Shown here: piece by piece, positions 1 to 64,000 of the stretch
How the letters are laid out: each line of letters opens with the position of its first letter
Numbering within the stretch: the stretch's first letter is position 1
IMG/VR virus record: IMGVR_UViG_3300037010_002464
Direction: 5' to 3' (one strand)
DNA from: a virus
Length of the DNA stretch: 64,000 nucleotides
The notes under the pieces: model-generated
What the model saw: the letters and a program-made list of their open reading frames with translations, nothing else
Told to the model about the DNA's origin: nothing
Databases searched by the model: none
Position numbers and translations under genes: made by a program

Positions 1-2
1 AT

Positions 3-152
3 GACTATGACGGTCAGTTCGAGCATGACGTGTTCGGCGACTTCGTAGTCGGCGCGCGAGCAAACAACACGCTGATCACTCGTAAGCCGGTCCAGCCGCT
101 TGAAGTTGATCACCACAACACGCCGCTGAAGCGGCCTAGCAGGAGAGGTTGA
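3..152 (+). CDS. 3' end of a gene entering the window (unknown product)
   Basis: Open frame DYDGQFEH...KRPSRRG ends at TGA 150-152, overlapping the next ATG at 152. Confidence 0.6.
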   Translation, partial: DYDGQFEHDVFGDFVVGARANNTLITRKPVQPLEVDHHNTPLKRPSRRG

Positions 153-1111
153 TGGACGACGACATCATCACCGAAAATGAAGAGCCGGTAGTTATTACCG
201 GCAAGCGCTCCAACCTGCCTGACTACAAGATCCGCTTGTCCGGCCCCGGCGGCGACGTGGTGTTTGAAGCTAGCGCGCCGCTGTCTGAGTCACGGCAAGC
301 TGGCTATGAAGGCTACGGCATCATCCACCTGCCCACGGCCTTGGTTAGCTACAAGCAGACCTCGAGCCGGACCTTTGCCATCACAGGCAAGCTCATCTCG
401 CGAACCACGGATGAGGCGACACAGAATGCGCGTAACCTTGACCTGATCCGCCGTTGGATCCTGCCTGACTTTGGGGGCACGGGCGCCACGCCGCCGATCC
501 TGACAATCTATGGCTACCGCAATGACAACATTGACGGGCGGCGCGTCGTCCTCCGTCAGTACGGCTGGAACTTCCCTGAGGAGGTTGACTACATCTTCAC
601 TGGAGAGCAGCCGATGCCAATCATCGGCCAGCTTGACGTAACCGTTGAGGAGGTGTACTCGGCAGCAGAGGTGACAGCTGGGGCCTGGCGCCTTAGCTTG
701 GGCGGCGAAGGCGAGTTCTCCAAGAGCCAGAATGAGAGCTCAAGCTCGTTCGAGCTTACGGGCAACGGCTACGGTCGAACTGATCCGCTGCGGACCTCTC
801 TTCCTAGCGCGAGCAACATTACCTCCGTGATGTCGGCTTTAGGGGGTGGCAAGGTCACAGTGCCAGGCGTGATCGCCGGCACGATCGCTCGGACGCTGGG
901 AACAGCCGCCCTAAATAGTCCCGCGGTCAGGGCGATTACAAACAGCTTGCCTCCGGTGCTGAAGAACATCTTCGTGTCAGGCGCCAACGTAGCGGTTAGC
1001 GAAGTAGGCAAGACCGTCACCAAAAGCGTGTCAACCGTCACACAACCTAGCTCGACATCAGCCTTCGGCCGTGACACGCCCCTGGTGCCGCCCGGCCCCG
1101 TAGGAGATTAA
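152..1111 (+). CDS. Baseplate/tail-tube initiator-like protein (gp48/gp54-like)
   Basis: SRTFAITGKL...GATPPILTIYGY motif resembles contractile-tail tube initiators; first gene of the baseplate cluster. Confidence 0.6.
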   Translation: MDDDIITENEEPVVITGKRSNLPDYKIRLSGPGGDVVFEASAPLSESRQAGYEGYGIIHLPTALVSYKQTSSRTFAITGKLISRTTDEATQNARNLDLIRRWILPDFGGTGATPPILTIYGYRNDNIDGRRVVLRQYGWNFPEEVDYIFTGEQPMPIIGQLDVTVEEVYSAAEVTAGAWRLSLGGEGEFSKSQNESSSSFELTGNGYGRTDPLRTSLPSASNITSVMSALGGGKVTVPGVIAGTIARTLGTAALNSPAVRAITNSLPPVLKNIFVSGANVAVSEVGKTVTKSVSTVTQPSSTSAFGRDTPLVPPGPVGD

Positions 1112-1477
1112 ATGGCTGACTATACCGTCAAGGACTCGACATACAACCAACGCAACGGCCGCTATACCCGCGGCGGCGTGACGGAGGTCTCGGCTCGCTT
1201 TGTCGAGTGGTGGGAGAGAGTCGACAACGCCCATGACCTCTCGGACGTCATCTACGTGCTCGAAGAGAAGTATGTCGGGCGGCCTGACCTGCTCGCCTTT
1301 GCCTTCTACGGCGATACACGTTTAAGCTGGCTCATCATGCAGTACAATGATATCCTCGACCCGCTTGAGTTGGTGACGGGTTATATGTTGCTCATGCCGT
1401 CAAAGGACAAGGTTACTTCAGCCTTCGGCGTCACCAAGGTCGGCGGCGTGCCTACAACAGCGGTGGGAAGCATCTAA
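1112..1477 (+). CDS. Baseplate wedge protein, gp53/LysM-like
   Basis: GRPDLLAFAFYGDTRLSWLIMQYN is the typical gp53/LysM signature. Confidence 0.8.
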   Translation: MADYTVKDSTYNQRNGRYTRGGVTEVSARFVEWWERVDNAHDLSDVIYVLEEKYVGRPDLLAFAFYGDTRLSWLIMQYNDILDPLELVTGYMLLMPSKDKVTSAFGVTKVGGVPTTAVGSI

Positions 1478-3132
1478 TGTCAGTGCCGGCTAATCCGCTC
1501 GATGTGTACGTCACGTACACCTACCACTTCGAGCTGCATGCTCATCCCAGCTGGGATAAGCTGCAGGACCTAACCACGAAGGATGAGAACAAGTCCACCG
1601 ACAGCTTCACGCCTAACGGCACGTTGCTGATTAACACGCGAAAGGACGCTCATCAGTCAATTGACGACGTGCACTTTGTAGCACAGTCTGAGGCTTCGGC
1701 TAAGACCGAAATGCTGATCCCTTACGGCGCGCTATCAATGACAGTCACTGAGCCAGGCGGGTTCTCCTTCATCGAGAAGCTGAGCGCAATGCGCAGTAAC
1801 TATCAGGTAACAGCCGCTGCCACTGACAGCTTGAAGTTCGTGCTAAAGATCTTCTTTGTCGGTCGAAAGGTTGACAACACGATCGAGACTATCACGGCTA
1901 AGCTGATTCCCATGGTCATGCAGCCCAATGTAACGGCTACCTTCTCAGAGATGGGTGGCAAGTATGGCCTGACCTTTACGACGGCAGCGACGCTAGGCTT
2001 GACAGATGACCCGTTCTCCGGCGCGGCGATGAACTACGCTTACACGAAGCGCGCTGTCTCCTTTAGCGCAGGCACGGTTGAGGAGGCATTGAGCAATCTC
2101 GAGAAGAGGCTCAATGAGGGCTACGGCCAGATCTATAAGACCGAAGGCACCACGGATCAAGGCCGCCCGCTCGTCTACAAGATCACATGGGACCCGGATA
2201 TCAAGGGTGCGATCGAGACGCTTAACAAGAACTCAAATGCGCCGGGTGAGAAGAGCCAGTTTACCTCGAACCCTCAGCTGCAGATTGGCTCCTTTATCCA
2301 AAAGATCCTGCAAGCCTCTCCCAAGCTACAGCAGAAGATCGGCGAATCAAAGCCAGGCCTCCAAAAGGAGGGCCATCCGAACATCTTCATCCCGTTGATT
2401 CAGCCTCGTGTCGTTTACAAGGATGACCAGGTGCTGATCCACTATCACATCGCTGTCAACAAGGGTGGCATGCAGAAGTCGTGGGTGTTTGACTACTACT
2501 TTGCTGAAGCCGGCAAAAATGTCGACATCACCTCATACGAGGTCAAGTTCCAAAATGTAGGAGCGTGGACTCCCGTCAAGATTGAAAGCGGCTTTGACTA
2601 CACGTTCAACCAGAGCGCGAACATGCCCAAGGATCGGCCTCGTGTTTACAGCGAGAGCATCGTTACAGATGACACGACGCAGAACGGCACCACAGTCGAA
2701 GTCCAACGCTCGACTCTTGGCTTTCAAAAGAATGATGTACGGATGCCGCCCCGTGTCACGGCTAATGACCGAATCGGCTACACAAATGCGCCTTATAGCG
2801 CCACGCCGTCTTATCGGCTCGCGTCCGACGCCATCGGCGACTTCCAAACCTCGATCTCGTTCCAACAGCAGTTTGAGATTCGAGGTAACCTTGACCTCCT
2901 TGACTGTACGGCTTACTATCCGGACGGCAGCGTAGTCGGCGACCTGTACGGTGGAAAGAACGTGTGGGTCAAGGTTAACATCTGGATGTTGGACCCTCGA
3001 GCACCGGGTGGCAAGCGCCAATTTTACTACACCAACTACTACAAAGTCATCACGGTTGAAAATGTCTTCTCAGGCGGACAGTTCAAGCAGCATTTGACGG
3101 TGGCAGCGGTTCCTGAAGCAGAGAACAAATGA
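1477..3132 (+). CDS. Baseplate hub protein (gp27-like)
   Basis: NPLD.Y.TYTY start, C-terminal IRGN and YKVITVENVFSGGQFKQHL; lies between gp53 and the spike gene. Confidence 0.65.
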   Translation: MSVPANPLDVYVTYTYHFELHAHPSWDKLQDLTTKDENKSTDSFTPNGTLLINTRKDAHQSIDDVHFVAQSEASAKTEMLIPYGALSMTVTEPGGFSFIEKLSAMRSNYQVTAAATDSLKFVLKIFFVGRKVDNTIETITAKLIPMVMQPNVTATFSEMGGKYGLTFTTAATLGLTDDPFSGAAMNYAYTKRAVSFSAGTVEEALSNLEKRLNEGYGQIYKTEGTTDQGRPLVYKITWDPDIKGAIETLNKNSNAPGEKSQFTSNPQLQIGSFIQKILQASPKLQQKIGESKPGLQKEGHPNIFIPLIQPRVVYKDDQVLIHYHIAVNKGGMQKSWVFDYYFAEAGKNVDITSYEVKFQNVGAWTPVKIESGFDYTFNQSANMPKDRPRVYSESIVTDDTTQNGTTVEVQRSTLGFQKNDVRMPPRVTANDRIGYTNAPYSATPSYRLASDAIGDFQTSISFQQQFEIRGNLDLLDCTAYYPDGSVVGDLYGGKNVWVKVNIWMLDPRAPGGKRQFYYTNYYKVITVENVFSGGQFKQHLTVAAVPEAENK

Positions 3133-4640
3133 AAGAGATCAACCACGGCGCCTCAGGCATTCCGGGCTACGGCAAGCAGTACGGCATGACCTTAGGCATT
3201 GTCAAGAATAACGCTGACCCTGCTCAGCAAGGACGGCTGCAAATTTACGTGCCCGCCTATGACGCAAACAGCTTTAATGTCGCTGACTTGCCTTGGGCTA
3301 CATACGTGTCGCCGTTCGGCGGCGTGACAGCCAACTTTGCTGTGGGGCCAGAGGGGGAGACCCTACCAGGCATCTCAGCCTACGGCTTCTGGGCGATCCC
3401 GAAGAACAGCGCCCAGGTGCTGGTCGGTTGCATTGACGGCAACCCTGACAACCGGTTTTGGGTCGGTTGCGTCTACATTCCTGAGCACAACCGGACCTTG
3501 CCTGCAGGCATTGACGGCGTTACGTCTGAGATTGACGAATCGGGTGTCTACCCGCAAAAGGACTTCCCGCACGCGCAAGAGAAGCTTCAGAAGGCAGGCT
3601 TGTGGAAGGGGTCAACCCACTTCAAAACGCGAGGCGGCTATGAGCGATCTGTCAGCCACCCATCTAACAAGAACAACAACAAGCCTACGGACAACGGCTA
3701 TGCGCCTAAGCCTCTCGAGCCAGCTAAAGCTGACTCACAGGCCGTCTCGCTAACCTCGCCTGGCCGGCACATGTTCGTGATGTCGGACGTAGATGAGCAT
3801 TGCCGTATCAGGCTGAAAACCACTAACGGCTCTCAAATCATCCTCGACGACACTAATGAGCGGATCTACATCTCGACGGCTGAAGGTAAGAACTACATCG
3901 AGCTCGACGAAGGTAACGGCAAGATCTACGTCTACTCCGACTCGAAGGTCAGCATTCGAGCCAAGAATGACCTCAACTTGTACTCCGACGAGAACATCAA
4001 CATCGTCGCGAACAAGCGCGTCCACATCAAGAGCGAGGAGCGCTCGGTTCACGTGACCGCCAAGTGCGATGTGACATTAAAGTCTACAAACGCCGACGTG
4101 TTGATCGCTGCAAGCCGTGACCTCAAGCTAAAGACCTTCAACGGCCCTCAAGCGGGCGCTCTCGGAGCTGAGACTGTCCAGACAAGCAACCCGCTCGACG
4201 TGATCTATCGTTGGCCTGAGAAGGGCGGGTCGGGTACGAGCAACATCGAGCTTGATTCAGCCGGCAAGGTCCAGTCGGTGAGCCAGCAAGGCACGTTGCT
4301 AACGGTGCGCGGCAGCGAGGGCTTCAACGTCAAGTCTTCGGGTTCCGTCAACTTGCAGGGCCCAAGTGTCAACCTGGCGTTCCCGAGCGTCAACTGGCAA
4401 AGCGGTGCGAGCATGAACCTCAAGGACACCGACAATAACTCTACCATCGTGGTTACAGGCGGTGCGAGCTCGTCCAGCGCTTACAGCGGTCATAAAGTCC
4501 TCTCTGTGCCGTACATGGGCGAGATGCCTCAGCAGGGCAAAGCAGGCGGCATGGTCAAGCCTGAGCATGAGTCATGGGTGCGTGATGAGGACTCAGCCTT
4601 TGCTAAGAACGAGCCTCGCAATTTTAAATACATTGGATGA
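3129..4640 (+). CDS. Baseplate central spike, gp5/VgrG OB-fold plus beta-helix
   Basis: GIVKNNADPAQQGRLQIYVP OB-fold, repetitive beta-helix segments, C-terminal PEHESW. Confidence 0.85.
   Translation: MKEINHGASGIPGYGKQYGMTLGIVKNNADPAQQGRLQIYVPAYDANSFNVADLPWATYVSPFGGVTANFAVGPEGETLPGISAYGFWAIPKNSAQVLVGCIDGNPDNRFWVGCVYIPEHNRTLPAGIDGVTSEIDESGVYPQKDFPHAQEKLQKAGLWKGSTHFKTRGGYERSVSHPSNKNNNKPTDNGYAPKPLEPAKADSQAVSLTSPGRHMFVMSDVDEHCRIRLKTTNGSQIILDDTNERIYISTAEGKNYIELDEGNGKIYVYSDSKVSIRAKNDLNLYSDENINIVANKRVHIKSEERSVHVTAKCDVTLKSTNADVLIAASRDLKLKTFNGPQAGALGAETVQTSNPLDVIYRWPEKGGSGTSNIELDSAGKVQSVSQQGTLLTVRGSEGFNVKSSGSVNLQGPSVNLAFPSVNWQSGASMNLKDTDNNSTIVVTGGASSSSAYSGHKVLSVPYMGEMPQQGKAGGMVKPEHESWVRDEDSAFAKNEPRNFKYIG
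4625..4630 (+). promoter_or_regulatory. Late promoter box TAAATA
   Basis: 6 nt before ATG 4637; the motif recurs before many genes. Confidence 0.5.
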
Positions 4641-4927
4641 AGCTCGTAGCCATCTTTGAAGATGAACGCCGTACCTTCGTGCTGAAATTTCAGCAGGAGC
4701 TGATTGACCTTGGGTGGGAGGTTGATGTCAAGCACCTAGGTGGCAACAAGTTCAAGCTCTCTGTGAGCAGGGATGAGCGGGCTCCTATGCTGCTATACGC
4801 CTTCAAGTACAACGAGCGAGAATGCATCGTTAGAAACGTCATCGATGACCGTACTCGAAGCTTCCACTCGGTCTATTTTTACAGCGGCCAAGAGTTTGCT
4901 GACTACGCACATGGGCATAACTTATGA
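4637..4927 (+). CDS. Small QQ-helix family protein
   Basis: MKLVAIFEDERRTFVLKFQQELID; ATGA overlaps on both sides. Confidence 0.75.
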   Translation: MKLVAIFEDERRTFVLKFQQELIDLGWEVDVKHLGGNKFKLSVSRDERAPMLLYAFKYNERECIVRNVIDDRTRSFHSVYFYSGQEFADYAHGHNL

Positions 4928-5301
4928 GCCAGTACAAGTTCTACCGTGGGTTCAGCACCAAAGGCTACGAGAATGTCGGCAAAGGCTTCACCCTCTACAA
5001 CGTCGAGCTGATCCAAGAGGACCTCTTCAACGAGTTGTTCACCGTCAAGGGTGAGCGAATCATGCAGCCTGACTTCGGCACGCGCATCCCGTTACTGGTC
5101 TTCGAGCCGAACGACACCGTCACCGCGGACATCTTGAAGGAGGACGTGCTGAAGGTCATCAACGGTGACCCCCGCGTGCGGCTGCAAGAGTGCGACATCA
5201 TCTCGGACATGGACAACCACCGGCTTATCTGCGTGGCTAAGATCCAATACATCGAGTTCAATGTCACTAAGGACTTGAGGATCGAGGTGGGTTCGCGATG
5301 A
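4924..5301 (+). CDS. Baseplate wedge protein gp25-like
   Basis: KGERIMQPDFGTRIPLLVFEP and DPRV motifs. Confidence 0.9.
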   Translation: MSQYKFYRGFSTKGYENVGKGFTLYNVELIQEDLFNELFTVKGERIMQPDFGTRIPLLVFEPNDTVTADILKEDVLKVINGDPRVRLQECDIISDMDNHRLICVAKIQYIEFNVTKDLRIEVGSR

Positions 5302-5966
5302 AGCTGCAGTCACTGCTTGAAGAAACTGATCGGTCAGCCATCCTAAAGGCTCAGCAAGAACTCGTCGAGCTCTTGCCTGAGAGTGACATTCGAATCGTCA
5401 AGATTGACCCAACGCAAGGCTATTGGAAAGAGGTCAACGATAAGGATGTAGGTCAGCCGCTGTCTAACATGGCCTTATGCATCGACAACAAGATAACCGT
5501 CGCGATGTTTTATTGGGACACGAATGCGGCTAGCGGCCGTGGATTTTGCAATGACGTAAATGAGTTTATGACGATGCAGCCATTGGCTAACTGGGTGGAG
5601 CAGCAACAAGAGCTTAAAGAGAGCGCCCGGTCAGAAGCGCTAGAATTTCAACAGTACCTCATTGATGAGGACTACGAGACAAAGCTTCAAGCGTCAAAGT
5701 GGGTGATGCGGCACAACTACGGGCCAACCGTCATTAAGCATCAAGAGACTGATGTTGAGGGCGGTATCCTGTTGCTCGCAAGAAAAGAGTCGGACAACCA
5801 TTGGACGACTGCTTACCATTTCCCAGACGATATGAGCATGGGCGTTGCCATGTATGTCGATGATCCAGGCAACAAGCACAAGAAAGTGGCCGGGCATACC
5901 AACTTTATCCACAGCGTCACGCTGAAGCCAGGAACAAATCTTAAGCGTTGGGCGATGCCAGCATGA
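5298..5966 (+). CDS. QQ-helix family protein, two units
   Basis: MKLQSLLEE...ILKAQQELVE; internal ALEFQQYLIDEDYE. Confidence 0.75.
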   Translation: MKLQSLLEETDRSAILKAQQELVELLPESDIRIVKIDPTQGYWKEVNDKDVGQPLSNMALCIDNKITVAMFYWDTNAASGRGFCNDVNEFMTMQPLANWVEQQQELKESARSEALEFQQYLIDEDYETKLQASKWVMRHNYGPTVIKHQETDVEGGILLLARKESDNHWTTAYHFPDDMSMGVAMYVDDPGNKHKKVAGHTNFIHSVTLKPGTNLKRWAMPA

Positions 5967-6733
5967 AGCTACTTGAACTGCTCGATACAGGCCCTAGCGC
6001 CCATACAACCCTGTCTCGCTTCGCTAAGGAGCTCGAGGCAAAGGGCTTCGAGGCCGAAGTCAAGTCCAGCTCAAAACCCGGAATTATAAACCGCTCGAAG
6101 CTTTGCATCGTGGTCAAGGGCTATGGGCTCAGGGACGTGATCAAGCTCTACAAGCCGCTGTTTGGCTGGGAGGACACGAGCACCTACTTCGTTGACTCGA
6201 AGCATGAGAAGAAGTTCCGGACCGTGCAGGAGCTTGTGGCTGTGCTGAAGGACAAGTACAAGCGCTTGCCTAAGTGCCTCTCCTACGTGCCGCCCGTGGT
6301 CAAGGAGGATGAAGGTGTCGTGCCAATAAAGCGGCGCATCTTGAAGTTTCAGCAGGACCTCGAGAACCTTGACTACGAGACTGTCAGCAACATCATCAAG
6401 ACCAAAGGTGTTTCCGCAGACGGCGCAACAACAGACAGGTTTGTGTTTGTCCTTGCGCCTGTGGATGATGGTCATCGGTTCTCTACCCTCTACCAGAAAG
6501 TCGTCATCATCATTGATGACCAGGACTCGTTGATGGTTCCCGGTCGTCAACCTCGCTCCAAGGTCGAGCAGCTTGTTAACGTAGAGATCTTCCACTGGGG
6601 CGAGACGTATGAGGAGCTGCTTAAGCGTGACTGGACGAAGCACTACCCTAAGCGCCCAATCTTCATCGAAGATGAAGCCGTGACTGGCAGGCAAGAGTCG
6701 CTTGACAACGCAATTGCCTACCTGACTAAATAA
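5963..6733 (+). CDS. QQ-helix family protein, two units
   Basis: Start reassigned to ATG 5963 (ATGA overlap): MKLLELLD; internal RRILKFQQDLENLDYE. Confidence 0.7.
   Translation: MKLLELLDTGPSAHTTLSRFAKELEAKGFEAEVKSSSKPGIINRSKLCIVVKGYGLRDVIKLYKPLFGWEDTSTYFVDSKHEKKFRTVQELVAVLKDKYKRLPKCLSYVPPVVKEDEGVVPIKRRILKFQQDLENLDYETVSNIIKTKGVSADGATTDRFVFVLAPVDDGHRFSTLYQKVVIIIDDQDSLMVPGRQPRSKVEQLVNVEIFHWGETYEELLKRDWTKHYPKRPIFIEDEAVTGRQESLDNAIAYLTK
6727..6732 (+). promoter_or_regulatory. Late promoter box TAAATA
   Basis: Overlaps the upstream stop; 6 nt before the gp6 ATG. Confidence 0.65.
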
Positions 6734-6738
6734 GCCCT

Positions 6739-9700
6739 ATGACTAACACACTCTTGTACGCAGCTGAGAGCTGGGATAAAGTCTATAAGGCTTTTGAGCA
6801 GATTAACTTCACCGCGTACGATTTCGATGCGGTCAAGCAGTCCCTGCTTGACTACCTGAAGCTGAACTATCCCGAGAACTTCAATGACTACATTGACAGC
6901 TCGGAGCTGGTAGCCATCATCGACCTGTTTGCCTATGTCGCCGAGCAGCACGCTTACCGTGTCGACATGGCTGCACATGAGAACATGCTGCCGACGGCCC
7001 GCCGGAAGCAGAATATCCTTCGCCTCGCCAACCTCGTCTCCTACTCAGCGTCACGTAACCTGCCGCTGCGTGGCTTTGTTAAGCTGACGTCTGTTGCATG
7101 CTCAGAGAACCTGGTCGACTCGCAAGGCAATAGCCTGACCAACAAGGTTGTCAAGTGGGCTGACCCGAACAATCCGCTGTGGCGTGAGCAGTTCCAGCTC
7201 GTCATGAACCGCCTGCTGGCTACTCAGCTTGGCGCGCCGTTTAAGTCGACACAGGTTGATGACATGATCATCCAGCAGTATGAGCTGCTGAACCTGCTCG
7301 AAGCTGAAGCCGACGGCACCTCCTTTGAGAACGGCACCCTGCCATTGTCTGTGAACGTCAACGGTCAAGAGCTCAAGTTTGAGCTGGTACCTGCCGACGT
7401 GGACGATTCCGGCGTCTTCGAGCGCAGCCCTGACCCGAATCAGCACTTCTCGCTTGTCTACAGCGATGATGGCTACGGTGACTCGTCAGACATGACCGGC
7501 TTCCTGATGTACTTGAAGCAAGGCGTCCTGCAGAAGCTGCCGTACACCTTCACCGACCTCCAGCCGAACCGTGTCATCGACGTTGACCTGCCGAATATCA
7601 ACGACGTTGACGTGTGGCTGCATGAGGTCGACACCGCAGGCAACATCCTCTACGAGTGGGAGCAGGTAGATGCCGTTAACGGCTCGAACCTTGCCTTCAA
7701 CACGATCAGCAACCAGAAGAAGTTCGAGGTCGAGACGCGCGAGCGTGACCAGATCCGGCTCGTCTTCGGCTCGGGCGACTATGCTGCGATCCCGCTCGGC
7801 TCGTTCAACATCTGGACTCGCACGTCTACCAGTGGTAGCCTGACGGTCTCAAAGACCGACATCGTTGACAGCTCGACTACCTTCGTCTACAACTCGAAGC
7901 AGGGCCGCCGTGAGACCTGCACGTTGACCTTCTCGTTGACAGCCGCGCTGCAAAACTCGGCCGACTCTGAGGACTTCGAGCATATCAAGCAAGCGGCTCC
8001 TGGTAACTTCTACACCCAGGACCGCATGGTCAACGGGCAGGATTACAACAACTTCCTGCTGCAAGACCCGTCTATCCTCAAGCTGAAGGCTGTCAATCGG
8101 ACCTTTGCCGGTCAGCCGAAGTACATCGAGTGGAATGACGCCTCCACCAAGTACCAGAACATCAAGCTGTTCGGTGATGACGGCCGCATCTTCTTTGACA
8201 TCGGAGCTGAAGCTACCTCCTACAAGGTATCGGCTCGGACGTTCATCGATCAGGTTCTCGAACCTGCGCTCTCAGAGCCAGGCATCTACAACCTAATCAG
8301 CTACGCTTTTAGCCAGTCGTCATTCCCGCTGTCTGACGCTTACATCCGGCCGCGCGTCTCTTTCATCGAGGACTATAGCCTAGGCTTGCAAGAGAAGACG
8401 GTCATCCAGGGCGCGCTCGACAGGCACTGGTACGGCGAGCCTGAACGGCTGGTCTACCTGGGCCCTGACCTGACTGAGACCACGCCGCCTCAGTCCGTCT
8501 TCGGCGTAGTCAACGCTGACAGCGACAAGCGGGTCTATGACTCAGCCCTGAAGCTCGTTACCTATGCATCGAGCGCGTACAGCTTAGCTCCGTGGCCAGG
8601 TGCGGTCTCGAGCGTTCAAAACTTTGTCAGCCGTCAGCGGCGCTTTGGCGTCAAGTTTGTGCCCGACCGTCCGTTCGCTTCGGCGCTCGTCATCAACCCG
8701 GCCAACGCTGTCAACGTGACCTCGACTGACTTCCTCACGGCGGCAAACATCTCACAAAGCGGCTTGGAGGATGTGTACACGATCGAAATCATCGATGCTG
8801 ACGTGGGTACATTCAGCGTTTACAGCAAGAAGCGCGGATTACAGCCGTCAGGCGTTGTAGGCGAAGCTTACTCGAACGGCTATATCAGCTTCGTTCTCGG
8901 AATCCCGAACGGCCAGTCAACTACCTTGGTAGTTGGTGACGCCTTCATCATCAAGCTGGAACGCGACTCGTTCACGGTCATGATGCCGACCATCTATAAG
9001 AAGAACTTGCTGGGCAAGTTCGAGCTGATCAACGAAGCTTCGCTCTCGGCCAACGCTGAAGCGCTGCCGTATGACGTGTCCGACTCCGTCAAGAGCTGGA
9101 TCATGATTGTTGAGCGCGTCGACGCGGCTGACGGCTCGCTTGACTCGTGGCGGCTGACTCGTCGTAACTACAAGCTGGCCCTTGAAAGCCCGACTTCAAA
9201 GTTCTGGTTCAGCCCAGGCACCTACCTCGTTGACCCTGAGACGAAGAAGCGCGTGTTTGACACCGTTAAGCTGCTGAAGTCCAACATGACCGCGGACGGC
9301 ACCGCAGCCCTGGGCGTGGACCAAAAGTACATGACTGTCGGCTCGTTCATCAACGCTGACGGTTCTACCAATGACTCAGCGCTGCTGCTAACGCCTACCG
9401 TGCTTGACGAAGCCGCTGCAGCTGCGGACGGCAGGCCGTATGCGTCCTTCCTCTTCCTCGACTTCGTTGCGGACAACAGCTACGTGTACTTCACCGCGGA
9501 CAGCGTGACCGGCAAGCTTACGCCTGCACCGAAGACCGCTTACCTGCAGAGCCTGACGTACGTCAATGACACCGCAGGCAGCATCGTGCGGAAGCGCGGC
9601 CGTGAGGCTCTCGACTTTGTCTGGATCCACTATGCGGCTCAAGAGAGCTTGATTGACCCAGCGCCGTCCAACATCATCGACATGTTTGTGCTGACGCGTG

Positions 9701-10218
9701 GCTACTACTCGCGCCTTGTGGACTATGTGCGAGGCACGTCAACCGTAGAGCCGGTACCGCCAACTCCGTTCGAGCTGCGCGCTACCTACCGCGGCCTGCT
9801 GACAAACAAGATGATCTCGGATACGACGATCCTTCACCCAGCTAAGGTCAAGCTGCTGTTCGGCTCGAAGGCGCTGCCTGAGCTTCGCGCAAAGGTCAAG
9901 CTAGTCAAGACGGCAAGCTCGCGCTTGGCAAATGACCAGCTACGTCTAAAGGTGCTCGACATCGTCAACAACTTCTTCTCGATCGACAACCTGGACTTCA
10001 GCTCGAGCTTCTACGCCACGAGCCTGATTTCGGTCATCCATAAGGAGCTGCCGCTTGATGTTGCGGCTGCGGTGTTGGTGCCTGAGTTCCCGACCAACTA
10101 CTACGGCGACCTGCAGCAGATCTCGGCCGGCGAGGATGAGGTTCTCGTCTCGGCTCTTGAGCTGAAGGACGTTGTCGTTGTAGAGGGCCTTGACCGTGCA
10201 ACGCTGAGGCAGAAGTAA
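6739..10218 (+). CDS. Baseplate wedge protein gp6-like
   Basis: FTAYDFDAVKQSLLDYLK...ENFNDYI, TARRKQNILRLA, QDRMVNGQDY, DPAPSNIIDMFVLT, KMISD motifs. Confidence 0.9.
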   Translation: MTNTLLYAAESWDKVYKAFEQINFTAYDFDAVKQSLLDYLKLNYPENFNDYIDSSELVAIIDLFAYVAEQHAYRVDMAAHENMLPTARRKQNILRLANLVSYSASRNLPLRGFVKLTSVACSENLVDSQGNSLTNKVVKWADPNNPLWREQFQLVMNRLLATQLGAPFKSTQVDDMIIQQYELLNLLEAEADGTSFENGTLPLSVNVNGQELKFELVPADVDDSGVFERSPDPNQHFSLVYSDDGYGDSSDMTGFLMYLKQGVLQKLPYTFTDLQPNRVIDVDLPNINDVDVWLHEVDTAGNILYEWEQVDAVNGSNLAFNTISNQKKFEVETRERDQIRLVFGSGDYAAIPLGSFNIWTRTSTSGSLTVSKTDIVDSSTTFVYNSKQGRRETCTLTFSLTAALQNSADSEDFEHIKQAAPGNFYTQDRMVNGQDYNNFLLQDPSILKLKAVNRTFAGQPKYIEWNDASTKYQNIKLFGDDGRIFFDIGAEATSYKVSARTFIDQVLEPALSEPGIYNLISYAFSQSSFPLSDAYIRPRVSFIEDYSLGLQEKTVIQGALDRHWYGEPERLVYLGPDLTETTPPQSVFGVVNADSDKRVYDSALKLVTYASSAYSLAPWPGAVSSVQNFVSRQRRFGVKFVPDRPFASALVINPANAVNVTSTDFLTAANISQSGLEDVYTIEIIDADVGTFSVYSKKRGLQPSGVVGEAYSNGYISFVLGIPNGQSTTLVVGDAFIIKLERDSFTVMMPTIYKKNLLGKFELINEASLSANAEALPYDVSDSVKSWIMIVERVDAADGSLDSWRLTRRNYKLALESPTSKFWFSPGTYLVDPETKKRVFDTVKLLKSNMTADGTAALGVDQKYMTVGSFINADGSTNDSALLLTPTVLDEAAAAADGRPYASFLFLDFVADNSYVYFTADSVTGKLTPAPKTAYLQSLTYVNDTAGSIVRKRGREALDFVWIHYAAQESLIDPAPSNIIDMFVLTRGYYSRLVDYVRGTSTVEPVPPTPFELRATYRGLLTNKMISDTTILHPAKVKLLFGSKALPELRAKVKLVKTASSRLANDQLRLKVLDIVNNFFSIDNLDFSSSFYATSLISVIHKELPLDVAAAVLVPEFPTNYYGDLQQISAGEDEVLVSALELKDVVVVEGLDRATLRQK

Positions 10219-10220
10219 GC

Positions 10221-10562
10221 ATGACAGCGACCAGGCGTGACTTGCTCGAGGTACAGCAGGAGCTCATTGAGCGTCTTGACTACCTCGATGTCAAGATGCT
10301 GCTTAACCTCACGCTTCAGCTAACGAGCTCGACTATCAAGCTGCTTGACTGTCGTCTCAAGCTAGTAGAAGTGCTGAAGCCTAAAGACCAGGATGACCCC
10401 AAGGTTTACCTCTTCGTGCTCGGCACGTCTAAGGCTCCGCCAATGGGTACGTTTACTCACACGCTTGCTGAGGTGTTTGACATTCTTAAGACCCTCAGCG
10501 AAAACCTAATGCTCGCGGACCGCAATCAACAGCTAGCCAAACGAGGCATTAGCAAGCTATGA
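10221..10562 (+). CDS. QQ-helix family protein without MKL leader
   Basis: RRDLLEVQQELIERLDY. Confidence 0.65.
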   Translation: MTATRRDLLEVQQELIERLDYLDVKMLLNLTLQLTSSTIKLLDCRLKLVEVLKPKDQDDPKVYLFVLGTSKAPPMGTFTHTLAEVFDILKTLSENLMLADRNQQLAKRGISKL

Positions 10563-10773
10563 AGCTCCAACATCTCCTTGAGTCAATGACCCGTAAGCTC
10601 GCTTTGGCTTTACAACAAGCCTTCATCGAAGACGGAACTGACGTAAAGCTGATGATTGTTCATGGCTTCAGTGCGCTCGCTTTGTCAAATGTGATGACTT
10701 GTATTCAACCGATACAAGCCACGGTGACGTAAAAGGTTGGGCTGAGGGGTTTGTGGACAACTGGAACTCTTAA
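10559..10773 (+). pseudogene. Internally deleted QQ-helix family gene
   Basis: MKLQHLLESMTRKLALALQQAFIEDG stops at 10732; another frame gives HGDVKGWAEGFVDNWNS* (stop 10773), resembling the C-terminus of 12668-13033. Confidence 0.6.
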
Positions 10774-10778
10774 ATAGC
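10771..10778 (+). promoter_or_regulatory. Late promoter box TAAATAGC
   Basis: TAAATA ends 5 nt before ATG 10782. Confidence 0.7.
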
Positions 10779-10781
10779 TCT

Positions 10782-12671
10782 ATGGCGACTCTCAATAACT
10801 ACACCATCAACTGGTCAAACGACTCCCTTAAGGCGCCGTTTACCTTGTCCGCTGGGTCAATCGATACCTCGACCACTTCGCTGGCATTGACAGGCAGGGG
10901 TGTTGAGAACTGGGGCGAGCATCTGGTCGAAAACCTGATGAAGCTCTTGGAGAGTTTCTCGAGCGGCGTTGCGCCTGCACACCCGACAGCTGGCCAGGTG
11001 TGGTATAATCCGGTGAATGATGAGCTGAAGATGTTCACTACAGGGGCTCAATGGGTTGTGATGTGGCCACACCCTGAGTTCAGCACGCCGAGCCCGAGCC
11101 CGACTCCAAGCCCTACCCCAACACCTACCCCATCTCCAAGCACCGACGTGACCTACGCCGCGCTTGAGTTTTCACCTACATCCGTCACTATCGGGGGCAG
11201 CACGACCCTGACCCTGACATTCACGTCGCCGACGGATCAAGTTGCGCCGGTCACCGTCACGCTGGTCAACAATGACGGTGGTCTCAACTCGGGAGCCGGC
11301 GGCCCTCACTCTACTGTAGTGCAGATCATTGGTGGCATCGGCTATCTGAACTACACGGTCAACACGGTCACAACGGGCTTCCACCCGATGCTAGCGACCG
11401 CTACGGGCAGCAACATCGTCGGCGGTTCACGTACAGCTAATGTCACCGTCGTTGCCTCCACGCCGTCGCCGACCCCAGGCACTCCTGTTGGTTCTGCTAT
11501 CACGTACACGTCGGCGACCTTTGCAGCAGGCCCGTACTCCGTGGGTCAGAATGCTGTCATCACGCTGCACTTCACATCAGCTGTTGACCAAACTGTTACC
11601 GTCAACACTATCCTGACTAACCCAGGCGGTGGGCTCTCGGGCGACTTTGACAACGCGATTGTAGGCTCGCTCAATATCACAGGCGGCGTGGGTACCTTGG
11701 CGTTCAACGTGACCGCAACTTCGACTGGCACGCACTCGCTATCCGCACAGGTCTATGGCATCACGCCGGCCGGCACGATCCGCTCAGACTCCATCGTTGT
11801 CAGCACGTCAGGTACGGCGCCGGTCATCACGGTGCAGCCAACCTCCGTCAGCACCAACTGGACGACTCCGGTTACGCTGTCGCTGACCGCTACGGGCATA
11901 GGCCCGATCAGCTACGGCTGGTCTAACGGCCCGCTTACCGGCGCACCGATTTTTGCAGGCGCTGACCTTAATGGCCTACAGACCAATGTCAGGCCGTCAG
12001 GCTTGGGTGGCGGTCAATGGTGGGTGCCAGCGTACAACAGCTCAGCCATCAGCTTCCCGGCTGGCTCCGCGGCTACGGGCGGCAGCACTAGCATGAACGG
12101 CGGCCCTCAAATCGGGTCGGGTTACTATTACCAAGCCGCTGTCTGGAACAACTTCGGCTACACGCTCAGCAACCAAGTGCAAGTCAACTACAACGGCGCA
12201 TTCGGCGGAGGCTCACCAAGCCCAGGTGGCGGGGGTGGCGGCGGATCTGTCAAGGTGACAGCCTACATGCCGTTCACCGAGAAGCAAGCAGGCAACCTCC
12301 AAGCTGGTGACCCGCTCATGCTGCTCGAACCGAACCAGCGCGAGTCCTCTATGGCAGGGCAGGTTGTCACGAACCGTATCAGCGAGCAAAACGTGCTAAA
12401 GCTGACCTCTGAGTCTGGCATCACGTTGACTTGCTCGGACAACACGCCGATGACTCTGCGCGACGGCTCAATGTGCAACTCGACCGACGTGCTAGGCAAG
12501 CAGCTGCCGGTGCAGGACAACAGCGGCTTCCGCTGGGAGACCATCACTTCTGTTGAGCCGCAAGGGCGTTGGTTGGTAGCAACGATCTACTGCTTAAACC
12601 AGTGCTATGCCGCAGGCGACGAGCCGGGCCGGTACATCTTCACGCACAACTTCATGGTGGTGAAGGAGTGA
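10782..12671 (+). CDS. Virion fibre/appendage: N-terminal anchor, PS/PT linkers, Ig-like repeats, C-terminal Hint domain
   Basis: Anchor WGEHLVENLMKLLESF..P..P..GQVWYN; APVITVQP Ig-like start; poly-Gly then S-V...FTHN Hint domain (12246-12650). Confidence 0.75.
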   Translation: MATLNNYTINWSNDSLKAPFTLSAGSIDTSTTSLALTGRGVENWGEHLVENLMKLLESFSSGVAPAHPTAGQVWYNPVNDELKMFTTGAQWVVMWPHPEFSTPSPSPTPSPTPTPTPSPSTDVTYAALEFSPTSVTIGGSTTLTLTFTSPTDQVAPVTVTLVNNDGGLNSGAGGPHSTVVQIIGGIGYLNYTVNTVTTGFHPMLATATGSNIVGGSRTANVTVVASTPSPTPGTPVGSAITYTSATFAAGPYSVGQNAVITLHFTSAVDQTVTVNTILTNPGGGLSGDFDNAIVGSLNITGGVGTLAFNVTATSTGTHSLSAQVYGITPAGTIRSDSIVVSTSGTAPVITVQPTSVSTNWTTPVTLSLTATGIGPISYGWSNGPLTGAPIFAGADLNGLQTNVRPSGLGGGQWWVPAYNSSAISFPAGSAATGGSTSMNGGPQIGSGYYYQAAVWNNFGYTLSNQVQVNYNGAFGGGSPSPGGGGGGGSVKVTAYMPFTEKQAGNLQAGDPLMLLEPNQRESSMAGQVVTNRISEQNVLKLTSESGITLTCSDNTPMTLRDGSMCNSTDVLGKQLPVQDNSGFRWETITSVEPQGRWLVATIYCLNQCYAAGDEPGRYIFTHNFMVVKE

Positions 12672-13033
12672 GGATTCAGCCGCTGCTAGAGAACATCAGC
12701 ATGAAAAAGCTCATGCTGATGTTCCAGCAAGACATCGCTGAGCGAGACCATGAGTTCAAGGTCTACTCTCAAGATGGGTGCTACATCGGCTGGGCGCCTG
12801 CATTGCAATCAACCGACATGGCCGTTGCAAACACAGTCGTGCTGCAACCGAATGACAACTACATGTACTATATCAACCATGATATAGTGGCTGAGCATGG
12901 CGTCAAGTGGGCGATCAGCAACGAGAGCGAGCACCGCGGCGCAACGATGCTGCCCGCGGTAGTCCATGGTGATGACGAGGATGCCATCGCTAAGTGGATC
13001 GAGACCGAAGTTGACCAGTGGGAGTTTGACTGA
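12668..13033 (+). CDS. QQ-helix family protein
   Basis: Start reassigned to GTG 12668 (GTGA overlap): MRIQPLLENISMKKLMLMFQQDIAE. Confidence 0.7.
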   Translation: MRIQPLLENISMKKLMLMFQQDIAERDHEFKVYSQDGCYIGWAPALQSTDMAVANTVVLQPNDNYMYYINHDIVAEHGVKWAISNESEHRGATMLPAVVHGDDEDAIAKWIETEVDQWEFD

Positions 13034-13060
13034 GGCTTTCCAAGCCATGGGTGCACTAGG

Positions 13061-13085
13061 TAAATAGAGGATCCACAAGATCCTC
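13061..13085 (+). promoter_or_regulatory. Late promoter TAAATA followed by hairpin GAGGATC-cacaa-GATCCTC
   Basis: Box at 13061-66; perfect 7-bp stem ending 3 nt before ATG 13089. Confidence 0.6.
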
Positions 13086-13088
13086 ACG

Positions 13089-16000
13089 ATGGCAAACAAG
13101 AACCTTGATCTAGCAACGCTGCTCCCTAAGCAGTACCAGAACCGCACGATCACGACCCTCATGAGGGCCTTGTTCAACAATCACCTGAGCAAGGACGAGT
13201 CTGTCATCCTCCACGGCTTTGTCGGCAGCGAAGCTGCAGCACAGTCCTCAGACATCTACATCCGCGAAGCTGACCTCGAGCGGCAGGTCAATCAGCTCGC
13301 ACCTGTCCTCTACAGCAAGCAAGGCACCGAAGAGCGCCTGACTACATGGCGCGAGCTCGTGCAACGCCTCGTCACGTTAGACGTGCCCTATGACAGCGTC
13401 GCTGACTGGCTGACGGTCGAGAGCCTCAACTTTGTCCCGTTCATCGACCTTGACAAGTTTGCTAACTTTGACGAGTATGTGTGGGTAGGCAAGTGGTTGG
13501 TTGCTCACCCAGAGCTGCCTTGGAACGACATCGGCTTCACTACGGCCTCTGTAGCCTCCTTGCAAGCCGCAAACCCGACACAAGCTGCTGACTACTATGT
13601 TATCGCTCGCTCGGCTCTTTCAGGCAACACGCCGGTGGCCCCTTACCCAGGTCTGGGCGCCTGGTCTGACTGGGCTCTGGGCAACATGTGGCTCCACAAG
13701 GCTGACGCTCAGGCTTTCCAGCTGGCGTACCCGGTCCTTAGCTCGAATGACATCGTGCAGGCTTTACGGCCGATCCTCGAGTTTGAGAGCAACCTCAAGC
13801 TTAACCTCTACGCAACCTCTACGGGCGAGCCTGCCGACAGCGGTACGCCTAGTCCGCAAGTCAAGACCGCGCCTAACCAACCGCCGTTGTTCGACCTCTA
13901 CTACGCTAACGGCGATCACTCTGCTTACATCTCGAGCGGCTTCTTCTACAAGGAGGCCGCTGATCAGCCGATTGACGCAGCCCTGGGTAGGCGGATCGTG
14001 CGAGACGCTGCCGCCGACCTGACATTTGGCCACAGTTTCACCTCGCCGACCGAAGACCGTCCGCTGTTCTTCAAGCGTTACGCTAGCGGCTCATTTAGCC
14101 TGGCTTCCGTCTGGCGTGGGGCCGCGCTGATCGGCCAAGAGTACGTCAAGTATGAGACAGCCGGCGCGCTAATCAACGCTGACAAGCTGCAAAACTTCGA
14201 GAGCTACTATTGGACAGGCGTTGCCGACGGTGCGTTGCCGGCTTACAACCCTATCGGGCAAGCCGAATATACGGTCATCGAAGCTGGCGGAACGAGCGGC
14301 TGGTCGCTCGACAACCGGTGGAAGCACTCAAGCCAGCTGACAACGGCAGAGCGCCTCAACTACTTGCAAGCCCAACGGCCCATCATCGAGTTCAATGCTG
14401 AGCTAGAGTCTCAGCTCCTAGGAGCGAAGACGGCGCTCGGCCAGCTGCCTACTTTCCGAACATATGCTCACGATGAGAGCACCGGCTTGTACATGCCACC
14501 GTCAACCATCAATGACAAGCTGACGGACGCTTACACAGGCGGCACGCTGTTTGTTAACCTTGATCAGCTCGAGCTGACTAAGGGAGCCATGACTACGGCT
14601 GCTGAGCAAGCAAGCCTGCTTGGCACGGTGCGGGGCGTCCGCTTCGCTCAGACTCTGCTGACAGGCTACTACGACAACGCTACAGACGGCACCTCGTTCC
14701 CGTACTTCATCCGCGAGTACGAGAACATTGGCGCTGGCAACGGTCAGCTCTCGACGCTCAACGTTGACGCTAATGCGCTCCCGCAAGTTATTCAGCTAAC
14801 CGGCCATGCTGGCGGCACGACCTTTGACGTGTACAGCACCGTGCTAGGAGCCCTGCCTACATTGACGGTGGACACACCGTACACCGTTGGCGGCACGACC
14901 TTCTCGGTAGTCTCGGGCACCACAGCCTTTGACGCCACCTCGCGCTTCAGCTTCGATATCAAGTCGAGCGCTTTCAAGCGCGCTAGCTTGTATGTCAAGC
15001 TGGGCGACTCATACCGTACCGTGACAGACCCGCTTGGCTACCTGTCAAACTCAGCTCTTGAGGATCGGCAAGTAAGCGTGAGCCCGGCAAGCGCCTCGGG
15101 CGCTTGGAAGTGCCCGATGCCGATGTTCGGTAACCTCGACTCGACGCTCTCGACTAGCTTCAAGCAAGGTGACTTGTACTCGCACTTTGTCTCGATCATC
15201 GGAGCCCAACCCGGCCTTGAAGGTCTGGCTTCAAGCCGAAACAACTGGCGCAACCTGTCAAAGGACTATAGCAAGGGTGGCTTGCTGAAGATCTTCAATG
15301 ACAGGCTTCAGCTCCTCTTGGGCATGCTGTGCCAAGATTCGGCTGATCCTATTGCGTTGCTTGACTTTGGCCGCGACGCTTACGTCAACGTGCTCAACCG
15401 GACTCGTGAGTTTGTCGAGCAGGAGCTCATCAGCCGTGTGACGGCAGGTTCAGCCGCTTTCTTGTCAGCTCCAGGCCCAGTTGACATCGACACTTACAAG
15501 CAGCTGCGCGCTTACCTCGAGCGCAGGTCAAGCGTGGTAGATGCGAGCGAATCGCTCGTGGACGATGAGGTTAACTCGCCGTTCATGACTAACAGCATGA
15601 GCCTGAAAGCCTTGACGCTGACAGCGCCGTACCTGGGCTTGGCGCCGAAAGTAGCGCCTGGCGTGCTCGTAGAGCCTGACCAGAACAGGGCTATGTTAGT
15701 GCATCATGACGGTCACAAGTCGAGCCTTCCAACGATTGACTTTTCGGTGCTTAAGGGCCTGGTAACGAAGCGTTTTAAGCGGTCGAACGGCCAAGAAACG
15801 CCTGGATTTGTGGGTGGTCCCGTTCCGCCGCAAGCTCCGTTTGCTCGTCAGCTATGGCTCGACCTGTCAGCTGAGAATCTCTACCTGTTCGACGTGGTCT
15901 CTGACATCGGCGATCTGCCTGCTACCGCGCTCAATGGACAGTTCTCCTACAATCGGCTGACGGGTGAGACCTGGCAGTGGAACGGCTCTTGGGTAGCCCT

Positions 16001-19000
16001 GGGTTCAGAGCAGCACGCGCAAGAGGCGCCATGGCGCCTGCTCGACCTCGCGTCGACCTTGACCGCGTTGTTGCTCGAGCTCGAGACAGAGCTCTACAAT
16101 GCGTGCCCGGCAAGCAGCACAGCCTTCAGCTACACGCCGCTGGAAAGCTCATCGCGTTGGATGCCGTTGATGGAGAAGGAGTTCTTGGGCTTCTGCTCGA
16201 AGTACGGCATTCCTGACCCATACGATCCGCTCTACAACCCGGCAGACCCGTTCACGTGGTCCTACTACAACTCGGGTTGGGGTCCAGCCTCGGCTTGGCA
16301 AGGCGTCTACCAGTATGTCTACGGCACGTCGCGTCCTGACCTCTACCCGTACATCTCGGTTGAAGAGTCTGAAGCCGCTTTTATGAATGACCTGGTGGTT
16401 GCAGGCTTCGTTCCGCCAGGCACGACTACCTGGGACATCAGCTACTGGACAAGCATCGACGTGCAAGACAATGTCAAGGCGAAGCTTAACTCGCTGGGCA
16501 AGCCTGTGCAGCTGTCGGTTGACACGACCAATGGTAAGCTGCTGCCGCCGTACGCTTTTGGCAACGCCGAGCAGCTCATGATCGCTCCTCCGCCGACGCC
16601 TAACCGCCGCTACTACTACGGCGAGCTTGGCCCGATTGAGGCCATGTGGACAGACACTCTCGAGTATGTCACGTCAAAGCTCAAGACCTACTTCAGGCTT
16701 AGCCCACTGAAGTTCATCAGCTTGTGCTGGGGTGACCCGCTTGACAAGGTTGACGGCTACGAGCTTGTCAGGCCTCTCGGCCGCAAGGCTCACATTGTTG
16801 ACGCGCTGATTCACGGCGAGCCCATCAATCGGACGACGTTGACGCCGACATCCCTGACGGTCACCATGATCGCGCCGCCACCAACGCCGGTAACCTACCT
16901 CATTGAGGTCGCCAGCGCACGTAATAGCATCGTGCGAGTTTCGCAAGTTGGCTCGTTCGCCTTTGCTTTCTACCCAGCAAATGCAATCCACCTCGACGGC
17001 TATGCCACATGCCAGCTCGTTGTGCCGCGTGACGGCTTGAACCTAGGCGACACGCTAACTGTGGCCATCAGCGAGCTTGCAGTCGCGACTGTTACCCTGG
17101 CTCACGCTCCGTTCAAGCTCGAAGGCTTGAGCCAGCTGTATGCGCACTACCACGCCGCCAACTCGCTCGAGCTGAGCTACTCGGCTGACCGCGCTCGCCT
17201 GGCCGCTTGGACACCTAAGCTTGCATACCGCTTCAACACGCTTGTCGACACTGATGAGCTGAGCGTCAAAGCCGAGACCGCGGTTGTTGACTCATCAGGT
17301 TATAACGTGTACCTGAAAGAGACCGAGCTTCAGTCTGTGGCGTGGCTTACAGGCTTGAAGGTTACCCTGCTGCAAGCAGGCAGCACGCAGATCGTCAACG
17401 GTCGGATCGTCCCTGCAAAACTCCCTACGGGCTCTCGCGGTGATGACTGGGTCTACCGCGTTGACCTGACCAACCCGAAGCATCCGGCTCTACAGTGGTA
17501 CGAGTATGACTCGGCTACCTACGAGACCTTCTATGCTCTAGGAGGCAAGGGAAGCCTGGATGAGTGGAAGCGTTATACCCAACGTACCACACTTCGTACC
17601 GTTTATGGCCCGTTCATGGTTAAGGGGCTGCAAGCTCTGACCACGTTCATCTTCGGCGTAGCTGACCGGCTGGCTGAGCTCGGCTATGTCTTCAATGACG
17701 AGCAGGACCCGGTCATCGACCCGACAAACGGCCGCTTGATCGGCTGGCAGCTCCTGGTTGAACAGCTGATTGACGCACAGTTCAACAGTCCGACCAACGG
17801 CATGGCCTTTGTGCTCGCGCCGTTTGAGCGCCGCTTCTGGTTCAAGGCTAAGTACGGCTATATCTCTGACCTGTCTAAGCCAGGCGCGCAGAACCTGATC
17901 CCAGGCTTGTACACGGTTGACGGCCAACGCGCTCCGAAGGGTTCGTTCCGCGTCTTCCGTGATGACGGCAACGCATCGGTCACCAGCGACGTGCCGTTGG
18001 CCGGCGCTATGGTAGCGACAAGTGTGTTCGAGCACGTGATCGTGTTTGAAAATGTGGTCGGCGACGTGCTTCTTAACGAGCCGTTCCTCAATCAGCATGT
18101 CTCGCGCCTGTTCTTTGAAGGCTTCAAGCAAGCCACGCCTACAGGCCGTCCGGTCTATGGGGGCAAGTACTTGGTGGGCAATAAGATGCGCACCAACATG
18201 GAGGGCTCCGTTCAACAGCTGGGTAACCTCTATGACATCGGCGCGCTGAAGAGCGAAGAGCTGTTTGACCGTGCAAGCTCGCTGGTCAGCTTTGACCGCA
18301 AAGACTATCACTCAGACCTTGGCACCACCCTGCCGACGCAGCTGCAGTTCTGGCGGGGCATGCTGAAGAGCAAGGGCACCAACCGTGCCGTCAGCTCCTT
18401 CGTCAACTCTTCGCTGTTCCGTTCGGCTCTGATCGACGAGCTTTGGGCGTACAAGGTCTCTGAGTACGGTGACCTGCGCCGCGCCGTTAAGGTCGAGCTG
18501 AATGTTCGGACCAATGACATGGTGAGCGAGCGCGCTAACTACCTGCTGCTCGAAGCCGACGAGCTGGCCTATGTCAACGAGCTCGCTGCCATCGGCGGCT
18601 ATGACATGACGATCTACGACCAGATCCCGTTTGACATGTTCACGCTGTACTCGCATGAGCAGATTGTTAACATGGACCTGCTCGATCCGCGTGGCTGCAT
18701 CATCATTAAGCCTGACGATGAGGATCGTTGGAACAGTTTTAGCGACTTGGGCTCCATCAGCTACCTGAAGGCGCAAATCGTTGCAACCATGCAGGTGCAG
18801 GTCACCGGCTCTGAGCTGCTAACTGTGCGCGATGCTGACGGCCGAGAGGTGCTGGCTGACGCATTTGAGATCGTAGACATCGGCGTAACGAGCGGCGCAA
18901 ACGTGTACCAGACCCCGGTCTTGGACATCACGTCCTACATGAAGAGCGGCTCGAAGGTCTACCGCGAAACGGGCGATTATGTCACAGGCACTAACCCACC

Positions 19001-21620
19001 TGAGTATAGCACCGCTAAGTTCAATCGCGTGAACTCTGGCCAGCTAGTGATCACCGACACGGCGCTGTTCAACAGGCCGCTGCTGATCATCGCCTATGGT
19101 CCTCCGCTAGCAAGATTCTCACCGAGCCAGCTGTATCGTGATGACGGCGGCCGTGACACGCCGATCAACAACAATGTCATCTGGTGGGACCCGGCTCGCG
19201 GCGTTCACAGCCCACAGGCATACGCAACCGTTGATTACGCCGCAGGTCATGACCCTGCTCGCTACAATGTCACCTCTCTCAAGTACAAGGCGTTGACAGC
19301 CGACGGCTCTCGTACTTGGGGTCGAGAGCAGGTAGGCAAGGTCTGGTGGAACACCGCCAACGCTGGCTGGATGAACTACTCCGACGTGGCGCTCTACCCA
19401 AGCCACAATGACCGGCTGACACAGTGGGGTTCGCTTGCTGACTGGGCGAGCATTGACGTGTTTGAGTGGATCGAGTCCGACGTGCCACCCCTGTCTTACA
19501 CAGGCACAGGCGAGCTAGCGGTCAAGAACTACCTTAGCAGGACTCGCACTTGGCATCAACGCCCGGTCGTGTGGCTCTACTCAAAGAACCCACAGGTTTC
19601 GCCTAAGGCTCCGCTGAAGCGGCAGACCACAACGCTCGAAGTCTTCGGAGACAGCGTGCTGGCTCTTGACGGCGCGATGCCGGCGTTTAGCGCGCTGGAG
19701 CGCATCGCCGGCATGACCTACACCAACGGCTCTCGTAATACGATGCTCAAGCCGTACGGCTGCATTGAAGTGCTGACCGGCGATGTGAGCCAGCTTGCGG
19801 GAGCGTCCAACGCCCTTGGCTCGCCAACATATGCCGCCACAGCCAGCTTCACGGACTTCAAGTTTGAGATCTATGAGACCTCAACCTCTCTGCCTCACGG
19901 CGCTGTGGTCATCGACTATGAGCAGGTTGGGTCGCTAACATACGTGCGTGTCACGTTTGCAAGCGGTCAAACTCAGCGCGTGCTGGTCGATGACACGCCG
20001 CCTAAGTCAGCCACGCTGGTCGAGCTAAACCTTGACTTGCTCGGCATCAAGCTGACGGCTAAGACCAAGTACAGTCACAGCGAGGCCTGGGGCGGCTTAG
20101 GAACGCTGACGCAAGAGCAACGTGCTGCGCGTGTCGGCATTGAGTTTGGCAATTCAGCTCACGACATCGTTGTTCGTCAGCAAGTTGCCGCTCGGGTTCT
20201 CATCGAGCCGCAGGTGACAACGCTTAACGGCTCGCTAATCCCAGGCCCAACCGGCTGGGTCTCGTGGAGCATGCCCACCTACACCCTAGGAGCCGATGAC
20301 CTTGACGATTCGTTCGGCTCGTGGGCCGCAATGGTCGGCGACTACACAGCCGTTGGCACTGAGCTCAATGACATCAAGACGGACATTCAGGACGAGCTAA
20401 ACAGCCCACAGCCTGTGCGAGCCTATGACGAGCGCTGGAGCCCGTGGAAGCGTCTGACCTCAACGGTCGCAACAGCTACCTACTTCGTGGGAGAACAGAC
20501 GCACTTGCAGGTGCTTGAAAGCCTGAGCCTGAACGTGACTGCCGCTGACTCGGCGCGTCTCGCATTTTACATCAACGGCGTCCGTCAAGTGCGAGGCTAC
20601 CAGATAGCAAAGGGCCTTAACGGGTACTACCCTAGCCGGTCGAACATTGACCAAGGCTCAAAGCTGCGGTTCGAGCTGCCGTTCAAGGTGCCGACAGGTG
20701 ACGAGCTGAAGCTCCAGCTTGAAGGCACCGCGGTAGATCCTGCTAAGCTGACCGAGTACAAGCTCGACACCCCGCACTCAAAGCTTGAAGAACGCAACGA
20801 GTTTGGCCGTGTCAGCAAGACTAGCTACTTCTACTGGGTCAAGAACAAGGAGACCGCTGCGGCAGGTAAGAAGCTTAGCGTTAAACTGGCGGCTCAACAA
20901 CTTGCTCAACATCCAGGTCCTTACGCTGTGCCTCAAGTCATGAAGCGGTTCAACCAGCTTGACGGTCGCCCTAACCGTTACGCGCTGTTGTCTGTGGTCA
21001 ACATGACCCGCTTCGTTCGGAAGGACAACCAGTATAAGCTGCGGATCACCGAGAACGGCTCGATGCGCGACGATGACCGCGACATGTCCTTGCGCCCGAC
21101 CCACACCGAGTGGAAGCTCATTCGTCGGAACCAGCCAACTCGAATCCCCAAGGATCTCTGGGACAAGCTTGTTGACACGATGTGCGGTCAAACGGCTACA
21201 GGCCAGATGCTGCCGTTTGCGTTGTACTCTGAGTACGACTCGCGCAATGGCACCACGTCGCGCATCGGCCTCAAGCAAGGTCAAGTGCTGTCTGACAGCG
21301 CCGCGGCTGTTGCTACCGTCAAGGGTGCCCTGCTTAACACGCAGGTTGTAACCTACGACGTGGTCACCAGCTCGTTCAAGCTGTCACCGGTGAGCTTCTT
21401 TGGGTATGACTCCGCAATGCTGGATACATACTTAGCGACACCTACCGCGATTCGGGAGTTCATGGCGAGCCTCTGGAACTATGCGGACACGCGCAACGTC
21501 AATGAGCTGTTCTTCGAGGTGCTCGAAGATGCGCTGTCGGCTTCATATGAGCTAGCAGACATCATCAAGACCTCGTTCATCACGCTTGACGAAGTGCGCA
21601 CGGTAGTGGTCGAAGGATAA
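13089..21620 (+). CDS. Giant baseplate wedge/structural protein (2843 aa)
   Basis: Uninterrupted ORF in the baseplate cluster; DLDKF.NF..Y.W, RPI.EF, QFWRGMLKSKGT, W..EQVGKVWWN motifs typical of large-myovirus wedge proteins. Confidence 0.8.
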   Translation: MANKNLDLATLLPKQYQNRTITTLMRALFNNHLSKDESVILHGFVGSEAAAQSSDIYIREADLERQVNQLAPVLYSKQGTEERLTTWRELVQRLVTLDVPYDSVADWLTVESLNFVPFIDLDKFANFDEYVWVGKWLVAHPELPWNDIGFTTASVASLQAANPTQAADYYVIARSALSGNTPVAPYPGLGAWSDWALGNMWLHKADAQAFQLAYPVLSSNDIVQALRPILEFESNLKLNLYATSTGEPADSGTPSPQVKTAPNQPPLFDLYYANGDHSAYISSGFFYKEAADQPIDAALGRRIVRDAAADLTFGHSFTSPTEDRPLFFKRYASGSFSLASVWRGAALIGQEYVKYETAGALINADKLQNFESYYWTGVADGALPAYNPIGQAEYTVIEAGGTSGWSLDNRWKHSSQLTTAERLNYLQAQRPIIEFNAELESQLLGAKTALGQLPTFRTYAHDESTGLYMPPSTINDKLTDAYTGGTLFVNLDQLELTKGAMTTAAEQASLLGTVRGVRFAQTLLTGYYDNATDGTSFPYFIREYENIGAGNGQLSTLNVDANALPQVIQLTGHAGGTTFDVYSTVLGALPTLTVDTPYTVGGTTFSVVSGTTAFDATSRFSFDIKSSAFKRASLYVKLGDSYRTVTDPLGYLSNSALEDRQVSVSPASASGAWKCPMPMFGNLDSTLSTSFKQGDLYSHFVSIIGAQPGLEGLASSRNNWRNLSKDYSKGGLLKIFNDRLQLLLGMLCQDSADPIALLDFGRDAYVNVLNRTREFVEQELISRVTAGSAAFLSAPGPVDIDTYKQLRAYLERRSSVVDASESLVDDEVNSPFMTNSMSLKALTLTAPYLGLAPKVAPGVLVEPDQNRAMLVHHDGHKSSLPTIDFSVLKGLVTKRFKRSNGQETPGFVGGPVPPQAPFARQLWLDLSAENLYLFDVVSDIGDLPATALNGQFSYNRLTGETWQWNGSWVALGSEQHAQEAPWRLLDLASTLTALLLELETELYNACPASSTAFSYTPLESSSRWMPLMEKEFLGFCSKYGIPDPYDPLYNPADPFTWSYYNSGWGPASAWQGVYQYVYGTSRPDLYPYISVEESEAAFMNDLVVAGFVPPGTTTWDISYWTSIDVQDNVKAKLNSLGKPVQLSVDTTNGKLLPPYAFGNAEQLMIAPPPTPNRRYYYGELGPIEAMWTDTLEYVTSKLKTYFRLSPLKFISLCWGDPLDKVDGYELVRPLGRKAHIVDALIHGEPINRTTLTPTSLTVTMIAPPPTPVTYLIEVASARNSIVRVSQVGSFAFAFYPANAIHLDGYATCQLVVPRDGLNLGDTLTVAISELAVATVTLAHAPFKLEGLSQLYAHYHAANSLELSYSADRARLAAWTPKLAYRFNTLVDTDELSVKAETAVVDSSGYNVYLKETELQSVAWLTGLKVTLLQAGSTQIVNGRIVPAKLPTGSRGDDWVYRVDLTNPKHPALQWYEYDSATYETFYALGGKGSLDEWKRYTQRTTLRTVYGPFMVKGLQALTTFIFGVADRLAELGYVFNDEQDPVIDPTNGRLIGWQLLVEQLIDAQFNSPTNGMAFVLAPFERRFWFKAKYGYISDLSKPGAQNLIPGLYTVDGQRAPKGSFRVFRDDGNASVTSDVPLAGAMVATSVFEHVIVFENVVGDVLLNEPFLNQHVSRLFFEGFKQATPTGRPVYGGKYLVGNKMRTNMEGSVQQLGNLYDIGALKSEELFDRASSLVSFDRKDYHSDLGTTLPTQLQFWRGMLKSKGTNRAVSSFVNSSLFRSALIDELWAYKVSEYGDLRRAVKVELNVRTNDMVSERANYLLLEADELAYVNELAAIGGYDMTIYDQIPFDMFTLYSHEQIVNMDLLDPRGCIIIKPDDEDRWNSFSDLGSISYLKAQIVATMQVQVTGSELLTVRDADGREVLADAFEIVDIGVTSGANVYQTPVLDITSYMKSGSKVYRETGDYVTGTNPPEYSTAKFNRVNSGQLVITDTALFNRPLLIIAYGPPLARFSPSQLYRDDGGRDTPINNNVIWWDPARGVHSPQAYATVDYAAGHDPARYNVTSLKYKALTADGSRTWGREQVGKVWWNTANAGWMNYSDVALYPSHNDRLTQWGSLADWASIDVFEWIESDVPPLSYTGTGELAVKNYLSRTRTWHQRPVVWLYSKNPQVSPKAPLKRQTTTLEVFGDSVLALDGAMPAFSALERIAGMTYTNGSRNTMLKPYGCIEVLTGDVSQLAGASNALGSPTYAATASFTDFKFEIYETSTSLPHGAVVIDYEQVGSLTYVRVTFASGQTQRVLVDDTPPKSATLVELNLDLLGIKLTAKTKYSHSEAWGGLGTLTQEQRAARVGIEFGNSAHDIVVRQQVAARVLIEPQVTTLNGSLIPGPTGWVSWSMPTYTLGADDLDDSFGSWAAMVGDYTAVGTELNDIKTDIQDELNSPQPVRAYDERWSPWKRLTSTVATATYFVGEQTHLQVLESLSLNVTAADSARLAFYINGVRQVRGYQIAKGLNGYYPSRSNIDQGSKLRFELPFKVPTGDELKLQLEGTAVDPAKLTEYKLDTPHSKLEERNEFGRVSKTSYFYWVKNKETAAAGKKLSVKLAAQQLAQHPGPYAVPQVMKRFNQLDGRPNRYALLSVVNMTRFVRKDNQYKLRITENGSMRDDDRDMSLRPTHTEWKLIRRNQPTRIPKDLWDKLVDTMCGQTATGQMLPFALYSEYDSRNGTTSRIGLKQGQVLSDSAAAVATVKGALLNTQVVTYDVVTSSFKLSPVSFFGYDSAMLDTYLATPTAIREFMASLWNYADTRNVNELFFEVLEDALSASYELADIIKTSFITLDEVRTVVVEG

Positions 21621-21621
21621 C

Positions 21622-23397
21622 ATGGCGATCAGCAACAACAGCCTTGACAAGCGGGTCAGCTCGCTTGTCAAGTACATTCTCGACATCAAGCCGTACCACA
21701 CGAAGCTGCTCGGCTTTACATCCGAGCTCAGCTTCAGCGATTCGCTTGACCTGACCCTTGTTGACAGCCAGCCGCATCACACAGTTCACCACCAAAACGT
21801 GTGGACCGCTCGGGACATCCCGTCGCTTTCACTGGTCTCTGACGGCACAAGCGAAAGCCAGACTTTTGTAGTGCCGCCGACAGTCATGCCGCGCTTCAGC
21901 GTCACTGACTCGCTCAATTACGGTCAGTCACCATTAGGCGATGACCAAGCCTTGTCAAATTTGACAGACACGAACGGTGACGGCGTTCCTAACGCGGGCT
22001 ACCCATGGGCGGGCCAAGCGTCAAGCTCGCACCAGTCAGGTGCTGACTTCATCCCGGTTCGCTTAGCCTTGACATCGCTCAATGTGACGGTTACGAGCGC
22101 AACAGCTAGCACGTATACAGCTACCGTAACAGGTGGAATCGCCACAGGCTATGCAACAGTCACCGGCATCCCGCTCGGAGCGGTTGAGCTTAGGATGGCG
22201 AACGGCCCAACAACCGTCATCGATGCACAGGGCGGCACGTTCAACGTGACCATCTCAGGCACTTATAGTCAAGGCTTCTTCCCAGTCAACGGTACTCTGC
22301 TGCCATTCTCGGACGCGTCGGTCGCAACAGCCTACATCTATAAGCAGGGCTTTGAAGTTTGGGCTGTCAGCAACACAGGGCGCTATGCTGTGCCATGGCA
22401 CAATGCCGCTCATGTACGCGTAAACAACATCCCCAAGGACTTTGGGAACAACGCTGAATGGGTAACAGGTCCGGATCGAAACTACATCCAGTTCCTCGCT
22501 GGGCAGCATCCAAGCTCGTCGGCGAAGATCGACATCAACTTGATGAACGCCGACCGCATGTACATCGCGAAAGCGGCGCCGTTCATCTATGAAGGCAGCA
22601 ACCCCGACTACTTTACCCTCACGGTCTCAAACGCTGCGCCCGGTCGCCGTGCGGTTAGCTTCCACACGTCGGAGCTAGGTGTTCGTAAAGCGATCTTGCA
22701 GGAGCTTGTTGTTTCATCCGCCGCGCCCGACGGCATGTCATGGAAGCTGACAGCCGCCAACTTGTTCACCCTTGCTGTTCAACGTCAAACACCTACAGTA
22801 GGCCCGATCGAGTACGTGTATGTCAACGAGCCGTACTCAAACGGCTACATTAGCTTTACGCTTCGGGCCCCTTGGGTCGAGTACTACCTAACTCATGGCG
22901 TAGGCAGCTATGTCGCCTTCGACATGTCGCTGTATGACGACGAAGAGTATGACCGACCTGCTGACGAAGCTGACATCTGGCCAGACCCTGCTATCAAGAC
23001 AAAGCTGGGTCAGCCGTATGACCCGCTGCCACCGCTGCACGCTCCTGTGCAGTTCATTGCGGTGGGTGAGCTGAAACAGCGTGAAATTAACGGTCAGCCA
23101 CAGTACATCTTCCAGCTCTTTGACGTGCCTCCGCAAGGCACGTTTGTTGAGCTTCGCATCGAGCAAGCTAAGCAGCTTAACCCTCGGCTGCAACTTGGCA
23201 TGCGCGAACGGCTTAACATCATTCAGATGGCAGGTTCGAGCGGTTCGACCACGACGATCTATGACACCGAAGTGTATTCTGGCTACACAATCACTGCAGG
23301 CGGGGCTACAGCTCCTGCTGCGCCGTATGTGTACTTGATCACCGAAACAGGCGACAACCGCGAGACGGAGCTAGGCGACATCCGCATCTTGGAATAA
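21622..23397 (+). CDS. Baseplate-associated structural protein
   Basis: N-terminal YILDIKPYHTKL motif; beta-rich; follows the giant wedge gene. Confidence 0.7.
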   Translation: MAISNNSLDKRVSSLVKYILDIKPYHTKLLGFTSELSFSDSLDLTLVDSQPHHTVHHQNVWTARDIPSLSLVSDGTSESQTFVVPPTVMPRFSVTDSLNYGQSPLGDDQALSNLTDTNGDGVPNAGYPWAGQASSSHQSGADFIPVRLALTSLNVTVTSATASTYTATVTGGIATGYATVTGIPLGAVELRMANGPTTVIDAQGGTFNVTISGTYSQGFFPVNGTLLPFSDASVATAYIYKQGFEVWAVSNTGRYAVPWHNAAHVRVNNIPKDFGNNAEWVTGPDRNYIQFLAGQHPSSSAKIDINLMNADRMYIAKAAPFIYEGSNPDYFTLTVSNAAPGRRAVSFHTSELGVRKAILQELVVSSAAPDGMSWKLTAANLFTLAVQRQTPTVGPIEYVYVNEPYSNGYISFTLRAPWVEYYLTHGVGSYVAFDMSLYDDEEYDRPADEADIWPDPAIKTKLGQPYDPLPPLHAPVQFIAVGELKQREINGQPQYIFQLFDVPPQGTFVELRIEQAKQLNPRLQLGMRERLNIIQMAGSSGSTTTIYDTEVYSGYTITAGGATAPAAPYVYLITETGDNRETELGDIRILE

Positions 23398-23400
23398 CTC

Positions 23401-24558
<1,158 letters not shown>

Positions 24559-24559
24559 T

Positions 24560-24990
24560 ATGCTCTTACAGCACTGCTCTCTTCGGCTTTAGGGCGCCAA
24601 GCGCTGAACGGAGACCCGTTCTATAGCCAAGTGCTTCTATTGCTTCACGCAAACGGCGCAGATACGGCAACGACCTGGGCCTAATGCCCTCGCACCTGAA
24701 TCAGTTATAGGCAATGTCGCATTAACCACGAGCGATTTCAAGTTTAACACAGCAAGCTTGAATTTCCAATCTGTGCTGATCTCAGACTCGTCAGGATACG
24801 GTCGCTCTGTCACAGCAACGCAACAGTTACGAATCTAGCGCGAGCGCTTTAGGGGATTACGCCGAAGCGGCTATGTTCTAAACGCGGCCCTTAACGACGT
24901 AGCACGCAGGAAGCTTGAAGGCTACCTTGCTTGGCAGTGGGGCCTGCAGAGCTCGCTCCCAGCCACCCCTACAAGACTGTAGCACCTTAA
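24560..24990 (+). pseudogene. Collapsed relic of a LamG/lectin-type tail fibre tip gene
   Basis: Out-of-frame fragments GDPFYSQVLLLLHANGAD, GNVALTTSDFKFNTASLNF, DSSGYGRSVT, RRKLEGYLAWQWGLQSSLP, HPYKTVAP*. Confidence 0.75.
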
Positions 24991-24995
24991 ATAGC
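24988..24995 (+). promoter_or_regulatory. Late promoter box TAAATAGC
   Basis: TAAATA ends 6 nt before ATG 25000. Confidence 0.7.
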
Positions 24996-24999
24996 TCCT

Positions 25000-25569
25000 A
25001 TGGACACTAACGCACACCTCAACTTCATCGGCACGGTGATGATCCATGATGACCAAGGTAACTTGGTTGTCAAGAAGCAGAACGCCATCCATCCACAGAA
25101 CATGGCTCTGATCGTTGCACGTGCCTTGGCCCGCGAGGACAACGGCTACGTGTTCGAGCTAGCCTTTGGCAACGGCGGCACGTTCTATAACACAAGCAGC
25201 TCGCTGGTGTACAAGTCACCGAACATCATCGGCTCAGGCGCTTCCTTGTACAACCAGACCTATGCGGTCCAAGTCGATGACCTGACTTCAGGCACTCCGA
25301 CCAGCAACTCGGTGCAAGCGCTACCATCGCCGGCTCCTGCGCTGACTTCGCTCGTTGTAGTAACCGCTCAGCTGTCCGCTCTCGAGCCGTTAGGGCAAGC
25401 CGTAGCAGATAATCTCACAACCGACCCTGAAAGCTCGTTCACCTTTGACGAAATTGGGTTAAAATCTGCAGACGGCCTCCTGCTGTCTCACCTGGTTTTC
25501 AACCCGATCGAGAAGACAGCGAACCGCGCCTGGCTCATCACCTACACCATCACTGTCTCTGCTGCATGA
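25000..25569 (+). CDS. Baseplate/tail-fibre attachment protein
   Basis: KQNAIH..N, LAFGNGG, FTFDEIGL, LSHLVFNPIEK..NR..ITYTI motifs. Confidence 0.75.
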   Translation: MDTNAHLNFIGTVMIHDDQGNLVVKKQNAIHPQNMALIVARALAREDNGYVFELAFGNGGTFYNTSSSLVYKSPNIIGSGASLYNQTYAVQVDDLTSGTPTSNSVQALPSPAPALTSLVVVTAQLSALEPLGQAVADNLTTDPESSFTFDEIGLKSADGLLLSHLVFNPIEKTANRAWLITYTITVSAA

Positions 25570-26090
25570 CAATAGCCGAAGCCATTGACCACACGCAAAT
25601 TCGTAAGTGGACATTGAAGCTTCAACAGCTAATCGTCGAGAGCGATGAGGTCCCGGACCTCGATGTAAAAATCAAGCATGGCCGCTATGATAAAGAGATG
25701 CGGCTCCAGCTCAAGCATCCGTGCGTTGACACGTACCTCTTGTTTACGGTGCACAACAACACGCTCAAGCTGCCTGATCCGATCAAGCATGGTGAATTTT
25801 ACACCAACAGCGTCAATGACCAAGCCGACGTTGACTGGATGCTTAAGCTTGCCGTCTTGACTTCACTCGCATCAGCCTTTGACGGTAGAGGCTATAGCTT
25901 AAAGCTCAGGGTTGCGTCTTCGGTAGCTTTGCCTGCCTTGATCACCTTGAAGGCGCTTACCTTGATCATCGAATTCGGTGATCATCTTGAATGCTCGTGG
26001 GAGCTTGGCAAGATCGTGATTCGCTATGCTGACAAGCGCAAGTCGTTTAAGTCAACGGAGGATGCGGCCAAGTTCATCAATGATTACTGA
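25566..26090 (+). CDS. QQ-helix family protein
   Basis: IRKWTLKLQQLIVESD; ATGA overlap. Confidence 0.65.
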   Translation: MTIAEAIDHTQIRKWTLKLQQLIVESDEVPDLDVKIKHGRYDKEMRLQLKHPCVDTYLLFTVHNNTLKLPDPIKHGEFYTNSVNDQADVDWMLKLAVLTSLASAFDGRGYSLKLRVASSVALPALITLKALTLIIEFGDHLECSWELGKIVIRYADKRKSFKSTEDAAKFINDY

Positions 26091-26142
26091 CAAGTTTCAT
26101 TGAGAATACCCCTCAAGTGACCAGTGCTCTCATAAATATGAC

Positions 26143-26790
26143 GTGGATTACAAACGCATATATCAGAGCCTCATCGATCGAGCAAAATCTCGGTCAATTG
26201 AAGGGTATGTAGAACGTCATCATATTGTTCCGTCATGTATGGGCGGGCTCGATGATGCTTCCAACATTGCTGCGTTAACGCCAGAAGAGCATTTTTTAGC
26301 TCATATCTTGCTGGCTAAGATTCATCCATCTACAAAGTTGATTCACGCTGCTCATATGATGAGCATCACGCGATCATTTGCTTCAAATAAAGCTTATGGT
26401 TGGCTGCGTAGACAGCATGCAAACATTACGCGTGATCAGATGCTGATACGTTGGCAAGATGATCAGTATCGGAATAAAATTCTAGCAGGGCTCCAATCTG
26501 CAAATCTCGACCCAGCCAATAAAGCTAAAAGGTCAGAGAAGCTTAAAGCTGTTTGGCAAGATCCGATCTTGAGGCAACTCATGATGGGCAACAGAGTTGG
26601 ATCATCGCGTACATTTACTGAAGAGCATAAAGCAAATATCAGTAAAGCTCGATTAGGCAAAGAGCCGGCTAACAAAGGAAAGAGAACAGGCGTTCCTGCA
26701 TGGAATGCCGGTTCTAGCGCGTCAGAAGAGACGCGACAAAGAATGCGCGAAAGCGCAAAGCTGAGGTGGGAAAAGCATCATGCAAAATAA
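26143..26790 (+). mobile_element. Free-standing HNH homing endonuclease with NUMOD3-like tail
   Basis: ERHHIVPSCMGGLD..SN...LTPEEHFLAH; EEHKANISKA; AT-rich; TAAATA at 26133. Confidence 0.85.
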
Positions 26791-27001
26791 TTTCTCTACA
26801 GTAGACATCATTCTCGCCGCTTACCTGAAGGTTAAGGGCTACAAGCTGCAGAACATCGTGCGCAATGGCAATCGGGGCACATTTGTCTTTGAGGTTGTGC
26901 CTGCTATGATTCTTGAAGAGTATGACTTAGGCAACGCGCTGATCGAACCAAAAGCTCTCAACGGCGAGATCAGGTCACTGACCACAGCAACGCGTCGCTA
27001 A
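26780..27001 (+). CDS. Small conserved phage protein (DUF5659-like)
   Basis: TVDIILAAYLKVKGYKL...GNRGTFVF pattern. Confidence 0.55.
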   Translation: MQNNFSTVDIILAAYLKVKGYKLQNIVRNGNRGTFVFEVVPAMILEEYDLGNALIEPKALNGEIRSLTTATRR

Positions 27002-27639
27002 TGTACGTCGACTACCGCTCGTTAGAGCCGTACGGCGCGAACTTCGTGCCACAGTTCCACCCACCTGTGATTACCGCCGTCACCCTCGACGGCGAGTTTT
27101 GCCAGCGCGTGATTGCAAGCTTGAGCAACCCTCAAGCTTCGGGCGTGTATGACAGTGAAGTGACGCTTCACAAGCAGGTGGTTGACACCTACCATCGGTC
27201 CTCAAAAGCCATGCAGCTTGAGCCTGAGCTTTATGCCCAGGTCGCTCAGCGCATGACAGCGGCTGTCACCCATCACACGACCGCGCTGCTTGGTAAGCCG
27301 GCGTTCCTCTCAGAGCCTCTTCAGTTCTTGTCATACGCTGACGTTGACAAAGGGCACTTTCTCGCTCATACAGACAACGCATACTACGACGCAAAAGGCG
27401 TCTTCAGGTACACCTCGCCGCATCGGCAGCTGACCTGCATCATGTACCTCAATGAGGACTATGAAGGCGGCGACCTAGTGCTGCATTCGGTGCATCACAG
27501 CGATGGCTCGATTGTCAAGCTGCACCCTGCTACGGGAGGCATGGTCCTCTTCCCATCCGACATCCGCTTCCTGCATGAGGTCACGCCCTTGACTAAGGGT
27601 AAGCGCTACTCCGTAGTCGGTTGGTTCAGCGTTAAATAA
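27001..27639 (+). CDS. 2OG-Fe(II) oxygenase, prolyl-4-hydroxylase-like
   Basis: HTD, YLNEDYEGG, HEVTP, GKRYSVVGW: intact HxD...H triad and the 2OG-binding Arg. Confidence 0.9.
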   Translation: MYVDYRSLEPYGANFVPQFHPPVITAVTLDGEFCQRVIASLSNPQASGVYDSEVTLHKQVVDTYHRSSKAMQLEPELYAQVAQRMTAAVTHHTTALLGKPAFLSEPLQFLSYADVDKGHFLAHTDNAYYDAKGVFRYTSPHRQLTCIMYLNEDYEGGDLVLHSVHHSDGSIVKLHPATGGMVLFPSDIRFLHEVTPLTKGKRYSVVGWFSVK

Positions 27640-27654
27640 GCCGTTCGCAACGGC
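27633..27654 (+). promoter_or_regulatory. Late promoter TAAATA plus hairpin GCCGTT-cgc-AACGGC
   Basis: Box 27633-38 overlaps the upstream stop; 6-bp stem 27640-54. Confidence 0.6.
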
Positions 27655-27701
27655 AAGACCGGAATGTTGTGGGCGCTCGATGAGCCGGCATCGGAGACAA
27701 C

Positions 27702-29273
27702 ATGACATTCAACTACACGCTTAACTGGTCTAATGACTCGTTAAAGACTCCGTTTACGCTGCCAGCAGGCAGCATTGATACCTCATCCACGTCCTTAGCC
27801 TTGACAGGCAAAGCAGCGCCGAACTGGGGTGAGCGCGTGCAGGAGAACCTGATCAGGCTGCTTGAGCACTTTGCCAGCTCAAGCGCTCCGCCGCACCCGA
27901 CCACCGGTCAGCTTTGGTACAACAGCACTGACAATCAGATGCTGCTCTACACAATCAGCGGCAACTGGGTTGTAGTGTGGCCTCACCCGACAGCCGGTCC
28001 GTCGCCGTCGCCATCGCCTACCCCGACTCCGGGCCCATCGCCTACGCCTACCCCGACTCCAGGCCCGTCGCCGGCCATCATCTTCTCTGGTGCTTCGTTC
28101 GCGCCGTCGAGCGTTACCACCGGCTCTAGCTCGACCCTGACCCTGACCTTCACGTCTGCGGTTGACCAGTCAGTCACGACCGGCATCACGCTCAACAACA
28201 CAACGGGCGGCTTAACCGGAACGTTTGGTGGTTCGGTCTCGCAATCACTGATCATCTCGAGCGGTGTCGGCCACATCACGTACACAATTGGCAGCTCAGC
28301 AGCGGGCGTCAAGACCGTGCAGGCCGTTGTCAATAGCGGCACCAACATGACCGTGGGCGCAACCCAATCGGCCAACATCACAGTCAACGCTCCGGCGCCT
28401 AGCCCAACGCCGACACCGACGCCTACCCCGTCTCCAAGCCCACCAGGCAAGGGCACGCCAACGCCGACTCCGTCGCCAGGAACTCCAGTTCCAAGCCCGG
28501 CACCTACGTTGACAGGCTTCACGGCTATGTCTGCTACGCCGACTTCGACCACGCTTGGCACAAACGTGGTCTTCCACCTGACCTTCACGGGCACGCCGAA
28601 CGCTACGAGCTTGCCTGTCAACGTCAACCTGGCTCCTGGCTCTGGCTTGAGCGGTCCGTCAGGCATTACAGCTACTACGGTCTCGATGAACTCGAGCGGC
28701 GTTGGCGTTGTAGACTTCACGTACGCGACAACAGGAACTGGCACGCTGACGCTTAACGCGCTCTCGCTCCTGCAACCACGGTCAGCGAGCGTTAGCGTGT
28801 CTGGCGTTCCGGGCGGCGTGGTCCACATCAATGCCTACTACCAAAGCACGTTCTACGGCGAAGCTGCTAGGATCAGCTTGGCATCGGGTGTTAACACTGT
28901 CAATATCCAAAACCTCTACACAGGTGACACCGTCACGCTCGCTCCTAACGGAACCGTGCATTTCGGTACTGACGGTGGCATTGCATATGACTACGATCCA
29001 GGCACGGGCAACAACTCGATTCCGGTACATGCAGATGCATCCGTAACGGGTCACCTGTATCCGATCAGCTACTCAGGTCGCGCTAACATCATCACGGCAA
29101 CGATGAATTCAGCAGGAACTATCACCATGTACTTCTACATGTGCGGTAACGCTCACGACTTTGCCGTTACTAACGGCAATGATCATCACGCATGGACCAC
29201 GGCTACTATCACCTCTACCATGTACAACCAGGGTATCGACGGTTACGTCAACGGTTCTGGCTCGTTTGAGTAA
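27702..29273 (+). CDS. Virion fibre/appendage, paralog of 10782-12671
   Basis: Same ~95-aa N-terminal anchor; long PS/PT tracts; Ig-like modules; different C-terminal tip. Confidence 0.8.
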   Translation: MTFNYTLNWSNDSLKTPFTLPAGSIDTSSTSLALTGKAAPNWGERVQENLIRLLEHFASSSAPPHPTTGQLWYNSTDNQMLLYTISGNWVVVWPHPTAGPSPSPSPTPTPGPSPTPTPTPGPSPAIIFSGASFAPSSVTTGSSSTLTLTFTSAVDQSVTTGITLNNTTGGLTGTFGGSVSQSLIISSGVGHITYTIGSSAAGVKTVQAVVNSGTNMTVGATQSANITVNAPAPSPTPTPTPTPSPSPPGKGTPTPTPSPGTPVPSPAPTLTGFTAMSATPTSTTLGTNVVFHLTFTGTPNATSLPVNVNLAPGSGLSGPSGITATTVSMNSSGVGVVDFTYATTGTGTLTLNALSLLQPRSASVSVSGVPGGVVHINAYYQSTFYGEAARISLASGVNTVNIQNLYTGDTVTLAPNGTVHFGTDGGIAYDYDPGTGNNSIPVHADASVTGHLYPISYSGRANIITATMNSAGTITMYFYMCGNAHDFAVTNGNDHHAWTTATITSTMYNQGIDGYVNGSGSFE

Positions 29274-29280
29274 ACAAGAT

Positions 29281-29302
29281 GGGCCGAATTCGGCCCCTCT
29301 TT
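29281..29302 (+). terminator. Hairpin GGGCCG-AATT-CGGCCC with a short pyrimidine tail
   Basis: Perfect palindrome 29281-96 after the fibre stop; weak U-tract. Confidence 0.45.
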
Positions 29303-29315
29303 CATCACATAGCAT

Positions 29316-30023
29316 ATGATCATCAAATTGAAGCCTCAGTGGCTCTTGAAAAGCACAGGTGTCGGCGAGGCTTTGCTCGTAAGCGAAAACGTCAAGCATG
29401 TTGAGCCGCTTGACAGGCAAAAGTTCCTCGACCGCTTGGTAGTCGGCATTGACGTTACTGACCTCGACGATGACGAGATGGAGCTGCTCGAAGCGTACAA
29501 CGCTCGAGGCTTTCTTGCCTTTGACCCACATCCGAGCATGGCAGGCTGGGAGCTCCACGGGGCCGCCTGGGCCGACGTGCAAGAACAGCTCAAGCACGTC
29601 ACGTACAATTTCATCGACCTGACTAAGAACAGCGTCGGTCAGCTGGTAGCTGACGGCCTCGAAGAGAACGGGATGTATCCGGCTGATGACGCCAAGCTTA
29701 CGTTGGTCTTCGCTGACTCTTACCTTGACCTCCCTGACATGCCGGGCAAGACGTATCTGCCGGTCATCTGCAATCGTATGAGGCTCTGGCTTGGCCCAAT
29801 GTGCTTTCCCTGGACGAAACTAAACGTACGCACATTCGTTCGTCTCAACGAGAGCTACCTTGACACGGCTAACTACAGCCTGCCGCTGGCGTTTCACAAC
29901 TTGCAGGTAGCCTGGCTCATTACAGCTTTGCTCCAGCTGGTAGCCCTCAACCACAGTCGATACGTGGGGAGCTTTGTTGAGCTAAATATGCTCAAGATGA
30001 AGACCGTCATTCACCCATTCTAA
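29316..30023 (+). CDS. TOMM cyclodehydratase docking (RRE + ThiF/E1-like) homolog, degenerate
   Basis: KLKPQW..GEALLVSE, GWELHG, LTLVFADSYL, LWLGPM.FP, ELNMLKMKTVIHP follow the order of TOMM leader-binding proteins; no CxxC. Confidence 0.6.
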   Translation: MIIKLKPQWLLKSTGVGEALLVSENVKHVEPLDRQKFLDRLVVGIDVTDLDDDEMELLEAYNARGFLAFDPHPSMAGWELHGAAWADVQEQLKHVTYNFIDLTKNSVGQLVADGLEENGMYPADDAKLTLVFADSYLDLPDMPGKTYLPVICNRMRLWLGPMCFPWTKLNVRTFVRLNESYLDTANYSLPLAFHNLQVAWLITALLQLVALNHSRYVGSFVELNMLKMKTVIHPF

Positions 30024-30026
30024 GCT

Positions 30027-30461
30027 ATGTACGAAGCCAAAACCCTCACTCGTCTTGACCATCGCCGAATCCAACGGTACCTGATGCAGCATGATCCACT
30101 GCTCGCGACGCACACTCAGCTGACACAGTACTTCCTGACCCCGACCGACACGACCGGCATCTATGAGGTTACCGACACAGGGACTGACATGACTGTAGCC
30201 GCGGCGCTCTATACGATCATGCATGAGAAGGGCGGAGCCTACATTCATCACTGGTTCGGCAGCATCGCGCACCTTGACCTGGTCGCTGACAAGCTCGCTC
30301 TGCCCACGCAAATCTTCTTGAAGGAAGGCGTTGAGCCGCCGGCGGGTTGGACTCACGTGCTGTCTGTTACCCCTGGCATGATGATTGACCACCCTGTCTA
30401 CCGCACGGTCTTCTCTCGTGTCGCCCCTCGGTTCAACGGAGCGGTCTACACACGTGCTTAG
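30027..30461 (+). CDS. Hypothetical protein, possibly a degenerate GNAT fold
   Basis: Packed in the operon; pattern only weakly GNAT-like. Confidence 0.4.
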   Translation: MYEAKTLTRLDHRRIQRYLMQHDPLLATHTQLTQYFLTPTDTTGIYEVTDTGTDMTVAAALYTIMHEKGGAYIHHWFGSIAHLDLVADKLALPTQIFLKEGVEPPAGWTHVLSVTPGMMIDHPVYRTVFSRVAPRFNGAVYTRA

Positions 30462-30972
30462 ACAGCTGCTACCTTCTGACTGGCGAGCCATGCGTAAGCT
30501 GCGCGCCACTAAGACAACTCACGCCGGCGCTGCGGTGACCGCAATCACGACAGCTCCACTGCTCAGCGTGCACGCCCGTTACCAGCATGCACCGCACTAC
30601 GCTGTAGGCAAGTTTGACGGTGACCGGTTGACAGCCTTCATCTGCGCCTACGCGCACGTTGACTTCTGGGTGCTCGACTTGATGGTCTCTGACGGTGACC
30701 CCAAAGAGCTAAGAGAGTGCTTGTCGGAGTGCTTGAAATTTTATGAATCTTTAAACGTCACGAAGTTCTACTACGCTTTCCCTGCGAAGTGGGCACGAGC
30801 CTACCGGTCCTTCTGGCGAGACGGCACGGAGGACTTGCGCAAGTACACCATCGAGGACGTATGCGCGGTCGAGCCGTACAAGAAGGTAGCTGACCCGATC
30901 CTCTGGGAGCATGTCATGCATGAGACTGTGCTTGCCATCCCGCTGCTAATCCGCCGTTCCTATGTCGCCTAA
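30454..30972 (+). CDS. GNAT-like acyltransferase
   Basis: Start GTG 30454 MLRQLLPSD; AVGKFDGDRLTAFI; CLKFYESLNVTKFY. Confidence 0.5.
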   Translation: MLRQLLPSDWRAMRKLRATKTTHAGAAVTAITTAPLLSVHARYQHAPHYAVGKFDGDRLTAFICAYAHVDFWVLDLMVSDGDPKELRECLSECLKFYESLNVTKFYYAFPAKWARAYRSFWRDGTEDLRKYTIEDVCAVEPYKKVADPILWEHVMHETVLAIPLLIRRSYVA

Positions 30973-31759
30973 TCCGCACGTCACTAGGATACACCTACCC
31001 GCGCACGCTGTAGGCCTTGCCGGTCTATTTTATGCCGTTCATAGCATGTCTTGGGGACTTCTCGCTTCCTTCTTGGCCCTCAATCTGTGGTTCTCAGGCT
31101 TAGGCGTGAGCGTCGGGTTTCACCGATACTTCACGCATCGAGCGTTTACCACGAACGCGTTCTGGCGCTATGTCATGCTTATCGGCGGCTCGCTGGCGGG
31201 CCAAGGCTCTGTCATCTTCTGGGTCGCTTTACATCGGTTGCATCACCCAAACTCAGACAAGCTACCTGACATCCACACGCCGACAAAAGGGTTCTGGCAC
31301 GCATACATGGGCTGGATCTTCTCGATCAAGCCTACTGACGTGTCCATGTCGCTTGCGAGCGACCTAATCAAAGACAAGTGGTGCAAACTTGCACATCGCC
31401 GGTACACGACCTTGCTGTGGAGCTGGTGGGCTTTGCTCGCCATCCTAGCCTGTTTCGAACCGACTCGTGCTATTGCAGCGGGAGCCGCTATCGCGGGGAT
31501 GATAAGTATCCATCAAGAGGCGATCATCAACAGCTTCTGTCATGACAGGCGATTCGGCAAGGCTGACCACCTGACCAAGGACAATAGCCGGAACATTCGG
31601 TGGCTTGCGTGGCTGACTTGGGGGCAAACCCTCCACAACACCCACCACGCCTTTCCAGGCTCCGCTAACTTTGCTGTTGACACGCCTCAAGCTTGTGACC
31701 CAGGCTACCATCTCATAAAGCATATCAGCCATGACATCACGCATCTACAAAGGGTATGA
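30962..31759 (+). CDS. Membrane fatty-acid desaturase (delta-9-like)
   Basis: Three His boxes HRYFTH, HRLHH, HNTHH; hydrophobic segments. Confidence 0.92.
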   Translation: MSPNPHVTRIHLPAHAVGLAGLFYAVHSMSWGLLASFLALNLWFSGLGVSVGFHRYFTHRAFTTNAFWRYVMLIGGSLAGQGSVIFWVALHRLHHPNSDKLPDIHTPTKGFWHAYMGWIFSIKPTDVSMSLASDLIKDKWCKLAHRRYTTLLWSWWALLAILACFEPTRAIAAGAAIAGMISIHQEAIINSFCHDRRFGKADHLTKDNSRNIRWLAWLTWGQTLHNTHHAFPGSANFAVDTPQACDPGYHLIKHISHDITHLQRV

Positions 31760-32651
31760 CGGCGTAGCCGACATTCCGCGCACCAACAATGAGCAGTGCT
31801 ACCAGGTCTGGTTCGAGCGCCCGACTCGCCCGCCGATGTCGTTGAGACAAGAGTCCTTGGCCGCAGCGAAGGACCTCGCTGCTACATATCCTGACAAGGA
31901 GCTGATGGTCCTCTTCAGCGGCGGCCTTGACAGCGAGTGGATCTGTGAGAGCCTGTGGACCGCTGGAGTCAAGTTTACGCCGACGATCATGAATAACGGC
32001 GCAAACAATCATGACCTCTACTGGGCTAGGCGTTGGTGCGCTCGTCGGGACGTCACGCCGTATGAGCACTTCTTCGACCTCAAGAGCTGGTACGGCAGCG
32101 ACGAGCAGTTCGAGATTGCGGCCAACTGTCAAACCACCGAGCTCGCTTACACCGGGCAGCTGAAGATGATGCTGGACCTGAACTCGCCTGACCGCGTGTT
32201 CATCCATTGCTATGACGAGCCAGGCCTGGTCGCTGATGACAGCGGTCCCGAGCGCGTGTGGAACCTGTACTACAGCGAGCGCCACTATTCAGTGACCAAG
32301 TTCCTGACCTATTACGGCATTAACTCGAAGCCGAACGGGTGGATCGACACAAACCTGACCAATGCCTTCATCAGGACGCCGACCATGCAGCTCCTGGTGG
32401 CTAACATGTGGCGGCCGCAGATCTGGAGCTCAGAGATGCTCAAGGTCAAGTACTATCAAGGGGCGTTCCCGACGCTCGAAGCTCGGCAAAAGTATACTGG
32501 CTTTGAAAACATGCTTGACGTAGTCGTGCCGATCAATCAGCGTTGGAAAATGCTATGTCAAGAGCGGTACGGTACAATCTGGATGGATGACTTCTCTCGC
32601 CCGATCAAGGAGGTCTGGGCGGAGCTAGAGAACATAGAGGTAGCAGAATGA
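31731..32651 (+). CDS. N-type ATP pyrophosphatase (Asn-synthetase/AANH-like)
   Basis: PP-loop LFSGGLDSE; C-terminal RQKYTGFE; no glutaminase domain. Confidence 0.7.
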   Translation: MTSRIYKGYDGVADIPRTNNEQCYQVWFERPTRPPMSLRQESLAAAKDLAATYPDKELMVLFSGGLDSEWICESLWTAGVKFTPTIMNNGANNHDLYWARRWCARRDVTPYEHFFDLKSWYGSDEQFEIAANCQTTELAYTGQLKMMLDLNSPDRVFIHCYDEPGLVADDSGPERVWNLYYSERHYSVTKFLTYYGINSKPNGWIDTNLTNAFIRTPTMQLLVANMWRPQIWSSEMLKVKYYQGAFPTLEARQKYTGFENMLDVVVPINQRWKMLCQERYGTIWMDDFSRPIKEVWAELENIEVAE

Positions 32652-33433
32652 GGGATATGCTTACGAGCTCGCACTTTTGGAAAGTTTGGCTGCCGCCTCA
32701 CGTGATTGCGGTAGCCTTGCTGTGGCGCTATGGCTTGCCAGCGTCAACTTTGCTTATGACGTTCGGCTTCTACTGCTTGATTAGCGGCTTGGGTGTAGCT
32801 GTCGGCTTGCACCGCTTCTTCTCACATCGGTCGTTCAAGACCAGCAAGGCGTGGGAGCAGGCGATGCTGTTCTTCGGCTTGCTTGCTTGTCATGGCCATG
32901 CGCTGTTCTGGGTTGCGCTCCATCGGGGCGTCCATCACCGCTACTCCGACACCGAGAAGGACCTCCACTCGCCGCACGCTCATAGCCTGTGGACCGCGTA
33001 CCAAGGCTATGCCTTTGACAAGGACATCGTCAACAAGGTCTCGTTGCGTTCAGGCATTGACTTCCTCCGTGAGCCTACATGGCAGTGGCAGGTGACCTAC
33101 TACCACTCAGTTCTCTGGGGCACGTGGGCCTTCTTCGCCCTGCTTTGGCTCATCGCTTCGCCGGTCCCGTTATTGGCTTTGACGCTCGCTCAGGTCTGGG
33201 CTATCCACCAAGAGGCCGCTGTCAATGTGCTCGGTCACACGGGCGGCATCGGCACGTACCGTAACTATCAGACCAAGGACTTCTCGGTCAACCGCCCGCT
33301 GTTAAGCCTCATCACTTGGGGGCAAGCCTTGCACAACAACCATCACGGCGACGCCAGCAATCCTGACTTCGGCACGAAGCGGTGGTATGAGTTTGACCCA
33401 TCAATGCTGTGGATCCGAGCAATTCGACAATGA
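32648..33433 (+). CDS. Second membrane fatty-acid desaturase
   Basis: HRFFSH, HRGVHH, HNNHH boxes. Confidence 0.92.
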   Translation: MRDMLTSSHFWKVWLPPHVIAVALLWRYGLPASTLLMTFGFYCLISGLGVAVGLHRFFSHRSFKTSKAWEQAMLFFGLLACHGHALFWVALHRGVHHRYSDTEKDLHSPHAHSLWTAYQGYAFDKDIVNKVSLRSGIDFLREPTWQWQVTYYHSVLWGTWAFFALLWLIASPVPLLALTLAQVWAIHQEAAVNVLGHTGGIGTYRNYQTKDFSVNRPLLSLITWGQALHNNHHGDASNPDFGTKRWYEFDPSMLWIRAIRQ

Positions 33434-34284
33434 CCGACCTCTACCTCCTGAACCCAGAAGCTGTTAAGCGAGAGTTTGACGAGATCGGAGCTGTTTGGCC
33501 GCTGCGCGTCTTCACGGATGAGCAGGTTGCGGTCTACCGTCAGCACCTGCTTGCTGAGATCTCTGACCGCAATTTGATGGCCTCCGACTACCGCTGCAAG
33601 AGCCAGGTGCTCTTCCCGTGGATGGCTGAGATTGTCAAGTCAGCGGCGATTAGGCACTATGTCGGGGCGGTGCTGGGCGATGACTTCCACTGCTGGGACA
33701 CCCTGTTCTGGGTCAAGGAGCCCAATGACGGCAAGATCGTGTCCTACCACCAAGACGCAACCTACTGGAACTTCGCGCCGAAGGATGCGGTCACGGTCTG
33801 GCTGGCGTTCAACGACGTGACCTGCGAGAGCGGCGCGATCAGGTACCGGCTACGCTCGCACAAGGATAAGAAGCAGCTTGAGCACCATGACGTGCGGAGC
33901 GAGTCGAACCTCCTGATGCGCGGTCAGACGGCTGTTGAGCCTGAGACTGGCAAGCGCCCGCGGCGCCTCATGTCAGCGGAGGTGCCAGCAGGCCACATTA
34001 CGATGCATTCGCCTTACATAGTTCATGGCTCGTCGTCGAACACAAGCTCAGAGCCGCGCCTGGCGTGCGGTATGATCTTCGCCGCGGGCCATGTTAAGCC
34101 GATTGCTAACTTCGCACCCGAGTCGACATTGTGGGTGCAGGGTGAGGACCGTCACGGGCACTTCATCCATGACCCTGTACCGACGGGTGACTGGGACACC
34201 GACCGTGGAAGCTGGCAGGCGGCTTATGATAGGCAGCACGTCAACTACTACAAGATGTCTCCTCATGATAGCCCTTCTCCATGA
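33430..34284 (+). CDS. PhyH-family 2OG-Fe(II) dioxygenase
   Basis: FWVKEP..VSYHQDATYW, TVWLAF, HGS..N.S..PR; start reassigned to ATG 33430. Confidence 0.9.
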   Translation: MTDLYLLNPEAVKREFDEIGAVWPLRVFTDEQVAVYRQHLLAEISDRNLMASDYRCKSQVLFPWMAEIVKSAAIRHYVGAVLGDDFHCWDTLFWVKEPNDGKIVSYHQDATYWNFAPKDAVTVWLAFNDVTCESGAIRYRLRSHKDKKQLEHHDVRSESNLLMRGQTAVEPETGKRPRRLMSAEVPAGHITMHSPYIVHGSSSNTSSEPRLACGMIFAAGHVKPIANFAPESTLWVQGEDRHGHFIHDPVPTGDWDTDRGSWQAAYDRQHVNYYKMSPHDSPSP

Positions 34285-34795
34285 CACGCTCTTCGGCCGC
34301 TGGCAAGACCAAGCTGTGAACATCGAGCTGGAGCTGCCTGACGGCTTGCACTTCATGCGTGCGCGCACGTTTGGCTTGAAGGGAAGACTGGGTGGACAGC
34401 ATTCATATGTGGCTTATGTGCGAAACGGCGTGCATACAGTCTTTGAAGTAAGCAGCGCTGAGACGCTAGACTACCAAGAGGTCTCATTTAGGTCATACAT
34501 TCGGCGGCCAGTCGCACCTCTTGAGCAGGTAGTGCTCGCCTCTGACAGGCATGCCGGCCAACGCTGGTTTGGCCACAAGCCTAGGCTGCTGGCTACCGTA
34601 CGCGACGCGGCGCTGTTAGACGTGCTCGACGTAGTCAATGACTACCCAAAGGTAACTACGGGGTTTCACCTCTTTGCCAACAACTGCAACACCTTTGTTT
34701 CGTGGGTTGCATACAACTTTAACGTTAAGCTGCCGTGGACGCCAGGCAGCAAGCGTCACAGCTACTGGAAGAAGCATGCAATACAGCAAGGATAA
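34265..34795 (+). CDS. Permuted papain-like (PPPDE/LRAT/DUF3750-like) enzyme
   Basis: His motif QHSYVAY precedes Cys motif FANNCNTFVSW; start ATG 34265. Confidence 0.65.
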   Translation: MIALLHDTLFGRWQDQAVNIELELPDGLHFMRARTFGLKGRLGGQHSYVAYVRNGVHTVFEVSSAETLDYQEVSFRSYIRRPVAPLEQVVLASDRHAGQRWFGHKPRLLATVRDAALLDVLDVVNDYPKVTTGFHLFANNCNTFVSWVAYNFNVKLPWTPGSKRHSYWKKHAIQQG

Positions 34796-35759
34796 CCACT
34801 ACAAGTGGGGGTGGAATGGCCAGTGGCACAATGACCCAATCGTCGACGGTAAGTTCGCCGTTGAGGTAGCGGGTGTCACTCGTGAGGTCAGGTCGTTTCG
34901 CGAAGAGTGCGGTAACACCGTAGAGGACCTTGCTAACCAATTCACCAAGCCTATTCGTGTGGGCTTGAGCGGCGGCGGGGACTCGCAAGCGGTTTGCCTC
35001 TCGCTTCTGGACCGCAAGATTCTGTTTGAGCCGGTCATCATGCACATACGGGGTCCGAAGGGTGGGATCCGTAACGAGCATGACATCAAGCAAGCATTTG
35101 AGTTCTGTCGAAAGTTTGACCTCAAGCCATTGCTGATTGACCTAGACCTGCAAAAGTTCTATGACGGGCGAGGCCAACAGCTTGCCGCTGAGCACTGCTT
35201 GACCAATGCTCGAGTGCTAGCCCAGCTTTACTTGATCGAGCTATTCAAGGACACCCACGCCTTCATCATGGCTGGCGGCGACATGGTCCTGTCAAAGGGT
35301 TCGAGCTTAGAAGGTGACCCGATTGTTACCTCCTTCGGCCCTACGCCGATTCAACAGCACCTGATCAAGTACGGGATCGAGGGCTGCACGAAGTTCTTCA
35401 TGTACTCGCCTGAATTGATCCTCTCTTACCTTGACCACCCGGCTGTCAAGGGTTTGCGGTTGGCTCATCAAGCTGTCTACTCGTCATTTGACTCGATCAA
35501 GCCTGGCATCGCCCAATCATGGACCTGCTTTAGCTACTTCATCAAGCCATGCATGTATGTCGAGCAGTTCCCTGAGCTGGTGCAAGCGATGAAATATACA
35601 GGCTTTGAGAACGCTAATGACCTGGTGTCAGAGGGGCAAGCCTTGATGAACATCGTGACGCGTCAGTTCAAGCCGCTAGACCAGAAGATCATCGTGACGC
35701 TCGAGACCTTCATCGAAGGCCTTAAGAGCGGCGAGGCAAGGCTCTATGCAGCTCCTTAA
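34776..35759 (+). CDS. Second N-type ATP pyrophosphatase (AANH-like)
   Basis: GLSGGGDSQ PP-loop, FFMYSPEL, KYTGFE; start ATG 34776. Confidence 0.7.
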   Translation: MQYSKDNHYKWGWNGQWHNDPIVDGKFAVEVAGVTREVRSFREECGNTVEDLANQFTKPIRVGLSGGGDSQAVCLSLLDRKILFEPVIMHIRGPKGGIRNEHDIKQAFEFCRKFDLKPLLIDLDLQKFYDGRGQQLAAEHCLTNARVLAQLYLIELFKDTHAFIMAGGDMVLSKGSSLEGDPIVTSFGPTPIQQHLIKYGIEGCTKFFMYSPELILSYLDHPAVKGLRLAHQAVYSSFDSIKPGIAQSWTCFSYFIKPCMYVEQFPELVQAMKYTGFENANDLVSEGQALMNIVTRQFKPLDQKIIVTLETFIEGLKSGEARLYAAP

Positions 35760-36168
35760 AGTTGTCAGCGAGGACTCGCTTGCGCATTCGAAGGCCTTCG
35801 TCTTCGTGCTCGAGGAGTACCTCGCTCTCGTCAAGGCAGGCCACGCAGACTATGACTTGCCGTTCACGAACGGTTCTCTGGTAGCCTATGCGCTGTTGGG
35901 TGACCAGGTGATCGGCGCGTCGGTCTGGAGCTATGACCCTCCTAAGCGTGCGGCGTGGGTGCTGTTCTCTGCGGTGGCTGAAGAGCACCGCAAACAAGGC
36001 ATCTACAAGCAGCTCATCCACTTCGTTGAGCAGCAAGCAATTCGCAAGGGTGCGGCAGCGCTCTACTCAGGCGTGCATGTCACCAATGACGCCATGATCG
36101 CGGCGGCTCAAGCCAGCGGCAGAACCCTAGGCTGGTATCGTACAAAGAAGCCGCTTTCAGCTAAATAG
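35746..36168 (+). CDS. GNAT acetyltransferase
   Basis: Motif A VAEEHRKQGIYKQL; motif B VHVTNDAM. Confidence 0.88.
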   Translation: MQLLKVVSEDSLAHSKAFVFVLEEYLALVKAGHADYDLPFTNGSLVAYALLGDQVIGASVWSYDPPKRAAWVLFSAVAEEHRKQGIYKQLIHFVEQQAIRKGAAALYSGVHVTNDAMIAAAQASGRTLGWYRTKKPLSAK

Positions 36169-36172
36169 CGGC
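36150..36172 (+). promoter_or_regulatory. Late promoter TAAATAGC inside an inverted repeat abutting the holin start
   Basis: GCCGCT(36150-55)...TAAATA(36162-67)...AGCGGC(36167-72), then ATG 36173. Confidence 0.6.
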
Positions 36173-36532
36173 ATGGATATCACACCTTACACCAATCAAA
36201 TCGCCTTCATTGCCTGTGGCATGTTTGGCGGCTTCGCCCACTATCTGAAGAAGTACCTACGCAAGGAGACCGACGTCGGCTTGTTTGACTGGTACGGCAA
36301 GGAAAACCTGGCAGCTACCCTTTACACGGTCATCGTCTTCCTCTTCGCGATGATCGGAGCCCTTGCAGGCGACATCGTCAACGCTGACATGAGCTTCTGG
36401 GCAACCCTGTACACAGGCTTTGTTACAGGCTTCGCAATCGATGCTGGCTTCAACTCGGACGCTAAGATCTCTGACGAGATCAAGGGTGCTCGTGAAGAGT
36501 CCCGCGCTGCCACGAAGAAGGACGGCGAGTAA
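36173..36532 (+). CDS. Putative holin
   Basis: Three hydrophobic helices, charged C-terminal tail, directly upstream of the spanins. Confidence 0.65.
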   Translation: MDITPYTNQIAFIACGMFGGFAHYLKKYLRKETDVGLFDWYGKENLAATLYTVIVFLFAMIGALAGDIVNADMSFWATLYTGFVTGFAIDAGFNSDAKISDEIKGAREESRAATKKDGE

Positions 36533-36542
36533 GCTCGCATCA

Positions 36543-36563
36543 CCGCCTGTCACTGACAGGCGG
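36543..36563 (+). terminator. Strong hairpin CCGCCTGTCA-c-TGACAGGCGG between holin and spanin
   Basis: 10-bp inverted repeat; weak U-tract. Confidence 0.45.
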
Positions 36564-36581
36564 CTCTTAACACATACATAT

Positions 36582-36989
36582 ATGCCTTTCCTCCTCTCCC
36601 TTCTCGGCAACCGATTTGTGCTCTTCGGACTAATTGCGGCTTTAATTAGCGGTGGCGTCTGGTTCAAGGTGCACAGCCTTCAAAGCAAGCTCGATGACGA
36701 GGTAGCCATCGTTCAGCGCGTGCAGGCTGACAATGCCACGTTGAAGCTAAGTCTTCAGACAGCGATGGCGGTCAATGACTCAAACTTGGCTGAGCTGGCA
36801 AAGCTGCAGGCTGATCAAGCATTAGCCATCAAAGCCCTTGAAGGCGTCAAGACTGACTTGTCAGTCGCTAAGGCTGGCCTTGCGGACGCCCGCAAGCGCA
36901 TCGCTACCAAGCAGGCCTCGCCTGTGCCACCGAACATCGTCGACGCGGTGACGGCGATCCAGCAAGCACGTGACCAAGGAGCGAAGTGA
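36582..36989 (+). CDS. i-spanin (Rz-like)
   Basis: N-terminal TM helix then coiled coil; start ATG 36582. Confidence 0.8.
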   Translation: MPFLLSLLGNRFVLFGLIAALISGGVWFKVHSLQSKLDDEVAIVQRVQADNATLKLSLQTAMAVNDSNLAELAKLQADQALAIKALEGVKTDLSVAKAGLADARKRIATKQASPVPPNIVDAVTAIQQARDQGAK

Positions 36990-37297
36990 TGAGAGCCCTG
37001 ACATTAGTCCTCCTGCTCGCGTTGACAGGTTGCTGCACGCCCAAGCCTGAGCAACCTGTGATGGTGCGCATCGAGCGCGTAGTCACGCCAATTCCGCAAG
37101 AGCTGCTGACCGTTCCTGCCCCTGTCCCTGCGCTTACGGCCGATGAGCTACGCAAGGATGACCGGGCTGTAGCGCGGTGGATGTTTGACTCAGAGATGCG
37201 GGCGGTGCTGCTTGAGTCTCAGTTGCGGCGAATCGCCGAGCTGTATGTCAAGCAGGTGAAGGAAGCCGAAGAGGCCAACAAGGCTAAGAAGCCTTAA
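36986..37297 (+). CDS. o-spanin lipoprotein (Rz1-like)
   Basis: Lipobox LTG-C, Pro-rich segment, overlaps the i-spanin end. Confidence 0.8.
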   Translation: MMRALTLVLLLALTGCCTPKPEQPVMVRIERVVTPIPQELLTVPAPVPALTADELRKDDRAVARWMFDSEMRAVLLESQLRRIAELYVKQVKEAEEANKAKKP

Positions 37298-37659
37298 CGC
37301 TCCATCCAGTTCGTGTTGCGCCGGTTGGCGATCTTGAACTTATCGCAGAAGAGCGTGAACAGCTCAGCGATGCACCGCTTCGCTGGCATCGTCAGCTTAA
37401 AGTCGGGGTCATACTTCTCAAGGCTGGAGACCTTCAGCAACTTTGGGAAGATGTAGACGTTCTCGCCTTCGGCTGTCTTGTGGCCGTCCCGGCTCATCTC
37501 ACGTGCATCGCCGTTCCAAGCAAGCTTCAGCTGCTTCTCGAGCTTTGGCCACGTGCTGACCAGGTCCTTGTAAGCCCTGACGTTCGTCAGGTCTTGCTCG
37601 GTAGGGACACCACCCTTCGAGTCGAGAAATTCTAAGAGCGATTCAAGCAGCTGAAACAT
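37294..37659 (-). CDS. Hypothetical late protein with LLESLLE leader
   Basis: ATG 37659 lies 8 nt after a minus-strand TAAATA (37668-73). Confidence 0.6.
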   Translation of the reverse strand: MFQLLESLLEFLDSKGGVPTEQDLTNVRAYKDLVSTWPKLEKQLKLAWNGDAREMSRDGHKTAEGENVYIFPKLLKVSSLEKYDPDFKLTMPAKRCIAELFTLFCDKFKIANRRNTNWMER

Positions 37660-37670
37660 GATGTCAATAT

Positions 37671-38246
37671 TTAGCCGAGATCGGCCCAAGTGACAGCCAA
37701 GTCGCCGTAGTTGATAGTCAAAGTGACCTCTGCGATGCCACGCTTGCCGTCACGATCGGCGATCACTTCAAGCTGTGCTCCCTTGAGAAAGGCGATCAGC
37801 GTGGCAGCTGTAGGATGCTCAGCTGCCAGCTCGTCAAACTTCTTACCCTCCCAGCGCGGCACAGAGAGGCGAAGTACCTCGCCAACTGAGCTTTTCCCAC
37901 CTGCATAGTCTAGGCCGCTATACAGCGTGTTGCTAACCTTACAGCCGATGAAGGATGCGGTCTTGATCACTGTGTTATTGCCGTCTAAGTACTCAATGTC
38001 GAGCGTGAAGTTAGACAGCTTGGTAAGCTGTTGCACCGCACGACCCGCATGGCCGGTGATGTCCTCTTCAATGACCACCGCAATGCCTTTGTAGAGGCCA
38101 AACTCAGACGTACGAACTAGCTGAGCGGTCAACGGGTCACCGTACGGCAATGCTTCACCTTCGGGGGTCTTGAAGACAGCACGAAACCGATTGACTTGTA
38201 GTGGGTGCAGGATGCCTGCGCTTAGCGGGTGCTTGACGGTGGTCAT
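37671..38246 (-). CDS. Divergent tail-tube (gp19-like) paralog
   Basis: GILHP...RFR..F, LTAQ, EDIT, IEYLDG...GC.V...YSGLDYA, LTINY. Confidence 0.6.
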   Translation of the reverse strand: MTTVKHPLSAGILHPLQVNRFRAVFKTPEGEALPYGDPLTAQLVRTSEFGLYKGIAVVIEEDITGHAGRAVQQLTKLSNFTLDIEYLDGNNTVIKTASFIGCKVSNTLYSGLDYAGGKSSVGEVLRLSVPRWEGKKFDELAAEHPTAATLIAFLKGAQLEVIADRDGKRGIAEVTLTINYGDLAVTWADLG

Positions 38247-38251
38247 ATATT

Positions 38252-38836
38252 TTATCCCTTTGATGCTTGAATCTTGACGTACTGTAGAGTTTCATTAATC
38301 CGGCGCAGCCAACCGTTCAAATACTTCGCTTGCACAGGGTTGTGCTCTACAATTGACCGATAGAAAGCGGTACGAGCTTCAGCGATCTTGTTGCAGACGA
38401 CCAGCTGGTCGAGCGCCTTGACCTTGTTGAGGGTGGCTGGCCCAATGTCACCGTCTGGCGTAGCGCCGACAGCCTTTTGCAGCATGGTTGCGGCCCGCCC
38501 AACGCCGTGGTTGACGCACCCGTCAAAGTGCATTAGGGCTACCAGCTTAGGCATGTCTTGACAGTCGCCTGGCAGCCAGTAGCGCTTCATGTAGACACGC
38601 TTAGCGCCTTCCCAGTCTAGCGCTGCGATGTTGAGGTCTGGGTTGGCCGCCTTAGCAACGCCGAACTTGGTCTCACCGCCGTGGTCATCCGGGTCATTCG
38701 TATAGCCTACGGCCTTACGTTGGGCTTGGGTCTTGATCAGGCCTTCTCGCACACCCGGCGTCTCGAGGTTCCAGAAGCCGCCTACCTCATAGAGCATGGC
38801 GCGGCTGAGTGCTTGTTCAAAGAGGTCAATTGTCAT
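38252..38836 (-). CDS. Endolysin, GH108 with PG_binding_3 domain
   Basis: YEVGG...GYTNDPDDHGGETKFGV, FDGCVNHG, DGDIGP.T, YLNGWLRR; start ATG 38836. Confidence 0.9.
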   Translation of the reverse strand: MTIDLFEQALSRAMLYEVGGFWNLETPGVREGLIKTQAQRKAVGYTNDPDDHGGETKFGVAKAANPDLNIAALDWEGAKRVYMKRYWLPGDCQDMPKLVALMHFDGCVNHGVGRAATMLQKAVGATPDGDIGPATLNKVKALDQLVVCNKIAEARTAFYRSIVEHNPVQAKYLNGWLRRINETLQYVKIQASKG

Positions 38837-38910
38837 GTTTGATGTTTCCGTTTTTGATTTGTCGCTCGATGAATTCCAAGATGTTATCAGCACCGAAATC
38901 CCCAGGCTCA

Positions 38911-39293
38911 TTACCCCCAGGCGTCCCAACTACCTTCTTCGAGAATTGCTACATAAAATGCATCAGCATATGACTTATACTGAACATTGGCCTCGCAGAT
39001 AGTGATGGCAGGGTGGACATTTTCAAAGGTCACATCGATGGCTGGAAGGTCATGCTGTTCCATGACCTCTTCAAAACGTTTCCGAATGACCTCCTCCCAC
39101 TCGTCTTGGGAGATGCGCGTGTTGTAAGGGTTGTAGAAGATCTTGTCTAGTTGGTAGCAAGGACCGTCATTGGCCTTTGTGACCTTCAGGCCACCGTCGC
39201 TCTGGAGCTTGAAGTCCCAGTCGTCAGGGAACGTGTCGATGAAGTCTTGCTGCATCTTGAGCAGTCGCTTCTTGTCAGGCGATCGAGCTTCAT
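38911..39293 (-). pseudogene. QQ-helix family gene with a frameshifted leader (a 114-aa ORF from 39255 remains)
   Basis: Coupled ATG-AAG-CTC (MKL) at 39293 is out of frame with SPDKKRLLKMQQDFIDTFPD. Confidence 0.6.
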
Positions 39294-39724
39294 GATGCGG
39301 TCAGCTCATTAATGCGAGCCCAGATATCATCGGCTACGAATGAGTTACCGTATTGGTTCCAGGCATAGTCGCCGCCGTAGTCTCGCACGTAGTACTCGAA
39401 TGCGGCAGTATAAGAGGGGAACTCAAGCTGCGCGTCCTCAAGATATCCGCGCACCACCTTGCCGCCGGTAACCTTGACGTCAATCTTCCGTTTCTTGTAG
39501 TCGGCCTCAATTTCAGCTCGAGCTCGAGGTGCTGACTTGACGCTTTGATCAGGCAGCCCGATCTCATCCTCTGTGGCATACATCGGAGTGGTATCATCCT
39601 CTACCGATGCTTCAAGCTTACCATCATTTGTGATCTTGAAGCTCCAGCCATCCGGAAACGTGTCGATGAAGTCCTGTTGAGCCTTTAGCAAGTCAGCCTT
39701 GGATAAGATTTCAGCCAGCTTCAT
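39290..39724 (-). CDS. QQ-helix family protein, tandem paralog of the downstream gene
   Basis: MKLAEILSKADLLKAQQDFIDTFPDGWSFKI; ATGA overlaps. Confidence 0.75.
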   Translation of the reverse strand: MKLAEILSKADLLKAQQDFIDTFPDGWSFKITNDGKLEASVEDDTTPMYATEDEIGLPDQSVKSAPRARAEIEADYKKRKIDVKVTGGKVVRGYLEDAQLEFPSYTAAFEYYVRDYGGDYAWNQYGNSFVADDIWARINELTAS

Positions 39725-39893
39725 CCGAACCTCACGATAAGCTTGCTTAGCTTGACGCTCCAACGCACGAAGATGAGCTTCTTACCCAGGGAGAACCTGA
39801 AGCCGCGGGAAGTACCCCACTCGGCTGTTGGGTAGAAGTTGAAGCCCCGCTTAAGGATATACCGCCTTCGGGTGTTACGTTGAAGCCTAGCAT
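39721..39893 (-). pseudogene. Small phage gene with one frameshift
   Basis: MLGFNVTPEG (ATG 39893) continues in another frame as ILKRGFNFYPTAEW...RWSVK. Confidence 0.45.
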
Positions 39894-39896
39894 AGG

Positions 39897-40526
39897 TCAG
39901 ACCACGTCGTTGAACCAACTTCTGAAGTCGCCTGGGAAGTTAGCCGGGTTGTAAAGCCAAAGGCCTTGCGAGTGCACGTAGAACTTTGCGAGCTGCAGCT
40001 CGCCGACGAGCACTGAGGTCGTGGCTTGGATGAACCGCTCGCAAGAGGGGAAGATGACAAGCGTGCCAGCCTGAGGCTGGAAGCTAAAGTTATAGACGGG
40101 GAACTCAAGCTTCCCGCCGTAGACGTGCTGCTTGAGGTTGAAGGGAGGGGTGTCCTGGTAGTCTTTCAACCAGATGATGCAGGAGAGGTCACGGCCTGAA
40201 ACTCGTGCCCACTTCTTCCGCTTGTAAACCGCGTTGTCACAGTGCGGGGCTTCTGCCAGCTTCGCATTTGAGGTCGGAAACTGCTGGAACTGAATGGTCT
40301 CGGTGGCCTTGTGCTTGATGTCGTAGTGCTCTTCGATGAGCGGAATCAGCGGCTTGAACTTGTTGTAGATCAGGTCCTCCGACGCCTTATGGGCACGAGC
40401 CATAGGTAGAGGCCGCCCTTCTGAGTCCTTGTCTGGCTCGACGACTCGTGTTTGGTCGGCGATACGTGCTACTTCTTCAGGTGTGAGGAAGCCTTGCTGG
40501 ATGATGAAAGGCGAACGATATGTCAT
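39897..40526 (-). CDS. 2OG-Fe(II) oxygenase-like protein with altered metal site
   Basis: PHCD, RDLSCIIWL, GGKLEFP, GTLVIFPS; FIQAT where the distal His is expected; minus-strand TAAATAGC at 40532-39. Confidence 0.75.
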   Translation of the reverse strand: MTYRSPFIIQQGFLTPEEVARIADQTRVVEPDKDSEGRPLPMARAHKASEDLIYNKFKPLIPLIEEHYDIKHKATETIQFQQFPTSNAKLAEAPHCDNAVYKRKKWARVSGRDLSCIIWLKDYQDTPPFNLKQHVYGGKLEFPVYNFSFQPQAGTLVIFPSCERFIQATTSVLVGELQLAKFYVHSQGLWLYNPANFPGDFRSWFNDVV

Positions 40527-40654
40527 ATGAGGCTATTTAGGATTGCGGAGGAATCTGTGCAAAACTGAGTTGTCGCTACATGTCCTTTGCATGTCCCAAC
40601 GCAGCATCACATGTGTGAATAGCGATCTCCTTACTATGATCCTTTGTATAGAAG

Positions 40655-40881
40655 ATGCCTTCTTCACGGACATCAGGTGATGTCAAGCTCAAGACTGTCA
40701 ACAATAAGCCTCTGTGGGCGCTGATCTTTGTGCACTATGGGCACATGTACCAAGTAAAGGTGCACCCATGGCTCACGTCGACGACGTTGACAAGGATTAC
40801 GCGGTCGAGTACACCTCAACTACGCCAGAGGACGTGCTTCGATACATCAATGAAGCAAACATTCCTGGTCCGCATAAATAG
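40655..40881 (+). pseudogene. Probable gene relic lacking its 5' end
   Basis: Two-frame fragments DVKLKTVNNKPLWALIF and EYTSTTPEDVLRYINEANIPGPHK*. Confidence 0.3.
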
Positions 40882-40885
40882 CTGA

Positions 40886-41485
40886 GTGAGCGGCTTAGCA
40901 ACTTTTATCATCACCGAAGGCTTGAAGGCGCGCAGTGTGCTTGCCCTTCATCGCTTCGATAACGTCAAGCATCACGTGACCAAGGACTTGCAGCGGGAGC
41001 TGCTAAGGGCCTGGAAGCAAGCCACCCGGTCGCTCAAGCTCTCTGTAGACAAGGCGCAAGCTGAGGATGCTGTCTTCAAGAACCCTAAAGCGTTGACTGA
41101 CATTGCTGTCAGCGATGTTTCTACCAAGCTCTATACTACGGCTGAAACAGGCCGAGTCAAGCAGGTAAGCCCAACAGTTAAGCTACCGCTGTTGCTGAGC
41201 GACGCTGACCGTGCAGTGGCGCGCGAAAAGCTGTTTGACGCTGCAGCTGACACGTTCAAGACCGTCATCGACACGTGGTCCGAGGTGTTCATCCATGAGA
41301 AGTCGGGCCAGGCTCGAACCGACTTCTGCGTCAAGCGTGACGCACGCTCTGTGAGGCTTTGCCTCACCGCCCTTGAGAAGGGCGTAGAGCACGAGACATT
41401 GCTCTACCATATTACAATCGAGCACGGAAAGATCGGATCAAAGGTGCGAGACCATGATACAATCTTCCTCTCGGTTGACAGGTAA
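40886..41485 (+). CDS. Hypothetical late protein
   Basis: TAAATAGC at 40875; FIITE leader-like N-terminus. Confidence 0.6.
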   Translation: MSGLATFIITEGLKARSVLALHRFDNVKHHVTKDLQRELLRAWKQATRSLKLSVDKAQAEDAVFKNPKALTDIAVSDVSTKLYTTAETGRVKQVSPTVKLPLLLSDADRAVAREKLFDAAADTFKTVIDTWSEVFIHEKSGQARTDFCVKRDARSVRLCLTALEKGVEHETLLYHITIEHGKIGSKVRDHDTIFLSVDR

Positions 41486-41506
41486 CCCATCAATCAACGA
41501 GCTTAA

Positions 41507-42163
41507 ATGAAAATCTCCCAACGTCGAATGAAGAAAGCAGCGGCCGAGGAGCTCGCTACTTCGGACCTGGCTTCGATGGCATGCGTGTCGCCGATTGACA
41601 TGTTCTCGCTGGCATCTTACGCCACATACATGTACTTCGATGACGTGACTCAAGATTCATCGCGAGACCTGGTCGAGTTCTTGATCAAGTCCAACTTCGT
41701 CTTTAGCACGGACACGACCTTGTCTCTGCTGATCAACTCATACGGCGGCGACGTGCATGCGGGCTTTGCGGCTATCGATGCCATGGAAGTAAGCCGTTTG
41801 GAGATTCAGACCGTCGGCATCGGTGCAATCTGCTCGATGGCCGCCTTGATGTTTGTCTCAGGCACGCCAGGTAAGCGGATCATGTCACGGAACGCGTTCA
41901 TCATGACGCACCACTTCAGTGAAGGCGTCGAGGGCACGTACCATGACTTCATCGCGATGCGCAAGACTCAAGACATCATGCACAAGCGGTTCGTTGACCA
42001 CTTCGTCAAGCGGACCAAGATGACAGAGCAGCAAGTTAAGGACATTCTACTGTCGCCCACAGACCGCTGGATCACCGCACAAGAGGCGTTGGAGCTAGGG
42101 TTATGTGATATCATTCGGGATCCCTGGGAAACGCCACCAGATGCCCCTTCCGTCCTCGCATGA
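41507..42163 (+). CDS. clpP: ClpP-family protease
   Basis: INSYGGDV, CSMA (Ser), MTHH (His), DRWITAQEALELGLCD (Asp). Confidence 0.9.
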   Translation: MKISQRRMKKAAAEELATSDLASMACVSPIDMFSLASYATYMYFDDVTQDSSRDLVEFLIKSNFVFSTDTTLSLLINSYGGDVHAGFAAIDAMEVSRLEIQTVGIGAICSMAALMFVSGTPGKRIMSRNAFIMTHHFSEGVEGTYHDFIAMRKTQDIMHKRFVDHFVKRTKMTEQQVKDILLSPTDRWITAQEALELGLCDIIRDPWETPPDAPSVLA

Positions 42164-42827
42164 TGCGCCGCCTGTTGAGCTAATAGCGGCCGTCGATAAC
42201 CTCTCAGACCCAGCAGCAGTTGCTGCTTGGGTTGAGAAGCAGCTTGCCTTCGATGCTAAGAGCGGCAGTCCCTTTTTCCTCACCTACACCAATCACACAG
42301 TTGGTGATGATGGACGTGTCTCATTAGCGGGTAATGTCAACGCTCAGGCATTGCCTCAACGCCTGAAGCCCTACAACCGTCTCCCTGTCAACTTCAAGAT
42401 TGTCAGCGGCGCTGTCTGGACCAACCCTGACATCATCTCCTTTGAGGGATTTCCTGAAGTCGTCGACTTCATTAACGTCTCATCATCAGCTATCCCTAGC
42501 TGGAACGGCTGTCCTCGTCGAGTTTCTGCGTTGGTGCTCAATGAGCAGCTTGCCCAGCGTGTTGACCCCAAGCACGCTGCGGGCAGCGCGGCAGAAACTA
42601 TCAACTTGGGCTACCTTGAAAAGCCCACATGCTTGCCTAGACTGGCGTTCTTCCCTCAGCTCCAAAGTCTCGCATTCACCTGCGCGCCTGAGATCCTTGA
42701 TGAGAAGCAGGTTGAGGAGCTAAAGGACTTCTTCATCCCCCGCCTGAAGGTTGCGTTACGCAATCGAGCAGGTGTTCTTCGCTTAGAGCAGGAGCTAATC
42801 GATGCAGGCTATGAAGAGTGGGTTTAA
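42141..42827 (+). CDS. LRR-like phage protein with a C-terminal QQ-type helix
   Basis: LPVNFKIVSG, ISFEGFPEVV, PSWNGCPRRV repeats; ends VLRLEQELIDAGYEEWV; start uncertain. Confidence 0.6.
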   Translation: MPLPSSHDAPPVELIAAVDNLSDPAAVAAWVEKQLAFDAKSGSPFFLTYTNHTVGDDGRVSLAGNVNAQALPQRLKPYNRLPVNFKIVSGAVWTNPDIISFEGFPEVVDFINVSSSAIPSWNGCPRRVSALVLNEQLAQRVDPKHAAGSAAETINLGYLEKPTCLPRLAFFPQLQSLAFTCAPEILDEKQVEELKDFFIPRLKVALRNRAGVLRLEQELIDAGYEEWV

Positions 42828-43149
42828 GAGCGAGTGCCGTCAACTCTTCTTGAAGTTTCAGCAGATCGGGATTGATGATGAAATGAAGCTCGCATCGGCT
42901 ATACCGGCTGTTGCTTGCTTCCAAGCCAAGTTTGAGGACTCAAACCCAATGGTTGTTCAGACCTTGATCCTCACCATCTATGATCGCGTTGATGACTGCA
43001 TCGTAGTCGTATGCTATGGCCCTCGTAAAGGCGATGAGCAGTACGGCTCAATGAAGTATCGACGCAGCTCTGCCATGGCAGAGGGTGCCATCGTAAAACT
43101 GCTTGAATGGAAGCAGGATCAATTCTCTTTCCAGATTGAAATCAATTAG
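42811..43149 (+). CDS. QQ-helix family protein
   Basis: CRQLFLKFQQIGIDDE. Confidence 0.6.
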   Translation: MKSGFKSECRQLFLKFQQIGIDDEMKLASAIPAVACFQAKFEDSNPMVVQTLILTIYDRVDDCIVVVCYGPRKGDEQYGSMKYRRSSAMAEGAIVKLLEWKQDQFSFQIEIN

Positions 43150-43183
43150 GGTGGTAAATAGCTTCAGAAGGTAACCACCTAAT
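43145..43183 (+). promoter_or_regulatory. Late promoter TAAATAGC inside a stem that sequesters the start codon
   Basis: ATTAGG(g)TGGT 43145-55 pairs with ACCACCTAAT 43174-83, which includes the AT of ATG 43182. Confidence 0.6.
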
Positions 43184-43568
43184 GAAGCTCAACAACCTGT
43201 ACCAAGGCAAGCGTTTGATCGCTGAAGGTCGTGTAGACCCGAACGTGCTCATGTCACTGCAAAACATCATCAAGGGCGGCCAGGCTCGTGAGACCATGCA
43301 GTTCATCGTGCTGGCTCGCTTGATCGAGTTCTTCAAGAACGGCTACTTGTATAAGACCAACAACTTCTACGACCCGTTCCTCTCAACTTCCGGCGAGCTG
43401 CTCGCGCAACTGCGCGGCATGAAGCCTGAAGAGCAGGTTGAGCTGGCGAAGAAGATGCTAGAGCTTGCGGAAATCAAGGACCAAGACCTCCTGTACAGCT
43501 ACGTCAACCCGACTCAAGAAACCCTGCTGTGGATTCAGTGGGCAACAAAGCGCGAAGCTAACGACTAA
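43182..43568 (+). CDS. Hypothetical, probable internal head protein
   Basis: Own late promoter and terminator; MKLNNL...RLIAE leader. Confidence 0.6.
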   Translation: MKLNNLYQGKRLIAEGRVDPNVLMSLQNIIKGGQARETMQFIVLARLIEFFKNGYLYKTNNFYDPFLSTSGELLAQLRGMKPEEQVELAKKMLELAEIKDQDLLYSYVNPTQETLLWIQWATKREAND

Positions 43569-43592
43569 TTCTCTTTTGCTGTCATTTCCCTC

Positions 43593-43632
43593 AACGGCTC
43601 CTAAGGCTTAACCCGCCTTCGGAGCCGTTTTT
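43593..43632 (+). terminator. Rho-independent terminator
   Basis: AACGGCTCC/GGAGCCGTT stem plus T run. Confidence 0.7.
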
Positions 43633-43688
43633 ACTTCCATCCCAGACGGCATCCGCCGCTTAACCTCAAAACCCTTGGAACAACAACA

Positions 43689-44444
43689 ATGAGCCGTAAA
43701 CGCTATAACGATGAGTCTACCGTCAAGAAGCCTGGCACCTATGTCAACAAGCTGACCCTGAAGAATTCGGCCCAGCAGCATTATGCTGATATGCTGCAGG
43801 AGTCAACGGTGACATTTTGCTTCGGCAAAGCTGGCACGGGTAAGACCTACATCGCTGCGTACTATGCCCTGAAAGCACTGCTTGAAGGTGACGTTCGTCG
43901 TATCATCCTGACCCGTCCGATCGTTGCTACGGAGGATATCGGCTACCTCCCCGGCGACATGCTTGAGAAGATCCACCCGTACATCCTCCCGCTGCTCGAC
44001 GCGATCGAGGACCATGTGGGCCCGACCAAGGCAAAGGAGCTCCTCAACAACGGTCAAGTTGAGATCATTCCGCTGGCGTACATGCGCGGTCGGTCAATCA
44101 ACGAGTCCTTTGTGCTGCTTGACGAAGCGCAGAACTGCACTCAAGAGCAAATGATGATGTTCTTGACGCGCTTGGGCTATGACTCGAAGATGGTGATCAC
44201 TGGTGATACGGCTCAATCTGACCTGAAGGTGCCGAATGGTCTTAAATGGGCAGCAGATCGATTGGTTGGTCGCAACGAGCACATCAGCGTCGTTGACTTC
44301 GGCGGCGCTGCTACCGTACGAAATCCGCTAATCGAAGATATGCTCAACTACTTAGAGCTGGATCCAGCAGCTCCGACGCGAAGGGTCACTGAAGGCCCAG
44401 GCCGTTTGATCAAGGGTCCTGGAAGCTTGCTATCTTCTAGCTAA
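43689..44444 (+). CDS. phoH: PhoH-family ATPase
   Basis: GKAGTGKT, RIILTRP, GYLPG, LAYMRGRS, LDEAQN, TGD..QSD. Confidence 0.95.
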   Translation: MSRKRYNDESTVKKPGTYVNKLTLKNSAQQHYADMLQESTVTFCFGKAGTGKTYIAAYYALKALLEGDVRRIILTRPIVATEDIGYLPGDMLEKIHPYILPLLDAIEDHVGPTKAKELLNNGQVEIIPLAYMRGRSINESFVLLDEAQNCTQEQMMMFLTRLGYDSKMVITGDTAQSDLKVPNGLKWAADRLVGRNEHISVVDFGGAATVRNPLIEDMLNYLELDPAAPTRRVTEGPGRLIKGPGSLLSSS

Positions 44445-45022
44445 TGTACTACGTCTACCACATTGTTGATCCTCGAGACAATAGCCTTACAAGAGGCTAT
44501 ATTGGCGTGACTAAGCAAGAGCTCGTCGAGCGTTTCAAGGATCATCAACGTGGTAACCGAATCATCGGCAAAGCTATTCGGGCCCTAGGCTTGACTTCCG
44601 AGAGCATACATCTACTGTTTAGCTATTCTACAGCTGCAGAAGCCTATGCCAAAGAGGAAGAGCTCAGGCCTGACAACTTCATGGGATGGAACCAGTGTAA
44701 AGGTGGCCGCGGCGGCGGTGCCGGTCCAATATCCGAAGAAGCACGTGAAAGCCGGCGCCGCAATGCTTTGCGAGGATCAGACAACCCACGGTTCGGTATC
44801 TCCTGACGTTGTAGTTCATATAAAGCATGTCTTGATGACAAAGCATACACCGTTGAGCGATCGCGTCGAGCAGCCGCTGGAGGTGCAGGCGGCAAAGGCC
44901 TTCCAAAAGATTCTCCAAAGTACGCGCAAGCGGCTTTAAACCGACCTAAGTACGTCTGTTCAAAGTGTAATAAAGTTGGTCAGTACAACTCGATGATTGC
45001 TTGGCATGGTGACAATTTGTAG
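44444..45022 (+). pseudogene. GIY-YIG homing endonuclease, frameshifted C-terminal half
   Basis: YYVY...GYIG; stop at 44806; out-of-frame Zn-ribbon YVCSKCNK...WHGDN. Confidence 0.75.
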
Positions 45023-45046
45023 GTCGGCGGCAAAATAGTGTATAAT
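45017..45046 (+). promoter_or_regulatory. Sigma70-like promoter
   Basis: TTGTAG-18nt-TATAAT upstream of 45106. Confidence 0.45.
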
Positions 45047-45105
45047 GATTTTGTGCTCGTTGATACGATGAGCTCATCACTCTGAGATATTGACCCTAGG
45101 CTTTC

Positions 45106-45375
45106 ATGCAGTCCTCCCAACCTACGTTCAACCAAGATGAGGCTCTCCGGTCACTGCGCGAGAAGTTTGCGCGCTTAATCGGAAGGCTTGGAGCGAACAA
45201 CAGCCACGGCACCCGCCGGCATGAATTCGAAGTTGAGTTCTGCTATGCGGTGCGTGAGCTCGAAGGCTGCCCGCCGTATCTTTCGGGCAAGCTCTTCGAT
45301 CGTGTCGCCAATGTTTGCAATGCGCTCGCGCAGACCATTCGGGCTGACGACGACCAGGCGCCCCGCGCTCGGTAA
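45106..45375 (+). CDS. Hypothetical protein
   Basis: ORF between the promoter and a UUCG hairpin. Confidence 0.5.
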   Translation: MQSSQPTFNQDEALRSLREKFARLIGRLGANNSHGTRRHEFEVEFCYAVRELEGCPPYLSGKLFDRVANVCNALAQTIRADDDQAPRAR

Positions 45376-45382
45376 CCTCTAC

Positions 45383-45402
45383 GGGGCGGCTTCGGTCGCC
45401 CC
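45383..45402 (+). terminator. Hairpin GGGGCGGC-TTCG-GTCGCCCC
   Basis: C(UUCG)G tetraloop stem; no immediate U-tract. Confidence 0.5.
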
Positions 45403-45413
45403 CTCCTAATTTT

Positions 45414-46004
45414 ATGGCATCACATCCTATCCCCAAGTTCGGGCTCGCGATTGACTTCGAGACCACCGGGTACTCCCTCCCGCACTATGCCGAACGGCAT
45501 CAAGGCGTCTCCTTCGGCGCGCTGATCTTCGACATCGAGCGGCTGACTGTTGTTGACACGCTGTACTGCGAGATCAAGTATGACCCGAAGTACGCGTGGG
45601 AGGACACCGCTGAGAAAATCCACGGCCTGACTCGTGACTACCTCAGCAAGCACGGCGTCACGCAAGCCGAAGCCGCAGAGCAGCTAGCTCTGATGGTCCA
45701 CAAGTACATGGGCACCGAGAATGTCGTTGTTCTCGGCCACCGCCCGCACTTTGACATCGCTTTCCTTGACCAGCTGTTTGACTCGATCGGCTTTGCTTTC
45801 AAGTATGACCCCATCAAGCTCGACACGGCCGCCTTTGGCTTGGTCATGTTGGGGATGACCAAGTCCGATGATCTGTTTGACGCGGTAGGCCTGCCGCCGC
45901 GCGGGAAACATGATGCCTTAGAGGATATCATTTACACGTTGGAATCTCTAAGGCAAATCCGAGATTATTTCTTGACAGGACTTGCTGTATCAGCATCGTC
46001 CTAA
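45414..46004 (+). CDS. DEDDh 3'-5' exonuclease (DnaQ-like)
   Basis: IDFETTG, IHGL, GH...FD..FL, LDT, HDALED. Confidence 0.9.
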   Translation: MASHPIPKFGLAIDFETTGYSLPHYAERHQGVSFGALIFDIERLTVVDTLYCEIKYDPKYAWEDTAEKIHGLTRDYLSKHGVTQAEAAEQLALMVHKYMGTENVVVLGHRPHFDIAFLDQLFDSIGFAFKYDPIKLDTAAFGLVMLGMTKSDDLFDAVGLPPRGKHDALEDIIYTLESLRQIRDYFLTGLAVSASS

Positions 46005-46670
46005 ACTGAAGCCATTAGCAAGATACAGCTCTAGCTCATCTTGTTTGACGCGCTTAGTTTTCTCTTCATTGTGCACCCATACGCGCCCTTTTGAGCTAAC
46101 ACTCATGAGGGCGCGAGCATTTGGAGCCACAACTTTTCCTTTTTGAGCAGCGCTTATCTTAGCGCGCTCTTCTTCTGACTTAATTCTACCGGTAGCTGCC
46201 CTAGCAACTGCGTCCTTGACATGTTGAGGACATGGAATTCCTCTGTGAGCTTCACCAAGCTTTTGAGAATGTTCCGCAGCACGCGAAGGCTGCTTACGAC
46301 CTTTATGAAATTGACTGATACGAGCCTTATGCTCGTCTGATAACGTCTTACCTTTGTGAACAAGGCTTAGCATCACAGCCACCCGTCGGCGATCGGCTTC
46401 GTATAATTTGTATTGCTCCTTGCCAGTCACTTTATACTTTCGTTGAATGCGAGCTACTGCTTGAGCTAATCCATGATGCATTGGATAAATGCGGCACAAC
46501 AGTCGATGTGCGAACAAATGCTCTCTGTAAGGAAGCTTGACCAAGTTTACTTTCGCATCACTACCACCCATGCATCTTGGTACAATGTGATGACGCTCAC
46601 CTTCAACGTCTGAAGATTTACGCTGTTGTCCTCGCTTGATCAAATTTTGATAGATGATGCTGTAGTTCAT
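45990..46670 (-). mobile_element. Free-standing HNH homing endonuclease with NUMOD3 repeats
   Basis: ERHHIVPRCMGGSD..VNLVKL..REHLFAH; several SDEHKARIS-type repeats; AT-rich, antisense. Confidence 0.88.
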
Positions 46671-46726
46671 AAGTATGCGTTAGAAGTTATTATGTATATA
46701 GCAGTTAGCGCTATGATAAATATGTC

Positions 46727-47920
46727 ATGGCCCTCAACAACCGCATCTATAAGTACACGTGTGACACGTGCGATCGCAGCATTGAACGGCTGGCGGACCC
46801 AACTCGGCCAGACCCCTTACGCTGTGTCATCACCGACCAGTGCGCTGGCAAGCTATCCTTGGCAGGCACTAGGTTCGGCCTCAGGCCTGTCAACACCCCA
46901 ACCGTCATCGGCCTCCTCGATCGGGTTAAGCGCGGCACCGCCCGGGTGGCCGCGGCCGCGGAGAAGCCCCTTGACAAAGTAAGCCTCGCATCCTTTAGCG
47001 GTGGAGGCTTAACTCTCTCGCTTGTCAGGTCAAAGCTTAGCGGCTCCCAGCGCCTCTTCTACATCAACGACTCGGTAGGCTTCGAGCGCGTGCTCGCTCG
47101 CTGTGCTAGCGATGCCGTACAACCTGCGGCGCTCGAAGTAAAGGCCGTGCTTTTCGAGCTGACGCCGGCGGCTCTTGAGTACAAGCGCTACACCTACAGC
47201 CGAACTGACAGCTGCGTGTATGTGCAGGGCAAGGATGACTCCGCCAACCGAAACCTCCTGACTTTTGACAGCACCAGCAACGTGCGCGTACTTGTCAACG
47301 GCGCGCTGCTTGACTCGACGCTGTACTCGGCTGCGGCAGGCACGATTACCTTCTCTCCTCAGCTTGAAGGCCCTTCTCTTCTCATCGAAGTCTTTGTCTA
47401 CAAGTCGCTGACCCAGTTCTTCAATGAGGACCAAGCTCTCAAGCTTGCATTCAGTATCCTGCCTCAGCTTGATGCTACACGGTCCACAGGTGCTTGGGGC
47501 AACACGTTACGCGTCGGCGCCCATACTCCGCTCTATTGCATCGACCTAGGCGCTCTTGATCGAACCCGGACCTACGGCTTGGTACGCTTCGAAGCGGCTG
47601 ATGAGAACGGCACCACTTACGTCATCTCAAGCACCGGTAGCTTCCTGCTTGCCCGCGCACCCTATGCGTTTGAAGACAAGCGCCTGACAGCCACCGTGCC
47701 CACAACAACGTTGACGGCTGAAGGGTTCTCTGTGAGCTTTGCTGTTAATGGAGAGACCGGCAGTATGGAGCTAGTCATTGACGGAGCGACGCTTCAGCCT
47801 CAAGCTCGACCGTTAGCGTTGACAGCGATGCCAGCGGTCGCTGTTAGCACTCAGGCTGCAGACATTGTCAACCTGCTAGTAGAGCGGAACGAAAAAGCCT
47901 TCATCATCGGACCCGCATAA
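46727..47920 (+). CDS. Late, probably structural, protein with an N-terminal Zn ribbon
   Basis: TAAATA at 46717; CDTC...CVITDQC. Confidence 0.6.
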   Translation: MALNNRIYKYTCDTCDRSIERLADPTRPDPLRCVITDQCAGKLSLAGTRFGLRPVNTPTVIGLLDRVKRGTARVAAAAEKPLDKVSLASFSGGGLTLSLVRSKLSGSQRLFYINDSVGFERVLARCASDAVQPAALEVKAVLFELTPAALEYKRYTYSRTDSCVYVQGKDDSANRNLLTFDSTSNVRVLVNGALLDSTLYSAAAGTITFSPQLEGPSLLIEVFVYKSLTQFFNEDQALKLAFSILPQLDATRSTGAWGNTLRVGAHTPLYCIDLGALDRTRTYGLVRFEAADENGTTYVISSTGSFLLARAPYAFEDKRLTATVPTTTLTAEGFSVSFAVNGETGSMELVIDGATLQPQARPLALTAMPAVAVSTQAADIVNLLVERNEKAFIIGPA

Positions 47921-47950
47921 ATAGTCTCGAGCAGCTTGCAGGAGGCCACA

Positions 47951-48451
47951 GTGCGTAACTACTACTACAGCTTCGAGATCAACCTCGAAAATCCTCATAT
48001 CCGCGAGCACCTTAAAGGTACAATCGTAGACATCGCAGGTGATGACATCACCGAGCTGAATGTCAACAGCCGTCTCTTCAATGATTCGGCTGCCTGCCTC
48101 GAGGCGCTCCACACCGACCTTAACCGCAAGGTTGAGCTGCTGAAGATCAGCAAGTCGAAAAACGCGGTCACGTCTATCAACGAGACCAACCCGATGCACT
48201 CGAATTCCGCCGAGGACCTTGAAAAGTTCAAGAAGGAGAACCCAGAGTTCACCGACTACCTCGACACTTGGGGCGATGACGAGGTCGTGCGAATGACATA
48301 CACGACCGAAGAGTTTGATGAAGAGGCGCCGCCGATCATCAATGATGAGCACGCGATGATCTTTCGCTACATCATCCATGAGTTCGAGGACTACATCGAG
48401 GTACCTGAAGGCAAGATGTACATCGACATCAACTCCTCCGTGGTGCACTAA
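47951..48451 (+). CDS. Acidic hypothetical protein
   Basis: GGAGG at 47941 before GTG 47951; TAAATA at 47918. Confidence 0.6.
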   Translation: MRNYYYSFEINLENPHIREHLKGTIVDIAGDDITELNVNSRLFNDSAACLEALHTDLNRKVELLKISKSKNAVTSINETNPMHSNSAEDLEKFKKENPEFTDYLDTWGDDEVVRMTYTTEEFDEEAPPIINDEHAMIFRYIIHEFEDYIEVPEGKMYIDINSSVVH

Positions 48452-48543
48452 GGCAAATTGCATTTGAATAAATGCGGTTTAGGTGCATTTTGAATAGAAT
48501 CCATCTTGCCGTATCGTTACGGCTTCATCGAGACCATTCATAA

Positions 48544-48849
48544 ATGACAAAAGACCTGACAGGCAAGAAGCCCGAATTCTCCTTGGCCAGCGTGATGGCC
48601 AACGAAGTGACCAAGAAGCAGCTGCTCGGCTTCATCGACGAGATCGTCCTCTGTGAGGGCAAGATCAAGTCCGAGCGCGAAGCGATCAAGGACATCAAGG
48701 GCGAAGCCGAATCCGCTCTCGCCATCCCATCGCAAGTGCTGGGCGAACTGGTGCGCGAGCGCCTGGATAACGGCAGCATCGACGCTAAGATCAAGAAGCT
48801 GGAAGAGGCCAAGGATCTGGCCGTCGGCCTTGGCATCACCTCGGAATAA
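48544..48849 (+). CDS. dsDNA-binding protein (T4 DsbA/GapR-like)
   Basis: L.GFIDEI......I..EREAIKDIK.EA coiled-coil pattern. Confidence 0.65.
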   Translation: MTKDLTGKKPEFSLASVMANEVTKKQLLGFIDEIVLCEGKIKSEREAIKDIKGEAESALAIPSQVLGELVRERLDNGSIDAKIKKLEEAKDLAVGLGITSE

Positions 48850-48863
48850 GGGGAGCACACATC

Positions 48864-49382
48864 ATGAGCGCACTCCCACCTAGAGCATGGCCCTTCCCCA
48901 CCGGCAACAAGCCGCAGCCAGCATCCGCCGTCAACGGCGGCGCCAACTACGCTGCAGGCTCGACCCGCAAGGCCTGGTCACCCGCCGACCTGAAGGCTTT
49001 TGCCAAGCTGATCGTTGCAAACGAGACGCCGGCTGACATGGCCAAGAAGCTCGGTCGGACCGTCAAGGCCATCGTTGGCCAGCTCGGCGACCTGAAGACC
49101 GGCAAGACGGCGACTGCCCTGACGCTTGCCAGCTATGTAAAGCACGAGACCAAGGTTTCAGTCAAGCCCAAGCATCACGATGATCGCTGGGACAATGACG
49201 GTGACCGGACGCTGCTGCTGGCCTACGCTACCGGCGGCACGCCCGAGCAGATCGGCGCTGCATGCGGTCGGACAGCCTATTCGGTCGCCGGCCGCCTGCA
49301 TGCCCTGGGCGTCTTGAAGTTCGACAAGGACAACAAGACCTACATGACCGTGCCCCAAGCCTGGTTCAAGGTCGCGGACTGA
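48864..49382 (+). CDS. Tandem Myb/HTH-repeat DNA-binding protein
   Basis: WSPAD...MAKKLGRTVKAI and WDNDGD...IGAACGRTAYSV. Confidence 0.6.
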   Translation: MSALPPRAWPFPTGNKPQPASAVNGGANYAAGSTRKAWSPADLKAFAKLIVANETPADMAKKLGRTVKAIVGQLGDLKTGKTATALTLASYVKHETKVSVKPKHHDDRWDNDGDRTLLLAYATGGTPEQIGAACGRTAYSVAGRLHALGVLKFDKDNKTYMTVPQAWFKVAD

Positions 49383-49385
49383 GCC

Positions 49386-49562
49386 ATGACGGCCGTCTTG
49401 TACTTGCTGTTTAGCGTTCTGGCTGGCTTTGGGCTGCTTGTTGGCCTAGAGCACATGAAGAACTCGAACGCGAAGGGTGAAGACGGCCGAGCAATGGGCG
49501 TCTTCTTCCTGATCGTCGGGTAGGTGATCTTTTGCGGTGTTATGGCCGTAAACGCCCACTAA
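49386..49562 (+). pseudogene. Small two-TM protein with an in-frame TAG
   Basis: ...GVFFLIVG*VIFCGVMAVNAH*; TAG at 49521 interrupts the second hydrophobic helix. Confidence 0.45.
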
Positions 49563-49577
49563 CTGCCCTCGCCCCTC

Positions 49578-49604
49578 AAGGCCGCTTTTATTAGCGGCTT
49601 TTTT
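49578..49604 (+). terminator. Rho-independent terminator
   Basis: GCCGCT/AGCGGC stem followed by TTTTTT. Confidence 0.8.
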
Positions 49605-49619
49605 CATTCTGGATTTAGC

Positions 49620-49814
49620 ATGACCCAAGAGCTGAGAATCGTCGAAAGAAAAGAGGACTCTTTGTGGGTCCGTGTTAGAATGATTGAAATCAAGAAGGGT
49701 GACGTTTTCCGAATGTTTGAGGACGGCACCCCTATTGAGTGGAGCGGCAAGACAGAGTTTGAAGCCGCTTACGACGCCGATGAAACAGGCGTCATCACGA
49801 AAGGGAATACTTGA
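49620..49814 (+). CDS. Small hypothetical protein
   Basis: IKKGDVFRMFE beta-barrel-like; TTGA overlap with the polymerase. Confidence 0.55.
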   Translation: MTQELRIVERKEDSLWVRVRMIEIKKGDVFRMFEDGTPIEWSGKTEFEAAYDADETGVITKGNT

Positions 49815-52800
49815 GCTTCGTCTCCACGTATTATGACAAACGACAAGCAAAGGTGCTTGTCTGGGAAAAGCTAGCCAGCGGGCAGCGTGTTCGTAAGCTC
49901 TACGATCCTCCCTATTATTTTTACAGACGAGATGACGCAGGGCCGTTCATCTCGACTTCGGGCGTGCACCTCAAGAAGGTGAACTGCTCGTCATCGAGCG
50001 ACTTCGACGAAGCTATTGCCGATGCTCAGCTTCGACGCTTGACGCTGTTTGAGTCCGATGTCAATCCGCTCGAGCGGATCCTAATGGATATCTACTCGAC
50101 GAAGCCTGCACCTGAGCTGACTATCGGCCTCCTTGACATCGAAGTTGACTATAACCCAGACATTGGCTATGCGGGCCCTGCCAATCCCTACGCGCCGATC
50201 AACGCTTTCACCCTGTGCGTCAACGGCCGGATGTGCACGGTCGCCGTGCCGCCGAAGAGCTGGGGCCCAGATGACAAGCTGCCTGCTGAGCTGAGCGAGG
50301 TCATCCTGGTCACCAATGAGGTTGAGCTGCTCGAGCTGATGCTCGACTTCCTCCAACCTTGTGACGTGCTGTCGGGCTGGAACTCCGAGTTCTATGACCT
50401 CCCGTACATCGCCAAGCGGATCGAGCTTGTCATGGGCAAGCACGTGCTTGATAGGCTAGCGTTAGAAGGTGGCCCGAGTCCTCGGTGGACTGAGAAGGCA
50501 AGGTTTAAGCACTCGAAGGAGAAGGACCCTGTCATCGACCTGATTAGCCGGGTCCACCTCGACTACCTCCGTCTCTTCCAAAAGTTTGACCTGACCAAGC
50601 GTCAGTCCTACTCCCTGAGCAACGTGTCGCTTGAGGAGCTGAAGGAGGACAAGGTTGAGTTCGACGGCACGCTTGCTGAGCTGTACAACAATGACTTCGT
50701 TAAGTTCGTCACCTACAACATCCATGACGTGACTCTGCTGGTTAGGCTCGATGCGAAGTTCCGCTACATTGAGCTGGCTAACCAGATGGTGCACATGGCC
50801 TCAGTCAACTTTGACTCGGTCTTCGGCTCGGTGCAGCTGATCGACACGGCCATCATGAACTATGCGCACAACACGCTGCAGCGCATCGTCAATGACCGCA
50901 ACGTGCGCCCTGAAGGCGACCCGGTTGAAGGCGCTATCGTGGTCACGCCGAACGTCGGCTTCTACCGGTGGATCGGCGCTTGTGACATCAACTCCTTGTA
51001 CCCAAGCACCATTCGCTCGCTCAACCTGTCCCTCGAGAAGCTCGTAGGGCAGATCATCGGCCCGTCGGACCTCGACAATGGCTGGGTTGAGGTCAAGCTG
51101 CCCAGAGGCGTTAGCACTCACATCGTTTCGAAGAAGTACCGGGTTGACGTGGTCGTGCACCGCAACGCAACCACCACCCGTGCCGTCTGGACGTACTACA
51201 AGGACCTTGACGGCAACGGGGCGACAGATACCAATGTCCGCTACGGCAATCGAACCGAGAACATCACAACGCCGCAAGATGACGCGGTCTATGACGCCAA
51301 CGAGTACGGCTGGCGCGTGTGGTCCGCCGTGGCTCTCGACCCTGAAAGCCCATTCAAGGACTTCATGCTCGATGTTAAGTTCGATCATGACCCGCAAGTG
51401 CTCGCGCTGCCTGCCAATGTCGTCGTCGACTACTGCAAGGAGAACAAGTGCGCGGTCTCGGCTTACGGCACGATCCTCGATCAGGGTAACGGCCAAGGCC
51501 TGGTCCCTGAGGTGCTGACCTCCTGGTTCTTCGGTCGGAAGGAGATGCAGGCTGAGAAGAAGAAGTACGGCAAGCTAGCTGACAAGCTGCTCGCCGAAGG
51601 CAAGACGGAGAAGGACCCTGAGGTCATCGAGGCGAAGCGCCTAGCAGGCTACTACGACATGCTTCAAGGCGTGCGCAAGGTGCTGCTCAACTCCACCTAC
51701 GGCGCTATGCTGAATGAGTACTGCCGCTTCGGCGACCCACGCATCGGCGCCTCGGTCACCTACAGCGGTCGACAGATCACCAACACGATGATCAACACGG
51801 TGTCGAAGAGCCTGGCGCCTACAGGTCAAGCTCCGCTGATGCTGAAGACCTTTGACCCGCACTCGAAAAAGGACTCGAAGACAGGGACCGACGGCAAGCA
51901 TAACTTGCGCTGGGGGCAAAACGCATACTCGATCATCATCACGCCTGGTGCCGGCCCCATCTATGGCGACACCGACTCGGTCTACTTCACATACGAGAGC
52001 ATCGTCAAGGGCATCGATGACGTTGACGTGCTGGTTGAGGCAGCGAACGCTATCGCTGATGACATCAATGACGCCTTCCCGCCGTTCATGGTCTCAGGTT
52101 TCAACTGTCAGCCAGGCTTCGAGACTTTGATCAAGGCCAACCGTGAGCTCGTGTGCCGGACCGGCCTGATTCAGGCCAAGAAGAAGTACATGATGCTGGT
52201 CGTCGACAAGGAAGGCAAGCGCATCAACCCGGGCGACGAGGACGAGCTGAAGACCATGGGATCGGACATCCGCCTCTCGTCAACGCCGACCGTCATCCGT
52301 CACATGCTGACGGACGTGGTGATGAAGCTGCTCAATGAACGGTCCAAGAGCGAGATCGACAAGGTGGTCATCGACTTCCGGAACTCGCTTGGCACTACTA
52401 CGGTCACTGACCAGATCAACCCGCTTGATATCGCGATGGTCACCTCGGTCAACAACCTCGACGAAGCGTGGACGCTGTGGGACAGGCTCGAACGCAACGG
52501 CTTGAGTAAGGTCAAGATTGCGCCAAACGCCCGCAACGCTGTCAACCACAACTACATGCTGGAGCATTTTAAGGTGCTAGACGGGGTCCCTATTAAGTCA
52601 GGGGATAAGATCAAAACCCTGTGGCTCCTAGATAACGCTTTCGGCTTCAAGAGCATCTCCTTTACCTCAGAAACTGAGGACTTGCCCCTTTGGTTTACCC
52701 GCAATTTTCAGGTAGACCGAAAGCTAATGGAGCAAAAGCTCGTGGACAATAAGCTCGAACTCATCTTCACCCCGATGAACTGGGAGGTCCCTACCTACCA

Positions 52801-52834
52801 ATCTCAGCTCATCAACAACCTCCTGGACTTTTAA
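49811..52834 (+). CDS. Family B DNA polymerase
   Basis: DIE, GWNS..YDLPY, YNIHD exonuclease motifs; DINSLYPS, KVLLNSTYG, YGDTDS, KKKY. Confidence 0.97.
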   Translation: MSFVSTYYDKRQAKVLVWEKLASGQRVRKLYDPPYYFYRRDDAGPFISTSGVHLKKVNCSSSSDFDEAIADAQLRRLTLFESDVNPLERILMDIYSTKPAPELTIGLLDIEVDYNPDIGYAGPANPYAPINAFTLCVNGRMCTVAVPPKSWGPDDKLPAELSEVILVTNEVELLELMLDFLQPCDVLSGWNSEFYDLPYIAKRIELVMGKHVLDRLALEGGPSPRWTEKARFKHSKEKDPVIDLISRVHLDYLRLFQKFDLTKRQSYSLSNVSLEELKEDKVEFDGTLAELYNNDFVKFVTYNIHDVTLLVRLDAKFRYIELANQMVHMASVNFDSVFGSVQLIDTAIMNYAHNTLQRIVNDRNVRPEGDPVEGAIVVTPNVGFYRWIGACDINSLYPSTIRSLNLSLEKLVGQIIGPSDLDNGWVEVKLPRGVSTHIVSKKYRVDVVVHRNATTTRAVWTYYKDLDGNGATDTNVRYGNRTENITTPQDDAVYDANEYGWRVWSAVALDPESPFKDFMLDVKFDHDPQVLALPANVVVDYCKENKCAVSAYGTILDQGNGQGLVPEVLTSWFFGRKEMQAEKKKYGKLADKLLAEGKTEKDPEVIEAKRLAGYYDMLQGVRKVLLNSTYGAMLNEYCRFGDPRIGASVTYSGRQITNTMINTVSKSLAPTGQAPLMLKTFDPHSKKDSKTGTDGKHNLRWGQNAYSIIITPGAGPIYGDTDSVYFTYESIVKGIDDVDVLVEAANAIADDINDAFPPFMVSGFNCQPGFETLIKANRELVCRTGLIQAKKKYMMLVVDKEGKRINPGDEDELKTMGSDIRLSSTPTVIRHMLTDVVMKLLNERSKSEIDKVVIDFRNSLGTTTVTDQINPLDIAMVTSVNNLDEAWTLWDRLERNGLSKVKIAPNARNAVNHNYMLEHFKVLDGVPIKSGDKIKTLWLLDNAFGFKSISFTSETEDLPLWFTRNFQVDRKLMEQKLVDNKLELIFTPMNWEVPTYQSQLINNLLDF

Positions 52835-52837
52835 CAC

Positions 52838-53377
52838 ATGACATGCATAGTAGGACTTGAAGCAGACGGCAAGGTTTACCTGGCTGGTGACATCCAAGGC
52901 ACCGGTTGGAACAACAAGGTCGTGCACACGCAGCCCAAGGTTTTCGCCAAAGGCGAGCTGGTCTTTGGCTTCACAACCAGCTATCGGTTTGGTCAGCTGG
53001 TCGAGCATGCGCTAGGCAACCCGGTTATCCCGGCCAATGATGATGAGGTTTACCGTTGGTTGATCACCGTCATGGTGCCCCAGCTGCGGGCGGCCCTCAA
53101 GGACGGCGGCTATGAAAGGGGCGGCAACGCGCTAATCGGCCTGCGTGGCCAGCTGTGGGAGCTGCAGGATGACTGGAGCGTGCTTCGCAGCAAGCTGGGT
53201 TACAGCGCCGTCGGCTCAGGCTGTGAATATGCTCACGGCGCTATGCATACTTACAACAAGATCGGCGGCGTGTTCACCGCACAGACCGCTGAACGCGCTC
53301 TCAAGATCGCTGTCGAAGCAGCCGGCACGTTCTCGCCGTCGGTAGGCCTGGAAGCCACGGTGATTAGCACCCAGTAA
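52838..53377 (+). CDS. HslV/proteasome-beta-like Ntn peptidase
   Basis: N-terminal M-T-C-I-V-G, AGD, K at the expected position, YSAVGSG. Confidence 0.8.
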   Translation: MTCIVGLEADGKVYLAGDIQGTGWNNKVVHTQPKVFAKGELVFGFTTSYRFGQLVEHALGNPVIPANDDEVYRWLITVMVPQLRAALKDGGYERGGNALIGLRGQLWELQDDWSVLRSKLGYSAVGSGCEYAHGAMHTYNKIGGVFTAQTAERALKIAVEAAGTFSPSVGLEATVISTQ

Positions 53378-53444
53378 ATATGCCTCCCTGATAGGCATAA
53401 GATACAATCAATCCGCTCGCACATCTTCGCGACATAATCCACAT

Positions 53445-54164
53445 ATGAAACTCTCAGCACAAACCATCGCGTCAGTTGATAACCTCCTCACCACGCTGAA
53501 CACCATCGGCATCGAAAAGGTAATCGTCGAGCCAGGCAAGATCCGCGCCATCGACGAGAAGCGCACCGTCGGCGTTGTCACCGACCAGCAAGTGCCCGAC
53601 CTCGAGGGCAAGACCTTGGCCGTCAGCCGCATCAAGGCCTTGAAGGATCGGCTCAACTTGGCCAAAGCCCAGGGCAACGTCGGCATCACGGCTACCGCGG
53701 GCTCCGGCACCGACATCAGCATGCTCGAGCTGGCCGCCGGCCGCTCCAAGACCCAGTTCCGCTGCTCGGCCTCTGACGCTGTCAAGATCCCCAAGGCGAT
53801 CAACGACACGCCGGCTTATGAGGTCCTCATCTCGGTCAAGCAGATTCCGCTGATCGCTCAAGCCGACTCGGCCATGGCGACCGACGGCATCACCATCGCC
53901 TCCAAGGACGGCTCCGTGGTCTCCATCGAGCTCGTGGATTCGACCAAGGACGTGTACACCTTCGAGGTCGAGAAGGCAGCATCGCCAGTCAACGGTCAAA
54001 AGGCCGGCAGCTTCGTCTTCAAGTACACCAGCAAGTCCCTGCTGTCCCTGCTGCGTGAAGCCGCCAAGACCGCAGGCGATGACGTTAAGCTGAAGATCGG
54101 CTCGGGCGGCATGCTGTTCGTCGACGTCGCTGGCTACAACTTCTTCACGCTGCCGCAAGCATGA
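53445..54164 (+). CDS. Putative sliding clamp (gp45-like)
   Basis: MKLS..T start, 239 aa with a two-domain alpha/beta pattern, near PolB. Confidence 0.6.
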   Translation: MKLSAQTIASVDNLLTTLNTIGIEKVIVEPGKIRAIDEKRTVGVVTDQQVPDLEGKTLAVSRIKALKDRLNLAKAQGNVGITATAGSGTDISMLELAAGRSKTQFRCSASDAVKIPKAINDTPAYEVLISVKQIPLIAQADSAMATDGITIASKDGSVVSIELVDSTKDVYTFEVEKAASPVNGQKAGSFVFKYTSKSLLSLLREAAKTAGDDVKLKIGSGGMLFVDVAGYNFFTLPQA

Positions 54165-54739
54165 GCTGGCTGAAGGCGTTCATCCACAAGTACATCCTGA
54201 CTAAGGCCCCTTGGTCGGTGACTACCGATGACGGCAAGACCCTGCAGGTGTTGGACTACAACGCCGCATTCGTGCAGGGTCTTCGCGAGGAGCTGAAGGA
54301 CCAGATCCACGGCGTCAAAACCGACGCCGACGTGGTCACCCTTTGGGTTGGTCGGTACAACCATGAGCGTGAGGCTCCTCGCCTCGACGTTGTGCATGGT
54401 GACATCACGGCTGACGGCCGGGTAAGCATCAAGCTCGAGTGGAATGACGCCTTCATCCGCATGCTGCAAAATGCAGGCATTGAAGGCGCCACCGAAGACG
54501 AGCTTGTGCGTGTCTACCTGGCGACCGTGACGGCCAATGCGGCTCGTGACGTTGACGATGACCTGGTCATGGACAACGCGCCGATCCCACCTGAAGCGCT
54601 CGCTCGCGCCGAAGGAGGCAAGGACACGAAGCCTTCCTCGAAGGACGTGACCGCTATCCTCGACAGCATGGACCCTGACGTGCTGAAGATGTTCGAGAAG
54701 GACATCCGCAGCCGTGCCGCCCGCAGGAAGCGTGGCTAA
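54161..54739 (+). CDS. Conserved hypothetical protein with an internal repeat
   Basis: LDYNAAFVQGL / LEWNDAFIRML duplicated motif. Confidence 0.6.
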   Translation: MSWLKAFIHKYILTKAPWSVTTDDGKTLQVLDYNAAFVQGLREELKDQIHGVKTDADVVTLWVGRYNHEREAPRLDVVHGDITADGRVSIKLEWNDAFIRMLQNAGIEGATEDELVRVYLATVTANAARDVDDDLVMDNAPIPPEALARAEGGKDTKPSSKDVTAILDSMDPDVLKMFEKDIRSRAARRKRG

Positions 54740-54758
54740 CTCTTACTTAGGACTCATC

Positions 54759-55034
54759 ATGACCGTACGTGCAAAGTTCATCTGCTCAGCCGTGCTGCCT
54801 AACTTCGGCAGCTCGACCGTCTTCCACTTCAACGCTGTCTACAGCAATGACCCCAACAACGAGAACAAGGCGTTCTCCGACGCTACCCCGTCGGGCTACA
54901 TGCAGATCGCCATCGACAACAGCAAGCCTGCTGCAACGATGTTCAAGCAGGGGCAAGAGTACTACTTCGACATTACGCCGGTCGGCAAGCCTGTGCCTGA
55001 AACCATGGTCGGCGTCAGCGGCTCGAGGGGCTAA
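54759..55034 (+). CDS. Small conserved phage protein
   Basis: VRAKF...NENKAFSDATPSG...IDN...F..GQEYYFDITP. Confidence 0.65.
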   Translation: MTVRAKFICSAVLPNFGSSTVFHFNAVYSNDPNNENKAFSDATPSGYMQIAIDNSKPAATMFKQGQEYYFDITPVGKPVPETMVGVSGSRG

Positions 55035-55036
55035 GC

Positions 55037-55264
55037 GTGGATAAGTTCATCGACATTGTCGGCTCGATCGTTTCGATCATCCTCATCGTGCTCGTGCAGA
55101 GCGCCTTCGCAGCGTTGCCGTTTTGGCTCGCGTGGAACGCGCTGGCGCCTGACTACTTCATGACCCTGCCGCCCGCTTGGCACCACCTGCCCTTCCTGGA
55201 CGCGTGGGTCATGGTCATCGGTGTTCGCACGCTGACTTACAACGGCTCATCGAGCAAGAGCTAA
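55037..55264 (+). CDS. Small membrane protein
   Basis: Hydrophobic; WLAWN..P..F motif. Confidence 0.6.
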   Translation: MDKFIDIVGSIVSIILIVLVQSAFAALPFWLAWNALAPDYFMTLPPAWHHLPFLDAWVMVIGVRTLTYNGSSSKS

Positions 55265-55917
55265 GCATGCAGATGGTCACGGATTCGTTTTCTTGACCAT
55301 CCTAACGCTTTGGCTGCTGCTGAAACGCTGATGTAATGTACTCCGTCGACGATGCATTCGGTTCCACGTTTAGGAACTTCAATTCTTGTTCGACGGCTGA
55401 TTGTCATTCGTTGCCTAGTTTCATCGGTGATGGGATCACGTTTCCTTCCGAGCTGAGTTACGCTAATAGCAAGCCGGGTTTGAAATGTATGCCGTCTACC
55501 AGAACTAGATGCACCAATGTTTTTCTTATGTTCCTCCGAGAAGGTTCGGCCTTTGAGAGCATTAGAAAGTCTTTGTCGTGTTATAGTTGAAAAACCCTGC
55601 CGCCGCGTTTAGGCATAAACCTTAAGCTGCCGTTGAATATGACATGACGATTGATGATCAGCTTGTCACGGCGGTGCTCTAGAATGAGCTGTTGTTCAAA
55701 ATCATATGCATCAGTTGCTGCCCAAAACTCAGCAATAATTACCCAAGTCAAAGTTTTCAAATCCTAGACCTCTAACATACTTTGATGACTTGTATAGTGG
55801 CAGGTCTTGATCGGCTGGCAAAATGTTAGCTTCTCGGTAACCAATATAGAATTGACCTGTCTGCTTATGTGTAAGCATGTAGACGTACGGTAGGGTTTTT
55901 ATGCATTCATTAGTCAT
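55261..55917 (-). pseudogene. GIY-YIG homing endonuclease (NUMOD3 + HTH tail) with three frameshifts
   Basis: PYVY...FYIGYR / WVIIAEF..AYDFEQQLI / KGRTFSEEHKKNI / VDGVHYISVSAAAKALG lie in successive frames. Confidence 0.8.
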
Positions 55918-56926
55918 TGACGTTTCAAACATCCTCTTCAGGGTCGCCGCGATGCAAAAACATCAAGGTGGTCCAGCTAATTATAGCGCCAGCATAGACG
56001 ACTTAGTTGGCTTGTCTATGCACATAGCTATTATGAGCATCTACAAGTGGTACAAGAAGTTCAAGCCGGACTTCTTGGTCTTCAGCTTTGAAGGTGGCGG
56101 CAACTGGCGGAAGAAGTACACGGCGGAGCATACGATGATCCGGCGGCAGTACAAGGCCAATCGGATTCCCGACCCCGAGATGGCCCACTTCTACAAGCTC
56201 ATCGACGCCTTCAAGGAGACGATGAAGGAGCACACCTCTATCTGCTGCATCAGCGTGCAGGATATGGAAGGTGATGACGTAATCGCCGCCTACTGTCAGA
56301 TCAACGCTTCGCCCGAGAACCGCATCACGATCGTGTCAGGAGACAAGGACTTCACACAGCTCACCAAGCTGCCGAATGTCAAGCTTGTCAACCCTGACAA
56401 CGGCAAAGAGCGCAACCAGCCAGGCGACAAGGACTACGAGCCCGACATCGACTACTGGCTCTTCCTTAAGTGCGTTCGCGGAGACAGCGGCGACAACGTG
56501 CCGTCAGCGTATCCACGCGTCTTTGAGAAGAAGATCCGTGAGGCTTACAGCGACGATTACACACGGCTGAACTTCATGAACGCTACGTGGAAGGACGAGA
56601 ACTTAACCGAGCACCGTGTCGGCGACCTCTACAAGCACAACGAGGTTCTCATGGACCTAACGAAGCAGCCCGATGACATCAGGCTGAAGCTGTTAAAAGG
56701 CGTCATCATGCAGTCAGATCCAGCGGCTCTCGCCTCTTACTCGCACTTTCACTTCTTGCGGTTCTTGGGCAAGTACAAGCTGAACAAGGTGGCCGAAGAG
56801 GCCAACAAATTCATCGACATGTTCATGAACAACCAACGCTACCTCAAGGGTGACAAGCCTAAGGCTCACACGGTTCTCGTCGAGAAGCCGGCTGAGCCTG
56901 AAGGTGACGGCCTTCTCGCATTCTAA
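55901..56926 (+). CDS. RNase H / 5'-3' flap exonuclease (T4 Rnh-like)
   Basis: IDVSN, WRK, YKANR, EGDDVIA, SGDKDFTQL, GDSGDNVP. Confidence 0.92.
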   Translation: MHSLVIDVSNILFRVAAMQKHQGGPANYSASIDDLVGLSMHIAIMSIYKWYKKFKPDFLVFSFEGGGNWRKKYTAEHTMIRRQYKANRIPDPEMAHFYKLIDAFKETMKEHTSICCISVQDMEGDDVIAAYCQINASPENRITIVSGDKDFTQLTKLPNVKLVNPDNGKERNQPGDKDYEPDIDYWLFLKCVRGDSGDNVPSAYPRVFEKKIREAYSDDYTRLNFMNATWKDENLTEHRVGDLYKHNEVLMDLTKQPDDIRLKLLKGVIMQSDPAALASYSHFHFLRFLGKYKLNKVAEEANKFIDMFMNNQRYLKGDKPKAHTVLVEKPAEPEGDGLLAF

Positions 56927-56934
56927 AGGCAAGC

Positions 56935-57057
56935 ATGAGCATCCTTAGAAAAGCCTGGTCAGCTGTTCTCTTTCCTGTCTGGCTTGTGTTCTTCTTCCTC
57001 CTGCTCGCTGTTGCTCGGCGAGAGGGAGAGGCATGGACAGACGAGGATTTTGAGTGA
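56935..57057 (+). CDS. 40-aa single-TM protein
   Basis: MSILRKAWSAVLFPVWLVFFFLLLAVARREGEAWTDEDFE. Confidence 0.5.
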   Translation: MSILRKAWSAVLFPVWLVFFFLLLAVARREGEAWTDEDFE

Positions 57058-57170
57058 AGAGGATATTTACCAAAACTCGAGTCGTAAACATCATCCTCAC
57101 GGTGTTTGCATAAATATTGGGCGGTAAATAAAATCGAGCATAGCTCGATCACATATCACACGGGAACACC

Positions 57171-57662
57171 ATGGCAACCGACAAGCAAGTTACGAAGACA
57201 GCCGAACCGGCTAAGGATCCGAACGCCAACAAGGGCGGGATCATCATGCATCCGACGCGCCTCAAGCACGTCTTCTACGTTGACGTGAACGACAGCGGTC
57301 AATTCCGCGAAGTCGCTGTCATCAAGGAGTGGCCGAACGGCTCGCTGTCGTACATCGACATCGGCCTGATCGACCAAGTTGACCGCGGCCGCCTGAAGAA
57401 GGTGCTGATGTCGGGCCACGCCGACAAGTACGAGCTGTGGGACCTGCTCAGCCAAGAGCGCCTGTCGAACGGTAAGAACGCCCTCGATTACTTCCACCAG
57501 ATGACCCGGACCAAGAAGGCTGCAGGTCACATCGACTCCCTGATGGGTCAAGGTGGCGGCTCGCTCTTCGACGCCGACCTCCGGCCTGAAGGCAACGTCG
57601 TTGTCGGCTCCGCATTCACGGACACGACATCCGGCGTCGTTGACTCGACCAGTCACCTGTAA
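57171..57662 (+). CDS. Conserved hypothetical late protein
   Basis: Tandem TAAATA at 57111 and 57125; strong codon bias; LSNGKNALDYFHQ. Confidence 0.7.
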   Translation: MATDKQVTKTAEPAKDPNANKGGIIMHPTRLKHVFYVDVNDSGQFREVAVIKEWPNGSLSYIDIGLIDQVDRGRLKKVLMSGHADKYELWDLLSQERLSNGKNALDYFHQMTRTKKAAGHIDSLMGQGGGSLFDADLRPEGNVVVGSAFTDTTSGVVDSTSHL

Positions 57663-57670
57663 ATACAGGT

Positions 57671-57955
57671 CCGCAGCCTTCGGGCTGCAAACAAGCGCAA
57701 GCTTGGTGAGCCGCCTCCACAGCTCGAACTCGAGCGGAGGATTCAGGCACCTGACGGGTGTCCGGCTCACGGCTTGTGCACATAGCGATCCTAGGTACGC
57801 GCCGCGTCCGGATCGGCATAGCAGATCAGAGGGCGCCACCCCTCTGTCATTCTTCCCAAGTTGCGGCACGTGCTGCATGTAGCTTGGCTCATCAGCTAAT
57901 CTTCAAAGCTCTTCGCTTCACGGCGGAGTCATCTTTGGCGTCTTAGCAAACTGAC
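57671..57955 (+). ncRNA. Candidate structured RNA / long leader
   Basis: Follows TAAATA 57660; six consecutive paired domains, including a UUCG hairpin and a three-way junction. Confidence 0.6.
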
Positions 57956-57970
57956 CATGGAGACATCATC

Positions 57971-58501
57971 ATGAAACAGCTTCTATGCTTCTTTGCTCTA
58001 ATCTTCGCCCTTACCGCTCACGCAGACAATGTCGAGTGCCCTGCAGCCACGCTTGTGGCTGATCAAACTCTCGCTGAGTACACAATGCAAGTCGCGACCG
58101 CTGACGGTCATAAGGAGCCAAAGTACGTCGTCGGCGTGCTAAAGGTTGAGAGCAAGCTTGGAGAGAGCAAGCACCGTGTTGTTAAGCAGGGTAGCAGCAC
58201 CTTCTATGGCGTTGGGCAAGTCTCAATCGGCGCCGCAAAAGCCGTCATGAAGCGCTTCTCCGACCTCTGGAACGACTTTGACACCCGCAGCGATGAAGAA
58301 CTGAAGGCCCGGCTGATCTTAGATGACCGGTTCAACGCTAGCGTCACAAGCAAGTACCTGCTAATGATGGGAGTCAACAAGAATGCGGCAAAGGGGATCG
58401 CCGCTTACAACCTAGGTGAAGGAGGCGTACAGCAGGTCAACGCTGCCACACATCCTTATACCCGCAAGGTCATGACAGCCGCTGCTGCATACAAGCTATG
58501 A
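57971..58501 (+). CDS. Secreted lytic transglycosylase (SLT-like)
   Basis: Signal peptide ending AHA; KVES, YGVGQV, AYNLG motifs. Confidence 0.8.
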   Translation: MKQLLCFFALIFALTAHADNVECPAATLVADQTLAEYTMQVATADGHKEPKYVVGVLKVESKLGESKHRVVKQGSSTFYGVGQVSIGAAKAVMKRFSDLWNDFDTRSDEELKARLILDDRFNASVTSKYLLMMGVNKNAAKGIAAYNLGEGGVQQVNAATHPYTRKVMTAAAAYKL

Positions 58502-58835
58502 CCCATTCAAGCACCGAGTCCTGCTTGTAGATTGCGGCCAGCCACTGAACATCGCCGTTACCTGTGCGAATGCACAGCATTCGATCAGGCTGCGCTGACG
58601 GCCAAAGCATAACATAGGCTGAGGAGACGGCTGGCTTGCTAATTGCCAGCACAGCCGCATTCGCATCGAAGAACACAGGGTTGATACGATGGCGTGCTGC
58701 GTTAAGAGCGCCAGCTTCGATGCTGGAAAGCCTAGTAATTTTTACAGTCACGTCGTCAAGGCTATCAATGATGTTCTGCTGGAGCGTCAACAGGATGCGG
58801 CGCTGCTCGTTCTCAAACAATGCTTGTAGCTTCAT
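58470..58835 (-). CDS. QQ-helix family protein
   Basis: MKLQALFENEQRRILLTLQQNIIDSLD. Confidence 0.75.
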   Translation of the reverse strand: MKLQALFENEQRRILLTLQQNIIDSLDDVTVKITRLSSIEAGALNAARHRINPVFFDANAAVLAISKPAVSSAYVMLWPSAQPDRMLCIRTGNGDVQWLAAIYKQDSVLEWVIACMQQRLS

Positions 58836-59185
58836 TACCAGCTCTTAATCGGTGTTGATCCGTCGATGAGCCGCGCCAGAGCTTCGTCATAAGAAGCGAC
58901 CTCCACACGACTGTTTGAGACGCTATACAGCGATTTATCGCGTAAGGGTAAGTAACTTCTGAGGTGATGCCCAAGTTGAACTTGAACAATCGCGTCAAAG
59001 CCAAGCTCCCTTACTCGTCGTTGAGCGTCTTCATCATGGTCTGACCTAGCCCAGTGTTTGAATGCCTTGTCAACCGGCACGATCTTAACCTTGACGCTGT
59101 CAGGCGCGTCATCAATGAACCGCTGTTGAAGCTTTAGCAGCTGTTCTTTAGACGATGATTCAAGCAATGACTGTAGTAGCTCCAT
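58835..59185 (-). CDS. QQ-helix family protein
   Basis: MELLQSLLESSSKEQLLKLQQRFIDDAPD; minus-strand TAAATA at 59190-95. Confidence 0.75.
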   Translation of the reverse strand: MELLQSLLESSSKEQLLKLQQRFIDDAPDSVKVKIVPVDKAFKHWARSDHDEDAQRRVRELGFDAIVQVQLGHHLRSYLPLRDKSLYSVSNSRVEVASYDEALARLIDGSTPIKSW

Positions 59186-59235
59186 CTCATATTTACAAAA
59201 TGCCTAAGTAGGCCGCCCAAGAATACAATACTCGG

Positions 59236-60249
59236 ATGGAGTTGGAATCCCTTATCAGGCAATATGTGCGGCTAGGCAAGCGCTCCCCGAAAGGGTTTGA
59301 GCCTTGCATCTGTGCGGCTTGCAATGACTACAAGACTCGCGGCGGCTTCAAGTTCGAGAGCGGCGTCATCGGGTACCATTGCTTCAACTGTGGGCTCGAC
59401 ACCAAGTTTGACTCGACCGCCTACAGCACTCCGTCTGAGAAGTTCCGCAACCTGCTGCAGTCCTTCGGCGTCGCCGAGGAGGAGCTCTCCAAAGCTATCG
59501 GCAAAGCGTTCATCGAGCGGCAGGGATTCTCACCCGCAGCACTCCAGCAAGCAAAGCCGACCTGGTCGCCGCCCAAGACCTTCGAAGCGCCACCCGGAGC
59601 GGTACCTGTGATGTCTGATGACTCTCCTTGGTGTGAGATCGCTCGCCTCTACCTGCAGGAGCGGGCGCTTGACCCAGCGGCCTACGGCTACCTCGTTAGC
59701 GATAGCCCAAAGCTTGCAGGGCGAGTCATCATCCCCTATTACCACCGTGACAGGCTCATATATTGGCAAGCGCGAGCGCTTATTGATACAATGGATCCAC
59801 GGTACTACAACCCGCCGGCCTCCGACAAGGAGAAGCTCATCTTCAACTATGATGAGCTGCAGACCGGGTCAGGTAACCTGTATGTCACTGAAGGTGCGCT
59901 TGATGCGTTAAGCATCGGCTCCGCGGTGGCGCTCTCTGACAGCCACGCAAGCGAGTGGAAGTTTCAAGAGCTACGGAAGGCGGCCTCCCACGGCCGCAAG
60001 ATAGTGTTCGTCACCGACAAGAACAAAGTCGGGTATGACCTAGGCGTCGCGGCCCTCAAAGAAGGCTGGAGCATAGCAGTCATGCCCGACGGGCTCGATG
60101 ACGCTAACCGGTGCAGAATGCGGTTTGGGCGGCTTTGGCTGCTTAATCACCTCGCCTCCACTAACGCCTCGGGCATTGCGGGAGAGGTGCTACTACGCAT
60201 GAAGTGCGACCGGACAGACCCAAAACGAAAGCAGAAACATGACCGTTGA
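59236..60249 (+). CDS. DNA primase (gp61-like)
   Basis: CAAC...YHCFNC Zn finger; RVIIP, YWQAR; TOPRIM VTEGALDA, DKNK.G. Confidence 0.92.
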   Translation: MELESLIRQYVRLGKRSPKGFEPCICAACNDYKTRGGFKFESGVIGYHCFNCGLDTKFDSTAYSTPSEKFRNLLQSFGVAEEELSKAIGKAFIERQGFSPAALQQAKPTWSPPKTFEAPPGAVPVMSDDSPWCEIARLYLQERALDPAAYGYLVSDSPKLAGRVIIPYYHRDRLIYWQARALIDTMDPRYYNPPASDKEKLIFNYDELQTGSGNLYVTEGALDALSIGSAVALSDSHASEWKFQELRKAASHGRKIVFVTDKNKVGYDLGVAALKEGWSIAVMPDGLDDANRCRMRFGRLWLLNHLASTNASGIAGEVLLRMKCDRTDPKRKQKHDR

Positions 60250-61654
60250 AAAGGAGCGTTTGCTCCTCAGCTACCTGGTGAACGACTCGACGCTGTTCAC
60301 CCGCACGAACCACATCATCGACCCGAAGTACTTTGACCCATCGCTGAAGAGCGCGGTCACCTTCATCAAGGCCTACTATGAGCAATACAAGGGCCTTCCG
60401 TCACAAGCGCAGCTTTATGCTGAGCAAGGCCTCACCCTCCCTGCGGTACAGGGCATTCCGAGCGAGGCTAAGTACGCAGAGACCGAGCTCGAGACCTTTT
60501 GCCGTGACAAGGCGATTGAGCACGCCATCTATGCCAGCGTCGACCTGCTGAAAGACCAGAAGCTGGCTGAGATCGAGCGCCTCATTCGAGACGCCATCAC
60601 CATCAGCCTGCAGCGTAACCTAGGCACCGACTACTTCGCTGACCCAGAGGCTCGTCTCAACCTGCTGCAGACTCAAAGCAAGCCGGTACCTACGCTGTAC
60701 CGTAGGCTCGACGAAGCGCTTGGCGGCGGCCTGCCTCGGAAGGGCATGATCATCTTTGCGGCGCCGTCAGGTGTGGGCAAGTCGTTGACCATGTCCAACG
60801 TCGCCCGCAACCTAATGATGCAGGGGATGCACGGCATCTACTTCTCGCTCGAGCTGTCCGAGGAGATGGTGTCGAAGCGTTTCGACTCGATGTTCACTGG
60901 CATCAGCCAAGGCGCGATCCTCACCGACATCACGAAGACCAGCATCCAGGTGCGGAAGGCCCAAGAGCGGGCCCAAGGCACGCTAATGATCAAGCGCCTG
61001 CCCGAGTCAGCTACCAACGCTAACCACCTCAAGGCTTACCTCAAGGAGTACGAGCTCATTCACAAGCGAATCCCCGACTTCGTGGTCGTCGACTACCTTG
61101 ACCTGATGGCCTCCAACGAGAAGGTATCGGTTGAGAACCAGTTCATCAAGGACAAGTACGTAGCTGAAGAGCTGCGCGCCATCGCCGATGAGAACAACCT
61201 CATGATGATCACGGCTTCGCAGCTGAACCGTGGCGCGCAACAGATCGAATCGCTCGATGAGTTGAATCAAGCTCACATCGCAGGCGGCATCTCGAAGATC
61301 AACACCACCGACAACCTGGTTGCAATCATCCAGACCCCCCAGATGAAGGCGCGCAACGAGATGGTCTTCAAGATGCTGAAGACACGGTCATCAGCAGGCG
61401 TGGGTAGTTACTTCATCATGAAGTTTGACCCGGTCTCCCTACGGCTGTCTAACCTCGAGGAGGACGAGCCGCCTGTCACGCTCGCTGACTCGCTCAGCAA
61501 GTTCAGGAAGCCTGGCGGGGCCGCTCCTTCACCTGCTAGCGAACCGCCGCCCTGGGAGGACGCCGGCTCATCAGGGCTGGGAAGCCTTCCACGGCCCACT
61601 CCTAAGCACGGCTTAGGCCTGCCTAGCAACCTCGATGACATCTTCAAAGTATGA
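60239..61654 (+). CDS. Replicative helicase (gp41/DnaB-like)
   Basis: APSGVGKS, SLELSE, VVDYLDLM, TASQLNR, KTR. Confidence 0.95.
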   Translation: MTVEKERLLLSYLVNDSTLFTRTNHIIDPKYFDPSLKSAVTFIKAYYEQYKGLPSQAQLYAEQGLTLPAVQGIPSEAKYAETELETFCRDKAIEHAIYASVDLLKDQKLAEIERLIRDAITISLQRNLGTDYFADPEARLNLLQTQSKPVPTLYRRLDEALGGGLPRKGMIIFAAPSGVGKSLTMSNVARNLMMQGMHGIYFSLELSEEMVSKRFDSMFTGISQGAILTDITKTSIQVRKAQERAQGTLMIKRLPESATNANHLKAYLKEYELIHKRIPDFVVVDYLDLMASNEKVSVENQFIKDKYVAEELRAIADENNLMMITASQLNRGAQQIESLDELNQAHIAGGISKINTTDNLVAIIQTPQMKARNEMVFKMLKTRSSAGVGSYFIMKFDPVSLRLSNLEEDEPPVTLADSLSKFRKPGGAAPSPASEPPPWEDAGSSGLGSLPRPTPKHGLGLPSNLDDIFKV

Positions 61655-61806
61655 ACGTCGCTAACTTCATGTTTGCCCTCATCTGTCTCAGTTCAGGGTT
61701 GTCCCTGCTGTCGTCAGCGCTAACTAATCAAACACGCAAGGAGCGAGTATTCATGGGCTACTTTGCCCTGTTTACTTGCTCCATGTTGCTGATTTTCGGC
61801 ACCTAA
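61651..61806 (+). CDS. 51-aa two-TM protein
   Basis: ATGA overlap with the helicase; two hydrophobic helices. Confidence 0.5.
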   Translation: MNVANFMFALICLSSGLSLLSSALTNQTRKERVFMGYFALFTCSMLLIFGT

Positions 61807-61836
61807 ATACTACCTCATACCCCATAGGAGAGCCAC

Positions 61837-62193
61837 ATGGCCAAGCTTGACGAGATCACCACTTTCAACCTCGACGGCAACACATACGCCGTTTCAACCC
61901 TCAACCAGGACATGCGCGAGCTCCTGACGGTCTATCTTGAGACCGAGGACACTATCCGCGGCCACAAAAAGGCGCTACTCGTGTCACAGCATGCTCTCGC
62001 TAGTATGGGCAACATGTTCCGCGACCTAATCAAGGACCTGCCGGCTCTGAGCCCTGAGGAGGTCGACCGGTTGGCCGCAGCCGCAGCCGTGGCCTCGGGC
62101 ACGGTCCCGCAGCCACCCCAGCCGGCCAATGACCCGGCCATTCCTGGCCCCGCCGTAAAGCGCCCGAGCATCAACCGGAAGCGCGGGACCTGA
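61837..62193 (+). CDS. Hypothetical late protein
   Basis: TAAATA 61804, AGGAG SD; LDGNTYAV..L then coiled coil. Confidence 0.65.
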   Translation: MAKLDEITTFNLDGNTYAVSTLNQDMRELLTVYLETEDTIRGHKKALLVSQHALASMGNMFRDLIKDLPALSPEEVDRLAAAAAVASGTVPQPPQPANDPAIPGPAVKRPSINRKRGT

Positions 62194-62241
62194 ACGTTGC
62201 AGCATGGCAAGCTTTCGGCCAATAAATAGCCGCTAGCCGCC

Positions 62242-63897
62242 ATGAAACATACATTCAAGACCCTCGTAACTCGCGCTAAGGTCCTCCTCAAGGAGGACGC
62301 TTACGGCATCACTCACCTCGAGGACCTGCCGATCGAGACGTTCCTTCGGATGCTTAAAGAGCTTCCGAAGCTTCGCTGTGTCCAAAAGCTAGACGGCGCC
62401 AACCTAGTCTTAGGTGTTGATGTGCAAGGTCGGTTCTATACCTCGCGCGAGCAGAAGGGCGGCGACCGGTTCTACAAGGTCGCTGACTTCCCGAAGCGCC
62501 CGGCATATGACGGCTTCAAGACGGCGCATGCGGCGCTCGAAGAAGCCAAAGACACCATCATGAAGGTGCTCAAGCCTGGTATGGCTATCAGCTGCGAGGT
62601 CATCTACGGCGATCAGCCTAACACGGTCATCTACGGCCGTGGCGGCATGTCCTATGTCGCCTTCCTCGAGCCTGTGCCAGGCGATGACCCAACGCACAAG
62701 CTTGACTATACGCTGGCGAAGCGCTTGACCGAAGCGCTTGACGGCCAAGTTGTCAACACGAATATCGATGCAGCGGACACCACCGACGGTATCAACTTTG
62801 TCAAGATTCCTCGCCCGATGAAGTGGTCGTTCTCTCGCTCGGACGTTGTGCCGCCTGAAGAGATCGCCAAGGTTCGCTACAAGGACATGCTCGACTCGCT
62901 TGAGAAGTTCCTCGAGCAGCCCTGCGGCGGCGCCGAAGACATCGGCATCGACATGACCAACTATGAGGTGACCAAGGACAAGGGACAGAAGCTCGGCGAG
63001 GTGCGCAAGGCTCTCAATGAGAAGATTCGCACCGACTACATGATCCCGATCAAGAACGAGTTTCTTGAGAACTTGGTACGAAAGCAGAAGCCTAGCCTGC
63101 GCAGCAGCAAGTCCGATGACGCAGGCTTCATGAGTATCGAAGGCTTGATCTTCACCGACAAAGAGACCAGCGAACGCTTCAAGATCGTAGACCGTGACGA
63201 CTTCACAGCCGTCAACAAGTTCTTCTATCAAGTGCGCAACCGGATCGTCGGCCGAATCACGACCTCAAACGAGGACCTCTCCCTCGAGTCGCGCGGCGGC
63301 ATCATCGGCGATGCCAAGGTTCGGTGCATGCGCCTCTTCAGCATCCCTGACCTCGAGATGCCTGGCCAGGCTAAGCGAGCCCTCGAGCCCTTCAAGGCTG
63401 ACACCCGCCAAGAGACCCTGAAGAAGCTGCAAGAGACCGTTAAGTCGCTCAACTTCATGGCGATCAAGCGCAAGATGGCCGCAGTCATGACTCATTGCAT
63501 GTCAGAGCTCGAAGACGAGTTGGACGAGTTCAAGAGCACGGTTGACGAGCTCGAGCTTCAGTTGCCGACCGGCAAGACAGTCAAGTACACCCCGGAGATT
63601 CGGCGCCGGACGCTCATGACCTTCGCTGAAGGCTTCATGACCGTCAACCAAAGCCTGCGGGCCATCAGGTCAGCAAACGGCTTTACGGACCTCTTCGAGT
63701 TCTACCTCAAGGACGCCCTTGACGTGATGTATCCGAAGAACCCGCAAAAGGTCGCCGTGCCTCCGCCGCCTGATGACGAGCAGGACGAGCTCAAGGACGA
63801 GCCTACTGACGAAGACCTGCCTCCTGAAGAGGAGCAAGCTGAAGCGCCTGAGGAAGAAGGCGCTGAAGGCGAGCAGAAGCCAGGGGAGGAAGAGTGA
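62242..63897 (+). CDS. Ligase-like covalent nucleotidyltransferase-fold protein, late
   Basis: THLEDL, QKLDGAN (KxDG), SCEVI, IEGLIF, FKIVD; TAAATAGC at 62223; acidic tail. Confidence 0.65.
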   Translation: MKHTFKTLVTRAKVLLKEDAYGITHLEDLPIETFLRMLKELPKLRCVQKLDGANLVLGVDVQGRFYTSREQKGGDRFYKVADFPKRPAYDGFKTAHAALEEAKDTIMKVLKPGMAISCEVIYGDQPNTVIYGRGGMSYVAFLEPVPGDDPTHKLDYTLAKRLTEALDGQVVNTNIDAADTTDGINFVKIPRPMKWSFSRSDVVPPEEIAKVRYKDMLDSLEKFLEQPCGGAEDIGIDMTNYEVTKDKGQKLGEVRKALNEKIRTDYMIPIKNEFLENLVRKQKPSLRSSKSDDAGFMSIEGLIFTDKETSERFKIVDRDDFTAVNKFFYQVRNRIVGRITTSNEDLSLESRGGIIGDAKVRCMRLFSIPDLEMPGQAKRALEPFKADTRQETLKKLQETVKSLNFMAIKRKMAAVMTHCMSELEDELDEFKSTVDELELQLPTGKTVKYTPEIRRRTLMTFAEGFMTVNQSLRAIRSANGFTDLFEFYLKDALDVMYPKNPQKVAVPPPPDDEQDELKDEPTDEDLPPEEEQAEAPEEEGAEGEQKPGEEE

Positions 63898-64000
63898 CAG
63901 CTCAGATGCAACGCTTGCGCGGCGCTGACTCGGACACGGTCAAGAATGCGTTCTTCGCTAACTACCTTGCTGCCTTGCTCATGGCACGCTTGCATGACTT
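63894..64000 (+). CDS. 5' end of the next gene (partial)
   Basis: GTGA overlap; open to the window end. Confidence 0.5.
   Translation, partial: MTAQMQRLRGADSDTVKNAFFANYLAALLMARLHD

Follow-up and report, generated by a model that had tools for sequence, protein, structure and literature searches.

A dispersed family of small giant-phage proteins headed by a conserved helix-loop-strand module, a candidate docking element

We analysed a window of 64,000 nt, the whole stretch of IMG/VR virus record IMGVR_UViG_3300037010_002464, from an uncultured giant phage of the Rak2/XacN1/RsoM2USA-type T4-like group that carries T4-like baseplate genes. A sequence-only reading had described about 13 small proteins sharing an L-x-x-QQ-x-x-I-[DE] helix, and all the N-terminal sites that it listed were present where it placed them. 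The strict motif L-x-x-QQ-x-x-[LIVF]-[DE] matched 10 times in a crude gene set of 82 proteins from the window, as compared with 0.084±0.29 (maximum 2) expected from 1000 residue shuffles, and it was found 11 times in the 52k residues of the six-frame translation and 6 times (2 independent) in 475k residues of comparison ORFs from unrelated phage loci. A profile HMM built from the copies recovered 14 modules in 12 genes, with E values of 1e-8 or better for the members and 0.26 or worse for everything else in the window. The proposed membership therefore stood for 12 genes, but not for the C-terminal site of a gene located 3' of a ClpP-like protease (42141..42827, + strand, 228 aa), whose last 22 residues (VLRLEQELID...) resemble the motif and gave E values of 0.26–0.7 with the module HMM, so that it is not a demonstrable member.

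Six of the genes are inserted in a conserved structural block (3129..21620), all on the + strand, which includes gp5-like (3129–4640), gp25-like (4924–5301) and gp6-like (6739–10218) genes and the gene for a giant protein of 2843 aa (13089–21620). The first, g4637 (4637..4927, 96 aa), encodes one unit with the module at residues 1–46, and separates the gp5-like from the gp25-like gene, overlapping each by 4 nt. It is followed, after the gp25-like gene, by g5298 (5298..5966, 222 aa) and g5963 (5963..6733, 256 aa), joined in series by 4-nt overlaps, the latter immediately 5' of the gp6-like gene. Both encode two units, with modules at residues 1–48 and 102–149 in g5298 and at residues 1–45 and 116–159 in g5963, where module 1 is degenerate (SRFAKELEA) and module 2 reads LKFQQDLEN; P0021 and parts of P0013 and P0023 are orthologous to g5963. 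Beginning 2 nt past the gp6-like gene, g10221 (10221..10562, 113 aa) encodes one unit that lacks the first 8–9 residues of the module, and it overlaps by 4 nt with g10559 (10559..10732, 57 aa), which has a full module and a truncated body and is likely a decaying copy. The sixth gene, g12668 (12668..13033), lies upstream of the giant protein gene and encodes one unit of 121 aa when read from a GTG. Position 12668 is most likely the true start, because it results in a full module and a 4-nt overlap with a gene for a 629-aa structural protein; the orthologue P0004 starts with MRLLPLLES.

Further along, g25566 (25566..26090, + strand, 174 aa) overlaps the gene upstream by 4 nt and has one module (residues 1–44) followed by a long body. 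On the − strand, g39724 (39290..39724, 144 aa) encodes one unit with the module at residues 1–40 and shares 4 nt with the gene upstream, while g39255 (38911..39300) has a body that is a full-length paralogue of that of g39724 and a frameshift inside the module, which puts MKLD... in a different frame from the ...KKRLLKMQQDFID that follows; the copy is either in decay or now read from an internal Met. The 42141 gene overlaps by 26 nt at its end with g42802 (42802..43149, + strand), which encodes one unit of 115 aa, or 112 aa if translation starts at the ATG at 42811. Finally, g58835 (58470..58835, 121 aa) and g59185 (58835..59185, 116 aa), both on the − strand, encode one unit each and overlap by 1 nt.

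The conserved element was originally taken to be a 9-residue helix tag, and it proved to be about 44 residues long, with conservation extending some 10 residues beyond the [DE]. In it an amphipathic helix leads through a P-D loop into a V-K-I β-strand, with the logo M1 K2 L3 .. L6 L7 E8 ... R12 ... L16 K17 [FL]18 Q19 Q20. L22 I23 [DE]24 .. P27 D28 .. V31 K32 I33. The best-kept positions are polar (Q19, 3.6 bits; Q20, 2.7; R12, 2.5; D28, 2.2; D/E24, 2.1), L16 reaches 2.3 bits, and the hydrophobic positions recur at i+3/i+4, as in an amphipathic helix. The basic residues noted before the motif correspond to R or K at module position 12 in 83 % of copies, and the V-K-[ILV] strand noted after it is present in the logo. 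Positions 22–24 carry L/F/I, then I/V, then D (50 %) or E (29 %), and the next residue is L, E, R, D, S or T. Since conserved residues are encoded by mixed synonymous codons (TTG, CTA, CTG and CTC for Leu16, CAG and CAA for Gln), selection acts on the module at the protein level.

The module heads a repeating unit of about 90–140 residues, which occurs alone, in pairs of neighbouring genes, or in two or three copies within one polypeptide, where tandem units are spaced 85–135 aa apart. The proposal of a constant tag with a variable cargo held in so far as the element is constant and the bodies cannot be aligned between paralogues, but not in its picture of a bare helix on unrelated proteins, given that the 44-residue helix-loop-strand heads units and is repeated within polypeptides at intervals of one unit. 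With the module removed, paralogue bodies showed no detectable similarity by phmmer or hhalign: phmmer matched bodies within orthologue groups only, and no pair among 26 body clusters exceeded 30 % probability in hhalign. In one clade, unit-1 and unit-2 bodies are still related at 20–26 bits, suggesting that whole units duplicate. Orthologous bodies from different phages are 45–80 % identical, which argues that the bodies are functional and not junk. The module was better conserved than the body in five of six orthologue or paralogue pairs, as in g59185 and its orthologue P0006 (97 % against 66 % identity), and pI values across the family, spread between 4.2 and 9.3, reveal no shared charge signature.

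Only about 15 relatives, all metagenomic, emerged when 1.84 billion proteins were searched exhaustively, and profile searches of Pfam, PHROG and the PDB gave no match past threshold for either the window members or these relatives. By these searches the family is narrowly distributed, and we consider it to be real, new, lineage-specific and expanded. The two-unit architecture is kept in relatives, one of which, P0020, has a nucleotidyltransferase-like N-terminus of about 290 aa followed by two units (modules at residues 290–322 and 370–392), indicating that units can be joined on to a domain of a different kind.

The same structural block is unbroken in Ralstonia phage RsoM2USA, the nearest cultured relative, and units are absent from the syntenic block of RsoM2USA, XacN1, PA5oct and Atu_ph07; by this comparison the family genes are accessory and have been inserted into a late structural operon that is otherwise conserved. 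The arrangement described earlier was confirmed, with seven junctions at which family genes and baseplate or structural genes overlap by 4 nt, genes on both strands, and adjacent pairs (8 of the 12 genes adjoin another member). The birth-and-death turnover suggested for the family agrees with the frameshifted (g39255) and truncated (g10559) copies and with the insertions relative to RsoM2USA. Most family genes either overlap late genes by 4 nt or have a TAAATA box upstream. Such boxes number 24, as compared with 6.1 expected, and end 4–7 nt 5' of g4637 and g59185 (6 and 4 nt upstream of the respective ATG) and likewise of gp6 and other structural genes, while none were found before replication genes. 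From the gene arrangement and this promoter-like box we infer late expression.

Taken together, these results lead us to propose, tentatively, that the module is a structured docking element for a common, putative late or virion partner. The positions under the strongest conservation are polar and would fall on a single helix face, so they may form an interaction surface common to all units, through which the module would dock each unit onto one phage-encoded late partner, for example a component of the virion, the prohead or baseplate assembly. The variable bodies would then supply differing activities or targets, and the module would probably remain in the folded unit instead of acting as a short cleaved propeptide. 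Several observations count against docking, namely the uniform small-domain size of the units, the one orthologue pair in which the module is less conserved than the body (65 % against 80 %), and AlphaFold2 models of low confidence that place the helix and strand inside an α/β unit. In addition, a conserved N-terminal helix and first strand are equally expected from a divergent single-fold family.

That family would be an ordinary set of fast-diverging single-domain paralogues, in which the helix and strand are the best-kept core of a small α/β fold, an explanation that we consider unlikely overall but deserving serious weight; as part of it, there would be no common partner, each paralogue binding its own, possibly host, target. 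A common fold with the helix as a structural part is possible because all bodies have the size of a single small domain, and it would fit the tandem spacing and the duplication of whole units. The AlphaFold2 models of g59185 and g5298 unit 1, both of low confidence (pLDDT 54 and 36), share a similar order of helix, strand, more strands and C-terminal helix, and many bodies end in an aromatic, Ser/Thr and short-helix motif (3–5 of 26 units against 0.4–1.5 expected, in a post-hoc test). Frataxin/CyaY-like two-layer α/β sandwiches were retrieved with the pLDDT 54 model at Z 4.3–5.3, below the stated noise level of the tool. The likeness to frataxin, in which helix 1 and strand 1 carry a conserved functional ridge, is one of topology only (N-terminal helix, antiparallel sheet, C-terminal helix); the family has no sequence similarity to frataxin and no membership is claimed. 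Against a single fold, the most conserved residues are polar and not core hydrophobics, no similarity crosses body clusters even in profile–profile comparison, Trp shows no enrichment near the ends of units (P=0.19), and the quality of the models is too low for them to be relied on, with fold matches below noise.

Slightly less probable is a T4-type capsid-targeting propeptide, a specific form of the arsenal idea of the earlier reading, by which the proteins would enter the prohead core and be cut by the prohead protease after [DE]24, the bodies being internal proteins ejected with the DNA as anti-defence or takeover effectors. T4 IPI, IPII, IPIII and Alt carry a capsid-targeting sequence (CTS) (Mullaney and Black 1996, reviewed in PMC9026906, PMC3012670), and the family resembles this system in that one N-terminal element is found on dispersed, apparently late, otherwise unrelated and fast-turnover small proteins of a T4-like myovirus. 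The conserved leader on bodies without similarity between clusters parallels the hypervariable internal proteins of T-even phages (PMC3012670, PMC9026906). The conserved helix ends in a hydrophobic-x-acidic triplet at positions 22–24 reminiscent of the gp21 site [LI]-x-E, and D-I-A-E in g12668 resembles F-I-A-E of T4. The T4-like baseplate genes of the phage, whose head genes lie beyond the window, and the late-looking gene context also fit. However, the module HMM scored no more than 2.2 bits against IPI, IPII and IPIII (NC_000866, hmmsearch), never at the N-terminus, so that neither the MKTYQEFIAE nor the MKTFKEFTST leader is matched. It is about 44 aa long as compared with 10–19 aa, and it enters a β-strand, with P27, D28, V31, K32 and I33 conserved beyond the putative cut. 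Copies also occur internally, at unit spacing and after the 290-aa domain, where cuts would leave each body joined to the helix of the next unit. Asp, as common as Glu, occupies position 24 in about half of the copies, whereas Asp there blocks gp21 processing in T4 (PMC9026906), and the residues that follow are varied where T4 internal protein leaders have Ala after Glu. The wide pI range also argues against it. On our favoured docking reading, the module would work in a way analogous, not homologous, to the T4 CTS, with the conserved leaders of SPN3US head paralogues as a further precedent.

Large paralogue families are also known from giant-phage heads, which would favour capsid targeting: SPN3US has family A (gp53/gp54, PF12699) and family B (20 members), and phiKZ has its inner-body proteins (PMC5694885). 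SPN3US gp53 and gp54 have identical N-termini on bodies that are 34 % identical, likened to a CTS by the authors (PMC5694885). The families share copy-number plasticity and conserved N-termini on divergent bodies with ours, which in contrast has no PF12699 match, much smaller units (about 100 aa) and a phage outside the phiKZ group as its carrier.

A second parallel, an analogy only, is with the payloads of extracellular contractile injection systems (eCIS), where a constant N-terminus of about 50 aa is borne by diverse cargo encoded beside contractile-tail/baseplate genes; loading by those signals requires a Pvc15-type AAA ATPase and takes place into an empty tube, whereas a phage tail tube is normally occupied. 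The N-terminal signals or packing domains in question are those of PVC Pdp1 and Pnf and of Afp18 (PMC10097599, PMC11495950, bioRxiv 10.1101/2023.11.13.566157).

We think it improbable that the module is a self-association interface, with units pairing by helix–helix and strand–strand contacts. This would explain the adjacent gene pairs, the two genes with two units each and the retention of that architecture in relatives, and the hydrophobic spacing of the helix is heptad-like, but tandem duplication or insertion hot spots also account for adjacent pairs, and four members are single.

Hardly credible is the earlier alternative that the module is a RiPP leader read by the RRE-like protein at 29316. 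The one point in its favour is a nearby multi-enzyme operon (29316–36168), but the 29316–30023 protein has no counterpart in Pfam (E 0.01 or better) or in PHROG. Moreover, the members are of globular size (57–256 aa) and some are multi-unit, instead of short precursors, they are spread over 55 kb (4.6 to 59 kb) on both strands with none adjoining the operon, and units are fused to an enzyme-like domain in relatives. Chance, or a DNA- or RNA-level recombination or regulatory signal at gene starts, where ATGAAGCT... is shared, is refuted by the more than 100-fold enrichment over shuffles and by the synonymous variation at every conserved residue, and internal copies lie far from gene starts.

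Under the docking reading that we tentatively favour, this family may tether a wide variety of proteins to a single shared component of the phage.

The sequence-only reading had claimed that a short helix, L-x-x-QQ-x-x-I-[DE], recurs in about 13 small, otherwise unrelated proteins. All of the N-terminal sites were present in the sequence, and in a crude 82-protein gene set the pattern L..QQ..[LIVF][DE] was matched 10 times against 0.084 expected, the maximum in 1000 within-protein shuffles being 2 matches. Six-frame translation of the window yielded 11 matches among 52k residues; the 475k residues from unrelated phage ORFs held 6, of which 2 were independent. Alignment of the flanks (A1) placed the QQ motif in the middle of a longer module (about 44 residues) comprising a helix, a P-D loop and a V-K-I strand, with the logo M1 K2 L3, L6 L7 E8, R12, L16 K17 [FL]18 Q19 Q20, L22 I23 [DE]24, P27 D28, V31 K32 I33. 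An HMM of this module detected 12 genes carrying 14 modules in the window and no others, g5298 and g5963 having two modules each (family genes are named by window coordinate). The thirteenth claimed site, at the C-terminus of the gene at 42141, was not retained (module HMM E 0.26-0.7) and ranked as the next-best ORF after the 12 genes. After Met1, the highest information was found at polar residues (Q19, Q20, R12, D28 and D/E24) within an amphipathic helix. Synonymous codons varied at the conserved residues: L16 is encoded by four different Leu codons, each Gln position by CAG as well as CAA, and position 24 by GAT, GAC, GAG or GAA. This variation indicates that selection acts on the protein.

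The excluded site lies in a region (41507-42827) where a ClpP-like protease gene, matching PHROGs of head-maturation proteases and of ATP-dependent proteases, precedes a 228-aa gene without a family match. The final 22 residues of the latter resemble the module core (VLRLEQELID), and the gene overlaps g42802 by 26 nt; it may be what is left of a family copy that was fused or has decayed.

The variable bodies that accompany the module had been described as mostly unalignable, and at the sequence level this held with BLAST, phmmer and hhalign. In all-against-all BLAST, similarity was confined to the first 30-50 residues, except in the g39724/g39255 pair. When the module and strand were removed, phmmer connected bodies within orthologue groups only, apart from one clade in which the bodies of unit 1 and unit 2 (a unit being a module plus its body) still matched with 20-26 bits, and no pair among 26 body clusters exceeded 30% probability with hhalign. 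The bodies are not junk, since orthologues in other phages keep 45-80% identity. A C-terminal helix-cap motif noticed by eye was marginally enriched in a post hoc test, and Trp near the unit ends was not enriched (P = 0.19). Modules of multi-module proteins were spaced by 85-135 residues, a distance roughly equal to the length of single-module proteins (96-144 aa), and in the two-unit proteins of the window and its relatives both modules aligned in register (alignment A6). The metagenomic relative P0020 (518 aa) has a 285-aa N-terminal region followed by two units. This architecture, together with the unit spacing, indicates that the module heads a repeating unit of small-domain size and is not necessarily N-terminal. 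The 285-aa region of P0020 resembled phage Pol-beta-type nucleotidyltransferases in ESM language-model features (0.96, 210/256), had no match in Pfam, PHROG or PDB and no counterpart found in the window; it is the only case in which family units are joined to an enzyme-like domain.

Pfam, PHROGs and PDB sequences contained no match to any family member. When 1.84 billion representative proteins were scanned exhaustively with HMMER, 24 matched at E 1e-3 or better, namely 8 window proteins, 14 metagenomic relatives with one to three modules each and 2 ankyrin-repeat false positives (P0009 and P0010), which were rejected as relatives because their matches were driven by the repeats. Word-seeded database searches found only the window's own proteins and P0004, P0006, P0015, P0028 and P0029, thereby adding P0004 (the g12668 orthologue), P0006 (the g59185 orthologue), P0028 and P0029 to the exhaustive-scan set; seeding with an untidy full-length alignment of 25 sequences gave no further relatives. 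The contigs that carry some of the relatives are 62 and 142 kb long. The module profile, with 49 positions and limited sensitivity, gave no candidates in the syntenic Ralstonia phage RsoM2USA or in XacN1, PA5oct and Atu_ph07, and about 85 other phage loci were likewise negative for the module, one marginal ORF apart. Scans of IMG/VR and JGI metagenomes with family-member queries recovered no usable context; a gp25-like query gave only distant phages, and these served as a negative control. On a 164-kb IMG/VR contig, a 58-aa ORF starting with MAKFQQRIIDNNDAVKQRIRIV (L078:372-566, the same locus as L087) matched the module weakly (E 8e-4 among 16k ORFs; E 0.013 in a scan of the contig) and was the sole module-like ORF there; the match reflects either distant relatedness or chance.

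The source of the window is a giant myovirus that has not been cultured. PHROG profiles recognised a hub/lysozyme resembling gp5 (3129-4640), two wedge proteins, one gp25-like (4924-5301) and one gp6-like (6739-10218, E 6e-250), and genes for collagen-like fibres, as well as a family B DNA polymerase, a primase, a DnaB-like helicase and the ClpP-like protease. Near-identical DNA was not matched in the phage collection. The nearest relative of the gp6-like protein was that of RsoM2USA (43% identity over 99%), followed by those of XacN1, PA5oct, CBB, GAP32 and Atu_ph07. As determined by tblastn, the order in RsoM2USA is a 551-aa protein, gp5, gp25, gp6 and the giant protein (2843 aa in the window, 13089-21620), with nothing in between; in the window, family genes occupy the gp5|gp25, gp25|gp6 and gp6|giant junctions. 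Because the RsoM2USA block has no genes at these junctions, the family genes are accessory insertions. The 4-nt gene overlaps noted earlier were found at seven junctions. For the 12668 gene, GTG is the most likely start codon: it restores the full module, creates a 4-nt overlap and matches the orthologue P0004. Within the family, g39255 has a frameshift inside the module and g10559 is shortened to 57 aa.

Two large structural proteins of 629 and 523 aa (10782-12671 and 27702-29273) have only their N-terminal ~90 aa in common (phrog_15511 / phrog_14394). They are a second pair with a constant N-terminus and a variable C-terminus, as is typical of attachment domains in fibres or spikes; a counterpart of the 629-aa gene is absent from the syntenic RsoM2USA block. 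Downstream of the giant protein and an unmatched 591-aa protein lies a 385-aa protein (23401-24558) with strong collagen-like and tail-fibre PHROG matches.

The hexamer TAAATA was enriched four-fold in the window (24 against 6.1 expected). Copies ahead of g4637, g59185, gp6 and further structural genes end 4-7 nt from the start codon; these boxes lie at 4625, 6727, 10771, 24988, 26133, 40875 and 46717 on the plus strand and at 40534 and 59190 on the minus strand. The boxed starts belong to the first genes of structural or late-looking operons, no Shine-Dalgarno-like sequence was present at any of them, and no box was seen before the replication genes. This arrangement suggests that TAAATA marks T4-type late promoters giving leaderless or near-leaderless mRNAs, with the downstream genes coupled by ATGA overlaps. 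Taken together, the boxes and the coupled overlaps suggest that most family members are expressed late.

The earlier observation was confirmed and sharpened, and its interpretation as a constant tag with a variable cargo is partly supported. Since polar residues are the most informative and only the module survives between paralogues, we tentatively favour the module as an interaction surface common to all units, which would dock each of them onto one common phage partner, probably late or virion-associated. Rather less probable is an ordinary single-fold family whose members have no common partner. AlphaFold2 models of g59185 (pLDDT 54 from 15 sequences) and g5298 (pLDDT 36 from 8 sequences) were too poor for use; fold searches with the g59185 model did not rise above noise in BFVD (best E 0.29) and reached a best Z of 6.7 across VIA, where the usual chance best is 7-8. 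A PDB profile search gave, at best, a non-significant match (E 0.4) to the helix-loop-strand of the WNK2 CCT-like domain. Complex prediction of g59185 with its neighbour g58835 gave no verdict for or against contact (score 0.00, the fold of the partner being uncertain).

The closest functional precedent for the module is the T4 CTS. The internal proteins of T-even phages are diverse and have only the CTS leader in common (PMC3012670); this leader has 10-19 residues, and Asp at its last position stops cleavage, not targeting (PMC9026906). In T4, IPII and IPIII start with MKTYQEFIAE and IPI with MKTFKEFTST, and the module HMM did not match the leaders of IPI, IPII or IPIII. It is unlikely that the module is a simple cleaved propeptide of the T4 type, since it is 44 aa long, is conserved beyond [DE]24, also occurs internally, has Asp at position 24 in half of its copies and is followed at that position by non-small residues. 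The head paralogue families of SPN3US, with up to 20 members and with identical N-termini in gp53 and gp54, provide a further precedent (PMC5694885). A self-pairing interface is improbable. The proposal of a RiPP leader is not supported, as the members do not resemble precursors and no Pfam or PHROG family is matched by the protein at 29316. That protein (29316-30023), earlier called RRE-like and unmatched in Pfam and PHROG at the thresholds used, heads a ten-gene operon.

Extended further, the docking reading would make the module the address label in a system for loading cargo, which we consider doubtful: dozens of different small proteins would be docked to one virion component, either the prohead core or the baseplate/tail, and delivered into the host with the DNA, and in relatives an enzyme would also be cargo. 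Such a system would parallel that of the T4 CTS and internal proteins, but on a much larger scale, with a different structure and an independent evolutionary origin.

Our results define a new protein family with a putative docking function, in which a giant phage combines a constant N-terminal element with variable bodies, an arrangement of an already known general kind. Even conservatively, this family without database match has an unusual conservation, of a polar helix face and the first strand, and it shows small accessory genes invading the baseplate operon of giant myoviruses, which is rigid in other respects. Should the module prove to be a shared docking element, it would mark accessory proteins that the phage lineage deploys together and would be a portable handle, whose fusion to a reporter could reveal both partner and destination. 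To our knowledge, the principle of a constant address with variable cargo has so far been worked out experimentally for the T4 CTS only; if true, the present case would be a second, independently evolved one, expanded far beyond the T4 CTS, with 14 modules in 64 kb.

Follow-up and report, generated by a model that had tools for sequence, protein, structure and literature searches.

In T4-like aquatic phages, the tail-fibre region contains a variable, enzyme-rich block known as the host recognition cluster (HRC) (PMC7029224), and the genes of this block are read in the literature as LPS or membrane auxiliary genes (PMC7029224, PMC5776448). Among them, the desaturases of cyanophages (vFADs), which were expressed in an ole1 mutant with fatty-acid (FAME) analysis, have been proven to desaturate lipids at the delta-9 position (PMC5776448). 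In the literature that we searched, neither a protein with an RRE (a winged-helix peptide-recognition element) nor a core of P4H, RRE, PP-loop, GNAT and desaturase genes was described for such phage islands.

Components of this kind are found in several RiPP pathways. Lasso peptide systems (B1/B2/C) bring together an RRE, a Cys-protease-type fold and an ATP pyrophosphatase of the Asn-synthetase superfamily. In selidamides and goadvionins, a GNAT-fold enzyme puts a fatty acyl group on a ribosomal peptide, and the corresponding clusters contain short precursors together with FAS/PKS or acyl-ACP supply genes. In LynD, TruD and the TOMM C protein McbB, an E1-like domain without a working ATP loop lies C-terminal to a winged-helix RRE. 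MccB (microcin C7) and PaaA (pantocin A) combine an RRE with an E1 fold as well, and the pantocin pathway couples its E1-like enzyme with a 2OG oxygenase.

In this study, we analyzed an operon carried by an uncultured T4-like phage of ~200 kb, using a window of 64,000 nucleotides (the whole stretch of DNA under study). With the HRCs of pelagi- and cyanomyophages (PMC7029224) and with the vFADs (PMC5776448), this locus shares the feature of a variable tail-fibre island with genes such as desaturase, AspH and radical SAM genes. Our best reading of the operon, although a tentative one held at somewhat less than even confidence, is that an RRE guides the hydroxylation of Pro-rich segments of the fibre and their acylation through amide linkages.

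Organization of the operon

Ten plus-strand ORFs (g1-g10) fill positions 29316-36168 of the window (Table 1). Based on the best-supported starts, the junctions between them were +3, -8, -11, -29, -4, -4, -20, -20 and -14 nt, so that eight of the nine overlap, and the first-pass annotation was right in describing ten co-oriented, nearly all overlapping genes. Each of its domain calls was reproduced as well, some at a weaker level. The ten genes are indeed linked; however, the P4H gene had been left out, and the functional unit is larger than noted, starting at the P4H gene (27001) and including the fibre gene.

Table 1. Features of the operon and its 5' flank (positions in the window)
Feature	Position	Strand	Evidence or remark
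P4H-like 2OG-Fe(II) oxygenase (2OG-FeII_Oxy_3)	27001-27639	+	Pfam PF13640 on identical gene; PHROG 61, E 4e-25
Fibre-like virion protein, candidate substrate	27702-29273	+	Weak N-terminal matches to virion structural PHROGs; position
G+C hairpin, 6 bp, then T-rich tail	29281-29296	+	Between fibre gene and g1
g1, RRE + E1-like domain	29316-30023	+	AF2 model, Foldseek, VIA
CTAAATA box	29982-29988	+	Within g1 3' end, 38 nt ahead of g2
g2, GNAT-fold protein	30027-30461	+	ESM Atlas model, TM 0.62-0.68 to GNATs
g3, GNAT-fold protein	30454-30972	+	GTG start at 30454; profile, AF2 model
g4, membrane di-iron desaturase, SCD (delta-9) type	30962-31759	+	Pfam PF00487, His boxes
g5, PP-loop ATP pyrophosphatase, distinct ~300-aa family	31731-32651	+	SGGLDS motif, family profile
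g6, second SCD-type desaturase	32648-33433	+	Pfam PF00487, His boxes; 35% identity to g4
g7, PhyH-family Fe(II)/2OG hydroxylase	33430-34284	+	HxD motif; Pfam E 1e-20
g8, putative DUF3750-like papain-type Cys/His enzyme	34265-34795	+	Pfam PF12570, 24.4 bits (cut-off 25)
g9, second PP-loop ATP pyrophosphatase, g5 paralogue	34776-35759	+	SGGGDS + KYTGFE motifs
g10, canonical GNAT acyltransferase	35746-36168	+	Pfam PF00583, E 3e-10; R-K-Q-G motif

Genes for a baseplate spike, a giant protein, a collagen-like protein and fibres are located upstream of the operon in the window, and lysis and replication genes downstream. A putative holin (36173-36532), which has a hydrophobic segment and no match in PHROG, lies close to a GH108 endolysin. 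The CTAAATA box, already reported as a TAAATA box at 29983, occurs seven times in the window (2.0 expected), mostly 5-12 nt ahead of start codons; a second copy at 36161-36167 precedes the gene that follows the operon.

The layout left no intergenic room and no small ORF for a precursor within 29316-36168, and no small ORF, exporter or immunity gene was found within or adjoining the operon, in agreement with the earlier claim that a precursor and a transporter are missing. YcaO, also noted as absent, was detected neither among the ten operon proteins and ten large window ORFs outside the operon nor in the 177-kb record of a relative (L009), in which the controls were detected. Finally, the operon yielded neither an acyl carrier protein nor an acyl-ACP synthetase, and no acyltransferase of the lipid type.

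The RRE and E1-like protein

The AF2 model of g1 had a pLDDT of 64 overall and of 71-87 across residues 1-70. Foldseek matched this model to LynD (E 3e-9), MccB (E 5e-6), PaaA (E 1e-3) and also McbB. By VIA, the best match was the N-terminal part of LynD/TruD, whose alignments covered 202-214 of 235 residues with Z 9.7-10.4 (LynD, Z 10.4 over 214 residues; TruD, 9.8), and lower scores were obtained for MccB (7.5), PaaA (6.4) and McbB (5.7). The RRE part (residues 1-79) aligned with ThcOx, TigE, TbiB1, lasso B1, PbtF and PqqD (Z 5.9-7.7, rmsd 2.2-3.2 A; 6.5-7.7 for ThcOx, TbiB1, lasso B1 and PbtF, and 7.0 for lasso B1), in line with the winged-helix fold of a three-stranded sheet and three helices. 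The model has the arrangement of a TOMM C-type protein, that is, an E1-like docking protein with an N-terminal RRE, and its fold bears out the initial view of g1 as a TOMM/RRE-like scaffold. This architecture, as in RiPP leader-binding proteins, points to a peptide substrate.

The GxGxxG ATP loop was absent from g1; the equivalent stretch is D-L-T-x-N-x-V-G, the same in seven homologues. Because of this, the modelled protein is probably a non-catalytic adaptor. MccB and PaaA, in contrast, have a nucleotide loop and are active in adenylation, and an active E1-like enzyme of the MccB, PaaA or ThiF/MoeB kind was rejected for g1 since the Gly-rich nucleotide-binding loop is missing. It is more likely that adenylation is done here by the separate PP-loop proteins. 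Unlike in LynD, TruD and McbB systems, no YcaO, either fused or separate, was found in the operon or the L009 record, and its neighbours are PP-loop, GNAT, P4H and desaturase genes. A TOMM/cyanobactin cyclodehydratase (C + D) was also rejected, as the RRE-E1 part is present but the YcaO partner was not found.

Predicted enzymes of the operon

Both g5 (306 aa) and g9 (327 aa) have an SGGxDS PP-loop, located in a nucleotide-binding domain of the HUP type at the N-terminus. They share the KYTGFE motif and matched each other in BLASTP (E 2e-12). The S-G-G residues were invariant in 52 sequences of the family, which has 432 representatives in the library searched. A family profile matched NAD synthetase in PDB (E 2e-5) and also TilS, GMP synthase and QueC; together with the motifs, this supports the initial assignment of two ATP pyrophosphatases. 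Family members matched the Pfam models NAD_synthase, Asn_synthase and QueC; however, Asn_synthase was matched weakly by only 7 of the 52 members, and by neither g5 nor g9.

Three proteins had been called GNAT-like, of which g10 was recognized by Pfam, g3 by profile and AF2 model, and g2 by the ESM Atlas model only. The acyl-CoA pyrophosphate-binding motif of g10 is near-canonical (R-K-Q-G-I-Y, with Tyr at the final G/A position of R/Q-x-x-G-x-G/A). For g3, the profile matched PDB GNATs (E 6e-7), and the AF2 model (pLDDT 88) had RimI as its top Foldseek match (E 2e-7). By eye, the canonical CoA-binding motif was absent from g2 and g3, which may use another donor or be non-catalytic.

The assignment of g4 and g6 as desaturases and of g7 as a PhyH dioxygenase held, with Pfam matches and motifs in all three. 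Both desaturases scored above the FA_desaturase cut-off and contained the three His boxes of the stearoyl-CoA desaturase (SCD) type (HRxxxH/HRxHH/HNxHH): HRYFTH, HRLHH and HNTHH in g4, and in g6 the canonical HRFFSH and HNNHH with a second box, H-R-G-V-H-H, that is one residue longer than HxxHH. Moreover, g6 matched SCD1 in PDB (E 1e-6). Thus, from their sequences, g4 and g6 are predicted to be acyl-CoA/acyl-lipid desaturases of the delta-9 type. The PhyH score of g7 was 75 bits (cut-off 22), and the presence of H-Q-D rather than a halogenase-type HxA/G motif indicates a hydroxylase and not a halogenase. A further oxygenase is encoded by the P4H gene; peptidyl proline is a substrate hydroxylated by P4H-family enzymes.

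The call of a papain-like Cys enzyme for g8 stood at a weaker level, with a DUF3750 score just under the cut-off, no match in PDB by sequence, and His46 and the Cys of NCNTF invariant across four homologues. DUF3750 has been placed among papain-like families (PMC10318531). This gene is an accessory one and was present in just two of the lineages.

The lasso-peptide logic that the first-pass annotation had invoked was not supported. A lasso peptide synthetase was rejected, as there is neither an Asn-synthetase-like cyclase of ~500-600 aa with an N-terminal domain nor a short precursor gene. In contrast to ~550-aa cyclases, g5 and g9 are PP-loop-only proteins of about 300 aa, and g8 is DUF3750-like, not transglutaminase-like, and missing from most lineages.

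Distribution of the operon genes

The region contains a variable, enzyme-rich block inside the tail-fibre region, as in HRCs, and its content varies among relatives. Synteny across six phage lineages (the window together with L001-L003; L004/L005/L007; L008; L009; L091) was found for a core of P4H, g1, one PP-loop enzyme, the GNAT-fold proteins g2 and g3, and a desaturase. L006 has a partial version, and g2 was present in all lineages, L006 included. The P4H gene was located directly 5' of g1 in L004, L007, L009 and L091. The operon genes co-occur in other genomes, with shuffled order, and form a linked pathway; the lack of co-occurrence that the first-pass annotation had named among its refuting conditions was therefore not observed. 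In addition, members of the PP-loop family were fused with GNAT (P0031, P0036 and P0111), AspH (P0127) and methyltransferase (P0139) domains, which ties these activities to one pathway.

We compared 89 PP-loop loci, including 80 IMG/VR loci analyzed out of 206 found. A g4-type desaturase was present in 69 of the 89, a g3-type GNAT in 53 and AspH in 49, g3 being a member of a widely conserved triad, whereas g1 occurred in nine and, among the 80 IMG/VR loci, in L009 only. The distribution of the PP-loop/GNAT/desaturase/AspH set is much broader than that of g1, and many phage contigs have it without g1. In Bdellovibrionota contigs, where no fibre was near, the same set adjoined FA_hydroxylase and FA_desaturase genes; in L106, the order was FA_hydroxylase, PP-loop, AspH, desaturase, FA_desaturase and radical SAM, adjoining groEL/groES-like ORFs (named by eye from sequence). 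At another locus (L100), the PP-loop gene was paired with a GNAT and a saccharopine-dehydrogenase-like gene. In a bacterial relative from Bradyrhizobium denitrificans (L103), the neighbours of two PP-loop paralogues were a prolyl oligopeptidase, a glutamine-synthetase-like ligase, a cupin/AspH gene, an HlyD/AcrB exporter and a protein of 192 aa whose tail is rich in Cys. The cultured Pelagibacter phage Mosig contains a desaturase/AspH/TauD/GNAT island; the 18.5 kb examined had no match to g1, g2, g3, g5, g7, g8, g10 or P4H.

Whereas P4H and g1 adjoin each other in other lineages, in the window the fibre gene has its place precisely between the two. The fibre protein has internal [ST]P-rich linkers at about residues 105-130 and 236-275, the second of which contains a lone Lys and a GTPV unit. 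In L004/L005/L007, the upstream Phage_tail_fib protein ends in G[ST]PV units, and L009 has two small upstream proteins with (GTP(P)V)n ends. Pro-rich repeat proteins (the fibre of the window included) were thus encoded just upstream in all three g1 lineages with upstream sequence, and no such repeats were found in the 80 PP-loop loci without g1 (89 loci examined). These repeats beside g1 give comparative support to the proposal of the first-pass annotation that the adjacent fibre is the substrate, the fibre itself being a candidate acceptor.

Discussion

From the observed folds, motifs, gene linkage and co-occurrence with Pro-rich repeat proteins, we infer each chemical step and the acceptor. 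The operon may encode one late, translationally coupled pathway acting on a ribosomally made polypeptide, with the Pro-rich segments of the fibre, whose gene lies between those for P4H and g1, as the most likely target. In such a pathway, g1 would serve as the adaptor, binding the target segment and bringing in the enzymes; this segment would be hydroxylated by P4H and PhyH, and g5 and g9 would adenylate carboxyl or carbonyl groups for the formation of amide bonds. A fatty acyl chain, tailored by the membrane desaturases g4 and g6, could be transferred by g2, g3 and g10, for example onto the lone Lys of the linker, and g8 might serve in product trimming or acyl shuttling. The net product would be a hydroxylated and amide-acylated (lipidated) fibre. 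This chemistry is that of the GNAT-lipidated RiPPs; however, the acceptor candidate here is a virion protein, and the acyl tailoring would rely on membrane desaturases.

We favor fibre modification because of the RRE + E1-like architecture modelled for g1, the core synteny, the PP-loop fusions, the Pro-rich proteins beside g1, the position of the fibre gene between P4H and g1, and the peptidyl-proline activity of P4H enzymes. On the other hand, the Pro-rich tracts are internal in the window fibre and C-terminal in the sister lineages, and Pro-rich linkers are common in fibres. The missing CoA-binding motif of g2 and g3 and the overall pLDDT of g1 also argue against this reading, as do the lipid substrates of SCD-type desaturases and the far commoner occurrence of the PP-loop set, including in Bdellovibrionota without a fibre. 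These last points favor the main rival, remodelling of the host envelope lipids, which we consider rather unlikely but serious. The PP-loop, GNAT-fold, desaturase and hydroxylase genes would then build or edit an amide-linked membrane lipid (an N-acyl amino-acid lipid, a polyamine lipid or lipid A acyl chains), with g1 and P4H serving the fibre separately. The locus counts, the gene sets of L106 and L100 and the SCD1 match of g6 are consistent with such a role, and the AspH family includes LpxO and OlsC, which act on lipid acyl chains as hydroxylases. Moreover, vFADs desaturate C16 lipids (PMC5776448). However, g1 and P4H are not merely nearby but embedded in the cassette, in conserved order, in this clade, and the acyl carrier, acyl-ACP synthetase and lipid-type acyltransferase genes named above were not found in the operon. 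We know of no role of an RRE in lipid metabolism.

The predicted RRE-E1 fold of g1 would also suit a free RiPP-like peptide or small molecule, made late and released at lysis, with its precursor encoded elsewhere or cleaved by g8 from a larger protein. Although the operon adjoins lysis genes and the B. denitrificans neighbourhood has a peptidase, a Cys-rich-tail protein and an exporter, this appears improbable: precursor-like, exporter and immunity genes are lacking in or beside the operon, the upstream 73-aa and 215-aa ORFs are a DUF5659 protein and an HNH endonuclease, and the link to virion tail proteins recurs consistently among the lineages. It is very unlikely that the genes are unrelated auxiliary genes of a hypervariable island, co-transcribed with no common substrate. 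The region does fit a variable HRC, where numerous enzyme genes are interspersed with fibres (PMC7029224), lineages differ in their genes outside the core, and the 18.5 kb of Mosig examined had no match to most of the genes; but the domain fusions, the core order conserved in six lineages and the overlapping start and stop codons argue for a shared function.

Within fibre modification, a more specific proposal, which we regard as unlikely, is a YcaO-independent, RRE-guided decoration of the phage's own host-binding fibre. Its Pro-rich [ST]P/GTPV segments would undergo hydroxylation and receive a desaturated fatty acyl group through an amide linkage, or would be cyclodehydrated by a PP-loop enzyme replacing YcaO, with a di-iron desaturase as the oxidase. 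If true, the virion of this phage would bear chemical modifications introduced by enzymes of the natural-product type.

Genomic setting and gene content of the operon

Contigs reaching about 201 kb carry genes identical to those of the window, itself a portion of an uncultured T4-like jumbo phage. The sole GenBank phage match was Ralstonia phage RsoM2USA, weak and at the protein level; 50,697 phage records gave no match either to the operon DNA, in near and distant similarity searches, or to g5 by tblastn. The operon is preceded by a baseplate spike (Phage_base_V), a 2843-aa protein, a collagen-like protein and fibre-like genes, and followed by a small membrane protein, a GH108 endolysin on the opposite strand and then replication genes, which places it where the tail-fibre region ends. 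Pelagi- and cyanomyophages have their variable 'host recognition cluster' in the same position (PMC7029224). The collagen-like protein of this tail region is a further possible client of prolyl-hydroxylase-like (P4H) enzymes, and the P4H profile detected a second P4H-like gene in the window.

Ten ORFs (g1-g10) fill the operon, with successive junctions of +3, -8, -11, -29, -4, -4, -20, -20 and -14 nt. All domain calls of the first-pass annotation, which had described a scaffold like a RiPP recognition element (RRE), GNATs, desaturases, ATP pyrophosphatases, a dioxygenase and a papain-like enzyme, were reproduced, several of them only at a weaker level; its 'holin' and 'fibre' are positional labels. 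DUF3750, the candidate family of g8, belongs to the papain-like class (PMC10318531), and the g8 profile had no match in the PDB. Single-sequence PDB searches with g1, g5 and g9 gave chance matches only. The g3 fold search returned generic GNATs only, so that acetyl, fatty-acyl and aminoacyl donors are not distinguishable.

Features of the window and of the compared loci
Feature	Location (strand)	Assignment	Basis or remark
CTAAATA copies	911, 6726, 29982, 36161, 61803 (+)
CTAAATA copies	37674, 40540 (-)		copy at 40534-40540 lies 8 nt upstream of the start of the second P4H-like gene
Collagen-like gene	23401-24558 (+)	collagen-like protein, 385 aa	mostly G-P-T/G-x-y triplets
Endonuclease gene	26143-26790 (+)	HNH/NUMOD3-type homing endonuclease	between fibre-module genes and DUF5659/P4H genes
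73-aa ORF	26780-27001	DUF5659 protein
P4H	27001-27639	prolyl-hydroxylase-like
Fibre	27702-29273	fibre-like
Operon, g1-g10	29316-36168 (+)
g2		GNAT fold	ESM Atlas model alone
g3		GNAT	profile and confident structure model
g4, g6		SCD-type di-iron desaturases	three His boxes
g5, g9		paralogous PP-loop ATP pyrophosphatases	SGGxDS and common KYTGFE motif
g7		PhyH hydroxylase	HxD motif
g8		candidate DUF3750	score slightly below cut-off; invariant His and NCNTF Cys
g10		near-canonical GNAT
Second P4H-like gene	39897-40526 (-)	2OG oxygenase	P4H profile
Split fibre gene	L003:1610-3181		compared with window 27702-29273
~199-aa protein	L004:8034-8633, L007:8744-9343, L009:5847-6443
Mosig island (L089)	MT647606, 50735-69283
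Bradyrhizobium locus	L103:1851-16424

The TAAATA box noted earlier at 29983 is present. It belongs to a CTAAATA motif with seven copies in the window (2.0 expected), mostly located 5-12 nt ahead of start codons. The canonical T4 late promoter TATAAATA was not found in the window, and CTAAATA may be the late promoter of the lineage or a translation-start signal.

Predicted structure of g1

We built an AF2 model of g1 from a six-sequence alignment; its confidence was moderate overall (pLDDT 64) and good at residues 1-70 and 100-150. Foldseek placed the model on the N-terminal part of LynD/TruD (E 3e-9), followed in rank by MccB, McbB, PaaA, ThcOx and isolated RREs. Comparison by VIA gave Z 10.4 across 214 residues against LynD, Z 6.5-7.7 (rmsd 2.2-3.2 A) for the N-terminal 75 residues alone against ThcOx, TbiB1, lasso B1 and PbtF, and Z 5.4-6.8 for the C-terminal half against UBA5, MoeB and other E1 enzymes. 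A conserved D-L-T-x-N-x-V-G stands in g1 at the place of the active-E1 nucleotide loop, and because that loop is replaced, the modelled protein is read as a peptide-binding adaptor rather than an enzyme. YcaO was not found in the operon, in ten large window ORFs outside it or in the 177-kb record of a relative. Prediction of a g1-g5 complex gave no answer (score 0.00) and speaks neither for nor against binding. IMG/VR scans with g5 alone and g1 alone gave no match; the g1 alignment likewise found none in viral, genome and metagenome collections, because the patterns used were too narrow.

The lasso-peptide analogy drawn in the first-pass annotation was abandoned because enzyme size and architecture are wrong and the presence of g8 is patchy. 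As regards a precursor, the 73-aa ORF and a 215-aa ORF upstream were identified as a DUF5659 protein and an HNH/NUMOD3 endonuclease, respectively, and therefore neither of them is a precursor.

Linkage of the genes across phages

The grouping of these genes, proposed from the window alone, extends beyond it: the set recurs in other phage genomes, with its order shuffled. An 85%-identical relative (L001) has kept all ten genes and carries an additional AspH gene. The order P4H, g1, PP-loop, g2, g3, desaturase is conserved at a greater distance too, in phages L008, L009 and L091 and in L004/L005/L007, whose contigs measure about 200 kb, and the core is followed there by differing hydroxylases, radical SAM enzymes, a carbamoyltransferase and SDRs; a further locus, L006, retains g2, g5, P4H, g8, g9, g7 and g10 in a different arrangement. 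In the more distant lineages P4H immediately precedes g1, whereas the window clade has the fibre gene between them, so the unit begins at 27001.

The PP-loop family of g5 and g9 has 432 representatives in a library of 1.8 billion proteins, some of which carry a fused GNAT, AspH or methyltransferase domain. Taken together, translational coupling, shuffled synteny and domain fusions strongly favor a shared pathway over a gene collection assembled by chance, and a set of auxiliary genes unrelated to one another is very improbable.

In the cultured Pelagibacter phage Mosig, AspH, desaturase, TauD, GNAT, radical SAM and carbamoyltransferase genes adjoin tail-fibre genes. Its island has no match to g1, g2, g3, g5, g7, g8, g10 or P4H; among the phages examined, Mosig offers the nearest cultured system for experimental work on this island type. 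The general island type is already known (PMC7029224), and in the literature searched neither an RRE protein nor the P4H-g1-PP-loop-g2-g3-desaturase core was described in any phage.

Target of the pathway

The PP-loop family is encoded in 206 IMG/VR stretches, of which 80 loci were retained, and 89 loci were analyzed overall. These loci were examined for Pro-rich repeats. In L004/L005/L007, G[ST]PV units, with one Lys among them, form the C-terminus of a Phage_tail_fib protein whose gene lies two genes upstream of P4H; in L009, long (GTP(P)V)n tails end two small upstream proteins; and the window-clade fibre has [ST]P runs and a second linker with Lys and a GTPV unit. Such repeats were observed at g1-bearing loci only (3/3 g1 lineages with upstream DNA available, 0/80 of the other loci), where independent g1 lineages are few and P4H has the same distribution as g1. 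Among the evidence for a protein target, this association is the strongest.

Gene calling in L003, one Logan assembly of this phage, broke up the fibre gene at the Pro-rich repeats, giving a C-terminal piece of 195 aa plus an ORF on the opposite strand; the split is either a true variant in the repeat region or an artefact of assembly or gene calling. The sister lineages consistently have a conserved protein of ~199 aa between the Pro-tailed proteins and P4H. The window encodes no homologue of this protein, which could be a chaperone or an additional pathway member.

Remodelling of lipids only is a somewhat unlikely reading. An argument for it is that the wider cassette does without g1. Within 10 kb of the PP-loop gene, a g4-type desaturase occurred in 69 of the 89 loci, a g3-type GNAT in 53, AspH in 49 and radical SAM in 34. 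Only 9 of these loci carried g1, and no distant relative of g1, g2 or g8 came up when these were compared by hhalign with 33 of the commonest ORF families in the neighbourhood, which for g1 points the same way. Further in its favor, FA_hydroxylase, AspH, two FA_desaturase and radical SAM genes surround the PP-loop gene on a Bdellovibrionota contig, another bacterial locus joins a PP-loop gene with a GNAT and a saccharopine-dehydrogenase-like gene, and cyanophage desaturases of the same type are proven lipid desaturases (PMC5776448). However, the context of two g5-family PP-loop paralogues in Bradyrhizobium denitrificans LMG 8443 is peptide-flavoured. This locus (L103) comprises a prolyl oligopeptidase, a 192-aa protein with a Cys/Gly/Ser-rich tail, a GT4 glycosyltransferase, a glutamine-synthetase-like ligase, the two paralogues, a cupin/AspH gene and an HlyD/AcrB exporter, and looks like an uncharacterized peptide natural-product cluster of a cultured strain. 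That the phage operon yields a free peptide or metabolite is improbable.

We tentatively favor the core proposal of the first-pass annotation, in which an acyl group, once tailored, would be joined through an amide bond to a protein or peptide. This proposal unites the peptide-side and the lipid-side evidence. If the fibre is the target, RiPP-style chemistry, with a recognition element and tailoring enzymes, would act on a virion structural protein. In aquatic T4-like phages, both host-range determination and the arms race with the host would thereby gain a further layer. The operon would then also represent a new partnership, of an RRE-E1 adaptor with PP-loop adenylating enzymes in place of YcaO. 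If lipids are the target, viral desaturase auxiliary genes would be extended to a multi-step amide-lipid remodelling pathway. Under either reading, the cassette is a conserved one that hundreds of uncultured phage contigs carry.
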